Source of the DNA: a virus
Taxonomy: Duplodnaviria; Caudoviricetes
Reading direction: 5' to 3' (one strand)
DNA: 64,000 nucleotides
IMG/VR virus record: IMGVR_UViG_3300042319_002777
Span: 1,086-65,085 of that record
The notes below the pieces were generated by a model. It was given only the letters and a program-made list of their open reading frames with translations. It made no database searches and had not been told where the DNA came from. How positions within the stretch are numbered: position 1 is the stretch's first letter; each line of letters opens with the position of its first letter. The translations under genes and the position numbers were made by a program. Of the stretch, positions 1-64,000 are shown piece by piece.

Positions 1-260
1 GCGATGGTAAAGTTACGTGGCAGCTGCGACTTGACTCGCTGTCCGGCCCGTCCTGCGGTTTTGAATTTGCCACGCGAGCGTTGAATCTTAAGCGCAGCAA
101 CCGTTATGAAAGATGGTGTGTAGCTCAGCAGTTATTGCAATGCCGCCGATTACTCCGTGATCGCGTGCGGCAGCTTGACGCTGGACAGTCGGATCAAGAG
201 CGGTCGTTGGCCCACTACACGCGAATGCGCAACCGGGCGGTTTTAGAAGGCCGAAGGTAA
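1..260 (+). CDS. Partial hypothetical protein (5' end outside window)
   Basis: Open frame from nt 3 (DGKVTWQLRLD...LEGRR) to TAA at 258-260. Confidence 0.5.
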   Translation, partial: DGKVTWQLRLDSLSGPSCGFEFATRALNLKRSNRYERWCVAQQLLQCRRLLRDRVRQLDAGQSDQERSLAHYTRMRNRAVLEGRR

Positions 261-283
261 CTCGACCGGCGCCCCCTCCGTAG

Positions 284-293
284 CGGGAAAACT
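284..293 (+). promoter_or_regulatory. Putative late promoter CGGGAAAACT (copy 1)
   Basis: Exact motif 22 nt before ATG 316. Confidence 0.75.
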
Positions 294-315
294 GAGGCAC
301 GGCTTGAATGCCCCC

Positions 316-564
316 ATGCCCGACCGCTCCCCCACGCTCCGCCTGTTCCAAGGCCTCTGCGTCGCCGTGCTCCGCCGCGATGGCCCGGCAGCGCGGCAGG
401 GCCTGCGGATGCTCACAGCCGTGGCCGACGACCCGGAGGGGGAGCAGATCCTGCGGCTGCTGACCGCCAACCTGGACCCCGAGGGCCGGTACTGGCTGGG
501 CACGCTCCATGGGGCCCGCAAGGGCCTGGAAGATCCGGCGGCGGGAAAACTCAGGGCAGCCTGA
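316..564 (+). CDS. Hypothetical late protein
   Basis: ORF MPDRSPTLRLFQGL... at the motif-typical spacing. Confidence 0.7.
   Translation: MPDRSPTLRLFQGLCVAVLRRDGPAARQGLRMLTAVADDPEGEQILRLLTANLDPEGRYWLGTLHGARKGLEDPAAGKLRAA
542..551 (+). promoter_or_regulatory. Putative late promoter (copy 2)
   Basis: Exact motif 25 nt before ATG 577. Confidence 0.75.
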
Positions 565-576
565 CCCGCGCCGCCG

Positions 577-1080
577 ATGCTCGCCCCTGACCCCCTCTGG
601 CGCCCCACGGCCACCAGCACGCGCAACGATCGGGACCTGATCAGGACTTACATCGGCTGGCCCGCCACTGAGGGGAGCCTGGTGGAGTTGACCCAGCAGA
701 TGAACGCGGTCGCCACGCACAGCCCCAGCACCGTGACGCAGATCCAGGCGTGGCTGGACGAGATCGTGAACCTGGAGGAGATCCAGGCCGATGAGATCGA
801 CGCGGGCACTGCTCACCTCGGGAACGCCGAGGAATACGAAGGCCCGATCCCCGGCACCTCGCCCACGCGGGATGAGCAGCTGAATCAGGCCGGCAAGCTG
901 GCGTGGGACACCTCCCTCCTAAAGGCCCGCTACCGCTTTGGCGGCGGCGCCAGGGCCACGGCGCAGGGGCAGCGGGACGAGCGGACCCAAGCGCTGATCA
1001 ACCGGATCGCCACGGCCCTCAACGTGCCCCGGATCGCCCCGCAGGGGGTGAGCGGCGCGGGGATGTTGCTGAGGAGCTGA
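577..1080 (+). CDS. Putative head-tail adaptor/virion protein
   Basis: 167 aa ORF in the neck region, preceded by the late motif; function inferred from position. Confidence 0.55.
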   Translation: MLAPDPLWRPTATSTRNDRDLIRTYIGWPATEGSLVELTQQMNAVATHSPSTVTQIQAWLDEIVNLEEIQADEIDAGTAHLGNAEEYEGPIPGTSPTRDEQLNQAGKLAWDTSLLKARYRFGGGARATAQGQRDERTQALINRIATALNVPRIAPQGVSGAGMLLRS

Positions 1081-1136
1081 GCAGGGGCGCCATCGCCCGC
1101 CGCACCTCTGATCAGCACACCCTCACGGCCAAACCC

Positions 1137-1220
1137 GTGTCACACCAAATTGAAGGGTCCGAGCTTTTATCCAAGCGTGTCACCAAACATCGATTTAGGC
1201 GGGGAATTATTGAGGCGTGG
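1137..1220 (+). pseudogene. Possible truncated N-terminus of a cyanophage HNH endonuclease
   Basis: VSHQIEGSELLSKRVTKHRFRRGIIEAW resembles the leader before CAYCG in such HNH proteins; the Cys/HNH part is absent. Confidence 0.35.
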
Positions 1221-1234
1221 CCTGGCGGGTCCAG

Positions 1235-1244
1235 CGGGAAAACT
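1235..1244 (+). promoter_or_regulatory. Putative late promoter (copy 3)
   Basis: Exact motif 22 nt before ATG 1267. Confidence 0.75.
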
Positions 1245-1266
1245 GCAGGCAGTCGCTCACAGACCA

Positions 1267-1350
1267 ATGCCAGCAGGTGGAATGCCCTACTTCGGCGGGA
1301 TGCCCGGCAAGCCCAAGGCCGGCAAGAAGGCCGCCAAGCCGATGAAGTGA
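1267..1350 (+). CDS. 27-aa Lys-rich micropeptide MPAGGMPYFGGMPGKPKAGKKAAKPMK
   Basis: Has its own late motif at canonical spacing; GC3-rich codons. Confidence 0.65.
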   Translation: MPAGGMPYFGGMPGKPKAGKKAAKPMK

Positions 1351-1361
1351 GCCCAGGACCA

Positions 1362-1371
1362 CGGGAAAACT
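1362..1371 (+). promoter_or_regulatory. Putative late promoter (copy 4)
   Basis: Exact motif 22 nt before ATG 1394. Confidence 0.75.
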
Positions 1372-1393
1372 GCGAGCAGTAGACCCCGATCCC

Positions 1394-2746
1394 ATGGCCC
1401 GCGGCGGCAGCAGAGGCAGACGCACCAGCTATGCCCGCGACAACAGCGGGCGATTTGCCTCGACTCCCGGCGGTGGCCCCTCGAAGCGGAGCACGCCGGC
1501 CACCAGGCGAGCGGCCAGGCCCAAGGTCACCGGTGGCACCCTCGGGGCCCGTGGGAGCCTCCGCCGCAGCCGCGCCAAGCTGGCCGCCAAAGACCCGGCC
1601 GATCGCAGCCTGCGGGGATCGCTCAGCCTGCGGGCGCAGAAGGGGGCCGTCACCAAGGGCGCCAACCGGCTCGGGAAGGTGCGGGCCGCCTCCACGGTGC
1701 GGATGGCTCGGAAGGGGCCGGCGGGGGTGATTCGGAAGGGCGGGAAAGTTGCGGCCAAGCCTGTGGCGGCGGCCAAGTCAGCGGTGAGGGTGATTCGCCC
1801 CAATCGCCCCGCAATGCGGCCAGGGCCCACAGCCGATCGCGGCAAGATCAGCGAGTACGTGGGCGCGGTGAGAGGGGCCCGGCGGCGGCTCAGCAACGCC
1901 AAGCCAGGCACCGCCAACGCAGCCGAGGCAAAGCAAGGCCTCAAGGACAACCGGCAGGCACTGAGCCGCCGCATTCAACGGGAGCGGGGTGCTCGCCGTG
2001 GCCTGAAGCCGGCCACCTCGCAGCAGGTTCTCACTGGCACGGTTCCGGCGCCTCCTGCCAGGCGTATGAAGGCCGCACGGCCGGCGGGGACGGTGGTGAA
2101 GCCGAAGGGGTTGAAACCTGGGGCGATTGCGGGGAGGAAGGGGGCGAAGGCTGCTGCGGCCAAGCCCGGCAAGGCCAAGGCGGCGTCAGCGCCAAAGATC
2201 AACGGCAAAGAGTGGACCTCCTTGAGCCGTCTCCGGGGAGCGGTTCCATTTGATCGAGGGAGAGGGCAGACCGGGTACTTTATCCCTGGTTCATCCTTGA
2301 CTCCTGCAAAGCGAAATAAGCTAGGGCTAGGCGCATTTAAGTCGGAAGTTAGTGGAGGCAACTTCACCGCGCAAAGGCACACTCAAGGAAGTCAAGAGGG
2401 CTGGATTATCAGCCCAAGAACCCAGCGCGGCGAGACTCCTATTCAGATTCAGCGGGCCAAGTCATCCAAGAAACCGAAAACAGCAGACGACTTGCTGACA
2501 CAGGCAACACGAATTGAGGCCGTGGGTCGTCGTATGTCTCGGGCCGCCCGCACAGGCTTCAGGGATCGTCAGATTGAGGCCAGGGCCGTGCGTGCAGCAA
2601 AGGCGGCGAGGCAACGGGCCTTTGACATGCAAAAGCCACCATCCAAGGCCGAGCTGAAAAGACAGGAGCAACGGCTCAATTCACCGACCACCGCAGGGCT
2701 AAACGCTCGCATTGCGCGTGACTACGCCGCGAGAGGCCGCCGCTAA
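1394..2746 (+). CDS. Highly basic Arg/Lys/Ala-rich protein, RDNSGRF family paralog 1
   Basis: N-terminus RRTSYARDNSGRFASTPGGG; very few acidic residues. Confidence 0.8.
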   Translation: MARGGSRGRRTSYARDNSGRFASTPGGGPSKRSTPATRRAARPKVTGGTLGARGSLRRSRAKLAAKDPADRSLRGSLSLRAQKGAVTKGANRLGKVRAASTVRMARKGPAGVIRKGGKVAAKPVAAAKSAVRVIRPNRPAMRPGPTADRGKISEYVGAVRGARRRLSNAKPGTANAAEAKQGLKDNRQALSRRIQRERGARRGLKPATSQQVLTGTVPAPPARRMKAARPAGTVVKPKGLKPGAIAGRKGAKAAAAKPGKAKAASAPKINGKEWTSLSRLRGAVPFDRGRGQTGYFIPGSSLTPAKRNKLGLGAFKSEVSGGNFTAQRHTQGSQEGWIISPRTQRGETPIQIQRAKSSKKPKTADDLLTQATRIEAVGRRMSRAARTGFRDRQIEARAVRAAKAARQRAFDMQKPPSKAELKRQEQRLNSPTTAGLNARIARDYAARGRR

Positions 2747-2749
2747 CCC

Positions 2750-3220
2750 ATGCCCACCCCCTTCGCCCCTTTTGCAAACCTCCGCATCCTCTGGCGGCGC
2801 CCCACCGCAGCGGCTACCAGCCTGCGGGAGGGGCTGCAGCGGGCCACTGATCTGGTGGTGATTGAGGCCTTTGCTGAGGCCCAGGACCCCGGCGGCGAGC
2901 GGGAGAGTGGCGGGCGCTCCATCGGCTCGGGCGGCATCGAGGGCAACATCACCCGCTGGGCCGTGGTGCCATCCGGCGCCAACTGGCTGGACGAGGGGGG
3001 CGCTTGGAGTTGGACCGATACCGGCCTCAGGCCCACGGGGCTCCCCCGCGGCGAGAAGCTGGAGGCGTTCATGGGCGACCTGGCCAGCCTGCCGGCCACC
3101 ACCGAGTCGGAGCGCGGCTGGGTCACGATCGCCACCCTCTCGGGCGTGGGCGGGATCGATGCGGTGATCCGGGCCGCTGCAGGCGACGAGTTCACCGGCG
3201 CCTTTGCGGCGGGGCGATGA
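2750..3220 (+). CDS. Putative head-closure/neck protein
   Basis: 156 aa; position upstream of a gp10-like gene. Confidence 0.5.
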   Translation: MPTPFAPFANLRILWRRPTAAATSLREGLQRATDLVVIEAFAEAQDPGGERESGGRSIGSGGIEGNITRWAVVPSGANWLDEGGAWSWTDTGLRPTGLPRGEKLEAFMGDLASLPATTESERGWVTIATLSGVGGIDAVIRAAAGDEFTGAFAAGR

Positions 3221-3717
3221 GGGTCGCCACCAGGGCCACGGTGCGCGTGAACCCGGCCACCCTCGCCAGGGCGCAGCGGGCATCAGAGGCGGCGGCGCGA
3301 GTGGTGTTCCCAGAGCTGAACAGCGCCTTTCAAGATGCGCTGGGCACCAAGGCATGGGACTGGCCACGGGTGACCATGCGCGGGGGCGCCTTCCGCCGCG
3401 ATGGCAGCCGCACCAGGGGCCGCCCGGTGGGATCGCCCCGGAACATCGTGGACCTCGGCACCCTGCGGGCCAGCAACTCCTTCCAGATCAGCGGCAACCT
3501 CTGCACCTTCCGATGGGCCGTGGGCTATGCCACGGCGGTTCACTACGGCGCGAACATCCACCCCTGGGGCGACAGGACCCGCCCCCTCGTGAACCTGCCC
3601 GCCCGGCCCTGGACTTCGGCGGTGATCGGGACCATCAAAGTTCCCGGCATCGAGCCCTATGACTATCGGGCCCAATACCGGGCATCATTCATCCAAGCCT
3701 TCCGCAGCCTGAAATGA
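3217..3717 (+). CDS. HK97 gp10-like tail-completion protein
   Basis: PRNIVDLGTLRAS...YATAVHYG...PARPW motifs; ATGA overlap with the previous gene. Confidence 0.65.
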   Translation: MRVATRATVRVNPATLARAQRASEAAARVVFPELNSAFQDALGTKAWDWPRVTMRGGAFRRDGSRTRGRPVGSPRNIVDLGTLRASNSFQISGNLCTFRWAVGYATAVHYGANIHPWGDRTRPLVNLPARPWTSAVIGTIKVPGIEPYDYRAQYRASFIQAFRSLK

Positions 3718-4490
3718 CCTTTGATCTCCTCCCCTGGGAAACCGCCCCCCAGGCCCCCGAGCAGGCCGCCGCCACGATCGAGTGGAACGGCGGGGAAATG
3801 ACCGTCCCCCGGCTGGGCTACCTCACTGTGGACGAGATGCAGGGGATCCGGGAGATTGACCCACAGAACGCCCTTTATCGCCTGATCACCGCCGCTGCGG
3901 TGGCCCTCAGCCAGGCCGCCCCCGATCACACTGCCCACTGGTGCTACGGCCTGCTCACCCGCCTGCTGGCCCAGGAGCAGGGCGCCAGCATCGGCCGGAT
4001 GAGCCCCGAGGAAGAGGCGGTGCAGGTGCTTTACGCCGGGATCATCGGCCCCTTCCTGGAGCAGGCCAGAGCCATCACCAACCGTGTCGTGATTCGGTCC
4101 GTCACCGTGATCCTGAACCGGATCAAGCCCGCCTGGACCGACGAGCAGACCCGCAGGCTCCCCGCCCCCCTGCTGGGGATCCTCCACGCCTTTGAGCAGG
4201 AGGAGGAGCGGGCCGGCGCTGGCCTGCAGCAGGACCCGGCGGCCGAGATGCGGGCGCTGGAGGAGGCGCTGGGAAAGTTGCAGGAGGTCAGCAGCTCGAT
4301 TGCGACCGACCCGACTGGGCCCGAGCCTTCTGGGACTGCCGCAGATTCTGGCCCGGAGCTCCAGAGTTCAGCCGCGAGCGCTTCGGGAAGCTCCCCGCCG
4401 GCTATGTCCTCCAGGCCCTCCAGGCGGGCCACGCCGCCGAACGCGAAAGGCTTCACCGGGAAGAGAAAGGCGTCGCCCAAATCGCCCTGA
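3714..4490 (+). CDS. Tail assembly chaperone (gpG-like), zero-frame product
   Basis: Contains the in-frame slippery G GGA AAG at 4271-4277; low-complexity tail after the site. Confidence 0.65.
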   Translation: MTFDLLPWETAPQAPEQAAATIEWNGGEMTVPRLGYLTVDEMQGIREIDPQNALYRLITAAAVALSQAAPDHTAHWCYGLLTRLLAQEQGASIGRMSPEEEAVQVLYAGIIGPFLEQARAITNRVVIRSVTVILNRIKPAWTDEQTRRLPAPLLGILHAFEQEEERAGAGLQQDPAAEMRALEEALGKLQEVSSSIATDPTGPEPSGTAADSGPELQSSAASASGSSPPAMSSRPSRRATPPNAKGFTGKRKASPKSP

Positions 4491-4951
4491 TCCTCGCCGA
4501 GACCAACCGCAATCGCGAAGCCCAGCCCGAGCCCTACAGCCTCCGGGACTTCTGCTTCTGGGTGGAGGTAGCCGAGAAGCCGCGCCCCCCGAGCGAGGCC
4601 GGCGCCGCCCTGCTGGAGCTACTGGAGCGCAACCTCCTGCCGGGGTTCGTGCTCGACGGCCCATGGCTGGCCGACCTGGAGGCCCAGGGCCGTGGCGTCA
4701 CCCCGCCGCCGCGGCTGTGTTGGGCGGCCGAGGATGCGATCCTCCTAGCCCCCTATCGGGTGGATGCAGGCCACTGGGGCGGATTCCTCGTGGCCCAGGC
4801 CAGTGCCGCGGGCCGAGTGCGGGAGTTCGCCTCTGAGGCCGGCGAGGTCGTGGCCCTGCGGGTGCCCGCCGATGCGGTGCCGGGGCGATCGTTTACCGCT
4901 GCCCAGGCCGGCGCGGTGCTGGTGCTGGCGAGCCGGGAAAACTCCAGGTAG
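4271..4951 (+). CDS. gpT-like -1 frameshift extension of the tail chaperone
   Basis: The -1 frame is open from the GGGAAAG heptamer (GKVAGGQQLDCDRPDWARAFW...) to TAG 4951. Confidence 0.7.
   Translation, partial: GKVAGGQQLDCDRPDWARAFWDCRRFWPGAPEFSRERFGKLPAGYVLQALQAGHAAERERLHREEKGVAQIALILAETNRNREAQPEPYSLRDFCFWVEVAEKPRPPSEAGAALLELLERNLLPGFVLDGPWLADLEAQGRGVTPPPRLCWAAEDAILLAPYRVDAGHWGGFLVAQASAAGRVREFASEAGEVVALRVPADAVPGRSFTAAQAGAVLVLASRENSR
4934..4943 (+). promoter_or_regulatory. Putative late promoter (copy 5)
   Basis: Exact motif 25 nt before ATG 4969. Confidence 0.75.
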
Positions 4952-4968
4952 AGAAACACCCCCTGGCC

Positions 4969-5835
4969 ATGCCCTCGACCGTTGATTACGCCGCCGCGCT
5001 GGATATCCAGCATTTCATCGTCCCAATGCGACTCGCATCCGTGGCACTGGAAGATGCCGCCGCCGCCGCCGCCAACAACGGTGCGAACCTCAGCGCCTGG
5101 CTGAACACCGCCAACGCGATCAGCGGCGCCGGGGCTGTGAGCACCAGCGGGGAGGCCTCCACCTTCCAGCTGAGCGTGAACGGCGTGGTCCTCACAGTCA
5201 GCAATGCGGCGCTCGCCACCAACGTGGTGACCCTGACCCTCAACGCCGCTGCTGGCGCGCTCGTGGGTGATCGGATCACCGTGGCCGCCCTTCCGAGCCC
5301 CTTCGCGAGCTGTAACGGCACCTTCACCGTGACGGGGGTTACCACCGCCTCTCCCTTCACCGTGAGCTACGCCCTCACCGGCGCCAACATCACCTCGGCC
5401 GCCGTTGCCGCTGGCACCGTGACCACGGGCCTCTACCCCTTGGATGGAACCGGCAAGCCGATCCAGCTCCTCAACGTCACCGGCGCCCCCCTCTCGACGC
5501 AGGAACAGGACGAGAAGGTTCTCACGCACGATCAGGTAACCCGCGGCGCTTCAATCTCTATCGGAATCAATTCCGACTCCAGCATCGCTTTTAAGGGCAT
5601 GACCGTGCATAAATCGGTAGATCACAAGATCATGGAGGTCATTCGTCAGTTAGGTGTTGCCGAGAAGCTCGCCGTTAAGTATCTGCGGGTCGGACCTGGC
5701 GGCACCACTGAGAAGAAGCTGTGCTACGGCCGAATCACATCCAAGCAAGAGGAGGGCGATGCAGGCGCTCTGGTGAAGTACGGCGCCAGCCTGATGGTGC
5801 TGGGCCAGGTTCACACCATCTACGACAACGCCTGA
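4969..5835 (+). CDS. Major tail tube protein with an inserted beta-rich domain
   Basis: 288 aa; tube-like C-terminal half; Ala/Thr/Val-rich insert (VGDRITVA...NGTFTVT). Confidence 0.65.
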   Translation: MPSTVDYAAALDIQHFIVPMRLASVALEDAAAAAANNGANLSAWLNTANAISGAGAVSTSGEASTFQLSVNGVVLTVSNAALATNVVTLTLNAAAGALVGDRITVAALPSPFASCNGTFTVTGVTTASPFTVSYALTGANITSAAVAAGTVTTGLYPLDGTGKPIQLLNVTGAPLSTQEQDEKVLTHDQVTRGASISIGINSDSSIAFKGMTVHKSVDHKIMEVIRQLGVAEKLAVKYLRVGPGGTTEKKLCYGRITSKQEEGDAGALVKYGASLMVLGQVHTIYDNA

Positions 5836-5836
5836 A

Positions 5837-6007
5837 GTGGATATTGACGGTCAGGTGCATTTGGTGGTCTCAGACAGCCGGCCAGGGCAGCGCCTGTGGC
5901 GCGTCTGCTCCGGTGGCTCCTGCCTGGTGCATCGGAGCCTCGGGGTGGTGATGGGGCACTACCGGGCGCTGCTGATCAGCCAGGGACGAGAGGTTGGCGA
6001 GGGGTGA
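5837..6007 (+). CDS. Small hypothetical protein (56 aa)
   Basis: GTG-start ORF filling the gap up to the terminator. Confidence 0.45.
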   Translation: MDIDGQVHLVVSDSRPGQRLWRVCSGGSCLVHRSLGVVMGHYRALLISQGREVGEG

Positions 6008-6012
6008 GCATG

Positions 6013-6046
6013 AAAAAGCCCAGGGGTTCTGACTCCCCTGGGCTTT
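6013..6046. terminator. Bidirectional intrinsic terminator
   Basis: AAAAAGCCCAGGGG-ttctgact-CCCCTGGGCTTT between convergent genes. Confidence 0.85.
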
Positions 6047-6072
6047 GTTGAAGCATCCCGCAGTAGTCTAGG

Positions 6073-6612
6073 TCAAAACTTGGAATCGGGCAGCAGCTTC
6101 AGCAAGGCAAGGCACTCGGCCTGATCGGCAAAAAACCCGTCCCTCAGCCGCACTTTCGATAGCGGAAGATGGTGCTCGCCCGCACCTGTATTCTGAGCAA
6201 GCTCGTGTGCGCTGTCTGCCGCGACACTCAGCGCCTGCCGGATCCGATTCAGCGTGCCCTCCTCAATTGACAGGCAAACCGGCGGAATGTCCACGCTGGA
6301 AGAGGGAGTTAGCCCAATGCCTTGACAATCGGGGCTCTGATAAACCGGGGGAGCACCCTCTTGCGCTGTAGGCGGTGGTGGGGCGTGGAGGTTGTTGGCC
6401 ATTTCCAGGATTCGATGTGTGCCGATGTTCATGCTGTATCCAGGGAAGGCATGGTAACCCACCTCACGCAGGAAGGCGGCAAGGCCGCGTCGGTTGTTTG
6501 GGTGAAAAAGGTATCCCTCAACTAGGCCCCTTGAGACTGAGGCATTGCAAAGGGCGTCGCCCGCCCTCAATACTTCCGGCTTCAGATCCGGGAACTCAAT
6601 ATGCTTGGCCAT
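6073..6612 (-). CDS. Hypothetical protein, paralog of 34365-34718
   Basis: Shares HxEFP, RRxLAAFLRE and ANNLHxPPPP motifs. Confidence 0.7.
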   Translation of the reverse strand: MAKHIEFPDLKPEVLRAGDALCNASVSRGLVEGYLFHPNNRRGLAAFLREVGYHAFPGYSMNIGTHRILEMANNLHAPPPPTAQEGAPPVYQSPDCQGIGLTPSSSVDIPPVCLSIEEGTLNRIRQALSVAADSAHELAQNTGAGEHHLPLSKVRLRDGFFADQAECLALLKLLPDSKF

Positions 6613-6642
6613 GATGCGTCTCCGTGGCAATAGTGATGGGGA

Positions 6643-6924
6643 TCAGGACAGGGGCGACCCAGCCCGCTCCAGTCTTCTCAGCCCGTCGCTCAGCAGGCCC
6701 TCCGCCAGCTGGTCAACGGTGACCCCCTGCACGGCGGCCATCGCCTCCAGCCGCTCCACCTCGTCGGGAGAGAGATCAACCAGCAGCTCGGCCATGGGGT
6801 CCTCCTCCCTCCACAGGCTGTAGAACCAGGCGCCGCAGGCGAAAGCCTGCAGCACTATCAGGGTGAGCGCGATGGCCTTGAGGGTGTCCATGTGATCTGG
6901 AAATGGGTGATGATTCGGGTGCAT
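6643..6924 (-). CDS. Small membrane protein with a possible RHH-like C-terminus
   Basis: N-terminal hydrophobic helix; VDLSPDEVERLEAMAAVQGVTV. Confidence 0.55.
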   Translation of the reverse strand: MHPNHHPFPDHMDTLKAIALTLIVLQAFACGAWFYSLWREEDPMAELLVDLSPDEVERLEAMAAVQGVTVDQLAEGLLSDGLRRLERAGSPLS

Positions 6925-7093
6925 CCTAGATCAGGATAGGGACAGTGCAACCGCGCAGCATCTGTGCTTGCACTGGGCGATCTGGGATAACCTGCTGCGG
7001 TCCGGGTCGGCCCGAATACAACACCAGTCCCTGACTGGGAATCAAGGCGGGGGGGGGGGTGGTGTTCATGGGTTCAGCGGGGGTGGTGGGTGG

Positions 7094-7471
7094 TCATTCG
7101 CCTTTCTGTTCACAAGGTGACAGGTCGTAAGTTTTTGAAAGCATGAGTGCGGCTGCTGCGTACAAAACACCTGTGGCGTGTGTTGCCGATAGGTCAGTGT
7201 TGGCGCATTCTTTGAGGATTCTTTGCAGTAGATCGATTTCGGGATCCACGTAAGAATCCTGCGCAACCCTTGCCGTCTGCAGCGGCAAGGCGGCAATCCT
7301 CAGCGCCCAGTTCCCATCTGGTCGCTCTTGCCATTCCCCGGCGCGGATACTGCGCCCGCCATCGGTTTCAACCTCAATGAATCGGGGGCCTTCGGGTCCT
7401 GGCGGGCCATCAAAGATCACATTGATCGGCGCAAAGGTGTCCATGGGTTTTGTAGGTTGATGGGTGGTCAT
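7094..7471 (-). CDS. Hypothetical phage protein
   Basis: INVIFDGPPGPEGPRFIEVE...GEW small-protein-like motif. Confidence 0.65.
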   Translation of the reverse strand: MTTHQPTKPMDTFAPINVIFDGPPGPEGPRFIEVETDGGRSIRAGEWQERPDGNWALRIAALPLQTARVAQDSYVDPEIDLLQRILKECANTDLSATHATGVLYAAAALMLSKTYDLSPCEQKGE

Positions 7472-7498
7472 GGGGCCGTGGCCAATGGGCGGCGCTGC

Positions 7499-7780
7499 TC
7501 ACGCCACCGGCCCCACGCGATGCACGGCCCAGTAGGCAACGGGCCCTGCCTGCTGCAGCCTGCAGTCCAGCAGCTGGTGTTCCAGCAGCGCCGAGATGCG
7601 CCAAAGGACCGTGCCTTGATCGCACGCCCATCGGGCCTGCAGCTCCAGAGAGGTGATCTCCGGGATCAGGCCCGCCCGGATGCGCATTCCCAGCCATTGC
7701 GACAGATCGAGGCAGTCGAGCAGGGTGGTGGGCTGCACATAGGCGCGTCGTGCCAGCAGGGTGCGGACGAGATCAGTCAT
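7499..7780 (-). CDS. Hypothetical protein (winged-helix-like)
   Basis: Coupled ORF in the reverse operon. Confidence 0.55.
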   Translation of the reverse strand: MTDLVRTLLARRAYVQPTTLLDCLDLSQWLGMRIRAGLIPEITSLELQARWACDQGTVLWRISALLEHQLLDCRLQQAGPVAYWAVHRVGPVA

Positions 7781-7997
7781 GCCTCCCACCCCACTTCTTC
7801 CGCTGGAACCCCCGCACTGAATCCCGGCGCATCAGCACGTGGGGGCCACCGCCGATGGGGATCAAGCACACGTGACCCGGCAGGTCGGGCAGGCCGCGAG
7901 GGGTGTAGGTGCGGCCATCGGGCCCGGCCCAGAAGTCACCGAGGCGGAACCGATCGGCGCGAGGCGTGATGATCCCGGTGAAGGCGGTTTTTTTCAT
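7773..7997 (-). CDS. Hypothetical protein
   Basis: ATGA-coupled ORF MKKTAFTGIITPRADRF... Confidence 0.55.
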   Translation of the reverse strand: MKKTAFTGIITPRADRFRLGDFWAGPDGRTYTPRGLPDLPGHVCLIPIGGGPHVLMRRDSVRGFQRKKWGGRHD

Positions 7998-8365
7998 GGC
8001 CGACCCCCTTCGCTGCAGCAATAGGCCTCGCAGGATCGAGCCCAGTCGTGGTTGTCCGTCGCCTCGGGGAAGTGAAGACTGCAGAAGCCGTAGAACCTTC
8101 GCTCCGTGCCGCCCGTTGTGCGCCGATATGGCCTCTCCTCAAACAGGCGGCACGACCGGCACGTGCGAACGATGTCGGCCACGGGGATGCGTGGCAGCTC
8201 TGACGCATAGGAGGCCCACATCATGCCAACCCGCACACGGCGCACCGCCTCGGCATTCATATCCAGCCGGCGGCCGATGACCGCGTGAGCGATGTCGGCG
8301 GGGGTCTCCAGGATGGCCCTAGCGAGCGTCTCCCTGGTCGCGTCGTCGTAGGTGCGGCGGCTCAT
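7994..8365 (-). CDS. HTH plus Cys-cluster protein, paralog of 51850-52323
   Basis: EAVRRVRVG...PR...CRSC...C..HFPEA...A.SCEAY. Confidence 0.65.
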   Translation of the reverse strand: MSRRTYDDATRETLARAILETPADIAHAVIGRRLDMNAEAVRRVRVGMMWASYASELPRIPVADIVRTCRSCRLFEERPYRRTTGGTERRFYGFCSLHFPEATDNHDWARSCEAYCCSEGGRP

Positions 8366-9447
8366 GCAGCCTCCTGCAGCACGCTGATCCAGACGGTTCC
8401 CATGTCGAGCAGAGGCAGGATCCGATCCCTCAGATCCTGGTTGTGGAGGCGGATGCAGCCGAGGGTCGGGTGCAGCTCCTGCCGAGGGTTCCAGGCCCCC
8501 GGCCACCCGCAGGCACTGCCGCCGCCGTGCAGCATGATCCCGTCTCTATAGGGCCGTGACGTGGGCCCCTCCTGCCCTTCCAAGCCCTCCATGTCGAACG
8601 AATACCAGCCGTAGGCGCGGCGATCGGGGGTGAAGGTTGCGGTCCGGTCCTGTTCGTAGTCCCGATGGATGCCCTTCGGGTTGATCCGGTAGAGCCCCGG
8701 CGGGGTGTCGGTGCCCGTGCGGTTCCATTCGGCCTCTTTGCCCTGCCCACGGCACAAACAGGGGATCCTCCACAGCCGGCGCCCGTCATGGGTCCAGGCC
8801 GTGAGGGTTTCGTTCACGTCGTTGGCGATCAGGTGGTGATCACCGGGCTTCAGATCGGGGCGGATCTTTGGACCCACCATCCCCGGCGGCCAGATCGGCG
8901 GGCCCTGGGGGACGGGCATGATCGGGGGGCGTGGTGGCGTGGCGGTCGTGACAGGGGCGGGAGCGCCGGCCACGAACAGGGCCACCTCTGCCGCCCGGCG
9001 CCGCACCAGGCCCGCCATGATCTTCTTCCCGGCCTTGCTCCAGCGGGGCAGCTCGGCCTTCACCACGGCCTCGGGGTTCTCGCCGGCCAACAGGCGCCGC
9101 CGCAGGGTGGAAATCTCCAGGCTCCTGGGGCCCACGTTGAAGGTAAAGCTGATCAATGCCGCCTGCTGCTTCGGGGTCCACGTCCCGGCCATCGGGAGCA
9201 GCCGGAACACCTCGGCGGCGGCGCGGTTGATGTCCGTGGTCAGCATGCCCTCAGCGACCGCCTGGGTGATCACGGCGCCCTCCACCACGTCGGACCCGGT
9301 GTGCCCGTAGCCGATGGTCCAGGGATCGCCCCCGCTGCCGGGGTCGGGGTAGGCGGTGAGGTGGCACCCTTCGAACTCGGCGACGATCTGCCGGGCTGGG
9401 GCCAGCCACTGGGGATCGGGGGGAGTGGAAGCGCTCTTGGTGCTCAT
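8362..9447 (-). CDS. Endolysin: GH24 lysozyme fused to an L,D-transpeptidase (YkuD)-like domain
   Basis: FEGCHLTAYPDPG..GDPWTIGYGHT and GLVRRRAAE; Pro-rich linker; DTPPGLY...GIMLHGGG...PTLGCIRL. Confidence 0.9.
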   Translation of the reverse strand: MSTKSASTPPDPQWLAPARQIVAEFEGCHLTAYPDPGSGGDPWTIGYGHTGSDVVEGAVITQAVAEGMLTTDINRAAAEVFRLLPMAGTWTPKQQAALISFTFNVGPRSLEISTLRRRLLAGENPEAVVKAELPRWSKAGKKIMAGLVRRRAAEVALFVAGAPAPVTTATPPRPPIMPVPQGPPIWPPGMVGPKIRPDLKPGDHHLIANDVNETLTAWTHDGRRLWRIPCLCRGQGKEAEWNRTGTDTPPGLYRINPKGIHRDYEQDRTATFTPDRRAYGWYSFDMEGLEGQEGPTSRPYRDGIMLHGGGSACGWPGAWNPRQELHPTLGCIRLHNQDLRDRILPLLDMGTVWISVLQEAA

Positions 9448-9614
9448 CAGAGAGGCCATTCGGAGATCGTCTGCCAGCCCTCGCCCTGCAGCCGGGCCAC
9501 CTCGGCGGCGACCTGCTCGGGGAGCACGTCCACCACCAGCGACCTGCTGCCCTCCTGACCGGGCGGGAGGGCCGTTGGCTCCTCACAGATCAGCCGAACG
9601 AGGCCGCAGGTCAT
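9447..9614 (-). CDS. Small hypothetical protein
   Basis: Coupled between the NblA-like gene and the endolysin. Confidence 0.6.
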   Translation of the reverse strand: MTCGLVRLICEEPTALPPGQEGSRSLVVDVLPEQVAAEVARLQGEGWQTISEWPL

Positions 9615-9829
9615 CGCCGCATCCCCTGGCGCATCGCCCAGGCCGTGGCTGCCTTTTGGGCGTACCACGACTGGAGCAGGAGCTTCGCCAGGTTGCGGAG
9701 GCTCAGCACGTCGTCCACCTCGTCAAGGAGGCGGCCTATGCGCTCAATCTCAAACGCCTGGGCGGTGCTCAGCTCCATGCCTGCGGGGTCCGCGGGGAGG
9801 AAACCGGCAACAGGATCGGGGGCTGGCAT
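9611..9829 (-). CDS. nblA: NblA-like phycobilisome degradation protein
   Basis: 72 aa two-helix protein, ELSTAQAFEIER...LRNLAKLLLQSW, resembling the NblA LSLEQQF pattern; recognised by eye only. Confidence 0.55.
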   Translation of the reverse strand: MPAPDPVAGFLPADPAGMELSTAQAFEIERIGRLLDEVDDVLSLRNLAKLLLQSWYAQKAATAWAMRQGMRR

Positions 9830-9896
9830 GGCAGCAGAATAGCTACCCAAATCCAGATAAGCATCAGGTCGGCGGGAGGATCCATAACTGGGCCAG

Positions 9897-9906
9897 CGGG
9901 AAAACT
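9897..9906 (+). promoter_or_regulatory. Putative late promoter (copy 6)
   Basis: Exact motif 26 nt before ATG 9933. Confidence 0.75.
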
Positions 9907-9932
9907 GCGGCAGAAGCTCCGACCGCTCCGCC

Positions 9933-11123
9933 ATGCCACGAGGCCGCCGCGCCAGTTACACCCGCGACAACAGTGGCCGGTTCGCCAGCTCGCCAGGCGG
10001 CGGGGCCCCAAAGCGGAGCACCCCAGCGACCCGGCGGGCGGCCACCAGGGCGGGGAACCGGCTGAACCGGGACAACAGCGGGCGGATCAGCGGGATCGGC
10101 CGGAATGGGGCCACGGTGCGCGGCGGGAGACTGAAGACGGCCAAGGGGAACAAGCGGGCCACGCAGCTCACCACCCTGCGGCCGGCAGGGTTCCGGGGCG
10201 GCACGATCGCTAAGGGTGGCCGGGGCGTGCGCGGGATGGTTGCGCGGAGCCTGGCAGCGGCGCGGAAAGGGCGGGCGGGAGCGCAGACGGCTCAGGCCAG
10301 TTCAATGCCGCGTCGCGTCCCTGCTGCGCAGCGGCCGGGATCGCTCACCTCCACCCTGCGGGGCACCCTGCGGGCCGTGGCGCGGGCTGACGCCGCTCGC
10401 ATCCGCGAGCTGGAGGCGATCACGGGCCAGAAGATCAAGCCCGCCGCAGCGGGGACCAGGGCCGGCACAGAGGCAGGCGCAAGGGTGCGGGGCGCCGCCA
10501 AGGGCGGGAAGGTGGCGGGCGCCCTGCGGGCAGGCCTGCGGGAGCTGGCCCAGTCGGACGCCAGGACCGCTCGGGAGATGGCCGCGATCGTGCGCGATGC
10601 CACCCCAAAGGTGGCCGGCGGCAAGGGCGGCAAGGCGATTCGTGGGGGGCGGGCGGCATTGCCGGCGGCGGCGCGGAAGGAGCGGATGGCGGCGGCTAAG
10701 CCGGTGGCGGCCAAGCAGCAACCGCAGAAGCCCTCTAAGAAGCCCGCAAAACCCGCACGGGCACGGCGCTCAAAGCCTGATCTGAGTCAAGGCTCATTTG
10801 AGCGCCGTGCTCGCGCCACTGAGAAGCGTGCAAAAGCCGCTGAGCGTGTTGTGTCAGCTATTGATCGCTTTAACCCCGCCAATCGCAGGTTGGTAAATCG
10901 CGCCAATTCGCTCCGATCTGCGGCGGACAGTTATGCGTACTACGCACGGAGAGGCAAGAACGATCCTGATTTTTCAGCCGCTGATCTCTTTAAGGGAAGA
11001 AGCAGGAGTTCTACCGCTCCAAGGCTGACGCGCAGCGAAAAAGCGGCTGCCACTCGCCGCGCAAAAGCTGATAAGCGCTTCCGCGAGAACGTCCGCAGGA
11101 TGGAGCAAGACCGCCGCCGCTAA
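9933..11123 (+). CDS. Highly basic protein, RDNSGRF family paralog 2
   Basis: RRASYTRDNSGRFASSPGGG N-terminus with a second RDNSGR copy. Confidence 0.8.
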   Translation: MPRGRRASYTRDNSGRFASSPGGGAPKRSTPATRRAATRAGNRLNRDNSGRISGIGRNGATVRGGRLKTAKGNKRATQLTTLRPAGFRGGTIAKGGRGVRGMVARSLAAARKGRAGAQTAQASSMPRRVPAAQRPGSLTSTLRGTLRAVARADAARIRELEAITGQKIKPAAAGTRAGTEAGARVRGAAKGGKVAGALRAGLRELAQSDARTAREMAAIVRDATPKVAGGKGGKAIRGGRAALPAAARKERMAAAKPVAAKQQPQKPSKKPAKPARARRSKPDLSQGSFERRARATEKRAKAAERVVSAIDRFNPANRRLVNRANSLRSAADSYAYYARRGKNDPDFSAADLFKGRSRSSTAPRLTRSEKAAATRRAKADKRFRENVRRMEQDRRR

Positions 11124-11125
11124 CC

Positions 11126-11566
11126 ATGCCCCTCCCCACCACCACCCTGGCCCTGTTCGACCTCCTGGCGGCCGACGCGGTGCTCACCCCCCTCCTGGGG
11201 GTCCACGTGCTGGCCGGCGGCACCACTCGCCGCGCCCTGGCCCACTTCTGGCCAAAGGAGACGATCGAGCCCACCACGCAGCCTGCGGGGGTGGAGATCG
11301 TGGTGTGGCGCTCGCCGATGGGCACAGCCACCACGCCAACCCAGACCGGGGAGGTGGACGTGCGGCCCACCTTCCGCCTGTCGGTGACCCAGTGGGAGCC
11401 TCCAACCGCCGGGGGTGCCTGCAATCAACTCGCCGTGGTGAACCGCCTCCTGCAGCTCCTGCCGGGGGCCAATGCCTCGGACGTGACCATCGACGGGCTC
11501 ACTACGGGCCTGCAGCAGCATTCGGTCACGTGGGCGTGTCCAGTGGCGGTGCTGCAGCGGGGGTGA
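11126..11566 (+). CDS. Putative tail terminator protein
   Basis: 146 aa, ALFDLLAADAVLTPLLG N-terminus; upstream of the tape measure. Confidence 0.55.
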   Translation: MPLPTTTLALFDLLAADAVLTPLLGVHVLAGGTTRRALAHFWPKETIEPTTQPAGVEIVVWRSPMGTATTPTQTGEVDVRPTFRLSVTQWEPPTAGGACNQLAVVNRLLQLLPGANASDVTIDGLTTGLQQHSVTWACPVAVLQRG

Positions 11567-11662
11567 TCGGGCACCACCACCCCAAGACCGAAAGCCCTTG
11601 GCACCACTAACGGCGCCGAACTTTCGCCGGCCCCAGAGACCGCTCCGGGCACCACCGCTGCA
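11565..11662 (+). repeat. 98-bp element, inverted copy at 45531-45628
   Basis: Ungapped manual alignment 73/98 identical, with a 19-bp identical core ACTAACGGCGCCGAACTTT. Confidence 0.8.
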
Positions 11663-11675
11663 GCGCCCCTGATGG

Positions 11676-11685
11676 CGGGAAAACT
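11676..11685 (+). promoter_or_regulatory. Putative late promoter (copy 7)
   Basis: Exact motif 25 nt before GTG 11711. Confidence 0.75.
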
Positions 11686-11710
11686 GCACCAGTAGCGCGG
11701 CGCGGCTCGG

Positions 11711-14700
11711 GTGGCAGATCTTCAGGTATCGCTGGCCCTCCTGCTGGAGAACGAGGCGGAGCTGGCGCGGGCCCTGGAGGCGGCCGGCGGGAAGGTCGGT
11801 CGGGATTTTGGTAACCGGCTCAGTGGTGAGGCGAAGAAGGCGTTTGACGAGCTGATAGCGCAGGCGGAGAAGGCCGCCAAAGAGGTAGGGGTCCAGTTCA
11901 GTAAGCAGGATCTGCGCTTCCGGGACAAGCAAGGCAAGTTCCTGTCGGATGACGCGATCCGCCAGCTCCAGCAGGCCAACAAGGGTTTTGACGAGGCGGT
12001 GCAGGGGCTCGGCCGCCTCCGATCGGCTCTGAGTGAAACCAGCCGGGAAGGTGCCCGCGGGATGAACCTGCTGGAGGCCGCCGTCACCGGTGTGGCCGTC
12101 AGTCTCACGAGCAAGCTCACCGACGCAGCTGGGACCGCCCTGGGCAGCGTGCGGGGCCTCGTGCAGGGGTTCCTGGAGCTGGACGGTGAGCTCCGCCTGG
12201 CCGCCGCTGCCGCGGGGGAAACGGGGGGTTACCAGCGCCTTAGCCAGATCGTGGATCAGGTGGGCATCGATGCGGCCGGCACCACCAAGCAGGTGGCGGA
12301 GCTGGCCACCAGCCTTGTGCGGGCCGGTTTCAGCATCTCCGAGGTAGAGGGGGCCCTGGCCGGCGTGGTTCGCGGCGCCGAGGCCACCGGGACCGGGTTT
12401 GAGGCCTTCGGGAACATCGTGGGCAACACCCTGCGGGGGTTTGGGTTGGAGGTGGATAAAACGGCTCAGGTTGTAGACGTTATAACGAAAACGGTCAACG
12501 CCAGTAACGCCTCAGTTGAAGGATTAGGTTATACATTTCAGTACACCGCGCCAATCGCAAAGGCTTTGGGCGTGAGCCTGGAAGACGTTGCGGCTGCGAC
12601 GGGTTTAATGGCCAACGCGGGCATTCAGGGCAGTGTTGCCGGCACTGGCCTTCGCACATTCCTGGAGAAGATTCAGCAGGCATCTAAAGGCGCGTCGCCA
12701 GAGGTGCTGGGGCTTTCCCGTGGCTCTGAGCGGCTACAGAAGGTGATGGCCATGCTCGGCGCTACCGTCGTTGATTCAAGCGGGAAGCTTATAGGCCTTG
12801 AGCAAGTTTTCCTGCAGCTAAAGGCTGGCATGGACAAGCTAAGCCAAGCCGACAAGGTGCAGCTGACTAACGTTTTATTCGGTGATGATGCCTCGTCTAA
12901 AGTCATGGCCATCACCAATCAAAGTACGGCGAGCATCACAAAGATGTTTCGCGAGATATACAACAGCAAAGGGGCCACCGATACCGCTCGCACCGCCATG
13001 AGCGGCTTGGGCCTGGAAATCCAGCAGCTCAGCGGCACCATGGACAGCCTCCGCAACAACATCGGCGGTGTGATGGCTGCAGGCCTCCGGCCCCTGGTGC
13101 AGGCGGCCAACCTTGCCGTCGGGGCTATCTCGGGCCTACCCAGGCCGGTGAAGGACACCGGGGCGGCGCTGATCGCCTTGGGGATTGCCTCCACAGGCGC
13201 CGCGATCAGCATTGCTGCGCTCAATCTGGTGCTGGCCCAGACCGGCGGGCTTGCGGGCTTGGCCGTTGCCGGGATCGGGGGGAGCCTTGCGATCGTGGCC
13301 GCCGCCACCGCCGGGATCCTGCTGGCAACCGGGGCGTTCAACGAGATGGATCAGACCACCAAAACCCTGGTTCAAACCACCATCGCACTGGGGGCCGGCG
13401 TCCTGGTGTTCCGGGGTATCGCCGCAGCCGCTGGAATCGCTGCAACCGGGCTGAGCTTGCTCAACATTCAACTCGGCAGGACAGCCGTGCTCACCTCCTT
13501 GGCCTCTGGCGCCGCAAGGGGTGGATTCATCGCTGGACTGGTCGGCGCTGCCGCAACCGCCGCGGGCGTGTACGCGGTGCTCAACAACAACATCAAGGCG
13601 ACAGGCCAGGAAACCGAAGCACTCAGCGGCAAGGCCCGCGAACTGAAAGATCAGATCGCGCAGCTTCAAAAAGAGATTGCAGACGGGAAAAAACTGGGCA
13701 TTGATACCACCGAGGCACAGAAGCGGGTGAATGAGCTTTACATGCAGCTGCGAGAAGTTGAGGGACCGCTGGAGATCAAGCTGAGCATTGATAAGGCGAA
13801 GGCTGAGCTTAAGACGCTGAAAGAGGAGTATGACAAGCTGGGAGAAGGGGACAGGCAAAAGGCGCCACTGCAGGCCAAGGTGAACGGCGCTGAGCGCTAC
13901 CTCAAGCTGCTGCAGGAGATCGACCGGGGCCAGGCCGTTACAGACGCTTCCCCGGTGGCCCAACAGGGCGCCAAGGATCTCGCTGAGCTTGAGAAGCGGG
14001 TTAAGGGGCTGCTGGCCAAGAAAATCAGCCTCCCCGTTGGCGCCCCCGAGCAGAAAGACATAGACGAAGCCTTGGATGTTTATCAGCGCCAGATAGATCT
14101 TAGAAAGGTCGGGATTAAGACGGTGATCAACCGAGAGGAGGCCTTGCGGCAGCTCAGCGGCCTGCAAGGTGACATCGCCGTAGCGCTGTCCAAGGGCGCC
14201 GATCCGTCCAGGCTCCGCAGTCAACTACTCCCGCTGCAAATTCAAGTCAGGAATCTTGACCTTGAGCGGGACAAGATCAACAAGGATCTAGCGGCAACAT
14301 TGGATCGGCAGGTTGCCGCAGACGGCAGGCGGGTGCTCACCTCAAAGGAGCAACTGGAGGTAGCGAAGGGCAAGCTCAGCGTGCAACAGGCCAGCGCCAA
14401 CCTGGACGAGAAAGCGGCGGCGCAATTCACCGCTCGGCTGCGTTACATCCAGCAAGCGGCCGATGCCTACGTGAACCTCGCCAGCGCTCAGGCGGCCCTG
14501 GCACAGAGCGGCTTTGACGTGGAGCGCAGTCGCAATAGCAACCGCCTCAGCCTGGCAGAGAAGGAGCTGCAGTTCCTGCGGGGGCGCGGGGCTAACGCAC
14601 AGGTGATTCAGCAGGCGGAGCAAAGGATCGTAGCGATCAAGCGCGAGGGCGAGCAGGCCGAGTTTCGTGCCATGAAGGCCAGTATTGAGGCCACGGCGCA

Positions 14701-15739
14701 GCGGTTTGAGATGGAGCGCAAGGTACTGGAGCTGAAGCAGGCGGGGCAGTTCCTGGAGCAGCAAGGCGCCATGCGGGCGGCCGATCGGGCGGTGCTGCAG
14801 GAGCGCCAACAGTTGCTTGAGTTGCGCAGCAAGCTGGCGGATCCAAGCACCACGGCACAGCAAAAACCATTCCTCAATGATCAAGTCAAGTTGCAGGGGG
14901 AATCGATCAAGGCCGCGCAGTCGCTGGCCGGGATTGAGCGTGAGCGGATGGCCAACCTCGGGATGATCTTCGGGTTAGAGCGCCAAACCCAGCAGGTTCA
15001 ACAGGCGACCGCTGCCAATCAGATGCGGTCCGCGGCGATCGGCAAGGAGTGGGGGAATATCTGGTCAGACGCTGGCACTTCTTGGGAGCGGTCTCTGGTC
15101 GAGCCCCTGGCCAAGCTTGACAAAGCCGCAACCGGCGTGGATCGGCTCAGGCAGGTGCTTGTGGGCACGATCCAGGCCGGGGATGGCCCGGTAGAGCAGA
15201 TCTACGCCACAGCGTCAGGCCTGCCTGAGCCCCTGCGGAACGCGACCGACGCGGCCAATGGGCTGGCCGATGGGTTTGCGACGGCCAACGCCCAAGCCAA
15301 TGTCCTGCTCCAGACCGTTTCCAAGCTCGCCAAGGCCCCTGCTGCCCGCTGGGCTGGCGGCGGGGTGGAGCCGGGCGGCCGATACACGGTAAACGAGCTG
15401 GGCACAGAGAGCTTCCTATCGCGCTCGGGTGCCCTGTCGCTGATCCACGCCCCGGCCTACGGCTCCTGGAGTCCGCCCTCCCCCGGCATGGTGCTACCGG
15501 CGGGGCTCACCTCACGGCTGGATGCCCTCGGCGCCTTCGGTGGCGGCCCGGCTCCCCTGCTGGCTGGCATGGCCCCGGCTGCCGGAAGTGGCGGCGCTGC
15601 ATCGCAGGCGGCGGCCCTGGGGCGCCTCCAGCGCTCCATCGATGCCCTGGAAGGCACCATGCGGTCGTATCGGCCTGAGGTCACCGTCAACCTGCCCGGC
15701 AATGCCGGCCTCCTCCACACCCTGCAGGGCCTCCGATGA
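11711..15739 (+). CDS. Tape measure protein (TP901-type core)
   Basis: 1342 aa, helical; YTAPIAKALGVSLEDVAAATGLMANAGIQGSVAGTGLR; C-terminal GGGV...YTVNELGTE. Confidence 0.92.
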   Translation: MADLQVSLALLLENEAELARALEAAGGKVGRDFGNRLSGEAKKAFDELIAQAEKAAKEVGVQFSKQDLRFRDKQGKFLSDDAIRQLQQANKGFDEAVQGLGRLRSALSETSREGARGMNLLEAAVTGVAVSLTSKLTDAAGTALGSVRGLVQGFLELDGELRLAAAAAGETGGYQRLSQIVDQVGIDAAGTTKQVAELATSLVRAGFSISEVEGALAGVVRGAEATGTGFEAFGNIVGNTLRGFGLEVDKTAQVVDVITKTVNASNASVEGLGYTFQYTAPIAKALGVSLEDVAAATGLMANAGIQGSVAGTGLRTFLEKIQQASKGASPEVLGLSRGSERLQKVMAMLGATVVDSSGKLIGLEQVFLQLKAGMDKLSQADKVQLTNVLFGDDASSKVMAITNQSTASITKMFREIYNSKGATDTARTAMSGLGLEIQQLSGTMDSLRNNIGGVMAAGLRPLVQAANLAVGAISGLPRPVKDTGAALIALGIASTGAAISIAALNLVLAQTGGLAGLAVAGIGGSLAIVAAATAGILLATGAFNEMDQTTKTLVQTTIALGAGVLVFRGIAAAAGIAATGLSLLNIQLGRTAVLTSLASGAARGGFIAGLVGAAATAAGVYAVLNNNIKATGQETEALSGKARELKDQIAQLQKEIADGKKLGIDTTEAQKRVNELYMQLREVEGPLEIKLSIDKAKAELKTLKEEYDKLGEGDRQKAPLQAKVNGAERYLKLLQEIDRGQAVTDASPVAQQGAKDLAELEKRVKGLLAKKISLPVGAPEQKDIDEALDVYQRQIDLRKVGIKTVINREEALRQLSGLQGDIAVALSKGADPSRLRSQLLPLQIQVRNLDLERDKINKDLAATLDRQVAADGRRVLTSKEQLEVAKGKLSVQQASANLDEKAAAQFTARLRYIQQAADAYVNLASAQAALAQSGFDVERSRNSNRLSLAEKELQFLRGRGANAQVIQQAEQRIVAIKREGEQAEFRAMKASIEATAQRFEMERKVLELKQAGQFLEQQGAMRAADRAVLQERQQLLELRSKLADPSTTAQQKPFLNDQVKLQGESIKAAQSLAGIERERMANLGMIFGLERQTQQVQQATAANQMRSAAIGKEWGNIWSDAGTSWERSLVEPLAKLDKAATGVDRLRQVLVGTIQAGDGPVEQIYATASGLPEPLRNATDAANGLADGFATANAQANVLLQTVSKLAKAPAARWAGGGVEPGGRYTVNELGTESFLSRSGALSLIHAPAYGSWSPPSPGMVLPAGLTSRLDALGAFGGGPAPLLAGMAPAAGSGGAASQAAALGRLQRSIDALEGTMRSYRPEVTVNLPGNAGLLHTLQGLR

Positions 15740-16491
15740 TCACGATCTCCTACAGCGGCACCACCTACACCTTCCCGAATCTCACCGAGCACCCGTACGG
15801 CTACGACGAGGTGGACGTGCGCCGGGGTCGGGCCGCCAGGCGGTGGGCCCTCTCGGGCATCGTGAACCGCGAAGACGGGGCCACGATCGCCGGCCTCTAT
15901 GCCGCCTGGAACGCGGTGAAGATCCTGGAGGATGACCCGGTGCTCACTGGCGCGGTGGGGGCCACCGTGGGCCTGACCGGCGCCGCGCCGGGCTTTGCGT
16001 GGGCCTCGGCGGTGCCCTGCTGGTTCGCCTCGGCCCCCTCGATCGCCATGGCGGGGATGTTCTGCCGGGTGAGCACCACCCTTGTGGACGCCTCCCAGTC
16101 GCTGGCCATCCTGCTGCGGCAGGGCGAAGAGGAGGCGGAGCAGGCCGCGCAGCTCAGCCTGGGCACTCTGACCTTCGGGAGCGCCACCGTGAATTTGACC
16201 GCTCGGCCCGACGGCTTCACCGATCTGCCGGCCCTGGCGCTCACCCCCGGCGGGCGGCACGTGATCACCGGGCCGCTGGCTCCAACCGAAACGCGGCGGG
16301 TGCAGGGGTGGGTGACGGCGGCCAACCTGACGGCCCTGGAGACCTGGCTCAAGACCACCACCTCTGCCAGCCCCTCCGCGGGCGGGTGGTTTCCCACCGA
16401 ATGGTCGGAGCCAGTGGCCAGGCGCCGCGCTGATGGGGGCACGATTGGCACCTACTACGACGTGGCCTTCGCGGTGACGAAGATCCGATGA
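15736..16491 (+). CDS. Distal tail protein-like
   Basis: Directly follows the tape measure with an ATGA overlap. Confidence 0.6.
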   Translation: MITISYSGTTYTFPNLTEHPYGYDEVDVRRGRAARRWALSGIVNREDGATIAGLYAAWNAVKILEDDPVLTGAVGATVGLTGAAPGFAWASAVPCWFASAPSIAMAGMFCRVSTTLVDASQSLAILLRQGEEEAEQAAQLSLGTLTFGSATVNLTARPDGFTDLPALALTPGGRHVITGPLAPTETRRVQGWVTAANLTALETWLKTTTSASPSAGGWFPTEWSEPVARRRADGGTIGTYYDVAFAVTKIR

Positions 16492-19400
16492 GCGATACCC
16501 GCGCCTATGCCTGGTGCAACCTCGGCCCCCTCGCCGAGCAGGCCAGCAGCATCGCTGACAGCCACGTGCAGGGGTCTGGGGTGATCACCGTGAAAGGCAC
16601 GGTGAACCTCTCTGGCATCTACCGGCCGGCGCCGGGCACCATTGTGGAGCTGGCCTACAGCGATGGTCAGAACTGGATCGCTCGGCTCCCCTGCCGGCTG
16701 CGGGTGCTGTCGTCGTTCGCCAACCCCCTCGCCGGGAAGATCACGAGCATCAGCGTGGGCTGTGACCTGGCCTACATGGAGGCCCGCAAGCAGCCGCCCG
16801 ACAGCCTCACCACACGCCAGGCCAACCCGGACACCCCGGAGGCGGTCTGGCGTGCCGCGGCGCCTGCGATTCCTGCCAGCTGGCTGGTGGGGCAGATCCT
16901 CGCGGCCCTGGGGCTTACGGCGGCCGGATCAATCCCACTCACCAACCATTACACCCGGCAGGAGTTTGATCTGACGGCCGGCTACGTGGAGGAGCTGGGC
17001 AAGCTGGCTTCTTCCGAGGGCTATGCCGTGCGGATGAACACGGCGGGCCTTGTGGAGTTCATCAACAAGGCCCCTGGCGAGACGGGAACCGGACCGCTGC
17101 TAACCGAAGAAAACCTGATTGACCTGAACCCAATCAATACCGGTGATCTGCCGGGTGATGCGGTTTATGCCAAATACACCAGCCTGAAGCTGGTTGTGCC
17201 GTCTAATCTTGATGAAGACAGCATAAAAAAACGCAACTGGGAGAGAGAGGTCAGCATTAGCGCTCCGCAGCAATACACACACCAATGGACGGAATACGCA
17301 AAAACTCCAATTCTCAGTCAGAACGGAAGTCCGACCTACCGGCAACGCAGGGATGCCAACGGGCAGCCGGTGTTCTGGGTGGGTCGCTCTGTCCAATGGG
17401 GCGAAGAATCTGAAATCCTTAACGGCGCCGTGATGGATAAGGTTTTTGAAGTCAAGGCCTACCAACTGCAAGAAGAGATCAATTACATTACGCGCACCGT
17501 AACAGAAACAACTTACGATTCCCGTGATCGAGTCAGGTCGCGCCGCACTGAAACACTCGGCTTGTGGGGGGTTGATTACAGCGAAACCGCCTATACTTAC
17601 GGATCTACCTTTTACGCCCCTAACAGCACGTTCGACCCCGCCGACAATGCAGATGTACTGAATGAAGTCACGATTGAGTTCTCAGCGGAGGCTCCGCTGA
17701 AAATGTCAGCAGGCTATCAGCAGCCTTATGGCGAGCTTCGCGGCGCAGGTCTTGGCGGCCAGTATCAGTCCGCCATTAGAGAGACTGAATATGACAGGAA
17801 CAAGGCGAGTGGCACTACCAAGACCGTTACAACTTCCTACGTGCCATTTATCAGCACGCCCGATGGTCAGGAAGCTATCTCCCGCCTGCGTGATGCAGGC
17901 AATCAACTGGACCCCAGCCGTCTGGCCCAGGTCTTGGGAATAGCCAAGGGGCTTGTGTCGGCTGGATCTGAAACCCGCATCAGCACCGGACGCGAGTTCG
18001 GCCTCCAGCGGCGCCCCAGCGAGGCCGAGCGCACCGCAGCAGCCAACCAGAAGGCCCCCACCGTTGAGACCACCTCCGAGGCGACGTGGGCCGTGGGATC
18101 GGCCACCAGCCAGACCAGCATTGAACTGAGCCCGCCATACGTGCCTGATGATCGGATCGTCTACTCCGGTGGCACCAACGGCACGTACAGCGTGATCAAG
18201 AGCAATGCCGATCAGGCGGCGCTCCACTATGCCCGCACCGAAAACCGCCTCCTGCTGGGCCACCGGAACGGCAACGGGATCCAGGTGCTCCCCGAGCTGC
18301 TGCCAGTCGCACCCATGGGCCTGGTGTTCATCCGTCTCAACGGCTGCACCGCCGCCTTCAGGGCCAACGGGACCACCTACAACATCGACCCGCAGGGGGT
18401 GACGGCTACGACAGATTGCCTGTTCTGGGGGGCGGTGGATGGCGCCGTGGCTGATGCGTGGTTCCCGCTGCCGCCTGGCGCCACGTCGCTGCCTGCCCCT
18501 GTCGCGCCCACCACCAATGCCAATCCCAAGCCCGCGAACGCCATCGCCATCCCTGGCGGGTTCAGCTTCACCAGCCCCAATCTGAGCAGCCTGTTCGCCT
18601 CTCTTCCCTCGGACCAGGCCCCGGTGTTCCCGCGGACCGTCACCCCTGGCGCCGTCCTGCGCCCGTATCACGAGACTGTCACGATCGCCGCCGGTGGTGG
18701 CGCCGGGGCGATAGCAACCGCCCTGCCATGGATTCGGCAGCCGGCCATGGAGGTGCTGGCGGGCGGCGGAGCAGGGGCGATAACCGAATTGGTGAAAGTG
18801 GTTCTTGCAGGCAGCGGGTCTGGCGTTATCGCAGACCTGTCAGCCGATATCACCCCAGAGCGGTTGTACGCGGGCAGCGGGTCTGGAGTTATCGCAGATC
18901 TCTCGGGTGAAGTATTCATGGAGCGGCTGCTTGCAGGTAGCGGGTCTGGAGTTATTGCGGACCTGTCGGCTGAAACCCTTGCATTGTTTGCGGGCAGCGG
19001 GTCTGGTGTAATTGCGGATGTCCAGGAACCAGATACATTCCTGCTTCACATGAATGGAAGCAATGGCAGTACAACATTTACTGACAGCGGAGGCAGTGGA
19101 ATCACCGTTACTGCCTACGGTAACGCTCAGATCAGCACAGCAGATCCATTGCATGGCAGCGGTAGCCTTTTACTTGACGGATCCGGCGATTACTTGCAAA
19201 CTGCGGCTAGCTCTATTCTGCAGTTTGGCACTGATGACTTCACTGTTGAATGCTGGGTGAAAGTTATTTCAGGTACAAGCAATAACGGTTTATTTACGTT
19301 TGGTAGCCCAAACAGTGGGTTAGCTGTTGGGACCTATGGAGACCAGTGGTTTTTAGATAGAGGAGACGGGAATAGTTATCGAATGGGCGCTGCAACAACA

Positions 19401-19646
19401 GGATCATGGCAGCACTTAGCCGTGACGAGAAGCGACGGCAGTCTGCGGTTTTTCATTGCTGGAACGCAAATAGGCGCAACCATAAGCAACTCAATCAACC
19501 TCACAGGCAACCAGCTAATAATAGGATATTACTATAGCAGCAGTTTTGCGATCAATGCTAAGGTCGATGAGTTTAGAGTTAAGAAAGGAACCGCCCTTTA
19601 TACCTCGGCATTTACCCCGCCAACTGGGGCATTCCCGGATCCCTAG
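16488..19646 (+). CDS. Tail tip/hub protein with AGSGSGVIAD repeats and a C-terminal LamG/concanavalin-like domain
   Basis: FLLHMNGSNGSTTFTD...FGTDDFTVECW...WQHLAVTR...VDEFRV...YTSAFTPPT. Confidence 0.8.
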   Translation: MSDTRAYAWCNLGPLAEQASSIADSHVQGSGVITVKGTVNLSGIYRPAPGTIVELAYSDGQNWIARLPCRLRVLSSFANPLAGKITSISVGCDLAYMEARKQPPDSLTTRQANPDTPEAVWRAAAPAIPASWLVGQILAALGLTAAGSIPLTNHYTRQEFDLTAGYVEELGKLASSEGYAVRMNTAGLVEFINKAPGETGTGPLLTEENLIDLNPINTGDLPGDAVYAKYTSLKLVVPSNLDEDSIKKRNWEREVSISAPQQYTHQWTEYAKTPILSQNGSPTYRQRRDANGQPVFWVGRSVQWGEESEILNGAVMDKVFEVKAYQLQEEINYITRTVTETTYDSRDRVRSRRTETLGLWGVDYSETAYTYGSTFYAPNSTFDPADNADVLNEVTIEFSAEAPLKMSAGYQQPYGELRGAGLGGQYQSAIRETEYDRNKASGTTKTVTTSYVPFISTPDGQEAISRLRDAGNQLDPSRLAQVLGIAKGLVSAGSETRISTGREFGLQRRPSEAERTAAANQKAPTVETTSEATWAVGSATSQTSIELSPPYVPDDRIVYSGGTNGTYSVIKSNADQAALHYARTENRLLLGHRNGNGIQVLPELLPVAPMGLVFIRLNGCTAAFRANGTTYNIDPQGVTATTDCLFWGAVDGAVADAWFPLPPGATSLPAPVAPTTNANPKPANAIAIPGGFSFTSPNLSSLFASLPSDQAPVFPRTVTPGAVLRPYHETVTIAAGGGAGAIATALPWIRQPAMEVLAGGGAGAITELVKVVLAGSGSGVIADLSADITPERLYAGSGSGVIADLSGEVFMERLLAGSGSGVIADLSAETLALFAGSGSGVIADVQEPDTFLLHMNGSNGSTTFTDSGGSGITVTAYGNAQISTADPLHGSGSLLLDGSGDYLQTAASSILQFGTDDFTVECWVKVISGTSNNGLFTFGSPNSGLAVGTYGDQWFLDRGDGNSYRMGAATTGSWQHLAVTRSDGSLRFFIAGTQIGATISNSINLTGNQLIIGYYYSSSFAINAKVDEFRVKKGTALYTSAFTPPTGAFPDP
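18805..19020 (+). repeat. Four coding tandem repeats of about 60 bp (AGSGSGVIAD)
   Basis: Repeated gcrggyagcgggtctggngtnatygcrga. Confidence 0.85.
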
Positions 19647-19673
19647 GAAACAGTTAAAGCGTGACGTGTCAAC

Positions 19674-19683
19674 CGGGAAAACT
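19674..19683 (+). promoter_or_regulatory. Putative late promoter (copy 8)
   Basis: Exact motif 20 nt before ATG 19704. Confidence 0.75.
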
Positions 19684-19703
19684 GAAGCAGACACGGAAAG
19701 CCC

Positions 19704-20147
19704 ATGCCCGCTGCAATGCTCCAGACCTTCTACGAGGCCGAGCGGTTGTACCTTGGGGAATATGCCGGCAAGAAAGCCCGCCTGTGCCTAGCGACAACCA
19801 CATCAGGATCCCCCAACCTCGGATCAAACACGGCGGCATGGGATGCCGTAGAGCGCAGCGGCAACGGCTATGCCCGGTGCGAGTGGACAATCCCAGCGGG
19901 AAACTTCAACACCACCACAGACCGCTTTGAGGCGGGCTCGTACACCTGCACGTTCACCGCTCAAGGATCGGCGCTTACCTGGAACGCTGCCTACCTGGTG
20001 ATCGGCACCATCAGCGGCAGCACCGTGACCTGGGGTACTGGCGTGTCGTTTGTGCTCACCGAAAGCCCCAGTATCAGCCTCGCAGCGGGATTGAGCCGCA
20101 TCTACACGGTCCAGCTGTTCACCGATGGGTTCACGGTGACGGCCTGA
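19704..20147 (+). CDS. Tail-associated protein, tandem paralog A
   Basis: YAGKKARLCLA...GNGYAR...LFTDGFTVTA. Confidence 0.75.
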   Translation: MPAAMLQTFYEAERLYLGEYAGKKARLCLATTTSGSPNLGSNTAAWDAVERSGNGYARCEWTIPAGNFNTTTDRFEAGSYTCTFTAQGSALTWNAAYLVIGTISGSTVTWGTGVSFVLTESPSISLAAGLSRIYTVQLFTDGFTVTA

Positions 20148-20167
20148 CTGGGAAGGCTATGCGCAAC

Positions 20168-20177
20168 CGGGAAAACT
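20168..20177 (+). promoter_or_regulatory. Putative late promoter (copy 9)
   Basis: Exact motif 20 nt before ATG 20198. Confidence 0.75.
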
Positions 20178-20197
20178 GAAGCAGACACGGAAAGCTC

Positions 20198-20647
20198 ATG
20201 CCTGCGGCAATGATTCTGACCCACTTTGAGACGGGGCGGTTGTTTGCCAACAGCTACGCCGGCAAAAAGGCTCGGCTGTGCTTGGCCGTCAACACTGGAT
20301 CGCTGAGCGCGGCCAGCACCACTGCCCAGTGGGACGCAGTAGAGCTGACCGGCAACGGCTACGCGAGACATGAATGGACGGTCCCCTCTGGCAGCTACAA
20401 CAGCTCCACGGAGCGGTTTGAGGTGCCGGCTCAGCTTTGCGAATTTTCAGCCTCATCCGGGGGTGCCGGGCTGAACTGGAACACCGCCTACCTTGTGATC
20501 GGCACGATCGGCGGCGGTGGAGCTGTCACCTGGAACACGGGCGCTTCGTTTGTGCTTCCCGAAAGCCCAAACATTGTGCTCAGCCCAGGCGAGCCACGCA
20601 GTTACAACGTGCTCCTGTTCACTGATGGCTTCCCGGTGACCGCCTGA
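20198..20647 (+). CDS. Tail-associated protein, tandem paralog B
   Basis: Colinear with and similar to 19704-20147. Confidence 0.75.
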   Translation: MPAAMILTHFETGRLFANSYAGKKARLCLAVNTGSLSAASTTAQWDAVELTGNGYARHEWTVPSGSYNSSTERFEVPAQLCEFSASSGGAGLNWNTAYLVIGTIGGGGAVTWNTGASFVLPESPNIVLSPGEPRSYNVLLFTDGFPVTA

Positions 20648-21537
20648 TGCCTGCCCGCGTCAACCTCAACGTTCCGCCGCGGCTGATTGAGTCCGCCAGG
20701 GCGGCGCAGTACGCCAACCGCGAGGCGCTGGATGGGAGGGCGCTGACCGAGAAGATCAGGGCCAAGGCTCAGGCCCGCCGGGCAGCCGTGCTGCGGCAGC
20801 AGTCGGGGGTGGCCCCGGACCGTGGCGATGACTCCCCTCCGGGTCGGGATCCGCTGAAGTGGAGGATTTGGAGGAAAAGGAGGCCGCTGGGAAGGCGCAT
20901 AACCTACACCATTGAAGGTGTAAGAGATTTTTATGTCATAGGCGACGGCACTGGTGCGATTGTCTATACCGTTATTGACGAATGGACAATCTACGTGGAG
21001 TGGGATGGATACGAGAAGAAAATTTGGGCAAAGCTTCTATTTCTTGATACCAAAATTGATAGCGACATAGGCGCACCTAGAAGCGCAGTGTATATTTCAA
21101 CCTTTGTAGACCCTCAAACCGGGGACGAACTGGCGCCGCTTATATCATGGATAAGCTATAAAACGTCCGGTGCTGGCGGGCCCATTGATGGAATCGCTGG
21201 AGGTGCCTTGGCCATGACGCTAGAAGACCCAATACCGTTTGACAGTTTTCCAGAAACAACCCAAGACCCATACGGAAGGCTTCTAAATCCTGCGCTTATC
21301 CCCGCATCAGGGACAAACTTGCTTGCAGGTGAGTACAACCCCTTGCACGCCTGGACTCCAGTAGCCCCCGATCAAGGCCCACCCTTAAGTTTTGGTTATG
21401 GAGTAACTGCAGCCAATCCCCTAGCTAACGAATACGACATCTCTAGGATTGAGCTTGCTCCAGGCTACGACAAAACATCATCATTAGCGTTGACCGAGGA
21501 AAGGTCTTACGGCGTCTCTATTATTGTGAAGCCATGA
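20647..21537 (+). CDS. Hypothetical virion protein with a GC-rich N-terminus and a lower-GC C-terminal domain
   Basis: Composition shift near 20900. Confidence 0.7.
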   Translation: MPARVNLNVPPRLIESARAAQYANREALDGRALTEKIRAKAQARRAAVLRQQSGVAPDRGDDSPPGRDPLKWRIWRKRRPLGRRITYTIEGVRDFYVIGDGTGAIVYTVIDEWTIYVEWDGYEKKIWAKLLFLDTKIDSDIGAPRSAVYISTFVDPQTGDELAPLISWISYKTSGAGGPIDGIAGGALAMTLEDPIPFDSFPETTQDPYGRLLNPALIPASGTNLLAGEYNPLHAWTPVAPDQGPPLSFGYGVTAANPLANEYDISRIELAPGYDKTSSLALTEERSYGVSIIVKP

Positions 21538-21665
21538 CCACCCCCTCCCCACCCCTCGTCCAGACCGCCCAGCTCGTGGCCCTGGCCAACCGTGACCGCC
21601 TCCTGCAGCGCCAGGCGGTGGATCGAGCCATCGCCAAGGCCGTGGCGCAGGCACTGAAGGGCTGA
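21534..21665 (+). CDS. 43-aa protein resembling the N-terminal helix of 20647
   Basis: LVQTAQLVALANRDRL vs LIESARAAQYANREAL; ATGA-coupled. Confidence 0.55.
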   Translation: MTTPSPPLVQTAQLVALANRDRLLQRQAVDRAIAKAVAQALKG

Positions 21666-21675
21666 GGCTTCGGAC

Positions 21676-21685
21676 CGGGAAAACT
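21676..21685 (+). promoter_or_regulatory. Putative late promoter (copy 10)
   Basis: Exact motif 41 nt before the scaffold ATG. Confidence 0.75.
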
Positions 21686-21726
21686 GAGGCGCACCTTGCA
21701 CCGGCGGAGCGATTCCCCGGCAACGC

Positions 21727-22548
21727 ATGAAAACGAATCAGCTTGATCGGCTTCTCGGGACTGCCGATGAATGGCAGCGACCATTGGCCACTGTGGACCC
21801 TGACCCCGTGGACGCGGGGGATGGCGGCGGCGGCAGTGACGAGCTAGACGCTGACGACTCCAGCCTGGGAGAAGCTGGCCAGAAGGCCCTCCGCGAGGAA
21901 CGGGCGCTGCGGAAATCCCAAGGCGCTGAACTGGCACAACTCAGGGCCCAGCTGGAGCAGATGAAGGGGCTAGTAAGCCCTGAGACCTTTGCCCAGGCCC
22001 AGGCCCAGGCGACGGCGCTGCAGCAGCAGCTGGCCGAACAACAACAAAGCACCGCGGCCGAGCGGCAGCGCCTGGAGGCCAAGGCCAACGATCGAGTGAG
22101 TAAGGCCGAAGCCCGCGCCACCAAGGCCGAGGCCGATCGCATTGCGCTGCAGGTTCGCACCGCCGCGCAGAATCTGTTCATGGCGACCGGAGGCCGCGAT
22201 GGCGGCGATGGCGGCGGGCAGACCTACTTCGATGCCTGGTTCGCGTTCCACGGCAGCCGCCACATCAAGGTGGATCCGGCCACCGGGAAGGAGTTCATCG
22301 TTGATTCCGATGGCGATCCTGTAAAGCAGGGCGATCAGAACGTAGATCCCGTGGCGTGGATCAACGAGCAGGCGGACAACAGCCCCGTGGTCGGGTCCTT
22401 CTTCAAGCCCAAAGGAGGCAGCGGCGGCGGCGGCCTGGTCGGCGCCCGCGGCTTCCGCACCTCACAGGGGCTGTCCCCGGAGCAGGTGAAGGCAATGTCG
22501 CCCAGCGAAAAACTGGCCGCTCACCGGGAGGCGGCGGCCCGCCGCTGA
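21727..22548 (+). CDS. Capsid scaffolding protein
   Basis: Acidic N-terminus, LGEAGQKALREER, coiled coil, FFKPKGGSGGG; directly before the capsid gene. Confidence 0.8.
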   Translation: MKTNQLDRLLGTADEWQRPLATVDPDPVDAGDGGGGSDELDADDSSLGEAGQKALREERALRKSQGAELAQLRAQLEQMKGLVSPETFAQAQAQATALQQQLAEQQQSTAAERQRLEAKANDRVSKAEARATKAEADRIALQVRTAAQNLFMATGGRDGGDGGGQTYFDAWFAFHGSRHIKVDPATGKEFIVDSDGDPVKQGDQNVDPVAWINEQADNSPVVGSFFKPKGGSGGGGLVGARGFRTSQGLSPEQVKAMSPSEKLAAHREAAARR

Positions 22549-22563
22549 GGCAGCCCGGCGGAC

Positions 22564-22573
22564 CGGGAAAACT
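22564..22573 (+). promoter_or_regulatory. Putative late promoter (copy 11)
   Basis: Exact motif at the start of the 159-nt capsid leader. Confidence 0.75.
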
Positions 22574-22575
22574 GC

Positions 22576-22688
22576 GGGTGATCCCAACGCGCGATGCGGC
22601 GGGATCACCCCCCAAGCGCGATGCGGCAGGGGCAACTGAATCCCCCGAGCCCTTGGCTTGTCGGCGTGGCGCGATGCCTGTCCAGACA
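22576..22688 (+). ncRNA. Structured capsid leader: three hairpins with GCGAU loops
   Basis: Perfect 10-bp stem GGGTGATCCC/GGGATCACCC, plus two more stems each capped by GCGAT. Confidence 0.55.
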
Positions 22689-22732
22689 GCTACTGAGCGA
22701 CGGATCCGCCCACACCTATCCCCTTCCCAATC

Positions 22733-23710
22733 GTGGCTGTAACCACCTATCACCAGATTTTCGAGCGCAAGAGCTTTGAAGCCGATGCGAATCTGCAGGA
22801 GCTTGCCGTTATTGAGACGATGCTCAAAAACGGCCCCCTGTTCGCGCAGCTTCCGTTCAAGGACATCACTGGCGCCTCTGAAGTGTTCGGCCTGGAAGAC
22901 GAACTGCCCGCTGTGGCCGCTCGCCTCCTGGACGAGAAGCCCAAAAATGGACGAGGCAGCTCCATCCCTCAGTCCGTGATCACGGCGATCTACACCGCTG
23001 ACATTGAAACCGATGTTCAGCGCCTCGCACGCGAAGGCCGAGGCTCTCACGACAGCGAGGTTCTCCGCAACGCCAAAGCCATTCGGATGCTACTGGAGAC
23101 CGACTTTATTCGCGGCAGCCTCCAAGCCAGCGGCGGCAGGTCGTTCAACGGCCTCGCCAACCTGATTACGGCTGTATCCACCAATAGCCAGGCCATCGCC
23201 AATCATGCCACCGGCGCCTCCCCTAAGTTGGCGGCACTGGACGACATGATGAATCAGGTGGACGCGGCGCCATCCGAGAAGAAACTGATCTTTCCCAAGA
23301 GCATGAGGCCCGCCTTGCAGGCCCTGCGGCGCGATCAAACCCTGACCGGCAACCTGCAGATCGAGACCAATGCTCTCGGCCAGCCGGCACTGTTCTACGA
23401 CGAGGCGGAAATCATCCTCACGGATGTTGACCCACTCAACGTACCGATTCAGGGCTTTACCGAAGGGAGCGGTGGCAATGCCTGCTCCATCTATTGCGTT
23501 GCCCTTGGCGAGGATTCGGTCTACATGGCCCAAGGCCTCAGCATGGTAAATGGCGAGCTTCAGCCGGGCCTGGTGGTCTATGACGTGGGCGAATCCTACG
23601 CCACGACCCACTTCAAAACTCGGATTAATATCGACTGCGCGGCGGTGATCAAGAACCCCCGCAAGGCTGCCCGCCTTTACAACGTGACCAAGGCCAACTT
23701 CGCGGCCTGA
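22733..23710 (+). CDS. Major capsid protein
   Basis: 325 aa after the scaffold; LPF..ITG, FIRG...SFNGL, KAARLYNV pattern of HK97-fold capsids. Confidence 0.85.
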   Translation: MAVTTYHQIFERKSFEADANLQELAVIETMLKNGPLFAQLPFKDITGASEVFGLEDELPAVAARLLDEKPKNGRGSSIPQSVITAIYTADIETDVQRLAREGRGSHDSEVLRNAKAIRMLLETDFIRGSLQASGGRSFNGLANLITAVSTNSQAIANHATGASPKLAALDDMMNQVDAAPSEKKLIFPKSMRPALQALRRDQTLTGNLQIETNALGQPALFYDEAEIILTDVDPLNVPIQGFTEGSGGNACSIYCVALGEDSVYMAQGLSMVNGELQPGLVVYDVGESYATTHFKTRINIDCAAVIKNPRKAARLYNVTKANFAA

Positions 23711-23747
23711 TTCAATCTTGCTTCTTTCCTTTACCCCCTGATTCATC

Positions 23748-24245
23748 ATGCCTGCTGCAGTTGGCTACACCAATCAACGAGCCGCCCGGATTGACCGGGA
23801 CAGCATCCTGCTCGGCTCCGTCTTTGCTGGTGTGAACGGTGACGGCGATCTTGAACCCGCCGCTACCCGCACCGGTGCCGCCCGCCTCCTGGAGGGGCGC
23901 CTCAACCCCTATGACAACTGGAAGGTCGTCGCTGTGGGCGGCCAGTCCAGCTCTGCTGGTGGCTACCTCGTTCAGGCCGCTCACGTGGCCCAGGGCGATG
24001 TTCTGGCCAATGCCTCGGCGTGGGCCACTATCGGCGCCATCGCTTTCAGTGGGACCGCCGAGGTGCCCCTGGGCTTCACCGGCGATCAAGTCGAGGGACT
24101 GGTCAGAGCCGCCGCCGTTGCTGCCAGCGCTCCCATCACTGGAAAGGTTCGCGTGGTTGCGCTTCGGCTGACCGCCGGCACCGGCGCAAACGGGGTTGCC
24201 GCCCCCAGTGGCACCGGCAACCGCATCCACCTCCAGCGGACCTGA
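23748..24245 (+). CDS. Putative capsid decoration protein
   Basis: Ala/Gly-rich beta protein directly after the capsid gene. Confidence 0.55.
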   Translation: MPAAVGYTNQRAARIDRDSILLGSVFAGVNGDGDLEPAATRTGAARLLEGRLNPYDNWKVVAVGGQSSSAGGYLVQAAHVAQGDVLANASAWATIGAIAFSGTAEVPLGFTGDQVEGLVRAAAVAASAPITGKVRVVALRLTAGTGANGVAAPSGTGNRIHLQRT

Positions 24246-24267
24246 TCACAGGGCCCTTTCGTCCACG

Positions 24268-24293
24268 GGGAGGCTGCGGCCTCCCTTTTCTTT
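24268..24293 (+). terminator. Intrinsic terminator
   Basis: GGGAGGC-tgcg-GCCTCCC-TTTTCTTT. Confidence 0.8.
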
Positions 24294-24301
24294 CAGGAAC
24301 C

Positions 24302-24592
24302 ATGAGCTTTCTATCAATCAGCGTTTGCCCTGGCATGGACTGGGACCCAGCCGCCGAATGGGCCAGGCCAGCTCAAGGCAACGACGCTGCCGAGGAGCAA
24401 GTCGCAGCCCCCGAGGACCCCGCGCAAGGGCAGGGAAGGCTGAGCCGGCTTACTGGGCGCCGCCGGGCTCGCACCGATAGCGGCACCTTTCAGGCGGACG
24501 ACCCGGCCACGCCAGCGGTGAACGAGGCCTACCAGGAGGTGGCGGAGCCCAGCGCCGAGGCCGAGTCCGAGCCGGGAAAACTGAGGCAGTGA
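24302..24592 (+). CDS. Small protein with an RARTDSGTFQADDPATPAVNEA motif
   Basis: ATG 24302; RxxxGxF motif related to the RDxxGRF proteins. Confidence 0.65.
   Translation: MSFLSISVCPGMDWDPAAEWARPAQGNDAAEEQVAAPEDPAQGQGRLSRLTGRRRARTDSGTFQADDPATPAVNEAYQEVAEPSAEAESEPGKLRQ
24573..24582 (+). promoter_or_regulatory. Putative late promoter (copy 12)
   Basis: Exact motif 38 nt before TTG 24621. Confidence 0.7.
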
Positions 24593-24620
24593 TCAACGCG
24601 GGCACCAACAGGGAAACGCC

Positions 24621-24725
24621 TTGGCAAACCAGACCGTCACTACCGCAGTCAACTACGACTCCGCCGTCATCGGAGGACTGCTCGACGGCGAGAGCAGCGT
24701 GATCGGCGGAGGGATCGAGACGTGA
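24621..24725 (+). pseudogene. 34-aa stub MANQTVTTAVNYDSAVIGGLLDGES..., probable remnant of a replaced fibre gene
   Basis: Follows the late motif; its stop overlaps GTG 24722. Confidence 0.4.
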
Positions 24726-27049
24726 CGTTTTCAGTATCCGGGTCAATTATCACACAGGCCAACGAGTCTGGAATTGCCATTACGGCAGCTGCTTCTATTT
24801 CGGGCGGCGTGCGGTTTACCTGCGCTCAGTCTTACGCGGCGGGCAATGTCGTCCGCATCACAGGCACCTCGAACTACAACGGCGACTGGATGATTGCCGC
24901 CAGAACCGCGACAACCTTCGACGTTCTGGAAAGCGCACAGGGCACGGGGATCACGTTCGTTTCGAGCCAGTCCGGCACTGCGGCGCGGGGCGATGCAAGC
25001 CTTGCAGGACTGACGGGCCTTGCGGGCGTGACAACCACAAGTCTCGATGCCTCCAGCGGGTATGTCGTTTACCTGCTAGGCGATAACGTCAAGCTACAGG
25101 TCAACGGCACGCTGTGCGTCGGCAGTCTGCGAGAAATCAACTCGACGCGCCTTGGTCACAATGAGCAGCTTGTGATCGGTCAAAATGCGATTAGCACGGT
25201 GCAGCCGGTGCTTCGCGTGGGAAGCGGTGGCGTTTTGGTGGTTGGGTGCAGGTACACCAACGTTGTCAACTACACCGGGACGACTGCTCCGCAATACACA
25301 GACGGGATCTCTCAGCAAGTCCTGATTTATCAGAAAGGTCAGTACGGGCGAAGCACCGCCGACGGCGATGGGGCGACATCCCCAGCAACTAACCCGGCCC
25401 CGGCGACTTGTTTTTTGGCAATTTCAAGCGGTGCGCGGTTCGATTGGATCAGCGGGACAATCGATCACTGGGCCGACATAGTTTTTGACAGCGGCTCAAC
25501 CGTAAACATTGGCTTTGAAGGGCAGCGAAACAAGGCGGTCACGGACAGCCGTCGCGGTTCGATGGTCATTTGGTTCAAGCCGGGAAGCTCGGTTTCGATC
25601 TTCGCCCTCAAGGCAATTGGTGATCGCGGCATCAATGTGACCAATGTCGCCAACACTGGTCGCGGTCCCACTTTTCAAATGCTGCAAGGCCCGGCGGTAT
25701 TCAAGGGCTTCGAGGGTTTCTGGTGGCGCTGTGTCGTGGGCCTCGCGAATGGCACGGGTGTCGGCGGCGCCTTTACCATCGAAGACTACGCTGGCGCGTT
25801 GGGGTCTGAGCTTGACATTGCGAAAGCGGTCCCGTCAGGGCAAACGCTGCTTGTCACTTTCAAAAACAGCGCGGTCGGGACAACGATGGTTGTGGTTGAT
25901 GCCTCCCTAGGAACCGTGCTGCTGTACGTCACTCAAAAGCTCACCGCTACGGTGAGAACGACTGGTGGTGTGGCAATTCAGGACGCGGTGATTTGGACGA
26001 TCAGCAATGCCGCCGTGCAATCCCTCGGCGTCACCGATGCCAGCGGGCAGGTGGTGATCGACAACATCGAGACGGGTTTTTCGCCCGACAACCAAGCAAG
26101 TGTGACTCTCCGTTTTGCAGCGGGCGATGTGGCGACTTGGAACGTCCGTGCGTATCAGAGTCTGTCTGCTGTCTATCAGGTGGTGATGCGGGGCATCGGC
26201 GGGTCGCAGGTTGCGCCTGCGATGGTGAGCGACTCTGCTGTCACGCTGAGTCGCTCTGCGGCGGGCGCACTGGCGAGCGTGGCTACGCTGGACAATTTTT
26301 ACGACGCCGCGAAGTTCTGGAACGTCAGCAGCGCGAACGTCAATTTCCCGACTGCATCAACTCAAGTCGCCACGGCGGCGGGCACCACACTTGACTTGGG
26401 TGCGCTGAATGTCGTTGTCGATGCGACGGCGGGGTCTGCTTTTGCCGTCAACACCGGCACGAACACGGTCACGATCAAAAGTACGGCGCTGGCGGTCGGG
26501 GCAAAATTCAGCAACCTCAAGACCACTGGTACGATCTCTTTTGCCAATGGCGCAGACGCGACCTGCACGCTTCAGGGCATCGTCGTTCGCGGCACCGCGG
26601 GCGCGTATTCGCCCAAGCTGGAAACCGCCACGATGCGTTTCACGGCGGCAGGAACCTATGACCTGCGCGGCGCGACAATCAGCGGCACCCTGACGTTGAC
26701 CAGCACCAGCGGCGGCGCGGTAACGGTGCAATTGCAGCCGGGCGTGACCTTTGTGAACAGCGGGCCATTGGTCACTGTGGATAACGCGGTCAGCGCGAGC
26801 TTCACGATTTCCGGCCTGGTACTCGGATCGCGCCTGCTCATCCGCCGCACGGATACACAGGCAGTGCTGCTGAATGAAGAGGCTACGGGCACCAATCGCA
26901 CCTACACCTACACGCACACCGCAAACATCCCGGTTGAGGTTGTCGTGCGCAAGGCGACTGGCCCTCCGGCGTATCAGGAATGGCGCACAACCGCCACCCT
27001 CACGGCAACGAACAGCGCGGTAACCGCTAACCAGCAACTGGACGAGTAA
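24722..27049 (+). CDS. Tail fibre/receptor-binding-like beta-rich protein
   Basis: 775 aa rich in Thr/Ala/Gly/Val; atypical codon usage. Confidence 0.7.
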   Translation: MTFSVSGSIITQANESGIAITAAASISGGVRFTCAQSYAAGNVVRITGTSNYNGDWMIAARTATTFDVLESAQGTGITFVSSQSGTAARGDASLAGLTGLAGVTTTSLDASSGYVVYLLGDNVKLQVNGTLCVGSLREINSTRLGHNEQLVIGQNAISTVQPVLRVGSGGVLVVGCRYTNVVNYTGTTAPQYTDGISQQVLIYQKGQYGRSTADGDGATSPATNPAPATCFLAISSGARFDWISGTIDHWADIVFDSGSTVNIGFEGQRNKAVTDSRRGSMVIWFKPGSSVSIFALKAIGDRGINVTNVANTGRGPTFQMLQGPAVFKGFEGFWWRCVVGLANGTGVGGAFTIEDYAGALGSELDIAKAVPSGQTLLVTFKNSAVGTTMVVVDASLGTVLLYVTQKLTATVRTTGGVAIQDAVIWTISNAAVQSLGVTDASGQVVIDNIETGFSPDNQASVTLRFAAGDVATWNVRAYQSLSAVYQVVMRGIGGSQVAPAMVSDSAVTLSRSAAGALASVATLDNFYDAAKFWNVSSANVNFPTASTQVATAAGTTLDLGALNVVVDATAGSAFAVNTGTNTVTIKSTALAVGAKFSNLKTTGTISFANGADATCTLQGIVVRGTAGAYSPKLETATMRFTAAGTYDLRGATISGTLTLTSTSGGAVTVQLQPGVTFVNSGPLVTVDNAVSASFTISGLVLGSRLLIRRTDTQAVLLNEEATGTNRTYTYTHTANIPVEVVVRKATGPPAYQEWRTTATLTATNSAVTANQQLDE

Positions 27050-27052
27050 ATC

Positions 27053-28495
27053 ATGCCAATCGCCACCGATTTCACTATTTCTCCGACCGGCGACATCCGG
27101 CGGCAAGCAGGGGCTACAACTGAGGTCTATTCTGTTCTGGCGCTGCATTCCTGGTTGCAGGACCTGGCCGACGACGCCACAGCTGCCGGTAACGACCTGC
27201 TGGATATCCTGGCGCCTAATCCGAGCAAGCTGGACGGCCCTCGGGATGCGGCAGTCGCCTCACGGCTCAACCTGCTAACGGATGGGTCGGTCGCTTTCAA
27301 CCTGGACGACACGGCGGCGCAGTTCATAAATTTTGGGTCAATCAAGCAGGCCGGCGCTTCAGTTCAATACTCGGGGCTTAAGACGATCGGCGGCATTGTG
27401 GCTGGCAGCCCGATCTATGTAGTGCAATCGGGGTCCAAACTGACAAAGTTTTGGGCAGATGGCCACGTTCAGATCCTGGTGAAGGTTAAAACAGCAAACT
27501 CTTTCATTGATGGCGGCAACGTAACAGCCTTCAGCCGGAAATGGGGGCAGATCTATTCGCATTTCGATGTGGGCCTATCCGCTGGTGGCGAAAGCAACGC
27601 GGCGCTTTCGACCGCGCTTGACGGTAATATCCTGTTGACTGAGGCGCAAGCAGCGCTTCTTTCAACCAAGGTGGCGGTAGCCTTTGGCGACACCACGCAA
27701 GATTTGGGCAACGGAAATGGTGGCAAGTTATACAAGGGAACCATTACCCTTTCCAACTCTTGCACTCTGCAGGAGGCCTACCAGTTCCTTCAATACCTAA
27801 CTCGGGAGAATAGCGTCGTCACCTTGAACGGCATTCCAGGCTGGCGCTACCGCGTGCTGAATGCGGCCTACACCGAGATCCCTTCGGCTCCCTTTGGCAC
27901 CTTCGCAGGCGGCACGTTTTTCGTAGCGCAGGGCTGGTTCATCACCGGTGTCCTGCCGGCTGAAAGCACTCGGTATCAGCTCATCGCGCATGACGGCACC
28001 CCGCAGGTTCCGCCAACCCTTGTCGGGATCACCATTGGCAATCTGGTTTCGGGCGACCGCGTTTTGGTGGCGCGTGATAACGGGTCGGGCGGACTGCTGC
28101 GGAATGAATACACACCTGTCGCAGCATCATCCGGCGCCACGGCCCTTACCGTGGTGGAAACTATCAAGACGGACACACCTTCGGCTGGCGTCATCCGCAT
28201 CAAAGGCTTGCGCTACACCTATTCCTCCTTCAATGCGAGCACCAAGACTTTCAGCGGTCTTTCCCCTGCCCTGGCCGGCGCCATTGCAACGGCGGATGAT
28301 GTGTTCGTGCCCTACATTGATCGACAGGCAGCGGGTACTACGGAAAGTGTCAGCTTCATTTTTTCTAGCAACTTCAACACGCGAGTTGACGTGCGAAACG
28401 GCAGCGGCGGGGCGCCTATCGTGCCTTTCTTTACCACGCTTTCTATCACTAATGCAGGTGGATCGGTCAACGCAAGTCGCAACAGTGATGTGTGA
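27053..28495 (+). CDS. Virion structural (tail/fibre-associated) protein
   Basis: 480 aa, YSVLALHSWLQDLADD; part of the same module. Confidence 0.7.
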   Translation: MPIATDFTISPTGDIRRQAGATTEVYSVLALHSWLQDLADDATAAGNDLLDILAPNPSKLDGPRDAAVASRLNLLTDGSVAFNLDDTAAQFINFGSIKQAGASVQYSGLKTIGGIVAGSPIYVVQSGSKLTKFWADGHVQILVKVKTANSFIDGGNVTAFSRKWGQIYSHFDVGLSAGGESNAALSTALDGNILLTEAQAALLSTKVAVAFGDTTQDLGNGNGGKLYKGTITLSNSCTLQEAYQFLQYLTRENSVVTLNGIPGWRYRVLNAAYTEIPSAPFGTFAGGTFFVAQGWFITGVLPAESTRYQLIAHDGTPQVPPTLVGITIGNLVSGDRVLVARDNGSGGLLRNEYTPVAASSGATALTVVETIKTDTPSAGVIRIKGLRYTYSSFNASTKTFSGLSPALAGAIATADDVFVPYIDRQAAGTTESVSFIFSSNFNTRVDVRNGSGGAPIVPFFTTLSITNAGGSVNASRNSDV

Positions 28496-29013
28496 TGCTT
28501 TACTACCTTGCGCCATTCACGTTTGACTTTCAAGCATCACTCATCAGCGTGGACGCGGGCGTGAATGACATTGAATGTATCACGCTTTATAGTGCAATCA
28601 AACTAGCCCAAGCAAGTGAACCAGGAATCACCTATGACCGAATCGCCAAAGGATCAGGACTCAGCGCCCTTGGCCCCGGCGTGCAAGTCGGCCTCACCGT
28701 CGAGATACTGGGGTCGTGGCAACTTCGGTTCCCTGCCGGAAACTACATCGCCCGAGTCGCAGGCGGAAACCTCATCGGCGGACCAGGTGGTGACCCCATT
28801 GCCTACACCGCAGGCGTACAAACCCTCCTGATCCAGTCCGCTGCTTCAACCGTGGTCACCGAAGGCGGCAGCGTGCCAACTGCGGCAGAGAATGCGGCTG
28901 CAATGTTGGCGGCGGCGCAGGCCACGCCAATCCACGCCGATGTTCAACGGGTCAATGGCGTTGAAATCACCGGGACAGGTGTTGCCGGTGACAGCATGAG
29001 GCCCGTTCCATGA
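28492..29013 (+). CDS. Virion structural protein
   Basis: Coupled ORF. Confidence 0.65.
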   Translation: MMLYYLAPFTFDFQASLISVDAGVNDIECITLYSAIKLAQASEPGITYDRIAKGSGLSALGPGVQVGLTVEILGSWQLRFPAGNYIARVAGGNLIGGPGGDPIAYTAGVQTLLIQSAASTVVTEGGSVPTAAENAAAMLAAAQATPIHADVQRVNGVEITGTGVAGDSMRPVP

Positions 29014-29399
29014 GTTTCTGGTCACGCGATTTTTGGCAGCCGGGGTTCTGGGTTGTCGGCTTCTGGCAAGAGCCCGTCACCGACGCGATGGGGACGCGAC
29101 CGGGCGATCCACCAAACAGCGGCGTACTGCTGACCGGCCCCCACAGCGGCGTTCTACTTTCAAATGCCGTTATCTCTGGGCGCTTGCTGTCCGGCCACGT
29201 GCAAAGTGGCTTATTGTTGAGTAATGGTGTAGGCGGGGCAACCATGAGCGGTGCCAGACGCGGGACACTTCTACCAGAGGAAAAATCATCAAGTTATCTT
29301 TTGACGGGCACGGTTCGTGGTGGTAAAATCGTCGCAAGAAAAACGTCCGGCACCCTTTCAGCCACAAAAACAAACGGCGCAATCGTGAGGTCACAATGA
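29010..29399 (+). CDS. Hypothetical protein with FW repeats and SGxLL repeats
   Basis: Coupled ORF. Confidence 0.55.
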   Translation: MSFWSRDFWQPGFWVVGFWQEPVTDAMGTRPGDPPNSGVLLTGPHSGVLLSNAVISGRLLSGHVQSGLLLSNGVGGATMSGARRGTLLPEEKSSSYLLTGTVRGGKIVARKTSGTLSATKTNGAIVRSQ

Positions 29400-29728
29400 A
29401 GATTGAAACATTCTTCATCAAGCGGGGTGACACGTCTCCCTCGATCCAGTTTGCGTTGCTTCCGGCAACGGTGGTGCTGACCGGCGCAACCGTGAAGTTT
29501 CAAATGCGAGCGCGGCGGCCACGGGGCGGGGGTGCCGTGATTGACGCAGTGGCTGCGGTGGTGACTGCAACCGGCACGCCAACAGTGGAATACAAGTGGC
29601 AGCCATCCAACACCATTAACGCTGGCTCGTTTGAGGCAGAGTTCCGCGTCACCTATTCTAATGGCGAAATCGGTACGTTCCCGAATGATGGGTTTATACC
29701 GATCCAGATTACAGAAGACATCCAATAG
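29396..29728 (+). CDS. BppU-like baseplate upper/adaptor domain protein
   Basis: FIKRGDT...LTGATVKFQM...VEYKWQ..T..AGSFEAEF.VTY..G...TFP. Confidence 0.75.
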   Translation: MKIETFFIKRGDTSPSIQFALLPATVVLTGATVKFQMRARRPRGGGAVIDAVAAVVTATGTPTVEYKWQPSNTINAGSFEAEFRVTYSNGEIGTFPNDGFIPIQITEDIQ

Positions 29729-29793
29729 CCTAGCCTGTTCCCTGGGGTCACCGGATCAGCCGCCAATCTGATTTAGTGGGATCACTGCGGGAG

Positions 29794-29803
29794 CGGGAAA
29801 ACT
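29794..29803 (+). promoter_or_regulatory. Putative late promoter (copy 13)
   Basis: Exact motif 22 nt before ATG 29826. Confidence 0.75.
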
Positions 29804-29825
29804 GAGGCAGAGGGTCAACCTAAAC

Positions 29826-30107
29826 ATGCCACCGGAAGACGTTTCTCACCGCGACATCTACGTCGGTTTGGCGCAGCTGAGTGAGAAGGTGAATTCGGTT
29901 TTGCTCCTAATGGTCGAGCGCAAGGAAGAGGTAGCGCGAATCAATAAAGACCTCAATGGCCTGTTTGACCGTCAGCGCACCCTAGAAAATCGCATGGCGC
30001 AGGTCGTCATCCTGGGTAGTGTTGTTGCCCTTTTACTGCCAATCGTTGGAAGCTGGGTAACCCTGAAGCTAGTTATTCCAATCGCAGTTGAGCAGCAGAA
30101 GGAGTAA
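29826..30107 (+). CDS. Coiled-coil plus C-terminal TM protein (holin/XhlA-like)
   Basis: Coiled coil followed by a hydrophobic helix. Confidence 0.55.
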   Translation: MPPEDVSHRDIYVGLAQLSEKVNSVLLLMVERKEEVARINKDLNGLFDRQRTLENRMAQVVILGSVVALLLPIVGSWVTLKLVIPIAVEQQKE

Positions 30108-30112
30108 AAGCC

Positions 30113-30367
30113 ATGAACTCCCGCGATCTGATCACCACCACCGTGGCCTTCTGCCTGTCCCTGGCAGCGGCTGGAGGGTTCGGGGGGGCGATCTACGTTT
30201 GCCGAGTCCAGGCCGTTGATTGCCTGGAGTCCTGGAAGGCTGCAGGCGCCGGAGCATTGGCAGCAGCCGGCCTTGGCGGCACCCTGCTAGCCCAGTTGGA
30301 TGGGCGGCGGCGGCGGGATCCCGAGGATCCGGTAGGTCCGTCGCAGGGTGATGGCGGGAGGGGCTGA
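30113..30367 (+). CDS. Two-TM small membrane protein (putative holin)
   Basis: Two hydrophobic segments and a charged C-terminus. Confidence 0.5.
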   Translation: MNSRDLITTTVAFCLSLAAAGGFGGAIYVCRVQAVDCLESWKAAGAGALAAAGLGGTLLAQLDGRRRRDPEDPVGPSQGDGGRG

Positions 30368-30387
30368 AACCCCTTGCAGCGCAGGGC

Positions 30388-30431
30388 AGCGCTTACGAGA
30401 CGGTATCGAAGGAAAACGTCGCCAAAGCGCT
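30388..30431. other. Candidate attP site
   Basis: Imperfect inverted repeat AGCGCTT....GACG...CGTC....AAGCGCT just upstream of the integrase. Confidence 0.4.
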
Positions 30432-30463
30432 AAGCTCCGAAACCACTGCACCGCAGCCTATCC

Positions 30464-31768
30464 ATGAAGCTCGGCTATGCCCGCGTCTCGAAGGAGGAGC
30501 AGGCCGACTCCCTGCCAGCTCAGGTGGCCAGGCTTCGGGCGGCCGGTTGTGATCGGATCGTGGAGGAGCTCGAGAGCGGTCGGAATGACGATCGCCCCGG
30601 CCTGGCGGAGGTGGTGGCCGAGGTGCGGGCCGGGAAGGTGGTGGAGCTGGTGATCACCAGAGCTGACCGGCTGGGGCGCAACGCGGCGTTTGCCGATGAG
30701 CTGCTGGCGCTTTGTGCCCTGATGGGGGTGACCGTCACGGCGCTAGACGGCGGCACCATCGAATCGGCCACGCCACAAGGGTTCCTGCAGGCCAGGCTGC
30801 TCACCACCATGGCCGAGGTGGAGAGCAGGATGCTGAGCCTGCGGCTGCGGCGCCAGTTCGAGCAGTACCGGGCCCAGGGCCGCCACCTACGGCGCCGGAA
30901 GCCGTTCGGGTATCGAGGCGGTGCCAACCACCGGCTGGAGCCCCACCCGGAGCACTGGCCCCAAGCGTTGAAGGTGTTGGAGAGGTTGCGGCAGTTGGGG
31001 AGTTTCTCAGCGGTGATGAGAGAATTGCCGAGCTGGTGCGAGTGGACCCCGGCGAGCCCAAACCTGCAGGCTTGGTTCTACAACCCCTGCATCAGGGGGC
31101 ACGTGGGCCACCTACTGCAGAAAGGCAGCGGGAAGAGCTGGAATCAGCAATGGGGCGAGATCCACTACGACCAGCACCCGCCGCTGATCGGTGAGGCCGA
31201 TTGGCAGGAGCTGGCGATGTATCTGCGGCGGCCCAGCAACACCTTTCTGGGTCGAGGCCGTGAAGCTCGCCATGGGCTGACCGGTTTGCTGAGCTGCGCG
31301 GCGTGCGGCCACAGCCTGCGCCGCAACAACTCGGGCAATACGGCATGGTGGCGTTGCCGTCACCGGTTGTGCGAGGAGAAAGGCGCCATCCGGGAACCTG
31401 ATGCCATGCCTCTGGCGGTGGCGGCGTGCGTGGCTGCTGCAGATCGCCTGGCGGCAGCGTATGCCATGCCTGCGGACGAGGATCCGGCGGTGGCGGCGAA
31501 GCGGCGGGATCTGGAGCAGCTAGAGGGATTGGCTAGGCGCAACCCTGCGATTGCCTCAGCGTGCGTTGCATTGCGATCGGAGATTGATAGCCTGATACGA
31601 CGGCCGAGGGTGGCGCCTGAACTGGCTGGCTATGCCGAGCGCATCAGCGACCCTGAGTTTTTCGCGGGTGCGACACCAGAGGAGCAGCGGGCGCTGTTTG
31701 GGGCGGTACTGGAGACCCTGGCGGTGGGTCCAACGGGGGAAGTCCGCGCTCAGCCGCGTAGCTGGTAA
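30464..31768 (+). CDS. Large serine integrase
   Basis: GYARVS catalytic motif, RADRLGR, recombinase domain, CAACG...CRHRLC zinc ribbon. Confidence 0.93.
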   Translation: MKLGYARVSKEEQADSLPAQVARLRAAGCDRIVEELESGRNDDRPGLAEVVAEVRAGKVVELVITRADRLGRNAAFADELLALCALMGVTVTALDGGTIESATPQGFLQARLLTTMAEVESRMLSLRLRRQFEQYRAQGRHLRRRKPFGYRGGANHRLEPHPEHWPQALKVLERLRQLGSFSAVMRELPSWCEWTPASPNLQAWFYNPCIRGHVGHLLQKGSGKSWNQQWGEIHYDQHPPLIGEADWQELAMYLRRPSNTFLGRGREARHGLTGLLSCAACGHSLRRNNSGNTAWWRCRHRLCEEKGAIREPDAMPLAVAACVAAADRLAAAYAMPADEDPAVAAKRRDLEQLEGLARRNPAIASACVALRSEIDSLIRRPRVAPELAGYAERISDPEFFAGATPEEQRALFGAVLETLAVGPTGEVRAQPRSW

Positions 31769-31811
31769 GGCGACTTGCGATGGCCTCGCGGAGTGTCATT
31801 GCTGCGGCCAT
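31644..31811 (-). CDS. Small ORF antisense to the integrase 3' end
   Basis: MAAAMTLREAIASRL...; coupled to the upstream gene's stop. Confidence 0.4.
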   Translation of the reverse strand: MAAAMTLREAIASRLTSYAAERGLPPLDPPPGSPVPPQTAPAAPLVSHPRKTQGR

Positions 31812-32371
31812 CAGCAGTCAACCTCCGGGTCACCCTCCTGCTGCTCCCGCTTGGCCACCCATTCCGGCAGCGGCGGCAGCGGTCCAGCCATGCCGTCTAG
31901 GGTGGCCCAGAGGCAGACGCCCCTCATCACCTCGCTGTCGTAAGCCTCAAGGTTCCAGCGCACCAGGCGCCTGACGGCCTCCCTGGCTGTCGCCAGATCG
32001 CCCCGCAGGTGCTCTGCCTCCTGCTTCGCCTTCCTGGCCTCCTGCTCCGCCATGGCCCGCAGGTTGTGAGGCGTGGCTCCGCCGGGGCGGTGGACGGTGA
32101 CCAGAATGTTCCCGTCGCTGGAGCCAAAGGTCAGTTCCAGATAGTTCACGGCCTTGGGGTTGTCCTGAAGCAACCCCAAAAACATGCCGGCGATCATCTG
32201 TGCGCCAGGAGCCGCAAAGCCCATGGTGGCCTGCTGCTTGTGAATCGCTATCCCCGTCAGCGTCGGGTTGGCAAGGGCATTGGAAAGCGCCTTGTTGCGA
32301 CGCTCCAACCGCCGGATCGTGCGCCACGGGGCCAGCAGGCGGGCCAGGGTGCGGAGGGTGGGGTAGTTCAT
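31811..32371 (-). CDS. Hypothetical protein
   Basis: Coupled ORF in the early leftward operon. Confidence 0.65.
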   Translation of the reverse strand: MNYPTLRTLARLLAPWRTIRRLERRNKALSNALANPTLTGIAIHKQQATMGFAAPGAQMIAGMFLGLLQDNPKAVNYLELTFGSSDGNILVTVHRPGGATPHNLRAMAEQEARKAKQEAEHLRGDLATAREAVRRLVRWNLEAYDSEVMRGVCLWATLDGMAGPLPPLPEWVAKREQQEGDPEVDC

Positions 32372-33015
32372 ACTGCTACACCCAGCCTGCGACGTAGCCT
32401 GCGTGACGCAATGCGCTTGACGTAGAGCGCATTGCGTCGGGAGCGCCTGGAAGCGTCAAGCCTTTCTTTTTCTTTCAACCTCACAAGCGTGTCTCTTAAA
32501 TACACTAAATCAAGCTCAGCAATGCGCAGTTTCTTTTGTTTGTCATCAAGGCGCTCCCACTGCGCGAAAAGACATTCTTCTAAACAAATACTAGGGCGAT
32601 GCGAGCCGTTCAGAGTGCCACGAGTGCTGTTTCCCATTTCAATCCCCATTTTGCTGTGAAAAAAATAGTGCCCTTCATGGAAGGCCCTTGAGATTACAGC
32701 GGCACGTACCAAGTAATGCCATTGGTGAAACCAAGGCAGTTTACGATTTAATGTTGATTCTAGTTCTAGTAGATCACCGAAAAGAAGTTGAAGACCCATT
32801 TTCCTGCTTATAGATTGCCCCCATGCAATGTTTGCGCTGGTATGGCAATAGCCTATTGATAAAGGCTTATCGTGGTGGAACCAAAAGGGCCCTTTGTCGC
32901 ACATTGAAAAATATGCGCTTGGCCGAAACACGTTGAATTGAGTGATGATGTTTACCGCTGGGCCTAGTCGCTTTGACACGCCTTGGCTAAGGACTGGGAG
33001 GATAGGGTTGTTCAC
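32368..33015 (-). CDS. Low-GC hypothetical protein
   Basis: AT-rich insert, coupled at both ends. Confidence 0.6.
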   Translation of the reverse strand: MNNPILPVLSQGVSKRLGPAVNIITQFNVFRPSAYFSMCDKGPFWFHHDKPLSIGYCHTSANIAWGQSISRKMGLQLLFGDLLELESTLNRKLPWFHQWHYLVRAAVISRAFHEGHYFFHSKMGIEMGNSTRGTLNGSHRPSICLEECLFAQWERLDDKQKKLRIAELDLVYLRDTLVRLKEKERLDASRRSRRNALYVKRIASRRLRRRLGVAV

Positions 33016-33380
33016 GTGGCCGCCTCGTATCCGATCAACTCCGCAACCTGCCGGAGCTTCTCGGGTGAAAGGGTTTGAATTAGCCTCTCAATTCGGTAGC
33101 GGTGATCGTTGGCCCAAACGTCGTCGTCTACATCTTTCTCGTTGAACAGAAAGCGGCGATGGTCTGCACCACGCTTTGGGACCTTCACGGGCCACCGCGT
33201 AGAGCCAATCAACCAGGAGCGGGTTGTCTCGCCGATGATCTCGCGCTTAGCCCAGTGCTCGCGGTAGATGGGAAATCTTGAGATCTCCCCTGGCGCCATC
33301 ACGGGGTAGACGCGGCGGTTGATATCAAAAACCCAGACGTGGGTTGGCTTGTCGGGGAGGAGAGATGTGGGGACCTTCAT
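33012..33380 (-). CDS. Hypothetical protein
   Basis: VWVFDINRRVY...IIGETTRSW. Confidence 0.65.
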   Translation of the reverse strand: MKVPTSLLPDKPTHVWVFDINRRVYPVMAPGEISRFPIYREHWAKREIIGETTRSWLIGSTRWPVKVPKRGADHRRFLFNEKDVDDDVWANDHRYRIERLIQTLSPEKLRQVAELIGYEAAT

Positions 33381-33919
33381 GGCTGCACCTCGCGGTCTTC
33401 GGGATCTACCCACTTCAGGCCGATTCGATCAAACAGCTCACGCTCTGTGCGACAGGGCACGACAGGGCCAAGGGATTGGATGCCCTCCGTGTTGTTCACG
33501 CGACGCAGCAAGCCACCTTCTGACCTGAAACCAGCCCGAACCCATGCGGTAGCCAGCCGCTTGTGAGACCACTCGGCGGAACCAGTACGGATCGCCAGCA
33601 CCAAACCGTAGCCGTCGGGGTCTGGCATGAACAAGTCCAACTTCATCCCAGACGGCAAAATGCGCTGCGTGTACTTGCACGGAAGCTCGCCCCTTGCCTT
33701 TGGCCACTGGCTTACAACCGTGGCCAAGCCGCTGGCAAACAGCGGAGTTGCGTCATAAGACAACGGGAGGCAGACAATCTCGATGTCGCCAATGGTAGGT
33801 CGGCGCCGCCGGAGTGATCCGGCTATATCTATCTGGCTGCAGTGTGGCGCCAGTTGAGTTACGCAATCCTGCGCGATGGCTTTGGCTTTGCTCCAGGGGA
33901 TTCGGGTGCCGGTGCTCAT
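33377..33919 (-). CDS. Minimal DNA polymerase X/beta-family nucleotidyltransferase
   Basis: AGSLRR...GDIEIV...KLDLF...RTGS...TERELF..IGLKW.DPEDR. Confidence 0.85.
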   Translation of the reverse strand: MSTGTRIPWSKAKAIAQDCVTQLAPHCSQIDIAGSLRRRRPTIGDIEIVCLPLSYDATPLFASGLATVVSQWPKARGELPCKYTQRILPSGMKLDLFMPDPDGYGLVLAIRTGSAEWSHKRLATAWVRAGFRSEGGLLRRVNNTEGIQSLGPVVPCRTERELFDRIGLKWVDPEDREVQP

Positions 33920-34368
33920 GGCTGCACCCCTCCAGCCGGGGTAATCAGGTGCCCAACTGCCCAGGCGCGAACAGATAACCAGCGGCGGCGGCGTGACTGT
34001 TCGTCGTTACACTTGCTGCCGTACTCGTTCTGAGAAACGACAGCATTAGCGAGGGTTTCGCTGATGCCAAACGGCTCGGCCAACTCGCGCCAGTCCACGT
34101 CTGGGTCGCTCGGATCAAAGCGGAGCGGCACGGCCTCCGGGCCTCGTTGAAGCCGCACGACGCCGAGGGCGCAAAGGCAACCGGTTTCAGGATCTTCCAG
34201 CGCCCCGGCTGCCAGCTCTGGCTCTGGCAGGGCATCCAGGCCGGCGACCAGATCGCGCAGCAGCTGCTGACCTCGGCGCCCACGGATGGCGCTTCGGAGC
34301 GCTCCGGCGGCTTGGCCCTCCATCCAGGGCTCCCAGTCGTAATCGTCGCAATCGGAGTAGCGGCTCAT
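33916..34368 (-). CDS. Hypothetical phage protein
   Basis: SAIRGRRGQQLLRDL...CALG. Confidence 0.7.
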   Translation of the reverse strand: MSRYSDCDDYDWEPWMEGQAAGALRSAIRGRRGQQLLRDLVAGLDALPEPELAAGALEDPETGCLCALGVVRLQRGPEAVPLRFDPSDPDVDWRELAEPFGISETLANAVVSQNEYGSKCNDEQSRRRRWLSVRAWAVGHLITPAGGVQP

Positions 34369-34718
34369 GGCTGCACCCACTCCACCAGCGTCGCCAGGAA
34401 GTCGCGAACCGCGGCTTTGCCCTCTGGCGTGTCCAGATCGGCGGCCCGAGCCTCAGCCAGGGTCGGCGGGGGCGCAGGTGGTGGAGGGCTGTGGAGGTTG
34501 TTGGCGATGGCAAAGAGCTTGCCAATAATTGACACATCGCTCCATGTGATAGCCGAAGAAACCCCCGCTTGACCTAGCGCTTCACGCAGAAAGGCGGCGA
34601 GGCAGCGGCGAAAGTCGCTAGGCGGAGGTAGGTCGTCGAGGCTTGTGAAAGTAAGAATTGCCGCATCAAATGCCGCTCTTGCTTCTGGTATCTCTACCGG
34701 GAACTCAACGTGACTCAC
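34365..34718 (-). CDS. Hypothetical protein, paralog of 6073-6612
   Basis: Shared motifs; GTGA-coupled. Confidence 0.65.
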   Translation of the reverse strand: MSHVEFPVEIPEARAAFDAAILTFTSLDDLPPPSDFRRCLAAFLREALGQAGVSSAITWSDVSIIGKLFAIANNLHSPPPPAPPPTLAEARAADLDTPEGKAAVRDFLATLVEWVQP

Positions 34719-35851
34719 GCCTCCACCCCCGCTAACCGCTCCATCTTTTGGTAGGCATAACCGGGCAGCTCCAGCGGCTGAGCGGCCGAGTCGTAGCCGG
34801 GCCACCAGCCTGAGGCTTCGGCCTGCACAGCCCTCTCCAGCGCCCGGCGGGCCATGCGGCGGCCCAGCTCAGCCTGCTCATCACTGAGGATGTAGCGGCC
34901 GATGAACTCGGGCCGGGGGCAGGCCTTTTCCACGGCGATGAACTCAAACTCGTAGCCATTGGGGGCCAGGATCAGCGCCCCGTCCGGCAACCCCAGCAGA
35001 ACCTCGATCTCCGCCCGGCAGAACTGGGCGGCATCGCGATACCAGGCTGCCGAGAGGCAGTAGTTGTAACTAGCAGCAGCGCGGCCGAAGTGATCGGGGC
35101 CGGGGCCTGCATCCATGGCGCTCTTCAGATCGCCGATCCATAGGCGATCCCCGAGGAAGCGCACCGCATCGAGCCTCGCCTTGCAGCGGGCACCGGTGAG
35201 CGGATCAACCCACGTGAGGGTCAGCTCATTGCCGGCGCGGTTTTGGGGGGTGTCGGCAAAGCGTGGGCCTAGGACCGGGTGGCCAAGGATTGCGCCGGCC
35301 AGAGCATCGCCGAGGCGCAGATCCTTGTCGCTGACATTCTGGGCAGCGTCGGCGCCGGGGTGCTCCGCTATGAAAGCCTTCCACCATGCCTGCCGCGCCA
35401 TGGCGTCTTGCCAGTTGGCGTAGGTCGCGGTGTCCTTGTTGATGGTCCCGTCCTTGCGCGGCTTTGGCCCCTCCAACTGCATCGCCGTGGGTCGCTTCGG
35501 GGCATCCGGCGGCAGCACCAGATAGCGCTGATCGAACAGCTCGGGCTCCAGCAGGCGGCAGTGAAACAGGTTGCCGATCAGGAACTGGCCGGCGTCCTCC
35601 TTTTGCTCGCGATCGGGATTGATGAACTCGCTCCAGGCGTGAGCTTCGGTTTGGTCCGCGATCACCTTCAGCAGGCTGGCATTTATTCCAGGTAGCTGGT
35701 CGTAGGCCTCACGAGGCAGGCCGGAGAACACCTGGGGGGCGCCGGTGAGCGTGAGCCCCCAGGCCACCTCCCAGGCGGCTTCGGGGCTCAGCAGGGCCTC
35801 CCCGATCGGGGCGGGGCTGGGGGTCTGGACAGGGGCGGAGATTGTGGTCAT
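34715..35851 (-). CDS. recE: RecE/exonuclease VIII-like PD-(D/E)XK nuclease
   Basis: GNLFHCRLLEP, CKARLD, DLKS, Y..SAAWY, FEFIAVEK. Confidence 0.8.
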   Translation of the reverse strand: MTTISAPVQTPSPAPIGEALLSPEAAWEVAWGLTLTGAPQVFSGLPREAYDQLPGINASLLKVIADQTEAHAWSEFINPDREQKEDAGQFLIGNLFHCRLLEPELFDQRYLVLPPDAPKRPTAMQLEGPKPRKDGTINKDTATYANWQDAMARQAWWKAFIAEHPGADAAQNVSDKDLRLGDALAGAILGHPVLGPRFADTPQNRAGNELTLTWVDPLTGARCKARLDAVRFLGDRLWIGDLKSAMDAGPGPDHFGRAAASYNYCLSAAWYRDAAQFCRAEIEVLLGLPDGALILAPNGYEFEFIAVEKACPRPEFIGRYILSDEQAELGRRMARRALERAVQAEASGWWPGYDSAAQPLELPGYAYQKMERLAGVEA

Positions 35852-35979
35852 GGCAGCAGCATCGATGGGTTTCGTTCGTAGACGGTTGGGGCTTGCTCGT
35901 GCTCGTCGTCCAGGTCGTCGTAGGGGCGGCGCCGGGGCTCCGGCAGGTCGTCTTAGTCGTAGAGCGGCAGGTCGGTCAT
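35848..35979 (-). pseudogene. Small acidic ORF with an internal TAA
   Basis: MTDLPLYD*DDLPEP...ERNPSMLLP; ATGA-coupled at both ends. Confidence 0.5.
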
Positions 35980-36206
35980 CCCAACCCCCGTGCGGCCTCG
36001 GCGGCGGTCTCTAGCTGGCAGGTGATCTGCTGGGCCCTGGCCCCGGCGCCCGGCTGCAGCTGTTCCAGCACGGCGGAATCAAGGCTCAGCCGGCGAAGGT
36101 CAGCGGCCACGGCCTCGGCCTGGCCGCTGATCAGCTCCAGCTCATCGAGTAAGTCAAGCGCCATAGGGCGCGGTTGCGGCGGTGCCGCAGGAAAGGTGAA
36201 AGTCAT
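35976..36206 (-). CDS. Hypothetical protein
   Basis: ATG 36206 preceded by CAACCAGCGA. Confidence 0.6.
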   Translation of the reverse strand: MTFTFPAAPPQPRPMALDLLDELELISGQAEAVAADLRRLSLDSAVLEQLQPGAGARAQQITCQLETAAEAARGLG

Positions 36207-36253
36207 CAAAAGAGGATTCGCTGGTTGACTGCCCCTGTCGGGACATGGGTTAA

Positions 36254-36646
36254 TCATAGCGAAAGACGCCGCTCTAGTCGCTTGATTGTTTCAATAGCCG
36301 TAACGGCTCGCACGGCCAGTTCGCTAGCCCTATAGGGGTCGTAACGCTCCAGCGGCGTGGTGAGCTGGTAGCTCAGTGCCGCCAGCGCCATGTCCAGGGC
36401 GTCAGCGTCAGTCGAGGCGGACCCAGGGGGCACCGGCACCACCTCGGGAAAAAGGCAGAGATGCAGGTGCCCTCCGTCGTCCATCTCCCAGGCGCCGGCC
36501 GTGATGGCGGGCAGTGGGCGGGTCGCCGCATCGGGGAAGCGATCCCCTAGGAGCACACACGTGGGCTGGCCGTTGGCGCCGTGGTGGGGCCACTCGCTGA
36601 GCAGCTGCGCTAGGGCTGCAACGGTGATAGGGGGATAGGCCATCAC
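36254..36646 (-). CDS. Hypothetical protein
   Basis: ORF in the operon. Confidence 0.6.
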   Translation of the reverse strand: MMAYPPITVAALAQLLSEWPHHGANGQPTCVLLGDRFPDAATRPLPAITAGAWEMDDGGHLHLCLFPEVVPVPPGSASTDADALDMALAALSYQLTTPLERYDPYRASELAVRAVTAIETIKRLERRLSL

Positions 36647-37168
36647 CGCAAAGCCTGGAGGATCACCTCGGGCACCAGCAACAGCTGGGCCTGAGGGTTG
36701 ACTTGCCGCTGGCCGTGCCAGATGCAGGGCAGGGCGATGAAAGGGGCCAGGAGAAGCCCCAGGAGGTGGAGGCGGGTCATGCGGATGGCCTCGTGGAGGC
36801 CAGCGTCCGCTCCCTGGCCTCTAGGTGCGTGATGCGAGCGCGGAGAAAACGGACTTCCCTCCCCCGCTCGTTTCGGCTTTCCAAAAGACTCTTGGTGCGA
36901 GCGCAATAGATGGAGTGTTGGCTTACTTTGCCAGCAATAAAGCCAACTCCTAAGCAGACAATGGCGACGATGATAAACATTGAACGAGTTGCAATGATGA
37001 GCATTAAGTGGCCTTCTTGATGGGCAGGATTGCACTATCCAGGTCACGACAGGCAAGCTGATAGCCGAACGCTGCCGCGAGCTTTATGGCGTTGGACGTG
37101 TCGCCCTCGGCTTGCCGAAGGATCTCCTCCTCCGGCACCGCGATTTCAGACGGGACGCAGGCGGGCAT
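36643..37168 (-). CDS. Three small coupled ORFs (about 36643-36783, 36777-37004, 37004-37168)
   Basis: Overlapping stop/start junctions; two have TM helices. Confidence 0.5.
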
Positions 37169-38445
37169 CAGACCAGCTCCCGTTGAATGGAATCTTCGCC
37201 GGGCTCCTCCTGTTCCGATTCAGCCGGGGCCGGATCGGGTTCAGGAGCGGCAGCGGCGGCAGCCTTGGGGGCCGGCTTGGCGACGCGCTGGGGCGCTGCT
37301 GCTGGCTGCTGCTGTGGCGCCTCTTCGGCCGTCTCGGGGGGCTGGGGGGTCAGTTCAGAGATCTGCTCAGCGGACAACACTGGCTCCCCGTCCGCGTGGC
37401 CGCAACCGCGGTTCCAGCGCTCCCGGTTGTCCGCGTTGGCAAGCGACTGCATCAGGGCGGTGTGTTGCTCGGCGGGGATCTCCGCCAATGCCTCAACCCC
37501 AAAGACGTTGCAGGCGTCCGCTTCGAACGCAGCCCGGCCGATCGGGCTCAGCTGCCGCTCCAGTGCGGTCAGGAGCTGCTGCTGCTGCTGCTCGGTCAGG
37601 GTCGCGACAGGGGCGGCAGCGGCGGCGATGGCGGGAGGCGCTGCTGTGGCCTCGGCGGGGAGAAGGAGATGATCGATGTCGGTCTCTTGCCGCTTGCCAC
37701 GGTCGGCGTGCTCGTCCAGGCTGGCCGCCTTGGCGACCTCGACCGAAACGGGCAAATACTTAAATAGCCGTCTGATAACCGTCTTGCGGCACATTTCATC
37801 GAAGGAGGATATCCAGGGTGTGTCGGTCCTTTTGTATTTACGAGCGGTTTGATAGCCCTGACTGCCATCGCGTACTTCCTCAAGCTCAACCCGATCCATC
37901 ACCTCAAACTGCACTCCGCCATCCTTGAGCCTGGCAACGGCATAAGCGTGGGTCAATTCACCCCGCTCACCATTGGCAGGCTGATGCCTGAGATCCTCTT
38001 CCAGGCCGTAGCTGTAGTCAAAACGATCGTTTTGGTAGACGACGCGGGCCGACAGGCTCAGGATCTTGCCCGATCGCCGGGCGAGATCAATCATCCCTTT
38101 GTATCCAATCTGGAACTGGCATTCATCCCCGTAAGGGATCAGGAAGCAGTGACCGAGGGCACCCCCAGGCTCTAGGCCAAGCTGCGCACACGTAAAGATC
38201 GCCCCAAGAAGCGAAGGTGCTGAGCATTTCCCCAGCTTTGGGTTGCGGCGCACCTCGGTGAGGGCGATGCGAAGGAGCCTTTCCGGTGTGACGTGCTGGG
38301 GGAGAGCAAGGGCGATCTCGGGCCCGTGCTTTTTGAGCAGATCATCAATCGTGGAAATCTGGCCGCTTGTAGGAGCTGGCCTACCTGCAGACTGCTGGCG
38401 TTGCATCGGCCCTGAGCCGTTGCGTCTCACCATAGAACTGTTCAT
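37168..38445 (-). CDS. recT: RecT single-strand annealing protein with a C-terminal extension
   Basis: ALPQHVTPERLLRIALTEVRRNPKL, AQLGLEP, QFQIGYKGMIDLARRSG, EMCRKTVIRRLFKYLP. Confidence 0.93.
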   Translation of the reverse strand: MNSSMVRRNGSGPMQRQQSAGRPAPTSGQISTIDDLLKKHGPEIALALPQHVTPERLLRIALTEVRRNPKLGKCSAPSLLGAIFTCAQLGLEPGGALGHCFLIPYGDECQFQIGYKGMIDLARRSGKILSLSARVVYQNDRFDYSYGLEEDLRHQPANGERGELTHAYAVARLKDGGVQFEVMDRVELEEVRDGSQGYQTARKYKRTDTPWISSFDEMCRKTVIRRLFKYLPVSVEVAKAASLDEHADRGKRQETDIDHLLLPAEATAAPPAIAAAAAPVATLTEQQQQQLLTALERQLSPIGRAAFEADACNVFGVEALAEIPAEQHTALMQSLANADNRERWNRGCGHADGEPVLSAEQISELTPQPPETAEEAPQQQPAAAPQRVAKPAPKAAAAAAPEPDPAPAESEQEEPGEDSIQRELV

Positions 38446-38686
38446 GTCGCTTTCGCTGGTTGGAACCCTTGCGGGCTCCGCCACCCTATCCAGACTCGGG
38501 CCAGAATGGGGTAGCGCACGAAACATCTCGCAACATTGCCGGGGGTTATCCTGATATGGGCTGGCACAGCTGAAACGCATCTAACCTGCTGCAGGCTGAC
38601 CACCTCTACCTCATGTGTTTTTTTGCCTAAGCTGCTGCAGATCCGCTGATCCCGTTCAATGCCCCCCCCGCAGTCGTGGTGACCCA

Positions 38687-38899
38687 ATGCGAGTCCTGAT
38701 TGATTCTGAGCAAGAAGCGGCCTTGATTGAGCGGCGGCTTCGCGCCGTTCACCACTGCCTGGGGCCTTTGGTTGAGATCGAGGTTTGTCTGCCCGATGGC
38801 CGGCGCCTGCTTTCGCCCCGCGGCGGACTCTCCCCGGCCGCCCGCTGCGCCTCACTCAACGAGCGAATGGAGGAGAGGCTGAGCGGGTGTGAGGTGTGA
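38687..38899 (+). CDS. Small hypothetical protein divergent from recT
   Basis: ATG 38687 ORF. Confidence 0.5.
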   Translation: MRVLIDSEQEAALIERRLRAVHHCLGPLVEIEVCLPDGRRLLSPRGGLSPAARCASLNERMEERLSGCEV

Positions 38900-39655
38900 T
38901 CAGTCCCTCGGGAGCCGGTAAAGGCGCTCCCTCACATCAGCCGGATCAATCGGCCCGTCACCGTCCAGGGCCCCCAGCATCGCCCCCAGAACTGGAAGTT
39001 CCTGATCCAGATCGCCCCCGGAGTAGACCTCAAAGCCCACGACCACAGACCGCAGGCGCTGCCGGCGCCTCTCCTCGGTCACCCCGTAGGCGGTCAGCGC
39101 CTGCTCCAGGGCGTCGCCGATCGTCACCTTCCGGTCCCTGGCCCAGGCCTGCACGATGCGGCTGAGGTTGGCCGAGAGGCGGCGGGCTTCCATATCGCTG
39201 ATCCCACCCTCTTCCAATGACTCCGGCACCAGGCGGCCAATCCAAACTTGGTAGAGCCCTCCTGCGTCGAGGGGATCGTGACTCCCAGGGTGGCGCAGGC
39301 AGAACGGTTCCGCGGGCAGCCCCAGGGTGCTGGGGATCGGGCCAAAGTCGGGCAGATCGTCCACGGCTTGGCAGCTGATCCCAGCGGCCTGAGCAAGCCT
39401 CAGATTCACCTGGGCTAAGGCGTCGATTGTCTGGGGGCCCGCCTTTTTGAGTTGCCCGGTGCGCAGATACGAAACCTGGCTGGTGCTCAACCATGTCATT
39501 CCCCAGGGGTTCGCCCATTGCGAGAGCTTGACCAGCTGCTCGTGCGTGAGGCCGTTCCGAGCCAACAGCATCCGCACCCCCCGACTAAAAACGGCGATCC
39601 CACCCGCCAGGCGGTCCAGGCCATGTTCGGAGCTTGCGTAATCGGATCGAGCCAT
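38900..39655 (-). CDS. XRE-like HTH protein (candidate repressor)
   Basis: LLARNGLTHEQL...LSTSQVSYLRTG...PQTIDALA. Confidence 0.55.
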   Translation of the reverse strand: MARSDYASSEHGLDRLAGGIAVFSRGVRMLLARNGLTHEQLVKLSQWANPWGMTWLSTSQVSYLRTGQLKKAGPQTIDALAQVNLRLAQAAGISCQAVDDLPDFGPIPSTLGLPAEPFCLRHPGSHDPLDAGGLYQVWIGRLVPESLEEGGISDMEARRLSANLSRIVQAWARDRKVTIGDALEQALTAYGVTEERRRQRLRSVVVGFEVYSGGDLDQELPVLGAMLGALDGDGPIDPADVRERLYRLPRD

Positions 39656-39808
39656 TGCCTGTGCCTGTTCGTTCCTGCATCGTCGGCGAAAGGCTACAGC
39701 AATGGCAGATTTTCGCGCAGATTTACAGCAGAAAACCCCCGTCAACCAGCGAAGCCAACCGGGGGTCTTCTGGGTGGCAAGCCACCGCAGGAATTCTACA
39801 GGGCAGCG

Positions 39809-39838
39809 AAAAAAAGGGGAGGCACTGGGGCCTCCCTT
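39809..39838 (-). terminator. Intrinsic terminator after the abrB-like gene
   Basis: Minus strand GGGAGGC...GCCTCCC followed by a T run. Confidence 0.75.
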
Positions 39839-39867
39839 GCTTCTGTCTGAACAGGGTTTGCCGGGGC

Positions 39868-40278
39868 TTAGTCGTCGCTATCGCCTGCGCCGATGGGCAC
39901 CAGGCGGACCTGCTTGCGGCCCAGTTTGATCTCGAACTCGTCGCCGGGTTCCAGGCCGAGCATGGCGGTGTAGGCCTTGCCGACCATCAGGTTCCCGTTG
40001 AACTGCACCTTGGTGGTGAAACTCAGCTTGCGGCCGGGCTTGCCGGGACCCGAGGAGTCGCCGCCAAAGCCCACGCCCTTGGCTTCCAGCAGGGCCTCAT
40101 AGAAGGCGGTGAAATTGAGGCGCTCGGTGCCGTCCTTCTTGATGCTGACGTAGCCGGTGGAGCGGACCAGATCGCTCTTTGAAGCATCGCCCAGCTCCTT
40201 GACCTTGGCGAGGAGGTCAGCGCCGACCAGGGGGGCAGACGCTGCGGTTGCAGCGGGGGCGGAAGGGGTTGCGGTCAT
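39868..40278 (-). CDS. AbrB-like transcriptional regulator (picocyanobacterial type)
   Basis: LLAKVKELGDASKSDLVR..GYVS.KKDG.ERLNFTAFYEALLEAKG...GRKLSF..KVQFNGNLMVGKAYT. Confidence 0.9.
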   Translation of the reverse strand: MTATPSAPAATAASAPLVGADLLAKVKELGDASKSDLVRSTGYVSIKKDGTERLNFTAFYEALLEAKGVGFGGDSSGPGKPGRKLSFTTKVQFNGNLMVGKAYTAMLGLEPGDEFEIKLGRKQVRLVPIGAGDSDD

Positions 40279-40552
40279 TGCAGAATCAGATTGCCTAAGC
40301 AATACTAATCTTACTCTGCACCAAAGCAACAGGCAATCACCCTGGCTGCTCGTGATCTTCGGCGGGCTCCTCCTCTGCCGCCAGGGCTTCCACCCGCTCC
40401 AGCTCCTCCAACAGGGGCACCAAGGGCTCCACAAGGGGCCACAAATCGAGATCAATCTCCACGGCAAAATCCGCAAGGAAGCCACATACTGCCCGAGCGG
40501 ATGATGGTGGCGCTGATTGGCGCGGCGGATCAGCGGCGGAAGGGATCAGCGT

Positions 40553-41368
40553 TCACCAATCCCCCAGGCGGCAGCAGCGCACCACGGCGGCACGGCGCCC
40601 TAGGCCGGTGAGTTCCTGGGCTGAGGCGATGGCGTGGGCTCGGCTGGTGGCCACGAGATCGAGGGTCACCGGGCCGGCAGGGGTGGGCAGGGTGACGCGG
40701 TAGGGGAGGGGTTCAGGCATCAACCCGCCAGGCTTGTGCGGCGCCTTGATCGGTCAGGCGGCTGGGGTGGAGGTCCGTGGTTTCAATCGGGCCTGGCTGG
40801 CTGAATCCCCGCTGGGCTTCATCAGTGGCGGCGCGGTGGTGGGCACGCTTCAGAGTTGCGGGATCCTCGTGCCAGTAGACGCAGGAGCCGCGGCGGAAGA
40901 AGAAGTAGGCCATGGGCGGGATGCAGTGGGGATGGGTTACCGGGCAAGCCCCGGCGGGGCGTGGGGGTCAGTCCTTGGCGCTTGGGAGCACTGGTCGCCA
41001 GATATGGAGCTTGATTGGCGGGCGGCCCACCCATGGAGCGGTCATCCATGCAGGCCGTGGGCGCTGGTCAAAATCCGCAGCAGTCGCCGGGGTCTTGATG
41101 TATTTGGTCGTGGTCACGGAAGGGGTTTCGCTGGTTGACGGTGGCCGGATTGGGTGCGGCTCCGGCGGGCCGCGCTAGATCAGGCCAGCAGCCGCCGCAC
41201 CCGCCAGCGCTTGCAGCCCAGCTGGTCGGCGATGCGTTGCTGGCTGAGCCCAGAGCGGTGCCAGCGGCGGGCCCGCTCGCGATCGGTTTCAAGGAACCAG
41301 GCGATCACCGCCAGGATGATCAACAAGGGCACGGCGGCCCAGAACAGGATGCAGGAGATGGAGGCCAT
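40553..41368 (-). CDS. Four small early ORFs (40553-40720, 40713-40913, 40968-41117, 41180-41368 TM plus HTH)
   Basis: Translated by eye; partly separated by the hairpin cassette repeat. Confidence 0.55.
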
Positions 41369-41637
41369 GGTTCGGATTGCAATGGGGCGGGGTGCTCCGG
41401 GGCCTCTCAGGGCCTCGCCGGAGCGGTTGCTGCGTGGCTGGCTCGAAAGGCCATCACCACCCCAGAACAATAGGGGCAGAATTGGGTAACTGGCAACAGG
41501 TGCGGCCTCGCTTCCCTGAGATCGCCCTTCCTGCCCTGATTCTCGGGTATTGCGGTTTGTTAAGCAAGTAATCCAGGGCCATGTCGTAGCCCATTCAGGT
41601 CTGGACAGGCATAATTGGGGGGACCAGCACCGATCCC

Positions 41638-41967
41638 ATGACCAAAGCCACTCCCTTTGCTGAAGACCTGGACGACGACCAAGAGGACGAGGGCCCGTCT
41701 GAGGCCGTAGCCGAGGTTCTAGACCTGGCTGCTGAGCGGCTTGACCTTGCCGGTTTCATTGAGCTGGCCCTGTTCTCGGTCCACACCGTCACCGTCGAGC
41801 TGAGCGAACAACTGGAGGAGGGAGACGAAATCGGCGCCCCAGTGATGGCCGCCTCCGTGGCCACTCTGGAGCGCCTGCAGATCGCCTCCGAAATTCTGGC
41901 CGGCGTTGACTTTGGGGATGGCCCCGAGGAATTCGAAAGTGGCGCCGTGCTGGCGCTGGCCGCCTGA
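41638..41967 (+). CDS. Very acidic 109-aa protein ending ALAA
   Basis: 27 D/E vs 3 K/R; stand-alone transcription unit. Confidence 0.75.
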   Translation: MTKATPFAEDLDDDQEDEGPSEAVAEVLDLAAERLDLAGFIELALFSVHTVTVELSEQLEEGDEIGAPVMAASVATLERLQIASEILAGVDFGDGPEEFESGAVLALAA

Positions 41968-41997
41968 TCACCTGTCTGAACGGCAGCTACGCCGCAG

Positions 41998-42019
41998 GGG
42001 CCCCACTGGGGCCCTTTTT
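41998..42019 (+). terminator. Intrinsic terminator
   Basis: GGGCCCC-act-GGGGCCC-TTTTT. Confidence 0.75.
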
Positions 42020-42035
42020 GCTGTCAGATTGGCGC

Positions 42036-43004
42036 CTATAGGTGCGGCGGAGCTGCAACGGCCCGAGCCCGCTCCAGCTCCAACACCCGAGCCAGGGGGA
42101 TCATGGCCACCTGAGGCACCACGGCATTGCCCAGCGCCTTTAGCCTGTCCACCCGACCGGATAGCCCATCATCTCCTCGACAAAGGACGGGTTCAGATAG
42201 GTAGCTGCGCCAGTCGGGAGACAGTCGGGCAATCGCTGCGGGCCATGCCGCTCCGCTGCCTCCCAGTTCGTCCGGCCTTTCCAGTCGCTGGCGCATGGGG
42301 TCAGGAGTTGAACTGCCACCGTCAGAGGTATTTGCAAGTCCTGCCCAGTCGCTGCATGTTCCAGTTGCCGCCGCCGCCAATTCTCCACGTTGCCGCTCTG
42401 CTTCGCCTCTCCTGCGTTTGGCGTCGGCAGCATCCGCCCGACCACCGTCTCTAGATTCGGAAACCGATCGCCCTCGATGTTGCCCCTGCTGTTGACCGGC
42501 GCTGCCATGGCTGAGCATGTCCTGGGAGTAGGCAACGCACCACCACCTGTCCCGCTGATGGCAGGCACCCACAGCCGCTGCCGGTATGCACGCCCATTCC
42601 GCGTCATACCCTGCCTCGGCCAGCGCTCCGAGAACGTCGTCCATTCCTCGGTAAGTGATCGCTGCGACGTTCTCCAGGACGATGTAGCGCGGTCCCACCA
42701 GGCGAACGATTCTGAGCAGTTCGTAGAACAGGCCCGATCGGCTGCCAGCCAGGCCGGCACCCTTTCCTGCTTGGCTGATGTCCTGGCATGGGAATCCACC
42801 GCAAACAATGTCGGCTGAATTGGGGGGGGGTTGGAAGGTGCAGATGTCATCGTGAATGGGAACGGTGGGCCAGTGTTTGGAAAGGATGCGCTGGCAGAAC
42901 GGCTCACGCTCCACAAACGCCACGGTTTCAATGCCGCCCAGCCAGCGAGCGGCGAGGCTAAGGCCGCCGATGCCTGAAAACGTGTCAATCATGCGGAGGG
43001 TCAT
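42036..43004 (-). CDS. C5 cytosine methyltransferase, alpha chain (motifs I-VIII and X)
   Basis: FSGIGG, GGFPCQDIS, ENV, HQRDRWW, RLKALGNAVVP. Confidence 0.92.
   Translation of the reverse strand: MTLRMIDTFSGIGGLSLAARWLGGIETVAFVEREPFCQRILSKHWPTVPIHDDICTFQPPPNSADIVCGGFPCQDISQAGKGAGLAGSRSGLFYELLRIVRLVGPRYIVLENVAAITYRGMDDVLGALAEAGYDAEWACIPAAAVGACHQRDRWWCVAYSQDMLSHGSAGQQQGQHRGRSVSESRDGGRADAADAKRRRGEAERQRGELAAAATGTCSDWAGLANTSDGGSSTPDPMRQRLERPDELGGSGAAWPAAIARLSPDWRSYLSEPVLCRGDDGLSGRVDRLKALGNAVVPQVAMIPLARVLELERARAVAAPPHL
42140..42988 (-). CDS. Nested alternative-frame beta chain of the methyltransferase (TRD/motif IX); start uncertain
   Basis: LPTP repeats and LNPSFVEEMMGYPVGWT. Confidence 0.65.
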   Translation of the reverse strand: MTRFQASAALASPLAGWAALKPWRLWSVSRSASASFPNTGPPFPFTMTSAPSNPPPIQPTLFAVDSHARTSAKQERVPAWLAADRACSTNCSESFAWWDRATSSWRTSQRSLTEEWTTFSERWPRQGMTRNGRAYRQRLWVPAISGTGGGALPTPRTCSAMAAPVNSRGNIEGDRFPNLETVVGRMLPTPNAGEAKQSGNVENWRRRQLEHAATGQDLQIPLTVAVQLLTPCASDWKGRTNWEAAERHGPQRLPDCLPTGAATYLNPSFVEEMMGYPVGWTG

Positions 43005-43586
43005 TCACCCTCCCCCCAACGGAATCACCGTGATCAGCGCCCCCGGCCGTTCGTCGCCGACGCACCAGCGCTTGTCACAACTTCCGCCGACGATTCTGGC
43101 GTCATCTTCATAGGCCAAGCGGCTCAGTGCGTCTTCGGTAGATCGCTGGAGTTTGCTGTAGTCCGGCTTGACGCAGTGGAACAGCGGGGCTTCGCGGCTG
43201 GTGGCACTGACCAGGGATGGATTTAAGGGCTTCAGGGTGCCGTCCCTGCGGTAGTGGTTCGCGGGTCGTTGAAACAGGAACACCGCCGACATGCGCACCG
43301 GCCCCTGCATCAGGGGCACCTTCGCCGCAATGGCTTCAAGAGCCACCAGCTCACGCCAGGGCTTCACGTTGCGACAGGACTCCCGCATCCCCCCGTTCGG
43401 TAGCCAGTCCTTCGAGCCTTGCGGCGCCGGCGCCATCCCTTCCACCCGAAAGGTGACGCTCTGTGGCCCTGTAAGGCCGTCCTGCCCTGCTCCCGCGCCC
43501 TCCCCACCAGAAAGCCCCTGAAAGCCCGCTGTGGCCGATTCTCCCCGGCGCCGGTGGCGATCCCGACAGGCATTGGCGGTGGTCAC
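43005..43586 (-). CDS. rusA: RusA-like Holliday junction resolvase
   Basis: PAPQGSK...KPDYSKLQRSTEDAL...EDDARIV. Confidence 0.75.
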   Translation of the reverse strand: MTTANACRDRHRRRGESATAGFQGLSGGEGAGAGQDGLTGPQSVTFRVEGMAPAPQGSKDWLPNGGMRESCRNVKPWRELVALEAIAAKVPLMQGPVRMSAVFLFQRPANHYRRDGTLKPLNPSLVSATSREAPLFHCVKPDYSKLQRSTEDALSRLAYEDDARIVGGSCDKRWCVGDERPGALITVIPLGGG

Positions 43587-44242
43587 GCTGCGCCTCCCTG
43601 CAGGGAGTAGCGCCGCAGGGTGCGCTCCATGTCCACGGCATCAACCCAGGCGCCGAGGGCCTCGTCCGCCGGCTTGGCCTCCAGTTTCACCGCACCATCG
43701 GCAGCGGCCCACACCACCACCGCCTTGGCTAGCGGGATTCCCGAGTCCGCCATGGCTGCCACCGCGGCGCCCAGCTCCGCCCATGGCGCCAGCGGGTGAA
43801 TCCGATCGTCCGGGCCACTCCAGATCGCCAGCAACCCCAGGCCGCCGTCATCAAACCGCACCGCCAGGTCCACGGTGGTGGCCGCTTCCTGCCTGAGCAC
43901 CGCCACGTGCAGCAGGGAGCCCACCACCTCGATCCGCTGCCAGAAGGCGTGGCCCACCAGGGCCTCCACCGCCGGGCGGGCCGGATTGAAGCTCGTGGAG
44001 GTTGGCGCCCATGCCGTTCCGGCGGCGGCCGGGCCCCACAGGCTCCGGGCGCGGCTGGCTATCGCCGCCCGGCACAACCGGCAGCGCTCTGGGGCTCCAG
44101 GCTGCGAGGGAAAGGCCGCCGCCACGATCCCGCGGGCGGGCATCAGCACCTGCATCCCCCGGTCAGGGTGCCAGTACAGGCCATCGGCAGGCTCGGGCAC
44201 TGCGTCGCCAACAAGCCAGCCATCGCAAGAGGTCACCGTCAT
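43583..44242 (-). CDS. Hypothetical protein (possible degenerate nuclease fold)
   Basis: Coupled ORF. Confidence 0.55.
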   Translation of the reverse strand: MTVTSCDGWLVGDAVPEPADGLYWHPDRGMQVLMPARGIVAAAFPSQPGAPERCRLCRAAIASRARSLWGPAAAGTAWAPTSTSFNPARPAVEALVGHAFWQRIEVVGSLLHVAVLRQEAATTVDLAVRFDDGGLGLLAIWSGPDDRIHPLAPWAELGAAVAAMADSGIPLAKAVVVWAAADGAVKLEAKPADEALGAWVDAVDMERTLRRYSLQGGAA

Positions 44243-44982
44243 GGGGTCACCTCCAGAGCCACAGCAGCCTGGGCCTGCTCAAGCAACTCGGCCGCCTGCT
44301 GAGCATTAAGCAGCGCCCAACCTTGGGACACGGCGCAGACCTCAAGCGGAAACCTGCCCCGCAAGCAGCGCTCAAACCAGGTACGGCCCTGGGCCAGCTC
44401 GGCATCACTGAGGGTCTGGGCCTGCGGCTCGGGATCGAGGCGCCCAAAACAATCCTGGTCCCTTTGCCAGACTGGCGCGAGAACATGGCCACGGGCCTCA
44501 AGAGCATCCAAAGACGCGGCAACTCGATCAAGGTGTTCCGCCAGCCGCTCAGCTGTCCACGGCTCTGGCTGGGCCTCAGGGAGGCGCCGGACCACTTGCC
44601 GTTCCGGCGGCGGCGGCCCTGTGTCGTGGAACCGATCCGGCTCCGCCATCCGCTCGGCCAGGTCAGGCCGTGGCCCCCGCGTCAGGATCGCCTCATCCTG
44701 GTTCACGTCTCGGCCGCGCTCGTGTCGCACGATTCGGCAAACCGGGAACACATACCGCAGAAGCGCGACGTGCAGCGCCAGGTCTCGTGGGGCCTCCAGG
44801 TCCAACAGCCGCTGCCGAACCGCAAAATCCAGGGACTGAGGCGTGAAGCCGATTTTCGCCGCAGGGTGCAGGAGCCTCCAGGAGTTCGCCAAGTCGTCGT
44901 CACTGGGGGTTTTGAGCGTGGACACTGCGGCGCACAGGACTCCAATCGCCGGGGCCCAATCGTGGATGGTGATCGCCATCAC
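44239..44982 (-). CDS. Replication-associated hypothetical protein
   Basis: Directly downstream of the initiator. Confidence 0.55.
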   Translation of the reverse strand: MMAITIHDWAPAIGVLCAAVSTLKTPSDDDLANSWRLLHPAAKIGFTPQSLDFAVRQRLLDLEAPRDLALHVALLRYVFPVCRIVRHERGRDVNQDEAILTRGPRPDLAERMAEPDRFHDTGPPPPERQVVRRLPEAQPEPWTAERLAEHLDRVAASLDALEARGHVLAPVWQRDQDCFGRLDPEPQAQTLSDAELAQGRTWFERCLRGRFPLEVCAVSQGWALLNAQQAAELLEQAQAAVALEVTP

Positions 44983-46226
44983 GCCACCTCCGCCAGAGCC
45001 AGGCACCCGTGGCCTGCTGCCTGCTGCTGAGCCCGCGCCGCCTGCCTCCGCTCCTCCTCCTCGACCAGGGCGATGGCCCCCATCACCCGATCCCGCGTAG
45101 TGGGCTTGCCCCTAAACCCGCTGCCCATAACCGGCGTGCCGGCCTTGGTGCCGTATTGCTGCCAGCGGTTGAAGTTCAGCCCCAGCCACCCAGGGCCCGA
45201 GACCCTCGCCGCGGCGCCCTCCTGCAGCTGCTCCCGCAGGATCTCCGTGCCGCCCTGCTGATGATCCTGGATTTTCTGGGCCTCGGTGAGCATTCCCTCC
45301 CAGGCCCGCTGCGTCCGCTTGGCCTTCGGGTTTCGCGCCGGCCAGAACGCGAGCAGTTCGCGAACCACCGGCAGCAGCGCCGCCGGAACATCCTCGTAGG
45401 CCGGCCTAAACCCAGCCTCGCGCTTCTGAGCCTGCGGCTTGACCGGGACGATCGCCTCAGGGTCTGGCGCCGGCTCCGGCGGTGGTTCGGGGCGGGGTCG
45501 CTGCTGCGGCTGCACGGCTGTTGGGATGCTTGCAGGGGTGGTGCTCAAAACGGCTTCTGGAGGCCAAAAAAGTTCGGCGCCGTTAGTTGCTGCAACGGTT
45601 TTCGGCCGTGGAAGGGTGGTGACCGATCCCGTGGGCTCGGGGGGTGGCTGCGGGGCGACCGGAGGTTGCGGCTCGGGAATTGGGATCAGGAACCCAACCC
45701 GATCACGACACGGGCCAGCAGCGACGGCCTCGGGCCGGCGCTCCCCCCGCGCAGTGGGGGGTAAGGGGGGTTCATAGGTTTTCTTCTTCTTGTTCTTCTT
45801 CTCTTGATCTTCTTTATGGGCACCTCCTGCCCTATCCCCATGCACCTCCTGCCCTATCCCTAGGGCACCTCCTGCCCTATCTAGATAGGGCACCTCCTGC
45901 CCTAGTGCATCTCCTGCCCTATCAACAAGGGCCCATGAAACGTCCCAGATCGTCAGCCGATAGCGGTTCGACGCCTTCCGCCCGCACTCCGCAAACGCAT
46001 GCTCACGAACCAGCCAGCCTTTGCGCTCCATCCCCGCCAGCACGCCGCTAACCGATCGCCTGGACAAACAGGCCTCCTCGGCCAGTAGGGCCATTGATGG
46101 ATGGATGTTTGGGTAGTGGCTCTGGAGGCACCACAGGATCGCCAGCTCTAGCGGTGTGGCCTGCCCTCTCAGCCAGTTGGGCAGGGCCGTGAATGAGGGC
46201 CGCTGGCCGATGTACTCGGTTGTCAT
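44979..46226 (-). CDS. Replication initiator with an N-terminal winged HTH
   Basis: FTALPNW...PSMALLAEEACLSRRSV...L...GWL...SNRYRL; internal iterons. Confidence 0.8.
   Translation of the reverse strand: MTTEYIGQRPSFTALPNWLRGQATPLELAILWCLQSHYPNIHPSMALLAEEACLSRRSVSGVLAGMERKGWLVREHAFAECGRKASNRYRLTIWDVSWALVDRAGDALGQEVPYLDRAGGALGIGQEVHGDRAGGAHKEDQEKKNKKKKTYEPPLPPTARGERRPEAVAAGPCRDRVGFLIPIPEPQPPVAPQPPPEPTGSVTTLPRPKTVAATNGAELFWPPEAVLSTTPASIPTAVQPQQRPRPEPPPEPAPDPEAIVPVKPQAQKREAGFRPAYEDVPAALLPVVRELLAFWPARNPKAKRTQRAWEGMLTEAQKIQDHQQGGTEILREQLQEGAAARVSGPGWLGLNFNRWQQYGTKAGTPVMGSGFRGKPTTRDRVMGAIALVEEEERRQAARAQQQAAGHGCLALAEVA
45820..45922. repeat. Replication-origin iterons (5 x GCAYCTCCTGCCCTA)
   Basis: Copies at 45820, 45842, 45865, 45890 and 45907, next to a T/C-rich tract at 45778-45815, lambda-O style. 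Confidence 0.8.
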
Positions 46227-46488
46227 GTAAACTCGTTGTGTTGAGGTTCAAGTTGGGTAACTGATCACCCTCCCTTCCGCCGGGCAAGCATCGGGGAAGG
46301 TGATCGTGGGAGGCCCGGCCGCAAGGTCGGGTTTTCTGCTGCTGGGCCTCCGGTACGGGCTACCCTACTGCCTCTGGCCCTTGTCTGGATCAGGGTGGCG
46401 CGATGGGGTCGCCCAAGCGGTTGCGGGATGGGTTGCGGCGCTTGGTTGCGGTGCAACCCTAAAATCCTTGTCAGGACCGGGATTATCC

Positions 46489-47196
46489 TTGGCATCAATC
46501 TGGGACCAAGGACAGGGCTGCAGAGGCCTTGAGGAGCCCGCCGAGGCCTATGACCGCTTCATGCAGTTCCTGGAGTTGGGCCCCGACCGGACCCTGACGG
46601 CCCTGGCCAAGATCCTGGGGATTTCACATCAGGCAATCAGCAAGGTAGCCGCCCGCTTCAACTGGAAAAAGCGATCCGAGGCCTACGACCGCAGCAGGGG
46701 CAAGAAAGGTAAGCCGAAGCGCACCGCGCCGCCCACCCCGCCAACACCGAAGCCGCCTCCAGTCCCGAAGGCGCCCCAGTCACCATCCCCGGCCAGCACC
46801 ACCAAGCTCGTCAACCCCGAGGTGCTGGGCCAAGTGGACGACTACATCACCGCCCTGGCCGAATCCCATCTGGAGGTGCTCAGCCGCTACCGCAAGGCCT
46901 ATGACGCCCTCGGCAGCGGCATGGCTGAGGAGGCCCAGGCCCTGTTCCCTTTGGTGCGGGCCTTTCGTGGTGACCTGGAACTCGCCCGCGAGATCTGGCG
47001 CCAGCTACTGGAGCAACAGGAGATCGAGCGGGCGAACGTGATGGCCCGGATGCTGTGGGATCTGATCCCGGCCTACTACCGCCTGTGCGAGGCCATGCAC
47101 GGGCTCGCGAATGGCGGCCGAACGCATTGGGGAGACAGCGCGGGCGTTCACAAGATCCTTGAGGAAGCCTTCAACCTCAAGAAGGGCCAGCCGTGA
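46489..47196 (+). CDS. Putative terminase small subunit (HTH); start uncertain
   Basis: EPAEAYDRFMQFLELGPDRTL..LA......I......NW..R..AYD. Confidence 0.55.
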   Translation: MASIWDQGQGCRGLEEPAEAYDRFMQFLELGPDRTLTALAKILGISHQAISKVAARFNWKKRSEAYDRSRGKKGKPKRTAPPTPPTPKPPPVPKAPQSPSPASTTKLVNPEVLGQVDDYITALAESHLEVLSRYRKAYDALGSGMAEEAQALFPLVRAFRGDLELAREIWRQLLEQQEIERANVMARMLWDLIPAYYRLCEAMHGLANGGRTHWGDSAGVHKILEEAFNLKKGQP

Positions 47197-47864
47197 GCGA
47201 GCCCCGCTGCACCGCCGAGATGGTGGCCACCATCGCCCGCGAGCACCCCGGCCAGCACCCGTACACACTGAGCCTGCTGCTGCAGGCCCGGTACGGCCGG
47301 GTTTTGGAAGGTCGCGAGGTGGCTCGGATATTGGCTGGGTTAATCCCTGTTCAGACAGGCAGTTAATGGGTATGCTTATCAGGTCATCAACTAGCGAACC
47401 CATGGCGCCCTGTGCTCCACCACCGCCAAGGCCCGATCCCAGGCCCGCACCACGCCGACGCCTCGCGCCTGATCTCGCATTGGCGGCGGCCACGCTTCAG
47501 CGCTCCGCCCTCCCCTGGGGCCACCCCAGCGCCGTGGAGCTGCGCCGCCTGTTCCGGGAGGAGCGATGAAGGAGCCCCGCTTCGTGATTCTGGCTGACCC
47601 TCCAAAATCTTATGGAAAGGCCATTGCTGCAGCGTGGTTTGCCGCTGGTTTCGCCGTGGGCTTTTTTGCGGCGATCCCTTTGGCCCCGTTGCTTGTTCTG
47701 CCGTCGAGGCATGCGCCTTGCCCGGTTCAGCGTATTCGCTGAATAAATAACAACAATCTTTTGAGATGGCCTAACCACTATCCCCCAAAACCCTGGGCCT
47801 GCACCGCCACTACGGCACAGCTGTGAGCCCCATGCTCACCACCCATTCCACCCCTCAAGCTCCC

Positions 47865-48503
47865 ATGCCTGAATCACTCCTCAACCTGCCCGAAATCCTG
47901 GCCAGCCACGCTCGCTGGTTGGCCTGTGATCCGAGCGGCCAACGCGCCAACCTCGACGGGGCCAACCTCAACAGGGCCAGCCTCGTCGGGGCCAACCTCG
48001 ACGGCGCCAGCCTCGTCGGGGCCAACCTCGACGGGGCCAACCTCGACGGGGCCAACCTCAACAGGGCCAGCCTCGTCGGGGCCAGCCTCGACGGGGCCAA
48101 CCTCAACAGGGCCAGACTCGACGGGGCCAACCTCGACGGGGCCAGCCTCGACGGGGCCAACCTCAACAGGGCCAGACTCGACGGGGCCAACCTCGACGGG
48201 GCCACTGGCATCGTTATCGCAGCCGACGCTCCTCAACGCCTCAGGGCCGCCGCAGCTGCCGCCCTCCAGGAGGGTGCGCTAGAGATGGGCGCCTGGCACT
48301 CCTGCGACACCACACATTGCCTAGGCGGCTGGCTGATCCATCAGGCCGGAGAAGTTGGCCGGCTCCTGGAGGCCACAGTCGGCCCAGGGATCGCCGGTTT
48401 GATGCTCGGCGGCGTCGAGGCTCACAGCCATTTTTACGACAGCAACGAAGCCGCTACCGAGTGGCTGCGTTCGGTGCTGGCGCAGCCTGAGGCGAAGTCG
48501 TGA
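47865..48503 (+). CDS. Pentapeptide repeat protein
   Basis: Tandem [15 protein letters not shown] repeats; C-terminal [13 protein letters not shown]. Confidence 0.9.
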
Positions 48504-51500
48504 TCGAACCGCTATCCCCCGAGTCCCTGACCCGGTTGCGCCAAGCCGCCGCTGTCGGCGTCGTCGCGTCTCAAGTGCTGGTCAACCTGCTGGAGCGGGT
48601 GGAGGCGCTGGAGGCACGGCCGATCCCCGGTGCAGTTGAGCTGGTTCCCTCCACCCCCGAGGCCGCCCCGAAGGCCACACTGCGCAATGCGCTGCTCAGC
48701 GCGGAAGCCGCCCTATCGGACATTGCCGAAGGCGAAGAAACCAACGCAGCCCCGAACACATTTAAGTGGGCAGAGCAGCGATGCGCCGAGGCCCTGGCGA
48801 TCATCCGCCCGGTGATGCAGCAACACGGGATCCGCACATCGGGATACCCCCCGGCAGACGCCCAGCCCGCCCCGCCGGCCGCGCCTGCCGGGGGGTTGGT
48901 AGAGCGGGTGGTAGCGGCGATATGGGAAGCGGAGGAGCCGGCCGGGGAAGAGTACGAACGGGCCGCTATAGCCCGCGTCGCGATCCGCCACGTAGCGGCG
49001 TGCCTCGATCTGCAGGGCCAACACGGTTGCTCGCTGCTGCTGCGTGAGGAGGCCGACCAATGATTGAAATCAGCTGCCACGGCGGCCGGATCGGCCGGTT
49101 CTGGTGGGAGAACTCCGATCGCGGTGGGTTGTTTTTGCGTTCCGGCGAGTGCTACACCAGCTTTCGCCCTGGCCGCTGCGGTTGGGATGAGACCTGGCCA
49201 GACAATCACGCCTGGCCTGTGAGGCCATGGGGCAAGGGTGATGCTGCTGATGATTACTGGCGAGACTTTGCGGCTTTTGAACCGTGGCTTGATCGCCAAC
49301 TGGAGAGCCGAAAAGTTAATCATATTGATTTAAGCATTACAGACAAGATTGAGCTTTATTCAATGCTTTGCGCAGTGTTCCACTGTGGCATTGATGCCGG
49401 CCGCAACCCGTGGGGCTGGGCTCTGCGGGTTGAACAGCAAACCACCACAGAAGCCAAATGAAAGACTACAGAACAGTCGAAACCAGCCCCGAAGTCTGGG
49501 CCGTGATTCGCGCTCGGCACCCCGAACTTGTGCCATTTGGCACAGCATCATTTGAGGGTGACATGTTTACCTGCTATGGATTCCCCGGCACTGACTTTCC
49601 GATAATGGAGGCTCGTACTACCTGGGAAATCGGCCTAGAGTATCAACGCATCAATGAACAGCATCGCTACTGGCTGTGTATTCCAATTAAGGAGGCAACA
49701 TGAGCACCCCCGATCTGATCAAACGCCTCACCACGGCGCTGCGCGTGCAGCTCGATGGCGTCGCCCTTCACCAGGAGTTGCTGGCCGAGGCTGACGCCGC
49801 CCTGGCCCAGCCGGAGGGGGAGGGGCCGAGTGACCAGGAACTTGCGAGCTTCTTGGCCGATCGGCACAGAGCGCGAATGGAGAGTGAATCGGCGTTTGGT
49901 TGTCCCGATTTTGACGGAGCCAAGGCCAGGGCTGCTCGGATTGCCGATGCCCGCGCTGTCCTCGCCCGCTGGGGCCGCGCCGTCACCCCGCCAGCGCCGG
50001 AGCCGAAAGCAGCACCGGAGGTAGGGGAGGTGGCGGAGTTGGTGGTGTGGCTGACCATGCTGCGGGACAATTCCACGGGGATCGCTACCCGGTACGACGA
50101 GAGGCTCGCACGCATCGCCACCCTGCTGCAGCAGCCCTCCGAGCCCGCCCCGGCGGTGGTGCCGGTGGCGGTGAGTGAGCGGCTGCCGGGGCCGGAGGAT
50201 TGTGACGAAGATGGGTTTTGTTGGATGGGTTACGGATACAGGCTCCCTGGGGAAAACGAAAAAGATCAATACGCTATATGGATGCTTATGCCTTTTGAAG
50301 AATCAAATGGAGAAGTGTGGGTCCGCGCCAGCGACATCCCGCTACCCCAGGCCGGGGAGGTGGAGGGATGAAATGGGATGCCTAGGTAGTGTTCTGGATC
50401 TGCTTTTTTGTCTACGAAATCGCCATTCAACTTTACCCAAACGGGATTAAACCATGACTATCACTGAAAGCAGCAGCAACCTGCCAGCACAAATGCACTG
50501 CACTAACCGCACCAGCCCCTTGGGTGAGGATTACATCGGAACTTGTTACTTATGCGGCAAGACAGGGATTGGAGATGCTGAGATGTTTGAAGAGTGCAAA
50601 AACCCCAATGGATTGACGCAAGGTGAAGCACTCATTGAAGCGCTTGAAAACCCTGCCACCACCCTGCTGCTGCAGCAAGCCCAGCCCGCCCACGCCATCG
50701 CGCCGCCCCAGGCCGGGGAGGTGGAGGCGTGAGCAAAATCAAGAAGACGATTGCCGACTACCGCCCGTTTTTTGCGCTGAGCGAACTGCTGGATGCTCTC
50801 ATTGCTGGCGAGCTGATAGCAAAAGATAGAAAGGCTGTTACCCGCCGCCTGAGAAGAATTAGGGAAGCTGTGCTCGCCGCGCCTGAGGCGGCGATGGTGC
50901 CGGTGGTCTATGACGCTGGAGATGGCATTTCGATTCACCGGGCCAGCCAAGCCCCTGAAGCGTGGGCTGTTCGCAGGGATATGGATTGCCTTGCGCTTGA
51001 CGGCACATGGAGTTGTGAGCCGATGCCGTCAAGCCAAACCGAGGAATGGCTGGCACGCCATCGGTTCGCCTCGGCCGAGGCTGCCGCCCACGCCATCCCG
51101 CTGCCCCAAGCCGGGGAGGTGGAGGCGTGAGCAACAAGCAACTCTATCTACTTTGCGCCGTGATTCTCTTCACGGTGAGCAATATATTCCGGCCTGCACT
51201 TTTATTCGGGATTGCGTTGTCTTTCCTTGCCCTGTTTTTTATTCACAGAAACATGAACGAACCACTTTCCCCCGCCGCACAAGCGGTTGACGATGCGACC
51301 CGCAACACATGGTTCACTCGGGACTTTCCCCGCCCCATTGCCGCCGCCGCCCTCCGCGCCGCTTCAGGCCGAACGGGAGACCTGATCGGCGACATTTCTC
51401 ACCCGAAGTTTGCAGAGGGCGTGCTCGCTGCGGTGGACCTCCTGGAGCGCATCGCCAACGAGCTGGAGACCCCCAATGCCTGAATGCTTCCCGGACATGC

Positions 51501-51853
51501 CCCGCCACGTCCGCCAGCGCGGCGATGAATGGCAGGGCGCCGACCACCAGAACGGCCCTAGGCGGCCGATCCCGGCGCCTCAAGCTGGGCTGCCATGGCG
51601 AACCGATGGACCGGCCCCGGCCACCATCACCCCTGCCGACCGCCTGGCCTTGGCGGTGTGCCGTGGCGCTTGCCCAACCGGTGGCCCATGCCCGGTCGAG
51701 GCGATCTGCAGTGACTGCCGCCGCGACTCCGCCGCCGTCGCCCACGAGATTGCCCGGCAACTGCGAGAGCGCTACGGCAGCAGCGCCATAGCCGACTGGC
51801 TCGACGGGGTGGGGTGCCACACGCCGAGGGCCGGGCGAGCGGTGCATCCATGA
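48500..51853 (+). CDS. Array of coupled hypothetical ORFs (48500-49063, 49060-49461, 49458-49703, 49700-50371, 50454-50732, 50729-51130, 51127-51483, 51476-51853)
   Basis: RTGA overlaps; three end in PQAGEVE[G/A]. Confidence 0.65.
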
Positions 51854-52323
51854 CCACCCCCCCAACCGAGTGCCCCAGCTGCCACGGCAACAGCTTCCGA
51901 ACAGCTGACACCCGGCTGAATCGAGATGGCCGCCGCCGCCGCCGGTATCGGTGCCACAGCTGTGAATATCGCTGGACTGCCTGGGAGGGCGAGCGCAGCC
52001 AGTCGCCACCCAAGAAGAAGCAGCGCCGCCCGCTGAGCCCCGAGGAGGTGCGCCTGATCCTGCTGTCGCCGTTGAGCAGCTGCAGCCTGGCCAAGCAGCT
52101 GGGCTGCTCCCATGAGGCGGTGTGCTCGGTTCGCCGCGGCGACACGCACGCCCAGCTCTGGCCGGAAATTCCGCGGCAGCGTGCCAGGACCGGCCCCTCG
52201 TGCTTTGACTGCAGCCGCTGGCGTGGTGGATCAAACCCCTGCAAAGACGGGGTGCCGGAAGCGAAAGCCAGCAACCCCGGCTTTGCAGCCGAATGTGAGC
52301 TGTATGACCCGCGTGCGGGATGA
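51850..52323 (+). CDS. NrdR-like zinc ribbon plus HTH plus Cys-cluster protein
   Basis: CPSC...DTR...RRRRYRCHSCEYRWT. Confidence 0.7.
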   Translation: MTTPPTECPSCHGNSFRTADTRLNRDGRRRRRYRCHSCEYRWTAWEGERSQSPPKKKQRRPLSPEEVRLILLSPLSSCSLAKQLGCSHEAVCSVRRGDTHAQLWPEIPRQRARTGPSCFDCSRWRGGSNPCKDGVPEAKASNPGFAAECELYDPRAG

Positions 52324-52541
52324 GCCAATCCCTGTCAGGATAGCCACAGAACAACCATCCTTTGCCTTGGGTTAATGCCGCAGCAATCTCCGCCGCCCCG
52401 CATCGCCTGCCTTGCGCCCGAGGGTGAGCCAGCACGCTTCAAGGCCCTCTGCAGCCCAGAGGCCCCTGCCACACCACGCAAGCGCCTGGCCGCCGCCCGC
52501 GCCCGCATCAACCGCCGCAAGCCCGCACGCCTTCGCCGCCC

Positions 52542-53237
52542 ATGACATCACCAAATGATCAGCGCGAAACTCTCATCCCCGGCACGAACGGGAAGATTCG
52601 CCACCTACGGCCCGCCGGCCCCATCCCCGACTGGCGCATCCGCCAGCTCGCCGCCGAGGGCATGATCAGCCCGTTTGAGCCGGGGAAAATTCGCTCAGTT
52701 ACGGAGCAAGAACTAGATTTGCCTGCAAGTAATCTATATAGCACCTCTCAGCGTCCAGTCATCAGTTACGGTTGCTCCTCTTACGGCTACGATCTTACTC
52801 TTTCACCAAAAGACTTTCGCATCTTTCGGCACGTTCCCGGTTTAATCGTAGACCCCAAAAACTTTGACGATCGCTGCCTAATTCAAGCAAAACTAAATCA
52901 CGATAAACAAGGTTCGTATTTTATTCTTCCTGGCCACACTTATGCTCTTGGCGCAGTTGGGCCACGCCTCAAGCTCCCGCCCAATGTTACCGCAATTTTT
53001 ATTGGCAAAAGCACCTACGCCCGCTGCGGTGTTATTGTCAACCTCACCCCCGGCGAAGCTGGCTGGGAAGGCCACCTAACCCTAGAAATAAGCAATTCAT
53101 CAGGTGCCGACTGCCGCATCTACGCCGATGAAGGGATTTGCCAGGTACTCTTCTACGAAGGGGTGCCCTGCGACAACCCCTACGGTGATGGCAAATACCA
53201 AGGGCAAGAAGCCGGTGTGACATTGGCTAGAGTTTGA
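52542..53237 (+). CDS. dcd: dCTP deaminase
   Basis: ISYGCSSYGYD, GKSTYARCG, EAGWEGHLTLEISN, KYQGQ. Confidence 0.93.
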   Translation: MTSPNDQRETLIPGTNGKIRHLRPAGPIPDWRIRQLAAEGMISPFEPGKIRSVTEQELDLPASNLYSTSQRPVISYGCSSYGYDLTLSPKDFRIFRHVPGLIVDPKNFDDRCLIQAKLNHDKQGSYFILPGHTYALGAVGPRLKLPPNVTAIFIGKSTYARCGVIVNLTPGEAGWEGHLTLEISNSSGADCRIYADEGICQVLFYEGVPCDNPYGDGKYQGQEAGVTLARV

Positions 53238-53273
53238 TTGGCTTGATCATTGCTTACATCGCTACCGCCGACC

Positions 53274-55133
53274 ATGACCCAACCCGACTTTCGCGCCGCC
53301 CTGAAGCAGCTAGCCGACGCTGTTGACGGGTGGGAGATAGAGCCAGCAGCGGATGACCCGCTGGCCATGGCCATGGATCACGCCCGCAAGCTGCTGAAGG
53401 CCGCCGAGGAAGGCGAGCGGCTGTCATCCGGGAAGCTGGTCAGCGAACGGCTAGACGAGCTTTTGGCCGAGGTCGAGCAAAGGGGCCTTGAGCCTGCTGA
53501 GGTCGTCCTAGGTGGCCGCGCCTTTCAGCTTTATTGCAAAGAGAGGCACGTATACGCCCCAGGTGGAAGATTGCACGGTGGCTACCACGGACTTCCGGTA
53601 ACAGAATGGGACTCAGAAGCCGCTGAATATGTTGCTATTGAATGCCATCAGTGACGCCACACGACCAACCCACTTGCCCCCACCACCGATGACCGACCCT
53701 CGCATCATTGCCCTGTCTTCCAATCCAGGACAGGTTGAACCGGGCCCGTTTTCAGAGCACGAACTGCGCCAGCAGTGGAACGCGCAGGCTGATGAGTTCA
53801 ACCAATGGGAATCGCTGGATTCCTCCGAACAGTTGGCATGGGCTCAAACCCGCGCCATTGCCGCGGCTGCCACGGCCTCACCTGAGCTTCCTAAGCCCGA
53901 GGCGGAGCGCGTCCTGAGGCTGGCCGAGATCATCAATAAGGTGGGCCTCGACTACGACAGCAAAGACATTGTTTTCAGCGCTGCAGCGCTGGCTGAGGCG
54001 ATCCTGGCGCATCCTGGGTTCAGTGGCTGCCACGATGGCCCTGCTGCCTCGGCGGTGAGCCCGGTAGAGCCAAGCCCTGTGGTCATCAGTGAAGCTCAAA
54101 ACATGTGGGTAGACGAGCTGTATACCGAATGGTATCGCTGCCCCCAATGCAAAGACGACATGATCACCCGTGCCTCTAATTTTTGCCCTAAATGTGGGGT
54201 GAAACTTCAATGGGAGTGAGGTGCCACCAATGCCTGACATCAACACCCCCAACCTCCTGCCCTGCCCGTTCTGCGGGGGCACTGAACTAAGCATTCGCAC
54301 AGACCTTCAAAGCAGCATTGCCTATGTCGTTTGCAGCAACTGTGACGCACAGGGGCCGCTTGCCAGCTTCGCAGAGATGTTGTGGGAGAAAGAAGAAGCC
54401 GCCGCCGGCTGGAACCAGCGCAGCCCCTGGCAGCCGATTGAAACGGCGCCAGTAGATGCTGTCGAGATACTTGTGTTAGATGGAAGGAAGGTGAAATCAG
54501 TTGTATCAAGCGGTCCCGATGCAGGCTGTTTTTCAAATGAATTTGGAGACGAAGAATCTTTGGTATGGTTCCCTACCCACTGGCAGCCCCTCTACTTGCC
54601 ACCCACCACCACTCCTAGCCCCCATGCTTGACGCCAACGACCCCGCCTTCCGCCAGCAGTACCCCAACGGCGCCACCGTCTACGACCGCACCGGGCGCAG
54701 GATCAGCGGCGTGGTGGCCTTCAACCCGGCAACGGGGGAGGTGATCCGCCATGGCACAAGCCGCATCGTTGGCGCGGTCTTGCGTCTGGTCAGGAGCCAC
54801 CCGCAGATCTGGGATCTCCCGGCTGAGTTTCGCCGCCACGGCTTCTGGCCCGCTCCGCTGACGATCAGGGCGAACATGCCACCGCTACCTAGGCACCCGA
54901 TGTGCCGGTGCATTCTTATGCTTCCAGTGCCACTCAAGCCGGCAACCGAAGCCGATCTAGCTTTTACGATTAACGAACCCTTGCCAGAAGTGGCATGGAG
55001 ATCACTGGTTGCAGGTGAATCCGTCACGACAGAAGAATTCATTGACCCCTGTCGTCCGCCCCTCCCAGTGCTTGACGACCGCACCCCGGAGGAAATCTGC
55101 GGCTACGGCGATGACGGGCTTTGTAGTCACTGA
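53274..55133 (+). CDS. Four hypothetical ORFs (53274-53654; 53689-54219 zinc ribbon; 54230-54631 Lar-like CPFCG plus WQPIETAP; 54624-55133)
   Basis: ORF track and motifs. Confidence 0.6.
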
Positions 55134-55145
55134 ACCCCGCCCCTG

Positions 55146-56693
55146 ATGCCCCTAAACCTCCTCCACCACGCCGCCTACCACGACTGGGGCGGCTTCCCCG
55201 CGATGCGGGAGGTGCAGGAGGCCAGGGCCGCAGAAGCGGCGATCCCGGCGGCAGTGGAGCCTTACACCAATTCCTTCAGGCAGTACATCGCTGATGCCTT
55301 CCCGCGCTTCCCGTTTACGCCTCACACAGAACGGCTGATCGCCCTTGGCCAGCGCTTCGCCGATGGCGACCTGCCGCGGCTGATGGTGGAGCTCCCCCCG
55401 AGGCACTGGAAGTCCACAATCTTCAGTCGGTTCCTGCCCGGCTACTGCCTGCGGCGGTTCCCCGATCGCTCCGGGGGCATCTGCTGCCAGACCCAGGATC
55501 TTGCGGTGGGGTTTTCCGAGAATGCCCGCGATTACTTCGCCGCCAGTGGTGGCCCGTTGAGCCCCACCCGCTCAGGGAAGGAGGAATGGGGCACCGCCGA
55601 TGGGATCGGAACGATCTGGACTGCAGGCATCGGCAAGGGCACCGGCAAGCCAGGGCACTGGCTGTTCATCGATGACCCGATCAAGGGCAGGGAAGAGGCC
55701 GAATCGGCGGCCTTCCGCCGGCAGGTTCACAACTGGTGGGATTCAGTGCTGAGCGCCCGTGAGGAGCCCGGCAACGGCGTGGTGGTGGTTCACACCCGCT
55801 GGCATGAGGCCGATCTGATCGGCTACCTGTTGAGCAAGAACCTGGAACTGGAGAAGGAGGACATGGAGGACGACTGCGAGCGCTGGCACGTCGTCTCCCT
55901 GCCGATCTCTGCGGTGCCCGCCAACGACATCAAGCCCCTACCGGCCACCGTCACCCGCGAGGCCGACAGCCGCCAGCCCGGCGAGGCCCTGGACCCCGAT
56001 CGTTTTGATGAGCGATGGATCAAGCGGAAGAGGGCCAACACGCCAGAGCGGGACTGGGAATCGATTTTTCAGCAGCGGCCGAGCGCCGGGAAGGGGACCG
56101 TTTTCTTCCTGGATCGAATGCGGTTCTACGGCTGCCCGGCCTGGCCCGGCAAGCCCGACGACCCCGAGCTGCCGACGCACTTCATCCGCCGGATCCTGTC
56201 GGTTGACTGCACCTTTGACGACACCGCCGGTAGCGACATGGTGGCGATGACCCTTTGGGGGCAGACCCCTCAAGGCGCCTGGTTGCTGGATCTGGTGAAT
56301 GAGCGCTTGGACTTTCCCGCTACGGTGAGCATGATCCGCTCGATGTACACCCGGCACCGCTTCGGGGAGCTGGTGATCGAGAAGAAGGCCAACGGCGCCG
56401 CAGTGATCAAGACCCTCACGCAGGGCGCCCACGGCTATCAGGTGGTTGCCGCCGGGGTCGGTGACATGGGCGGCAAGGAATCCCGCGCCAATGCTGCCAG
56501 CGTGGAGTTCAACAACGGCCGGGTGTTCCTGCCTCGCTCCGCCCCCTGGAGCAATGTGGTCAAAGATCAGTTATTGCAATTCCCCGCAGCAACGTTCGAT
56601 GACATTGTGGACAGCACAAGTCAGCTCTTGATCTATCTCTCCAGCTCTGGTCCCATCAGTTTCTCTACGGTGAGCTATGGCTATGGCGCCTAA
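55146..56693 (+). CDS. terL: Terminase large subunit
   Basis: PPRHWKST Walker A, FIDDPIK Walker B, TRWHEADL, IEKKANG, FPAATFDDIVDS. Confidence 0.95.
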   Translation: MPLNLLHHAAYHDWGGFPAMREVQEARAAEAAIPAAVEPYTNSFRQYIADAFPRFPFTPHTERLIALGQRFADGDLPRLMVELPPRHWKSTIFSRFLPGYCLRRFPDRSGGICCQTQDLAVGFSENARDYFAASGGPLSPTRSGKEEWGTADGIGTIWTAGIGKGTGKPGHWLFIDDPIKGREEAESAAFRRQVHNWWDSVLSAREEPGNGVVVVHTRWHEADLIGYLLSKNLELEKEDMEDDCERWHVVSLPISAVPANDIKPLPATVTREADSRQPGEALDPDRFDERWIKRKRANTPERDWESIFQQRPSAGKGTVFFLDRMRFYGCPAWPGKPDDPELPTHFIRRILSVDCTFDDTAGSDMVAMTLWGQTPQGAWLLDLVNERLDFPATVSMIRSMYTRHRFGELVIEKKANGAAVIKTLTQGAHGYQVVAAGVGDMGGKESRANAASVEFNNGRVFLPRSAPWSNVVKDQLLQFPAATFDDIVDSTSQLLIYLSSSGPISFSTVSYGYGA

Positions 56694-56749
56694 GCATTCA
56701 CTGATGCAATAATGGGACAACAAACAGGCCCAAATCCGGTGCGTTGAGC

Positions 56750-57661
56750 ATGGCCACCACCACCCGGCGCCTCAGGGCCGCCCGCAGCCAGAAGGTCCGG
56801 CCCGACCCGTGTCCTGATCTGGACCGGCTCAAGGGGTTCCCGCCGCCTACGGCATGGTCGGAGCAGCTGGCGGCCGACAACCTCCTTTTGGCCGCCAGCA
56901 TGGCCAACCGGATGGCCCGGTCCACCCGGATGCCGTTTGACGACCTGTTCCTGGTGGCCGCCAGAGGCCTGCTCAACGGCTGCCGCAAGTATGACCCCGA
57001 GCGCCTTAACCCGGCCACCAAACGCCCCTATGCCCTGTCCACGTGCGTGGTGCCCTACGTCCGTGGGGCCATGGCCCAGTGGCTGCGGGACCGGGGCCAC
57101 AGCTCCGGGGTGAAGTTCCCCGATAAGTGGAGGGACGTGGCGCCCACGGTGCGGCGCCTCGCCGCCGACGGGGCCACCCTCTCGGCCGTGGTGGAGGCCA
57201 CCGGGCTCGCGCCTGAGGAGGTGACGGCGATCCTTGAAGCACAGGGGGCCACGCGGCTCCTCGACCCTGAGGCCCTCCATGCCAACCGTGAGCCCGACCC
57301 GTGGGATGAGATCGAGAGCTACGACGAGCTGAACGAGGTGCTGCGGATCGCAGACGAGGCCCATGCCGCTCTGCGGTGGGCGGATCGGCAGATGCTGGAA
57401 GCGGCCTGGGATGCCCAGCCCCGGCGCCAGGTGGCGCGGATGCCCCATGGGCAGTTCCTGCGGCACGCCGAGGGCATCATTTGGGGCGAGCGACTGAAGC
57501 CGGCGCCAGAGCAGCAGGCCCTGGCCTTGGTCGTGCCTGACGGGGCTGCAGGGGGCCCCGAGGGCAAGGCGGGGCGACGCATCACGGATCCGGTTGAGAT
57601 CCTGCGGGTGGCGGAGCAGTTGGATTTGTTTGGTGCCTGTCGGGATGGGGGTGGGGCATGA
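56750..57661 (+). CDS. Phage sigma factor, SigF/SigB (group 3)-like
   Basis: Region 2: NLLLA...FDDLFLVAARGLLNGCRKYDP...LSTCVVPYVRGAMAQWLRD; region 3 HTH; degenerate region 4. Confidence 0.85.
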   Translation: MATTTRRLRAARSQKVRPDPCPDLDRLKGFPPPTAWSEQLAADNLLLAASMANRMARSTRMPFDDLFLVAARGLLNGCRKYDPERLNPATKRPYALSTCVVPYVRGAMAQWLRDRGHSSGVKFPDKWRDVAPTVRRLAADGATLSAVVEATGLAPEEVTAILEAQGATRLLDPEALHANREPDPWDEIESYDELNEVLRIADEAHAALRWADRQMLEAAWDAQPRRQVARMPHGQFLRHAEGIIWGERLKPAPEQQALALVVPDGAAGGPEGKAGRRITDPVEILRVAEQLDLFGACRDGGGA

Positions 57662-57771
57662 GCACCACCCTGCACCTCCGCGAGGCCCAGTATCACGCCA
57701 TCGCCGAGCAGCGGATCAGCAGGGCCGCAGCGGCTGGGCATCAGCCCGACCTGTTCAGCCTCACCGCCTAA
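57658..57771 (+). CDS. 37-aa peptide, possible methyltransferase C-terminal remnant
   Basis: REAQYHAIAEQRI...QPDLF; coupled to the sigma gene. Confidence 0.4.
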   Translation: MSTTLHLREAQYHAIAEQRISRAAAAGHQPDLFSLTA

Positions 57772-57799
57772 CCCGCCCCTGTCACGACCCCCACGCAAG

Positions 57800-57809
57800 C
57801 GGGAAAACT
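57800..57809 (+). promoter_or_regulatory. Putative late promoter (copy 14)
   Basis: Exact motif 22 nt before GTG 57832. Confidence 0.75.
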
Positions 57810-57831
57810 GGGCCAGAAGGACTAGGCACCG

Positions 57832-59370
57832 GTGCAGCAGCAGATCAGCCACCCGAGCGATAAGGGCGATCTGCCGTCGTTCCAGCACCCGAAGCTGCGG
57901 GAAGTGATGGCCGACCTCGATCTGGTCGCCGACTGCTGGGATCTGCTGCGAGGCGACGCGAAGAAGCGGCACCTGCCAAAAGAGGCCGGCGAGCCCCGGC
58001 AGGCCTATGAGGCGCGGGTGGGGCGCAGCAGCTATCCGAGCTTTTTCAAGGATGGCGTGAGCGCCTTCGCGGGGGTGCTGAGCCGTTACCAACTGCGAGG
58101 GGTGCAGCAGGGTCTCCTCGACGCGGCCCAGGACATTGACGGCGAGGGCAACAGCCTGAAGGCTTGGGGCCTCGGCACCGATGCCCTGGTGCTCCGGGAT
58201 GGCGGCTGCCTGCTGATGGCCGACGCGCCGCAGGGGACACCCGAGAGCAGGGCGCAGGAGCGGGCCCAAGGCCGCCGGCCCACGTTCTCAGCCGCCGAGC
58301 GCCGGAACGTCCTGAATTGGCGGACCGTCAAGCGGGGCGGACGGCGGGTGCCGATCGCCGTCACGATCCTGGAGTGGCACGAGGTAAAAGACGGGGATTA
58401 CGGCGTCAAGCTGGAGCCCAGATACCGCGTGATGCAGGGGGGCAGGTGGCGCCTCCTGGAGATAACCGGCAACGGCGGCAAGGGGGCTTCGGCCAGCTTC
58501 ATCATCAAGGTGGCCACCGACGATGACGGGCGCCCGCAGGAGGGCACCTTCACCGGGCCCAGGGGCGAGGCGCTGGAGAGCCCGCCGGTGGCCTGGTACG
58601 GCGTCAGCCGCGACGGCTTTGGAGAGGGCGGCCTGCCGCTGCTGAGCCTGGCGAACCTCACCCTGGACTGGTTCCGCGAATACTCCGACCTGAAGGAGCT
58701 GCTGCACCGGTGCGCTCTGCCGGTGGCCGTGGTGAAGGGGCGCCGGATGGCTGGGCCCAATGGCGAGCCACTGCCGCTGATGCTGGGGCCGAACAGCGTG
58801 GTGGAGTTCCCGAACGCAGGCTCCGGGGAGGGGTTGGAGTTCGCCGAGCCCTCCGGCAGCAGCCTGGACAAACACCTGGCCCACCTGGAGGGGATCGAGA
58901 AGCTGATTGATCGCAGCACCCTGAGCTTCCTGTTCAGCGGCAGCGGTGAGCGCACCGCCACGCAGGCCGAGCTGGAAGGGGCCCAGCTGCAGGCCACCAT
59001 CACGGCGATGGCCGAGAGCAAGAGCAGCGCATGGGAGAGCCTCTTCCAGCTTTGGGGGGCCTTCACCGGCGAGCGGCCCCAGCCCGGTGCGGGCCTTGAC
59101 CTGTTGCCAGGGGTCACCGACAAGCCCGTGGATGATGCCTTATTGACCCTCGCCGGCACGCTCTACGACAAGGGCCTTCTCATGCGCGAGACGGTCACGC
59201 ACCTGGCGCAGAAGCGGGGCATGCTCCGCCCTGGTGCCGATGGCCAGAAGGAGGCCGCCGATCTGGCTGCCGAGGATGAACGGCAGCAGGCGTTGATGAA
59301 CCCGCCGGCACCGGGGGCGAATGACCTCGCAGGCGACGACGTGGACGCGCAGGGGCTGCCGCTGAACTGA
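57832..59370 (+). CDS. Portal protein (DUF4055-like)
   Basis: HLPKE..E...AYEAR, DIDGEGNSL, PLLSLANL, RTATQA; between TerL and MuF. Confidence 0.85.
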   Translation: MQQQISHPSDKGDLPSFQHPKLREVMADLDLVADCWDLLRGDAKKRHLPKEAGEPRQAYEARVGRSSYPSFFKDGVSAFAGVLSRYQLRGVQQGLLDAAQDIDGEGNSLKAWGLGTDALVLRDGGCLLMADAPQGTPESRAQERAQGRRPTFSAAERRNVLNWRTVKRGGRRVPIAVTILEWHEVKDGDYGVKLEPRYRVMQGGRWRLLEITGNGGKGASASFIIKVATDDDGRPQEGTFTGPRGEALESPPVAWYGVSRDGFGEGGLPLLSLANLTLDWFREYSDLKELLHRCALPVAVVKGRRMAGPNGEPLPLMLGPNSVVEFPNAGSGEGLEFAEPSGSSLDKHLAHLEGIEKLIDRSTLSFLFSGSGERTATQAELEGAQLQATITAMAESKSSAWESLFQLWGAFTGERPQPGAGLDLLPGVTDKPVDDALLTLAGTLYDKGLLMRETVTHLAQKRGMLRPGADGQKEAADLAAEDERQQALMNPPAPGANDLAGDDVDAQGLPLN

Positions 59371-59371
59371 G

Positions 59372-60463
59372 ATGGCCCCCACCGTCACCATCGGCGACCA
59401 ACAGCTCCAGCTAGCCGACGACTACGCCGCCGCCCTCGACGCGATCGGCGACCGGGCCACCACCAACACGCAGGCGGCTCTCCGCCGGTCCCTGGCCCGC
59501 ACCCTGCGGGATCTGCGGCGGTATTACGGCCAGTTCGTGGACCCCGAGCGCCCGGACCGGCCCAGCGCCGATGGCGTGACCCGCCGACCGGGGTCCTATT
59601 CGATCGCCGATGGCTCGGCCAAGTTCCGCAAGCTCCTGGAGCTGGCCCAGGCCTTCGCGTCGGATCGGGAGCTGGCCTGGCTGCAGAACCGCTACCGCGA
59701 GGACTTCGCCGAGGCGGTGGCCCTCGGCGGTGACCTGGGACAGCAGCTCGCGCAGACCGCCGACCCTGACGCGACCGCACAGGGGGTGTTCGTGGGTGCC
59801 AGCAGGGCCGCCGTGGAGGCCGCCGCCAGCACCGCATCGGCCTACATCCGGGGCGAGGTGGAGAGCTTCCGCGACAACATCGCCCGGATCGTCACCGATG
59901 GCATCGGCCGCGGGAAGGGGCCCCGCGTGCTGGAGGGAGAGATCAGGACCGCCCTGCAGGGGGCCCGCGATCCGCAGGGGCTGAACAACCGGCTGGGCCT
60001 GGAGCAGCGGGCCGAGCTGATCGCCCGATCGGAGCTGGCCAACGCCTACGTGGGCGCCCAGAAGGCAACGGCAGCCCGCAACGGGTTCGGCTATGCCCGG
60101 TGGATCGCCACCAAGGATGAGCGGACGTGCGCGGTGTGCGCCTCGCGCCATGGCCGGATCTACCGGCTCGACGAGATGGTGGGCACGCTTCATCCTCGCT
60201 GCCGGTGCAGTCTCTCCCCCGTGGCCACCGAAGCCGTGGAAGAGGCCGATCCCGCCCTCAGGGCCACCCTGTTGCGGGAGGATTACTGGGAGCGCTCGCG
60301 CAAGGCCGTGGCCGAGGAGTTTGCCGCCGCCAAGGGTGGAGCCGATCAGGGCTGGCCCTTCGCCCGTGCCTCCCAGGTGCTGGAGGAGGCCGTGCGTAAG
60401 CCCTCCCCCAGCGAGCGGCGGCAGTATCCCGACATTGAGCGGGCGCCGGCGCCGGTGGGGTAG
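59372..60463 (+). CDS. MuF/SPP1 gp7-like minor head protein
   Basis: RAELIARSE, WIATKDERTCAVCASRHG, HPRCRC. Confidence 0.9.
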   Translation: MAPTVTIGDQQLQLADDYAAALDAIGDRATTNTQAALRRSLARTLRDLRRYYGQFVDPERPDRPSADGVTRRPGSYSIADGSAKFRKLLELAQAFASDRELAWLQNRYREDFAEAVALGGDLGQQLAQTADPDATAQGVFVGASRAAVEAAASTASAYIRGEVESFRDNIARIVTDGIGRGKGPRVLEGEIRTALQGARDPQGLNNRLGLEQRAELIARSELANAYVGAQKATAARNGFGYARWIATKDERTCAVCASRHGRIYRLDEMVGTLHPRCRCSLSPVATEAVEEADPALRATLLREDYWERSRKAVAEEFAAAKGGADQGWPFARASQVLEEAVRKPSPSERRQYPDIERAPAPVG

Positions 60464-60480
60464 GGGCGCCCAAGGGGAAG

Positions 60481-60490
60481 CGGGAAAACT
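60481..60490 (+). promoter_or_regulatory. Putative late promoter (copy 15)
   Basis: Exact motif 22 nt before GTG 60513. Confidence 0.75.
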
Positions 60491-60512
60491 ACCTGCAGTA
60501 GCAGCGGTTCCA

Positions 60513-62003
60513 GTGGCAGGCGGCAGCAAGGGCAGGCGGACCTACGCCAGGGACAACCGGGGCCGCTTCGCCTCGACTGGCACCACCACCGCCAAGGCCA
60601 AGCCCGCCGCCCGGCGAGCGCAGCGAGGCACGAACCGAATCACCAGGGACAACAGCGGCAAGATCACCGGCGTGGGTAAGAACGGCGCCACGGCGCGTGG
60701 TGGTCGCCTCAGGACCGCCGCCGGGAACCAGCGGGGGGCGGTGTTGGATCGGCTCAAGCGGGCGCCCATGGCGGGGACTGTGGGCAGGGGCGGGAAGATT
60801 CGGGGTGGGGTGAAGGGGATGGCTGTGGCCAGGCAACCGGCAACGATCGGGAAGCCCATTGGCGGCGCAAGCAAGCAAATCAAGGGCGGCGCCGTCAGGG
60901 GCACCATGAAGCCTCCGGTGACGCTGGGAGGGTTGCTTGGCGCGGGTGGAAATCGGTGGCAGAAGAACGGCATGGACAGGATTTATTTCAATAACATTGC
61001 GGAAAGAGCTGGCATTAGCGCCAATCGCTACAAGTCGGGAAACATCAGTTCGGCCAGTCTTTCTGGTAAGGGAATTAGCAACAGCAAAGCACGCGAAATC
61101 ATATCCACTCTTGAGTCGGGGAAGGTTTTTTACGATAGGAAGGCAAGACGAATGGTTGTTCAGGGCCCGGCCATGAGAACTGGCAGGTCCAGTCAGATGA
61201 CCACGGCTGAGCAGCTAGCGGGCAGGGTCGCCAGCCGCCTCCAGCGGCAATCCAGAATGAGGGCAACACGCCGGGCCAATCAGGGCGGAGCGCCAAGGCC
61301 GGCGGCTAAGCCAGTCGCCCCCAAGCAAACCAAGGCCGCCACGGTGGCACGACGCCCAGTCAAGACGAGGCAGGACAAAGCGGCTCAGGCGATGAGGCTC
61401 GCCTCTCGTGCAGCGGCTCGATCTCAGTCGCCCAAGCTGAGCAAGGCGGCGGCACTGCGCAGCGAGAAGCTGTCAGCCAGCCTCAGGGCAAGGGCAAAAC
61501 AGCTATCGCAGCGGCCAACCCTCAGCAGGGCCCAGCGGGACAAGGCTGCACGGGCTCGGAAGGACTACGGGGTGAAGTCCACGGGCACCAAGGGCAAGAA
61601 GGGTGCTGCAGTCCCCTCTGGAGCAATCCCATCGGGCCGCACCGTCTACCGGACCAGGGCGCAGGCGATCAGGGCGCAGCAGGCCCGCACCAACACCCTC
61701 GGGAAGGCGACCGCCGCGAAGCGAGGCTTCAATGAGGCGGTCGGCAAGCGCAGTGATTTCGCCGACTCCGCCCCCCGCACCGTGATCAGCCGCCCAAGGA
61801 TCCCGCAGCTCAGCCTGTCGGGCCGGGTTGAGCGTGTCGGCGCTGGCCGCTTCCGCACCATTGGCGAACGCCTGGGCGGCGGCAGCATCCGCCGGCCTCG
61901 ATCCAAGCCCGGCCCGCTGCGTGGCACCAAGGCCTGGAAGCGGCAGCTCAATCAGGCGATCAAGGCGAACGGCGGCAAGGACGCGGCCGCGTTCCGGTTC
62001 TGA
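60513..62003 (+). CDS. Highly basic protein, RDNxGRF family paralog 3
   Basis: Start corrected to GTG 60513 (MAGGSKGRRTYARDNRGRFAS). Confidence 0.8.
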   Translation: MAGGSKGRRTYARDNRGRFASTGTTTAKAKPAARRAQRGTNRITRDNSGKITGVGKNGATARGGRLRTAAGNQRGAVLDRLKRAPMAGTVGRGGKIRGGVKGMAVARQPATIGKPIGGASKQIKGGAVRGTMKPPVTLGGLLGAGGNRWQKNGMDRIYFNNIAERAGISANRYKSGNISSASLSGKGISNSKAREIISTLESGKVFYDRKARRMVVQGPAMRTGRSSQMTTAEQLAGRVASRLQRQSRMRATRRANQGGAPRPAAKPVAPKQTKAATVARRPVKTRQDKAAQAMRLASRAAARSQSPKLSKAAALRSEKLSASLRARAKQLSQRPTLSRAQRDKAARARKDYGVKSTGTKGKKGAAVPSGAIPSGRTVYRTRAQAIRAQQARTNTLGKATAAKRGFNEAVGKRSDFADSAPRTVISRPRIPQLSLSGRVERVGAGRFRTIGERLGGGSIRRPRSKPGPLRGTKAWKRQLNQAIKANGGKDAAAFRF

Positions 62004-62035
62004 ATCGCCAGCCCGGCCCGGCTTGCCCCTCCGAG

Positions 62036-62103
62036 GGAACGCCTGCGTTACAGACTGTGAACTGGCACCGCCGATCGCGATTGGGAGGTAACGCCTGCGT
62101 TAC
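62036..62103. promoter_or_regulatory. Operator pair 1 (GTAACGCCTGCGTTAC-like palindromes)
   Basis: 16-mers at 62036 and 62088, 52 bp apart. Confidence 0.7.
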
Positions 62104-62151
62104 GGTTGAGGTCTGGGAGGCAATCCCAGCACCTCAACCAGCGAATCAACC

Positions 62152-62421
62152 ATGAAATTCAAAACCATCATCACCAGCCGCAACCTTTCCGATGCAGTTG
62201 AGGCGATTGTCACCGCAGCCGACGAATATGAGGCGCGGATCAAGGCGCTCCGCTGCTGGACCGGCAACCGCAAGCTTTGCGCCTTTCATCCCTACAACCC
62301 CCTCCCCGGCCAAGATCCTTCTGGTCAAGCTGGCTATGGCTATGCCGCCGCAGCTCCATCCTCCGGCTGCGAACTATCAGCCGCTACCGGGATGGTTCGG
62401 GTCTACATGGAGGCCTGCTAG
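62152..62421 (+). CDS. Small hypothetical protein
   Basis: Follows operator pair 1 and CAACCAGCGA. Confidence 0.65.
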   Translation: MKFKTIITSRNLSDAVEAIVTAADEYEARIKALRCWTGNRKLCAFHPYNPLPGQDPSGQAGYGYAAAAPSSGCELSAATGMVRVYMEAC

Positions 62422-62537
62422 GTTCGCCTTGTCCCCGTACACGCGGGGATGGCCCGTAGCTCCTTGGCTTCTGGCATCTATTCCCTGCACACGCGGGGAC
62501 GAACGCTTGCCCCATCGCCCCAGTCCTGGCCCTCGGC

Positions 62538-62605
62538 TGAACGCCTGCGTTACAGCTTGTGAACTGGCCTGTCCAGACACGGGCGAGGGGTAACGGTTGC
62601 GTTAC
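62538..62605. promoter_or_regulatory. Operator pair 2
   Basis: 16-mers at 62538 and 62590, 52 bp apart. Confidence 0.7.
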
Positions 62606-62655
62606 TGTGAGGCTTCAGGGGAGGGATCAGCCCTCTCCGCACCTCTCAACCAGCG

Positions 62656-64000
62656 ATGACCACCATTTCTATTGACCAAGTGCAGCAGTGGACGTGGGAG
62701 AACCATTCCCCCGATCACCGCGCAGCCGTGCCGGTTGTACCCACTGAGGAGCGCCGCGCTTTCTCTGCCCTGATGGACCTTGAAAGGCCAAGCCAGCAGC
62801 AGATCGCGCTACGCGAAGCAATCCGCCGGAAAATCAGCTATCGCATCAGCCGCGAAATTGGCTGGTGAATCCAGTGGCCGGCCGGGAGCCTATCCCGGCA
62901 CCCCCCCACAACCAGCGAGCCAACCATGCCCGAAAAACGCTTCTTCCCGATCTCCTGCCGCTCCGCCTACTGCGGCGAGACGACCTGCCCCGCTACCTGC
63001 TCCAACCTGCCGGAGTTGACCGCCTTCAACGCCTGGAAGCGGCGCACTGGGGCGACCCAGCCGGATCCAATCTGGAGCCCTACCTGTTGGCAGGCTGCGG
63101 CCTGACCCCCCATGGCCCGCCGGGGCCTACCCGGCAACCACTCTCCGCCACCAACTCTCAGTCATGTCAATTTTTTGTGTTTACGAGCAACAAGCCGTCT
63201 GGCTTTTTGCCAGCAGAAACGAAGCCCTGGATTTTAACCGTTCCAGATCAGACGAACACCGCTGGTCTGAGGTTTCCCCGTTTGACGGTCGCCCGTTCTC
63301 TCCCAGAGATTCCAACAGGCCAACCGAGCCCGGGCCCGGCCAGGAGTGCTGTCGCAGGATCCAGCGCCACTGCCGCAGATGGTGGCAGGCCTACGACGCA
63401 TGGAACAAGGCAGGAGGGCTAAGCAGTTCTGACTTTGCCTGACCCCCATGGCCCGCCGGAGCCTATCCGGCAACCCATCCCACCGCTCACCAGCCATGAC
63501 CAGCACAGCCGCCAACAAGCAGCAAGCCCAATTCGCCGACCACGTTGCGGGGGAGCCTTACAGTTTAACCCGCGAAGAGTTCGTCAGATTTGCAGGATTA
63601 CAAGAGGATTACGAGGCTTTTCTGGACGTGCTGCAGCGAAAAGCAGCAGGCGGCAGATTGCCTGGAAATGGGCACAATTACGCGCCCGAGGTCCAGGCCT
63701 TCTGGGCCGCCATTGCCTCACTTGAAGCGATGCGCAAATTTCAGCAGGATGATGGTACCAGTTTCTGTGAATCTGGCCTGGCCATGGAGATTGAGGGTGG
63801 TGCACCTATGGATTGGTTTTACGAGTCCACTTCTGGCACACGCTTTAAGGTTCTGGAATGGCGGGAAGAACAGTATGACCGCCCAGAAGATTCATATACA
63901 ATTATTGAATTGCCCGAACCGATTTTTTCAGTCACGATCCCGGCTAATCGGGATCAGCCGGGCCGTAGCCACTACGAAGCAATTCGCCGTGGTGGAAGCT
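62656..64000 (+). CDS. Cassette array of small ORFs (62656-62868, 62926-63105, 63164-63442, 63496 to window end)
   Basis: Each gap contains the GCCTA-loop hairpin repeat. Confidence 0.65.

Follow-up and report, generated by a model that had tools for sequence, protein, structure and literature searches.

The window analysed here is a stretch of 64,000 nt that represents nearly all of the 65-kb genome of an uncultured, circularly assembled, temperate cyanobacterial siphovirus. On the plus strand, we found the gene order terS-terL-sigma, in which the sigma gene stands at the end of the block. The same order, with a group-3 sigma gene adjoining terL, is present in the cyanosiphoviruses P-SS2, S-CBS2, and S-CRES1-3. 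A ten-base motif, CGGGAAAACT, recurs ahead of the presumed late genes, and its copies are listed in Table 1 together with the features of the sigma gene.

Table 1. Motif copies and sigma-associated features, in window coordinates (gap, from motif end to start codon)
Feature	Coordinates	Strand	Start codon	Gap (nt)	Downstream gene or remark
Motif copy 1	284..293	+	ATG 316	22	82-aa ORF
Motif copy 2	542..551	+	ATG 577	25	167 aa; motif within 3' end of preceding ORF
Motif copy 3	1235..1244	+	ATG 1267	22	basic 27-aa ORF, conserved
Motif copy 4	1362..1371	+	ATG 1394	22	450 aa, without family match
Motif copy 5	4934..4943	+	ATG 4969	25	tail protein (phrog_38654, E 7e-20); motif within 3' end of preceding ORF
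Motif copy 6	9897..9906	+	ATG 9933	26	396 aa
Motif copy 7	11676..11685	+	GTG 11711	25	tape-measure protein (PhageMin_Tail, E 3e-40)
Motif copy 8	19674..19683	+	ATG 19704	20	147 aa
Motif copy 9	20168..20177	+	ATG 20198	20	149 aa
Motif copy 10	21676..21685	+	ATG 21727	41	weak scaffold-like match (phrog_4708, E 9e-4)
Motif copy 11	22564..22573	+	GTG 22733	159	major head protein (phrog_212, E 5e-33)
Motif copy 12	24573..24582	+	GTG 24722	139	775 aa; motif within 3' end of preceding ORF
Motif copy 13	29794..29803	+	ATG 29826	22	93 aa; final site before integrase/early region
Motif copy 14	57800..57809	+	GTG 57832	22	portal (DUF4055, E 1.6e-14); directly past sigma gene
Motif copy 15	60481..60490	+	GTG 60513	22	496 aa; after MuF-like minor head gene
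Candidate extended -10, host-type sigma	56705..56713	+			TGCAATAAT, between terL stop and sigma start; by eye, weak
Phage sigma	56750..57661	+			303 aa, divergent SigB/F/G-like; regions 2, 3, and 4.1 alignable, 4.2 not
QLDLF codons, residues 290-294	57617..57631	+			conserved C-terminal motif, resembles beta-clamp-binding motif

A 10-mer scan of the whole window recovered the 15 exact copies reported in the initial annotation, every one of them on the plus strand, compared with 0.10 expected by chance (sd 0.33, largest 2) in 100 dinucleotide-preserving shuffles. When one mismatch was allowed, the total rose only to 17 sites (2.93 expected); the two additional sites, at 12805 and 21244, were both on the minus strand within coding sequence and were at chance level. 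The plus-strand set is therefore all-or-none. Between 29803 and 57800, neither scan yielded a site, so the reported absence of the motif from 30-57 kb held even with one mismatch, and the integrase/RecT/regulator region was free of the motif in the exact scan of the window. The claim that all copies share one strand is valid for the window; in the whole 65,085-bp record, a further copy was found on the minus strand at the window's left edge (genome 1077-1086).

The motif sites occupy 13 junctions between plus-strand late genes, in addition to the first gene, and each site heads one to four genes, which mostly overlap. It was observed that the 11 junctions of at most 3 nt were all without the motif and that eight plus-strand late gaps longer than 3 nt lacked it. 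With 15 motif-headed units for roughly 40 ORFs, the description of a gene-by-gene regulon was overstated, and one of small clusters is more appropriate. Genes for the portal, the tape measure, a tail protein, and the major head protein were among those headed by the motif, as had been proposed for virion genes; the same proposal for lysis-type genes was not borne out, because the endolysin gene (8362-9459), the sole recognisable lysis gene, lies on the minus strand without a motif. Copy 6 heads the first plus-strand gene past this minus-strand island. The genes behind copies 8 and 9 are paralogues (60% identical) with near-identical leaders. Downstream of copy 11, there is an alternative start at ATG 22594, which would open a 61-aa ORF.

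The distance from the motif end to the ATG or GTG was 20-26 nt in 12 of the 15 sites and 41, 139, and 159 nt in the remaining three, and the mode was 20-25 nt among 77 dereplicated sites. A YAR with its A 6-7 nt past the last T of the motif was present at 12/15 sites, and a weaker G-M-R-G-C-A-G was seen downstream. In the 77 dereplicated sites, all upstream positions carried at most 0.27 bit, giving no -35 or -32 partner, and neither the upstream side nor the stretch up to the start codon showed a second conserved element close to the motif. No Shine-Dalgarno sequence was found accompanying the motif. The spacing, the pyrimidine-A start candidate after most copies, and the lack of a shared -35 element and a strong Shine-Dalgarno sequence thus agreed with the initial annotation.

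The position of the motif could also be read as that of a -35-type element serving leaderless mRNAs that start at the ATG or GTG, since a gap of 22-26 nt puts it roughly at -36 to -23 from the start codon. The -35 elements of ECF and group-3 sigma factors are often GGAAC-like. We regard this reading as very improbable: -10-like conservation was absent between the motif and the start codon, the gap varied from 20-26 nt up to 41-159 nt at three sites, and region 4.2, the reader of -35 elements, is the unrecognisable part of the phage sigma.

Alternatively, the motif could function in the 5' leader as an RNA element, either a ribosome-loading site or translation enhancer or a processing or stability site for a phage factor. 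The narrow spacing in most sites and the missing Shine-Dalgarno sequence are compatible with such a role, as is the confinement of the motif to genes without translational coupling. Furthermore, some sites lie within the preceding ORF, so read-through RNA would contain the motif. However, three sites are 41-159 nt from the start, and the motif regions showed neither a shared RNA fold or pairing context nor a match to an Rfam family. The motif variants of relatives follow the sigma clades, whereas a signal for the host ribosome might be expected to stay constant. In addition, the Synechococcus phage S-CBS2, with a sigma about 34% identical to that of the phage studied here, lacked CGGGAAAACT and carried other repeated upstream motifs. 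Taken together, an RNA element seems quite unlikely. In Cluster K mycobacteriophages, the start-associated sequences are likewise short, strictly conserved, and repeated on the coding strand shortly before many start codons. Only a few bases separate them from the start codon, and their core is Shine-Dalgarno-like; by contrast, the present motif lies 20-26 nt away, lacks a Shine-Dalgarno sequence, and is tied to the phage sigma.

By sequence, the ORF directly upstream of copy 14 is classed as a sigma-70-family protein of the group-3 (SigB/SigF/SigG) type, a divergent relative and not an equivalog. It matched the NCBIfam models SigF NF005644 (E 9.2e-11 over residues 38-137) and SigBFG TIGR02980 (E 1.6e-8), in both cases far below the curated cut-offs (41.9 vs 261 bits and 34.6 vs 234 bits, respectively). 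A profile of the family aligned with sigma-F 1L0O_C (E 4.5e-9, residues 41-225, chain to 212), including the STxxVPxIxGxxxxxLRD block, and with S. aureus SigB 8x6g_H (E 4e-8, query to 222, chain 217). Region 2 features were found by NCBIfam, by the profile alignment, and through Pfam on the homologues, and regions 3 and 4.1 were covered by the two profile alignments. Among the Foldseek matches listed, all were sigma factors (sigma-S, sigma-28, sigma-32, SigB, and SigA), aligned over about 240 columns with probability 1.0, but with TM-scores of only 0.23-0.27 and rmsd of 19-27 A. Sigma70_r2 was precomputed by Pfam on 14/60 homologues, and Pfam models detected no sigma domain in the protein of this genome. 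For region 4.2, a search of the sigma gene with Pfam Sigma70_r4 was negative up to E 1; the sequence alignments end before this region, and the AF2 model places helices at residues 184-244 with moderate confidence. Over residues 38-157, the protein shares about 32-36% identity with the sigma factors of S-CBS2 and S-CRES, and the homologue search that gave these matches did not recover the P-SS2 sigma. The available part of the paper describing P-SS2, S-CBS2, and S-CRES1-3 names no target sequence for their sigma. With respect to other polymerases, no match to the T7-like RNA polymerase family PF00940 was found in the genome, and the control genomes were silent as well; no RNA polymerase family was detected in the large ORFs tested, and no polymerase was among the families found in the ORFs tested.

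The motif scan of related genomes suggested in the initial annotation linked the motif to this sigma family. The exact 10-mer was present in 55 of 56 IMG/VR loci with a sigma at least 44% identical (GC 42-69%, not dereplicated). Of its copies, 183 lay downstream of the sigma gene (340 kb in all) and 3 upstream of it (289 kb), and the opposite strand had none. We further examined 17 relatives in which the contig extended beyond the sigma stop codon, and in 16 of them a portal-like start was closely preceded by the motif, in its exact form or as a recognisable variant; only L047 (GGGGGAAAACT) departed from this. The more distant sigma clades carried variants of their own at the sigma-portal junction and at several other late genes: GGGAACCCTGA in L061 (3 copies), GGAAAGCT in L058 (3 forward, but also 3 reverse), GGAAAACT with C in place of the G before it in L066 (5 forward, of which 4 are C-preceded and 1 has the form of the window, and 1 reverse), GGAAAACT in L060 (3 copies, 2 C-preceded), and GGGAAAAC followed by C or T in L067 (7 forward, 2 reverse-strand matches). 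In the L067 clade, C occupied the proposed T-7 position in 4/7 sites. With reverse-strand matches in L058 (3), L066 (1), and L067 (2), the case for strand specificity is weaker for the variants. The motif is phage-private. Copy numbers in four cyanobacterial MAGs (about 2 Mb each) were 0, 0, 0, and 2, and a fifth contained 12 copies, all on one strand of two likely phage contigs, one of which has the sigma gene.

We consider it probable that CGGGAAAACT serves as a late promoter made up of an extended -10 element only, with the phage's own sigma as its reader. This reading, already put forward in the initial annotation, is the best supported one, on the basis of the sigma family, the co-occurrence, and the co-variation, and the role of the sigma as reader is what we infer from them. 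At the level of sequence features, the genome encodes its own specificity factor and carries putative late promoters that are -10-only. Expression of the sigma gene probably relies on a host-type promoter, for which TGCAATAAT is a weak candidate element. Once bound to the host RNA polymerase core, the phage sigma would redirect the polymerase to the 15 late promoters, which would extend from 139 nt past the sigma stop codon, at the portal gene, around the circle to 29.8 kb, and each of which would drive one to four closely spaced virion genes. In the proposed layout, GGG would lie at approximately -15 to -13 and AAAACT at -12 to -7, with A at -11 and T at -7. Transcription would start at the conserved CAG, which follows the motif by 6-7 nt, and the resulting leaders would be 15-21 nt long and devoid of a Shine-Dalgarno sequence. 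The absent -35 element fits with the unrecognisable region 4.2 of the sigma.

Several observations speak against the promoter reading. Among bacterial promoters, ten invariant bases and a narrow spacing of 20-26 nt are uncommon, and these features might reflect a role in translation. A stable hairpin (22574-22610) directly follows copy 11, and the predicted +1 of this copy falls inside its 5' arm. The motif-free late gaps and the minus-strand endolysin island also count against it, as do the C at T-7 in the L067 clade and the reverse-strand matches of the variants. As for the sigma as reader, its scores are far under the curated cut-offs, and Pfam is silent in this genome.

The invariance of the motif also resembles a dedicated DNA-binding site more than a typical -10 element. 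The motif might be the site of another phage late regulator, such as an activator or a loading site for an anti-terminator, which would act together with a host sigma, or with the phage sigma if the latter reads another element. Because all relatives belong to one phage lineage, co-occurrence and co-variation would suit any lineage-specific reader and cannot separate the sigma from another such protein; weak HTH-like matches and a weak MarR match were present elsewhere in the genome. Against another regulator, a second conserved element for a sigma to read was not found near the motif, which is asymmetric and present as one copy per site, unlike typical dimeric operators. The motif also resembles SigB/SigF -10 elements, and the first site of the relatives directly follows the sigma gene. 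On this evidence, we judge another regulator unlikely.

The promoter of Synechocystis SigF has been described as -32 TAGGC / -12 GGTAA, the search string of its authors also including GGGTAAG, and that of B. subtilis SigB as RGGXTTRA-N14-GGGTAT (PMC2532724). The motif shares with GGGTAT and GGGTAAG a GGG followed by an A-rich stretch and lies at a -10-like distance from the conserved CAG, the putative +1, and the best family and structure matches of the phage sigma are SigF, SigB/F/G, and sigma-F. Unlike these promoters, the motif has ten invariant bases and no -32/-35 partner, and it reads GGGAAAACT, not GGGTAW. The sigma also differs from SigB/SigF in being phage-encoded, far under the family cut-offs, unrecognisable in region 4.2, and extended by a C-terminal tail.

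In T4, late transcription employs the sigma-like gp55, gp33, the sliding clamp gp45, and -10-only promoters (PMC2988020, PMC7892883, PMC12867686). The cyanophage sigma has at its C-terminus a conserved QLxLF that resembles a clamp-binding motif, through which it might contact the clamp as gp55 and gp33 do. Unlike in T4, the cyanophage encodes a full-length sigma (regions 2, 3, and 4.1) rather than a gp55/gp33 pair, it has no clamp of its own, and its ten-base motif is unrelated in sequence. In phage Mu, MuC has two clamp-binding motifs and uses the host beta clamp in late transcription (PMC12867686). Mu and the cyanophage are both temperate and without their own clamp, and in both the late promoters (putative in the cyanophage) have no evident -35 element and the late transcription factor has a host-type clamp-binding motif (a candidate in the cyanophage); however, MuC is an activator that needs sigma-70, while the motif here is on the sigma itself. 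A search of all 65 kb for the sliding clamp family DNA_pol3_beta (PF00712) was negative up to E 1, with a positive control in 11/14 genomes, and any clamp would therefore be that of the host.

The tail hints that late transcription may be tied to replication in a T4- or Mu-like manner. Tentatively, and with considerable doubt, the sigma might be a one-polypeptide counterpart of gp55 plus gp33, whose QLxLF docks on the host beta clamp on replicating DNA and so licenses late transcription. If true, replication would license late transcription in a widespread group of picocyanobacterial siphoviruses. Next to T4 and Mu, clamp-activated transcription would then have a third, independent example, and for the first time the clamp motif would belong to a bona fide sigma-70-family protein. 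The pattern Q[LIF]x[LIM][FLW] was found near the C-terminus in 42/60 close homologues, and in 19/53 family representatives vs 9/96 more distant sigma matches. At the end of the S-CRES1 sigma stands IQGSLF; in S-CBS2, LQGSLF occurs in a +1 frame.

The exact 10-mer CGGGAAAACT was counted in the 64-kb window. The 15 copies listed in the initial annotation were all found at their coordinates on the + strand, compared with 0.10 expected (100 shuffles; maximum 2). When one mismatch was allowed, 17 sites in total were recovered versus 2.93 expected, and both extra sites lay on the - strand within coding sequence. The + strand set was all-or-none, since it comprised 15 perfect copies and no near-copies. 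As had been claimed, the early region was free of the motif, with no copy between 29803 and 57800, and 12 of the 15 sites ended 20-26 nt ahead of an ATG or GTG; the remaining three gaps were 41, 139 and 159 nt. A YAG a few nt past the motif had been proposed as a possible +1, and a YAR triplet with its A 6-7 nt past the last T of the motif was observed at 12 of the 15 sites. The absence of a -35 element was confirmed by a position table of the 15 sites, which showed no upstream conservation, and a dereplicated set of 77 sites drawn from this genome and related ones agreed. Both sets revealed a weaker G-M-R-G-C-A-G behind the motif. No Shine-Dalgarno-like sequence was seen ahead of the start codons, as first reported. 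These sequence features point to a promoter with ten invariant bases, no -35 element and a predicted +1, and we consider it probable that this promoter is read by the phage sigma factor (ORF 56750-57661). A consensus scan for sigma-70-like promoters and terminators gave no signal above shuffles, and the - strand "terminators" adjoining TCAGTTTTCC were rejected as artefacts of the motif's own A-run. A sixteenth exact copy was located on the - strand at 1077-1086 of the whole record (G000:C1), with its last base at window position 1, within a + strand ORF. It was followed by GGAAAACC, with no convincing - strand ORF behind it; this copy may have arisen by chance, with about 0.05 expected on each strand, or may mark an antisense start.

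The narrow spacing to the start codons, the absolute sequence invariance and a hairpin directly past site 22564 would also be compatible with two less likely alternatives, namely a motif acting at the RNA level or one read by another DNA-binding protein. No common structure emerged when each of the 15 sites was folded (-40 to +70) and Rfam returned 0 matches, which argues against a role in RNA. A reading of the motif as a -35 element of leaderless mRNAs was rejected, because no -10-like conservation was present ahead of the start codons. The hairpin at 22574-22610, immediately 3' of the motif ahead of the major head gene, had a folding energy of -33.6 kcal/mol for 22574-22640 (z -2.4); it opens a leader of roughly 150 nt, and the predicted +1 would fall within its 5' arm.

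To compare the motif among related viruses, IMG/VR was scanned with the sigma alignment, which returned 70 loci. The exact 10-mer was present in 55 of the 56 loci with a sigma at least 44% identical (GC 42% to 69%; counted without dereplication, and many of these loci are near-identical to one another). In the 56 loci, 183 copies occurred in 340 kb downstream of the sigma gene versus 3 in 289 kb upstream, all three from one clade, and none was on the opposite strand. Among 19 relatives examined, the contig extended beyond the sigma stop codon in 17, and 16 of these carried the motif, either exact or as a variant still recognisable, at the sigma-portal junction directly ahead of the portal-like start; the exception was locus L047, with GGGGGAAAACT. 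The exact word was absent from the distant sigma clades, which had their own variants, including GGGAACCCT and GGAAAGCT, at the sigma-portal junction and ahead of further late genes. Locus L061 contained three copies of GGGAACCCTGA, and L058 contained GGAAAGCT three times on the forward and three times on the reverse strand. The variant GGAAAACT was found in L066 (five forward, four of them preceded by C instead of G and one in the window's form, and one reverse) and in L060 (three copies, two preceded by C instead of G), and GGGAAAAC[C/T] was found in L067 (seven forward and two reverse). Of the five clade variants, four retained the core GGAAnnCT; the exception was L067, where the final position was C in four of seven sites. 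Matches on the reverse strand make the variants less convincing, especially in L058. Five cyanobacterial MAGs reached via sigma-like loci held 0, 0, 0, 2 and 12 copies, and the 12 copies were all confined to a single strand of two contigs; the sigma gene was on one of these contigs. The motif was absent from S-CBS2, whose sigma is about 34% identical. Taken together, the comparative evidence suggested that the reader of the motif is specific to the phage lineage and co-evolves with it, which argues against a signal for the host ribosome or a host RNase.

To identify the putative reader, ORF 56750-57661 was searched against Pfam, which gave no sigma domain and only a weak Raf1_HTH match; a genome search with PF04542 also found no match. 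The identity of the ORF came from NCBIfam, PDB sequence searches and a fold search. The NCBIfam models SigF (E 9.2e-11) and SigB/F/G (E 1.6e-8) were matched, both far under the curated cut-offs, and the PDB sequence search matched Bacillus stearothermophilus sigma-F (1L0O_C). A 23-member family profile matched sigma-F (E 4.5e-9 over residues 41-225) and Staphylococcus aureus SigB (E 4e-8), in an alignment spanning sigma regions 2, 3 and 4.1. The AlphaFold model had a pLDDT of 70, and the Foldseek matches listed were all sigma factors, with about 240 aligned columns and a probability of 1.0; the TM-scores of only 0.23-0.27 presumably reflect a predicted arrangement of domains unlike the one that sigma adopts when bound to polymerase. 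On this profile and model evidence, the ORF is a predicted sigma factor. Region 4.2, the helix-turn-helix that reads the -35 element, could not be aligned, which fits promoters lacking such an element. In our proposed placement, GGG would occupy roughly -15 to -13 and AAAACT would occupy -12 to -7, with +1 at the conserved CAG. This would put A at -11 and T at -7, the bases generally captured by sigma-70-family proteins. An earlier study gives GGGTAT as the SigB -10 element and GGTAA at -12 for Synechocystis SigF, with a genome search also made using GGGTAAG (PMC2532724); the window motif is similar to these -10/-12 elements. The synteny terS-terL-sigma is also annotated in S-CBS2, S-CRES1 and P-SS2. 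The gap separating the terL stop from the sigma start contained TGCAATAAT at 56705-56713, its single copy in the window (11 of 100 shuffles also have one). It may be an extended -10 from which a host-type sigma transcribes the sigma gene.

The 65,085-bp record (window, bases 1086-65085; GC content 60-69%) carried a 127-bp terminal repeat, indicating that the assembly is circular. Megablast of window positions 1-20000 against GenBank phages found no close relative, and the nearest TerL proteins were those of the Synechococcus siphoviruses S-CRES1-3 and S-CBS2 (36-39%), followed by P-SS2 (34%). The gene layout was derived from a crude self-trained codon-usage gene call and family scans. The + strand virion genes started at 57.8 kb and continued through the circular junction to near 30 kb; they included portal, MuF-like minor head protein, tape measure, tail protein, scaffold-like protein and major head protein. 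The other blocks are listed in the table; the large serine recombinase, RecT and PDDEXK nuclease showed the phage to be temperate, with its own recombination genes. No polymerase family matched among the ORFs tested, and the T7-like RNA polymerase model PF00940 gave no match, with its control equally silent. An Atlas search of the 775-aa ORF returned viral hypothetical clusters only, and ARAGORN found 0 tRNAs. Near the endolysin island, a hairpin bordered by runs of A and T lay at about 6010-6048, between the island and a convergent tail gene.

Features of the window and their coordinates
Feature	Window position	Strand	Description
Endolysin island	6073-9829	-	endolysin 8362-9459 and small ORFs, without motif, inside the late region
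Early region	30-46 kb		large serine recombinase, RecT, PDDEXK nuclease, regulators
Large serine recombinase	30464-31768		family match
PDDEXK nuclease	34715-35851	-	family match
RecT	37168-38580	-	family match
+ strand block	46-57.7 kb	+	terminates in terS-terL-sigma
QLxLF codons	57617-57631		sigma residues 290-294

Among the + strand late genes, 13 intergenic junctions bore the motif, which was also present ahead of the first gene. It occurred at none of the 11 junctions with a gene overlap or a gap of at most 3 nt, and eight larger late gaps were also without it. The gene-by-gene arrangement suggested initially was thus replaced by some 15 transcription units, each with 1-4 genes. The tandem paralogues 19704-20147 and 20198-20647 (60% identity) each had the motif and a near-identical 20-nt leader, so the promoter was evidently duplicated together with the gene. 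A 27-aa basic ORF at 1267-1350 (MPAGGMPYFG...KKAAKPMK) had its own motif copy and was kept in relatives, and RNA-library contigs contained Lys/Pro-rich length variants of it. Past motif copy 12, a small TTG-initiated ORF (about 24621-24725), read by eye, seemed to terminate in a GTGA that overlaps the start codon of the 775-aa gene, which would account for the long motif-to-start gap there.

Six metatranscriptome runs from two studies contained parts of window 1-10000, all as assembled contigs that were uninformative on 5' ends. In runs X1 and X2, one 54-64-kb contig of a relative covered the stretch and was hence silent on transcripts. In X3 and X4, which belong to one study, short low-depth contigs started at 4967 and 4960, just past motif 4934, and ended at 5866. 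Another RNA-library contig started at 2747, a gene border without the motif, and a loose contig end at 4854 indicated that RNA or DNA crosses motif 4934.

The C-terminus of the sigma family contained a conserved AEQLxLF, with Q290 and L291 at least 90% conserved in a 23-sequence alignment. It resembles the motif by which bacterial proteins bind the beta clamp (consensus QL[SD]LF). Of 60 close homologues, 42 matched the pattern Q[LIF]x[LIM][FLW] at a distance of 0-72 residues from the C-terminus, and in the most compact ones QLDLF was the exact protein end. Among 50%-identity representatives, the pattern was present in 19 of 53 family members versus 9 of 96 more distant sigma matches. Further C-terminal variants were many (e.g., QLGLL, QMGLF, QPSLF and QGSLF); the S-CRES1 sigma ended in IQGSLF, and the P-SS2 sigma had no such C-terminal motif. 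In S-CBS2, LQGSLF-stop was found in the +1 frame past the annotated sigma stop. The S-CBS2 sigma as annotated, gp077, stopped early (about 6560-6700 of locus L071; about 57430-57570 of the record), and its +1 frame ran about 45 residues further, matching the S-CRES1 C-terminus; the S-CBS2 record may therefore contain a frameshift or an error of sequencing. QLxLF might tentatively be regarded as a putative binding motif for the host beta clamp, although we consider this rather unlikely. No sliding clamp gene was found in the phage genome, so the partner would be the host's. When sigma residues 250-303 were paired with DnaN of Synechocystis (DPO3B_SYNY3) in a complex prediction, the score was 0.16, with the mark at 0.32, which gave no answer either way. 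A recent report describes two known cases of clamp-coupled late transcription, T4 and Mu (PMC12867686). If QLxLF truly binds the clamp, the coupling of late transcription to replication would extend beyond T4 and Mu and would have arisen on a conventional sigma scaffold.

Cyanosiphovirus annotations, beginning with that of P-SS2, have placed group-3 sigma genes beside terL. The P-SS2 paper considers a specific regulon to be the probable target of its group-3 sigma; in the available text of that paper, only sigma-70 promoters were searched and no group-3 target was named (PMC2784084). Literature searches for the motif in cyanophages, and for late promoters and sigma factors in cyanosiphoviruses, found no prior description in the texts covered. 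Phage sigma factors paired with late promoters of their own are already known; what is new here is the target sequence, the -10-only invariant character, the clade-specific variants and the possible clamp link. For one large clade, uncultured and mostly high in GC, the motif provides a precise candidate promoter, with which late regulons and operon heads could be defined straight from metagenomic contigs. Matched sigma/promoter variants could also become orthogonal expression parts in cyanobacteria.

The top repeated word of S-CBS2, GGAATTCA, was rejected as a promoter, as it is a tandem repeat inside a "triple helix repeat-containing collagen" ORF (record 38798-39916). In S-CBS2 (L073/L074), ATCGGCATCCTAG was observed about 20 nt ahead of several late genes (7385, 36118, 36153 and 41495), and TATACTG occurred at 13 places on the + strand and 5 on the - strand. 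Immediately ahead of its portal-like gene, annotated as a DNA primase, lay TATACTGG; both ATCGGCATCCTAG and TATACTGG may be promoter signals of S-CBS2's own.

Follow-up and report, generated by a model that had tools for sequence, protein, structure and literature searches.

How does a phage sigma factor with no recognisable region 4.2 find its promoters, and why does its tail carry a motif of the kind that binds the bacterial sliding clamp? This question is raised by a gene in the window, i.e., a stretch of 64,000 nucleotides (positions 1,086 to 65,085) of the Caudoviricetes record IMGVR_UViG_3300042319_002777, which measures 65,085 bp in total, possesses direct terminal repeats and has an estimated completeness of 100%. 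The initial annotation regarded the gene product as a SigF-like analogue of T4 gp55 and proposed a late transcription system that is coupled to replication through the host clamp DnaN. Its observations on the sequence were confirmed as a whole, and its interpretation is partly supported, with nothing contrary to it found as regards region 4.2, the conservation of the motif in homologues or the co-occurrence of the motif with GGGAAAACT, a promoter-like element.

The location of the sigma gene between terL and the portal gene (Table 1) is borne out by the list of open reading frames and by Pfam matches of the neighbours, and a Mu-F-like gene follows next after the portal gene. A longer reading frame on the same strand (56744..57661, 305 aa) begins with TTG; the ATG at 56750 is the likelier start, judging from the closest homologues P0001 and P0002, which have the same length of 303 aa. 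Residue numbers used here refer to the 305-aa frame, i.e., the numbering of the initial annotation plus two.

Table 1. Features at and around the sigma gene, with positions in the window.
Feature	Position	Strand	Description and basis
terL, large terminase	55146..56693	+	Terminase_6N/6C; upstream neighbour of the sigma gene
Sigma factor gene	56750..57661	+	303 aa from ATG 56750; HMM, profile and structure matches
Sigma region 2	56852..57109	+	Residues ~37-122; AF2 helices with pLDDT 88-96; NCBIfam, PDB and hhalign alignments
Sigma region 3, HTH-like	57122..57259	+	Residues ~127-172; TIGR02980 to model position 156; hhalign to column 179
Degenerate sigma-4-like domain	57299..57481	+	AF2 helices 186-208, 212-223 and 232-246
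First conserved tail island, EQQALALVVP	57509..57538	+	Pattern Q..L.L.VP
Conserved basic/helical segment, RRITDPVEILRVAE	57575..57616	+	Leads into QLDLF; conservation and AF2 helix 283-292
QLDLF	57617..57631	+	Residues 292-296; exact match to QL[SD]LF
142-nt insert	57636..57777	+	Absent from close relatives (alignment); contig joint 57635 to 57778
GGGAAAACT, putative late promoter (-10/-12-type) of the portal gene	57801..57809	+	First of the late-gene series
Portal gene	57832..59370	+	DUF4055; first gene downstream of the QLDLF motif

The protein is a diverged SigF/SigB-type sigma factor with working-looking regions 2 and 3, in agreement with the initial assignment. The NCBIfam SigF model PRK07408 matches residues 40-139 (E = 9.3e-11), and the SigB/F/G model TIGR02980 matches residues 39-196 with its positions 5-156 of 227 (E = 1.6e-8), both with scores far under the curated group 3 cut-offs (41.8 bits vs. 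261 and 34.5 bits vs. 234.35, respectively). Two PHROG sigma families match the protein as well (E = 7.6e-14 and 3.6e-13), the PDB structure of SigF, 1l0o_C, aligns with residues 41-206, and all 19 Foldseek matches of the sigma model at E ≤ 0.001 are entries of RNA polymerase (RNAP) complexes or models of sigma factors. The window sigma itself has no Pfam sigma match at E ≤ 1, Sigma70_r2 (PF04542) included; at the same threshold Sigma70_r2 is present in 38 of the 43 family members and Sigma70_r3 in six of them. Region 2 is preceded by an invariant motif, FPPPT.WSE (56837-56866), with F32, P35, S39 and E40 as invariant columns, and region 3 gives weak matches to Raf1_HTH and the CAP-repeat HTH over residues 128-164. 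From the alignment of homologues (A1), 18 of 60 sequences were left out as near-duplicates or truncated (P0002, 3, 11, 14, 17, 18, 21, 25, 33, 38, 39, 40, 47 and 50-54).

After region 3, a 4.1-like helix and no recognisable 4.2 helix-turn-helix (HTH) had been described. The former is upheld by the family profile, whose alignment with SigB 8x6g_H and SigF 1l0o_C extends to position 222-223, via the 'ls..re..i' of region 4.1; the confident AF2 model places the 4.1-like helix at residues 212-223 (AHAALRWADRQMLEAAW) and a further helix at residues 232-246 (HGQFLRHAEGII). The latter stands by HMM and hhalign. Of the 27 Pfam families that match the 43 family members at E ≤ 1, the 25 that are listed include neither Sigma70_r4 nor r4_2, and the remaining two match at most one member each; hhalign against eight host group-3 sigmas with an intact region 4 aligns columns 33-179 only (probability 99.4), with no region-4 alignment and nothing past column 179. 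However, the C-terminal domain of three helices weakly resembles a shrunken sigma-4 in structure: Foldseek with the model of the C-terminal domain gives a best E of 3.3, and VIA-align ranks sigma region-4 domains first at Z 3.8-5.8, values which are within the noise range for helical domains. As modelled, region 4 is decayed to a compact three-helix remnant that is unrecognised by any HMM. The pLDDT of 81-96 across residues 195-245, the top VIA-align neighbour (3hug_A, region 4 of SigL, a -35-binding domain, Z 5.8) and the near invariance of W222 and Q237/F238 (W222 and Q237 are kept in at least 90%) would also fit an ordinary group-3 sigma, in which region 4 has only diverged beyond the reach of HMMs while it still recognises an upstream sequence, and in which the tail motif is incidental or a degron. 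This reading is quite unlikely, given that just eight residues, predicted as a loop, occupy the place where the first HTH helix belongs and that no upstream element is conserved at the promoter-like sites.

These sites are defined by the 9-mer GGGAAAACT, of which the window contains 15 exact copies, all on the + strand and before late genes; in the extended form C-GGGAAAACT-G..GCAG, these 15 copies stand 20-25 nt upstream of the start codons of late genes. On the sigma strand, GGGAAAACT occurs at 64 of 82 related loci, which agrees with the co-occurrence suggested for it and the tail motif; the opposite strand has two copies in all. Its position, its strand bias and its likeness to the -10 elements of SigF/SigB promoters suggest that GGGAAAACT is a putative promoter. 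In 95 non-redundant sites, each of the 28 positions from -30 to -3 holds less than 0.3 bit and there is no consensus letter upstream of -30, and no upstream k-mer is common to more than about one third of the sites, so that across the 95-96 sites no -35 partner is apparent. Because the sigma-4-like remnant persists, it is solely this absence of upstream conservation that points to -35-independent initiation.

The tail, which is about 45 residues in length, ends with a conserved module, RRITxPxEIL..AE-QLxLF. It had been described as flexible but is not wholly so, since AF2, whose confidence in the tail is low to medium, proposes short strands at residues 262-264 and 278-280 and a helix at residues 283-292 (pLDDT ~60-86). 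Likewise, QLDLF is present near the end of the protein, but it is not terminal here, being followed by nine residues (GACRDGGGA) and then the stop, whereas in four lineages (L056, L060, L061 and P0056) the stop comes directly after QL[DT]LF. QL[SD]LF is the bacterial beta-clamp-binding consensus (PMC12867686, in excerpt). The sigma gene is the sole real gene of the window with QL.LF, for which the chance expectation, estimated from typical residue frequencies, is ~0.004 per 305-aa protein. The first tail island, EQQALALVVP, in which L260 is kept in at least 90% of alignment A5, may be a second motif of the clamp-binding kind, though a weaker one. Accepted clamp-binding motifs also include a hexapeptide variant, QLxLxL.

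Conservation of the tail motif was assessed in 55 representatives that are less than 90% identical. Of these, 51 represent 114 anchored sequences at 90% identity, and four that have no FPxPT anchor were added by hand (L056, L060, L061 and L078); incomplete reading frames (L014, L045, L055, L064 and L072), a 5′-cut one (L031) and a mis-framed one (L054) were dropped. The Q is kept in 50 of the 55, and 47 have a pattern of the clamp-binding type, i.e., QLxLF (21), QLxL[LIMV] (12), QLALG[LF] (4), QLG[IF][FL] or QLDMF (5), QMxL[FL] (3), QPSLF (1) and QAALL (1). The other eight are divergent (NAEI, EASIV, QLAVA, QLAIA, GLAVF, GLAEF, ALGLL and QQVLN). In many relatives the motif is located 20-80 residues from the stop. 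Among 56 representatives at E ≤ 1e-30 from a library of 1.84 billion proteins, Q[LM]xL[FLIM] is found within the last 90 residues in 26 and in the remaining protein in none, a degree of conservation that is far too high for an incidental motif; among 94 more distant sigmas it is found in three tails and three bodies. A degron, for its part, is not expected to mimic the clamp-motif pattern so closely.

The selection acts at the protein level, since synonymous codons and the distance to the promoter vary: all six Leu codons are used at position 2 and five at position 4, the Q is encoded by CAG and CAA and the F by TTT and TTC, and the next promoter motif is 7 to 1949 nt away. The initial expectation that QLxLF would be conserved in homologues is thus satisfied at the amino-acid level and not at the DNA level. 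In most relatives the motif does lie at the place that a -35/UP element of the portal promoter would occupy, 7-37 nt away, from which one might suppose that it is the DNA of these codons, serving such an upstream element, rather than the protein that is conserved. However, the motif also persists where its distance to the next promoter motif is 142 nt (window), 256-838 nt or, with other genes in between, 1-2 kb, and nothing of the kind precedes the other promoter-like sites; together with the freely varying synonymous codons, which contradict it, this makes conservation as DNA extremely improbable, and we rejected it.

Two observations concern the sequence behind the motif. First, the 142-nt insert supplies the last eight codons and the stop of the window sigma, and a 37-codon reading frame in it (57658-57771) is what an internal deletion has left of a gene for a DNA methyltransferase, the full methylase being found in L023. 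A frameshift or sequencing error in the tail was considered and rejected, as the difference from the relatives consists of this methylase-gene remnant. A ~93%-identical relative is also without the insert; two metatranscriptome runs of one study (share of words 0.13) contain one contig of 54-64 kb from this relative (on 56000-62000), which is a whole phage genome, may be DNA in the library and gives no transcript starts. Second, the tails of the form 'GGKT...DQPS' or 'GKT..DQPS' were rejected as a protein motif. GGG-AAA-ACT reads G-K-T, and DQPS overlaps the portal start in another frame, so these tails are a read-through of the portal promoter GGGAAAACT. For annotation, the C-terminal 'GKT..DQPS' extensions, which seem conserved among these sigmas, are therefore to be treated as translated promoter DNA.

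The phage encodes an O-like initiator, RecT, a PDDEXK nuclease, RusA and an integrase. DnaN, Pol A, Pol B and Pol III alpha were not detected in the complete 65-kb record (the DnaN control matched in 10 genomes), and no clamp is annotated among the reading frames of the early region. A gp45-type clamp model matched nothing either, and its control had no match in any genome. An O-like initiator combined with no DNA polymerase or DnaN implies that host clamps should load on the phage DNA, and the absence of an own polymerase and DnaN-type clamp fits the use of host DnaN. A complex prediction of DnaN with sigma residues 250-305 (A1), run without controls, scored 0.02 vs. a mark of 0.32, which speaks neither for nor against binding; the DnaN was a stand-in from the MAG of the 64%-identical relative L081, the presumed host, with 24 picocyanobacterial DnaN sequences (A3).

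A late sigma whose conserved tail module binds a partner other than DnaN, such as RNAP (at the beta-flap or beta-prime, where it would make up for the decay of region 4), an anti-sigma or co-activator of the phage, or the terL and portal machinery for packaging, seems rather doubtful to us. The conserved block comprises ~20 residues with a predicted helix and short hairpin, which exceeds a typical clamp peptide, and with part of the tail folded in the AF2 model (pLDDT 60-86) it could be a small docking domain for another partner. The sigma gene is moreover always beside terL and portal, and a contact of T4 gp55 with terminase has been reported. In vitro, DNA packaging by T4 is dependent on gp45 and on gp33/gp55 (PMC12867686, in excerpt). 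However, the tail obeys the rules of clamp motifs position by position, with the conserved Q followed by L, M or P, a small or acidic residue and two hydrophobic residues, and several lineages stop exactly at the motif. Two more distant sigma-like proteins in which region 2 alone is recognised (r2-only) end in QLNLF and QLSLFG, and others end in QGSLF. As the tails of these distant sigmas are unrelated, the pentapeptide, and not the surrounding module, appears to be the selected unit.

The reading that we prefer, to which we give about an even chance, is that of a late sigma of a temperate, host-replisome-dependent cyanosiphovirus, which would be tethered via its tail to host DnaN and would thus combine features of the T4 gp55/gp45 and Mu MuC/beta-clamp systems. 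The sigma would be made at the end of a middle operon that also holds terL, and would direct the host RNAP core to GGGAAAACT, with region 2 reading the -10/-12 element and the sigma-4 remnant sitting on the beta-flap without reading a -35 sequence. Host DnaN rings would be left on the phage DNA as it replicates, and QLDLF would then dock in their hydrophobic pocket. As the clamp would supply the missing upstream DNA tether, late transcription would be efficient on replicating templates only, and the prophage would be silent.

Extended to the clade, this proposal is held more tentatively, at somewhat less than even confidence: the freshwater and marine cyanosiphoviruses, including S-CBS2 and the S-CRES phages, may possess a SigF-derived sigma with a decayed -35-reading domain, in which the T4 and Mu solutions are fused. 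One or two motifs in its tail would catch host DnaN, and this ring, sliding along DNA of any sequence, would stand in for the -35 contact, such that the ~15 GGGAAAACT late promoters fire on replicating DNA only and are silent in the lysogen. To our knowledge, clamp-activated transcription was long held to be peculiar to T4-type phages. A case with the host beta clamp was added only in 2026, for phage Mu (PMC12867686, in excerpt). Beyond the T4 and Mu work, no published sigma with a host-clamp motif was found in the literature covered, subscription journals and supplements being outside its scope. If true, this would be the first sigma with known direct binding to the bacterial beta clamp, and clamp-activated transcription would have arisen independently at least three times; the clamp motif on the sigma itself would be a third, independent design, used by temperate cyanophages that are abundant and depend on the replisome of the host. 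The ability of a sigma to dispense with -35 recognition would have a simple explanation, and the prophage would have a built-in safeguard that keeps its late genes from being expressed. A QLxLF-type tail on a phage sigma without region 4 is a recurring signature that is worth screening for, and the cultured relatives S-CBS2 and S-CRES1-3, with sigmas that end in QGSLF, make a direct test of the idea feasible.

These cultured Synechococcus siphoviruses share with the window phage the gene order terS-terL-sigma, and their sigmas are 32-36% identical to the window sigma over regions 2-3 (34-36% over residues 40-159 for S-CRES1 and S-CBS2), with Sigma70_r2 alone detected and, in S-CRES1 and S-CBS2, a C-terminal QGSLF. 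They differ in their shorter length of 244 aa and in the sequence of the middle and the tail, which is unrelated. GGAAAAC is absent from the sigma strand in the 5.4 kb around their sigma gene, S-CRES1 having one copy on the opposite strand. A clamp motif is not mentioned for S-CBS2, S-CRES or related phage sigmas in the accessible portions of PMC6157547 and PMC3751600.

Among cellular sigmas, those of group 3 (SigF, SigB and SigG, including cyanobacterial SigF) provide the best HMM and profile matches of the window sigma, which differs from them in its scores far under the cut-offs, in having no recognisable 4.2 and in the long tail with the clamp motif that is added to it. GGGAAAACT resembles the GGG-rich -10 element of SigB-type promoters. 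It is also similar to GGTAA, the -12 element that SigF promoters have in Synechocystis (PMC2532724, in excerpt), whereas the TAGGC -32 element has no counterpart upstream of GGGAAAACT.

The T4 gp55/gp33/gp45 system resembles the one proposed for the cyanophage in its phage sigma-family protein acting with the host RNAP, in short -10-type late promoters without a -35 element, in a clamp-binding peptide that is tethered to the sigma by a linker (here by sequence only), and, in logic, in the coupling of late transcription to replication. In T4, both gp55 and gp33 bear clamp-binding motifs on linkers, and the motif of gp33 is the essential one (PMC7892883, in excerpt). We note two differences. First, T4 has its own clamp and clamp loader, whereas the cyanophage, with no DnaN-type clamp or polymerase, would need host DnaN. 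Second, gp55 consists of a region-2-like domain alone, with gp33 on the flap, whereas the cyanophage sigma still has region 2, region 3 and a remnant that is sigma-4-like; the comparison to a minimal sigma of the gp55 type thus did not hold. No homology of the window sigma to gp55 is detectable, its matches being SigF/SigB-like.

Beyond T4, the closest published precedent for the use of a host clamp is MuC of phage Mu, a member of the Mor/MuC family (Ho & Harshey 2026, PMC12867686, in excerpt). MuC, which engages the E. coli beta clamp, binds DNA as a small activator and acts together with sigma-70, whereas the cyanophage motif is located on the sigma, no activator site is evident, and Pfam detects no Mor/MuC domain in the window sigma and its 42 relatives. 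The need of MuC for QHDLF, QPDLF and host DnaN in late transcription has been shown experimentally, a motif mutant of Mu showing later lysis and a smaller burst (PMC12867686, in excerpt), whereas the cyanophage system is proposed from sequence. Both phages are temperate and have motifs of the QL[SD]LF type, and the cyanophage would share with Mu the replication by host Pol III, the engagement of host DnaN through such motifs and late promoters with a -10 and no -35 element. The two motifs of MuC may also have their parallel in the cyanophage sigma, with Q..L.L.VP as a possible second island beside QLDLF.

The initial annotation described the sigma protein as having clear regions 2 and 3, a 4.1-like helix and an unrecognisable region 4.2, and this description is correct at the sequence level. 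The NCBIfam SigF model PRK07408 matches residues 40–139 (E 9.3e-11), and the SigB/F/G model matches residues 39–196 with its positions 5–156 of 227 (E 1.6e-8), both far below cut-off. Two PHROG sigma families are also matched (E 7.6e-14 and 3.6e-13), and residues 41–206 align with the PDB SigF chain 1l0o_C. A profile of 43 members (alignment A1, the window sigma plus 42 of 60 database matches) aligns with S. aureus SigB and with SigF up to profile position 222–223, i.e., through region 4.1. Using hhalign, this profile was compared with eight host group-3 sigmas from picocyanobacterial genomes that have an intact region 4; the alignment (probability 99.4) covers columns 33–179 only, which are regions 2 and 3. 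At E ≤ 1, Pfam Sigma70_r2 is found in 38/43 members and Sigma70_r3 in 6/43, and no region-4 model appears for any of the 43 among the 25 listed of 27 Pfam families. The protein is a diverged SigF/SigB-type sigma, outside both the T4 gp55 and the MuC families. Residues are numbered here in the 305-aa frame; the ATG at 56750, chosen in the initial annotation, is the likely start because the closest homologues are 303 aa long. A basic disordered N-terminus is followed, directly ahead of region 2, by FPPPT.WSEQ (residues 32–41, window 56837–56866), of which F32, P35, S39 and E40 are invariant in 43/43 aligned members.

Coordinates of the sigma gene, its neighbours and other features in the window
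Feature	Position	Strand	Remark
Sigma ORF	56744..57661	+	305-aa frame
QLDLF	57617-57631	+	residues 292-296; nine residues before stop
Large terminase	55146-56693		upstream neighbour of sigma; Terminase_6N/6C
Portal	57832-59370		downstream neighbour of sigma, followed by Mu-F-like head protein; DUF4055
142-nt insert	57636-57777		between sigma QLDLF and the putative portal promoter motif
Exact GGGAAAACT	285, 543, 1236, 1363, 4935, 9898, 11677, 19675	+	
Exact GGGAAAACT (rest of the 15)	20169, 21677, 22565, 24574, 29795, 57801, 60482	+	
Lysogeny and recombination module	30464-46226		
Pentapeptide-repeat protein	47823-48503		
NrdR-like zinc-ribbon protein	51814-52323		

AF2 models were obtained for the sigma with the 43-member alignment (pLDDT 75) and for residues 185–305 with a 30-row alignment (pLDDT 81). 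Both predict, with high confidence, helices at 186–208, 212–223 and 232–246, and both have an eight-residue loop (224–231) at the place expected for the first helix of a region 4.2 HTH, followed in the tail by short strands at 262–264 and 278–280 and a helix at 283–292 that runs into QLDLF. A Foldseek search with the whole model gave 19 matches at E ≤ 0.001, all of them RNAP-complex or sigma-model entries, and the C-terminal domain alone gave no Foldseek match. VIA-align of this domain against 48,161 chains ranked first 3hug_A, the −35-binding domain of M. tuberculosis SigL (Z 5.8, rmsd 3.9, 65 aligned), and 8 of its 50 rows are titled sigma factor or region 4 (3hug_A, 8z6g_B, 3mzy_A, 8hkc_E, 8x6g_H, 2h27_D, 7lq4_A and 6ono_B), with four more being holoenzyme chain F aligned over C-terminal ranges, all at Z < 6, which is within noise for helical domains according to the tool's warning. 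We infer that what is left of the decayed region 4 is a shrunken, sigma-4-derived domain without a canonical HTH, and this remnant could still be seated on the beta-flap.

The clamp-type tail was followed through the family by reading the sigma frame to its stop in 80 viral and 2 MAG loci, which together with the database matches were cut to 55 representatives less than 90% identical. At the aligned position, QLxLF occurs in 21/55, QLxL[LIMV] in 12, QLALG[LF] in 4, QLG[IF][FL] or QLDMF in 5, QMxL[FL] in 3, and QPSLF and QAALL in one each; eight are divergent (NAEI, EASIV, QLAVA, QLAIA, GLAVF, GLAEF, ALGLL, QQVLN). The Q is retained in 50/55, and in L056, L060, L061 (related loci) and P0056 (a database match) a stop codon follows QL[DT]LF directly. 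A HMMER scan of 1.84 billion representative proteins with the sigma family returned 56 at E ≤ 1e-30, 26 of which carry Q[LM]xL[FLIM] in their last 90 residues, compared with none in their other 11,749 residues; the next 94, more distant sigmas have it in the tail of three and in the body of three. Among the window's real genes, QLxLF is found in the sigma only. Because codon usage varies among relatives (six codons for Leu2, five for Leu4, two each for Q and F), selection acts on the motif as protein; the motif is kept whether the next putative promoter motif lies 7–37 nt or 256–1949 nt away. Thus, the sigma with a degenerate 4.2 and a clamp-type QLDLF tail was confirmed by profile searches and motif conservation. 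Two sigma-like proteins of this more distant set that match Sigma70_r2 only, P0148 (233 aa, ending ..EEQLNLF) and P0191 (272 aa, ending ..AEQLSLFG), hint that r4-less sigmas with such tails recur beyond this clade.

QGSLF is the C-terminal end of the sigmas of two cultured relatives, S-CRES1 and S-CBS2. For S-CBS2 (L134, NC_015463.1, 2459–3195) the annotated gene stops early at 206 aa, and the conserved ...GRLQGSLF part, matching the 244-aa protein of S-CRES1, continues in a different frame; the record contains a frameshift or sequencing error. A second tail island, EQQALALVVP (residues 256–265, 57509–57538; pattern Q..L.L.VP), appears in relatives as QLSLLEV, QLGLGLQVP or KQIDLSIEV, with L260 retained in at least 90% of tail-alignment rows. 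This island may be an additional, weaker motif of the clamp type, or it may form one strand of a small fold in the tail.

The nonamer GGGAAAACT occurs 15 times in the window, on the + strand only, and with at most one mismatch 22 times vs. 10.5 ± 3.6 in shuffles (largest value 19). The copies sit before late genes, from the portal (57801) round to ~29,800, and together they extend to the consensus C-GGGAAAACT-G..GCAG. Among 95 non-redundant sites (window and relatives), the first ATG peaks 20–25 nt downstream, each of the 28 printed positions from −30 to −3 holds <0.3 bit, and no position upstream of −30 passes the cut-off for a consensus letter; no upstream 4–6-mer is found in more than about one third of 96 sites. 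The nonamer is on the sigma strand in 64/82 related loci, with two copies in total on the other strand; L063 and L080 retain the core GGAAAACT, and the most distant group (L068–L077) lacks the nonamer and keeps QLGL[LIM]. Its GGGAA is similar to GGTAA, the −12 element in SigF promoters of Synechocystis; these also need a TAGGC −32 element (PMC2532724), of which no counterpart is seen at GGGAAAACT sites. The copies are probably −10-only late promoters of the window sigma.

Many sigma homologues run on past the motif with '..GGKT..G.G..GA..DQPS'. This was rejected as a protein motif: GGG-AAA-ACT is GGGAAAACT before the portal, read as GKT, and the codons for DQPS overlap the start of the portal gene in a different frame. 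The homologue tails in L001–L053 and the window ORF 57594–57863 are an annotation trap of this kind, i.e., translated putative promoter plus out-of-frame portal start, and in L063 and L080 the sigma's final codons ('EN' and stop) are the promoter-like motif itself. The 142-nt insert is the remnant of an internally deleted DPPY DNA methyltransferase gene, present in full at the same place in L023 (7933–9102). The L023 methylase and the 37-codon remnant ORF 57658–57771 share the ending HQPDLFSLT[TA]; QPDLF also serves MuC as its functional C-terminal clamp motif (PMC12867686), so the methylase may, as proposed for the sigma, ride on DnaN. Two freshwater sediment metatranscriptomes (X1, X2) each contain one 54–64-kb contig of a ~93%-identical relative (window 56000–62000 compared), without the insert and with replaced segments at 56096–56661, 60463–60556 and 60749–61328.

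The IMG/VR virus record (65,085 bases, of which the window covers 64,000) is complete, with direct terminal repeats. Its lysogeny and recombination module encodes a serine integrase, a PDDEXK nuclease, RecT, an AbrB-like regulator, a C5 methylase, RusA and an O-like replication initiator (phrog_270/391); a dCTP deaminase is also encoded. Six-frame searches of the record, in which controls worked, found no DnaN, Pol A, Pol B or Pol III alpha. Therefore, the host replisome must replicate the phage, and host DnaN rings should consequently load on phage DNA.

The initial reading as a clamp-coupled late transcription system is partly supported. The analysis shows the identity of the sigma, the decay of its region 4, the family-wide conservation of the tail motif and a promoter-like nonamer without a −35, and it found neither a DnaN-type clamp nor a DNA polymerase of the phage's own. 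The sigma, last gene of a + strand operon without the nonamer, would be made ahead of the late genes and join host core RNAP, region 2 reading GGGAAAACT. Lacking −35 recognition, it would gain its upstream anchor from DnaN on replicated DNA, into which the tail motif would dock, with the 256–265 island possibly a second docking motif. Promoter function, clamp binding and activation are what we infer here, and we give the full mechanism, a late sigma tethered through its tail to host DnaN, a roughly even chance.

In the literature searched, we found no report of a sigma factor carrying a host-clamp motif. The logic of the proposed system is that of T4 gp55/gp33/gp45 (late sigma, co-activator and clamp). 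The predicted exit of the sigma tail, at the sigma-4 remnant, is on the side that gp33 and gp45 occupy in the T4 activation complex (PMC7892883). What it would share with MuC, the late activator of phage Mu (PMC12867686), is the host clamp, proposed here to serve a temperate phage that the host replicates and whose putative late promoters lack a −35.
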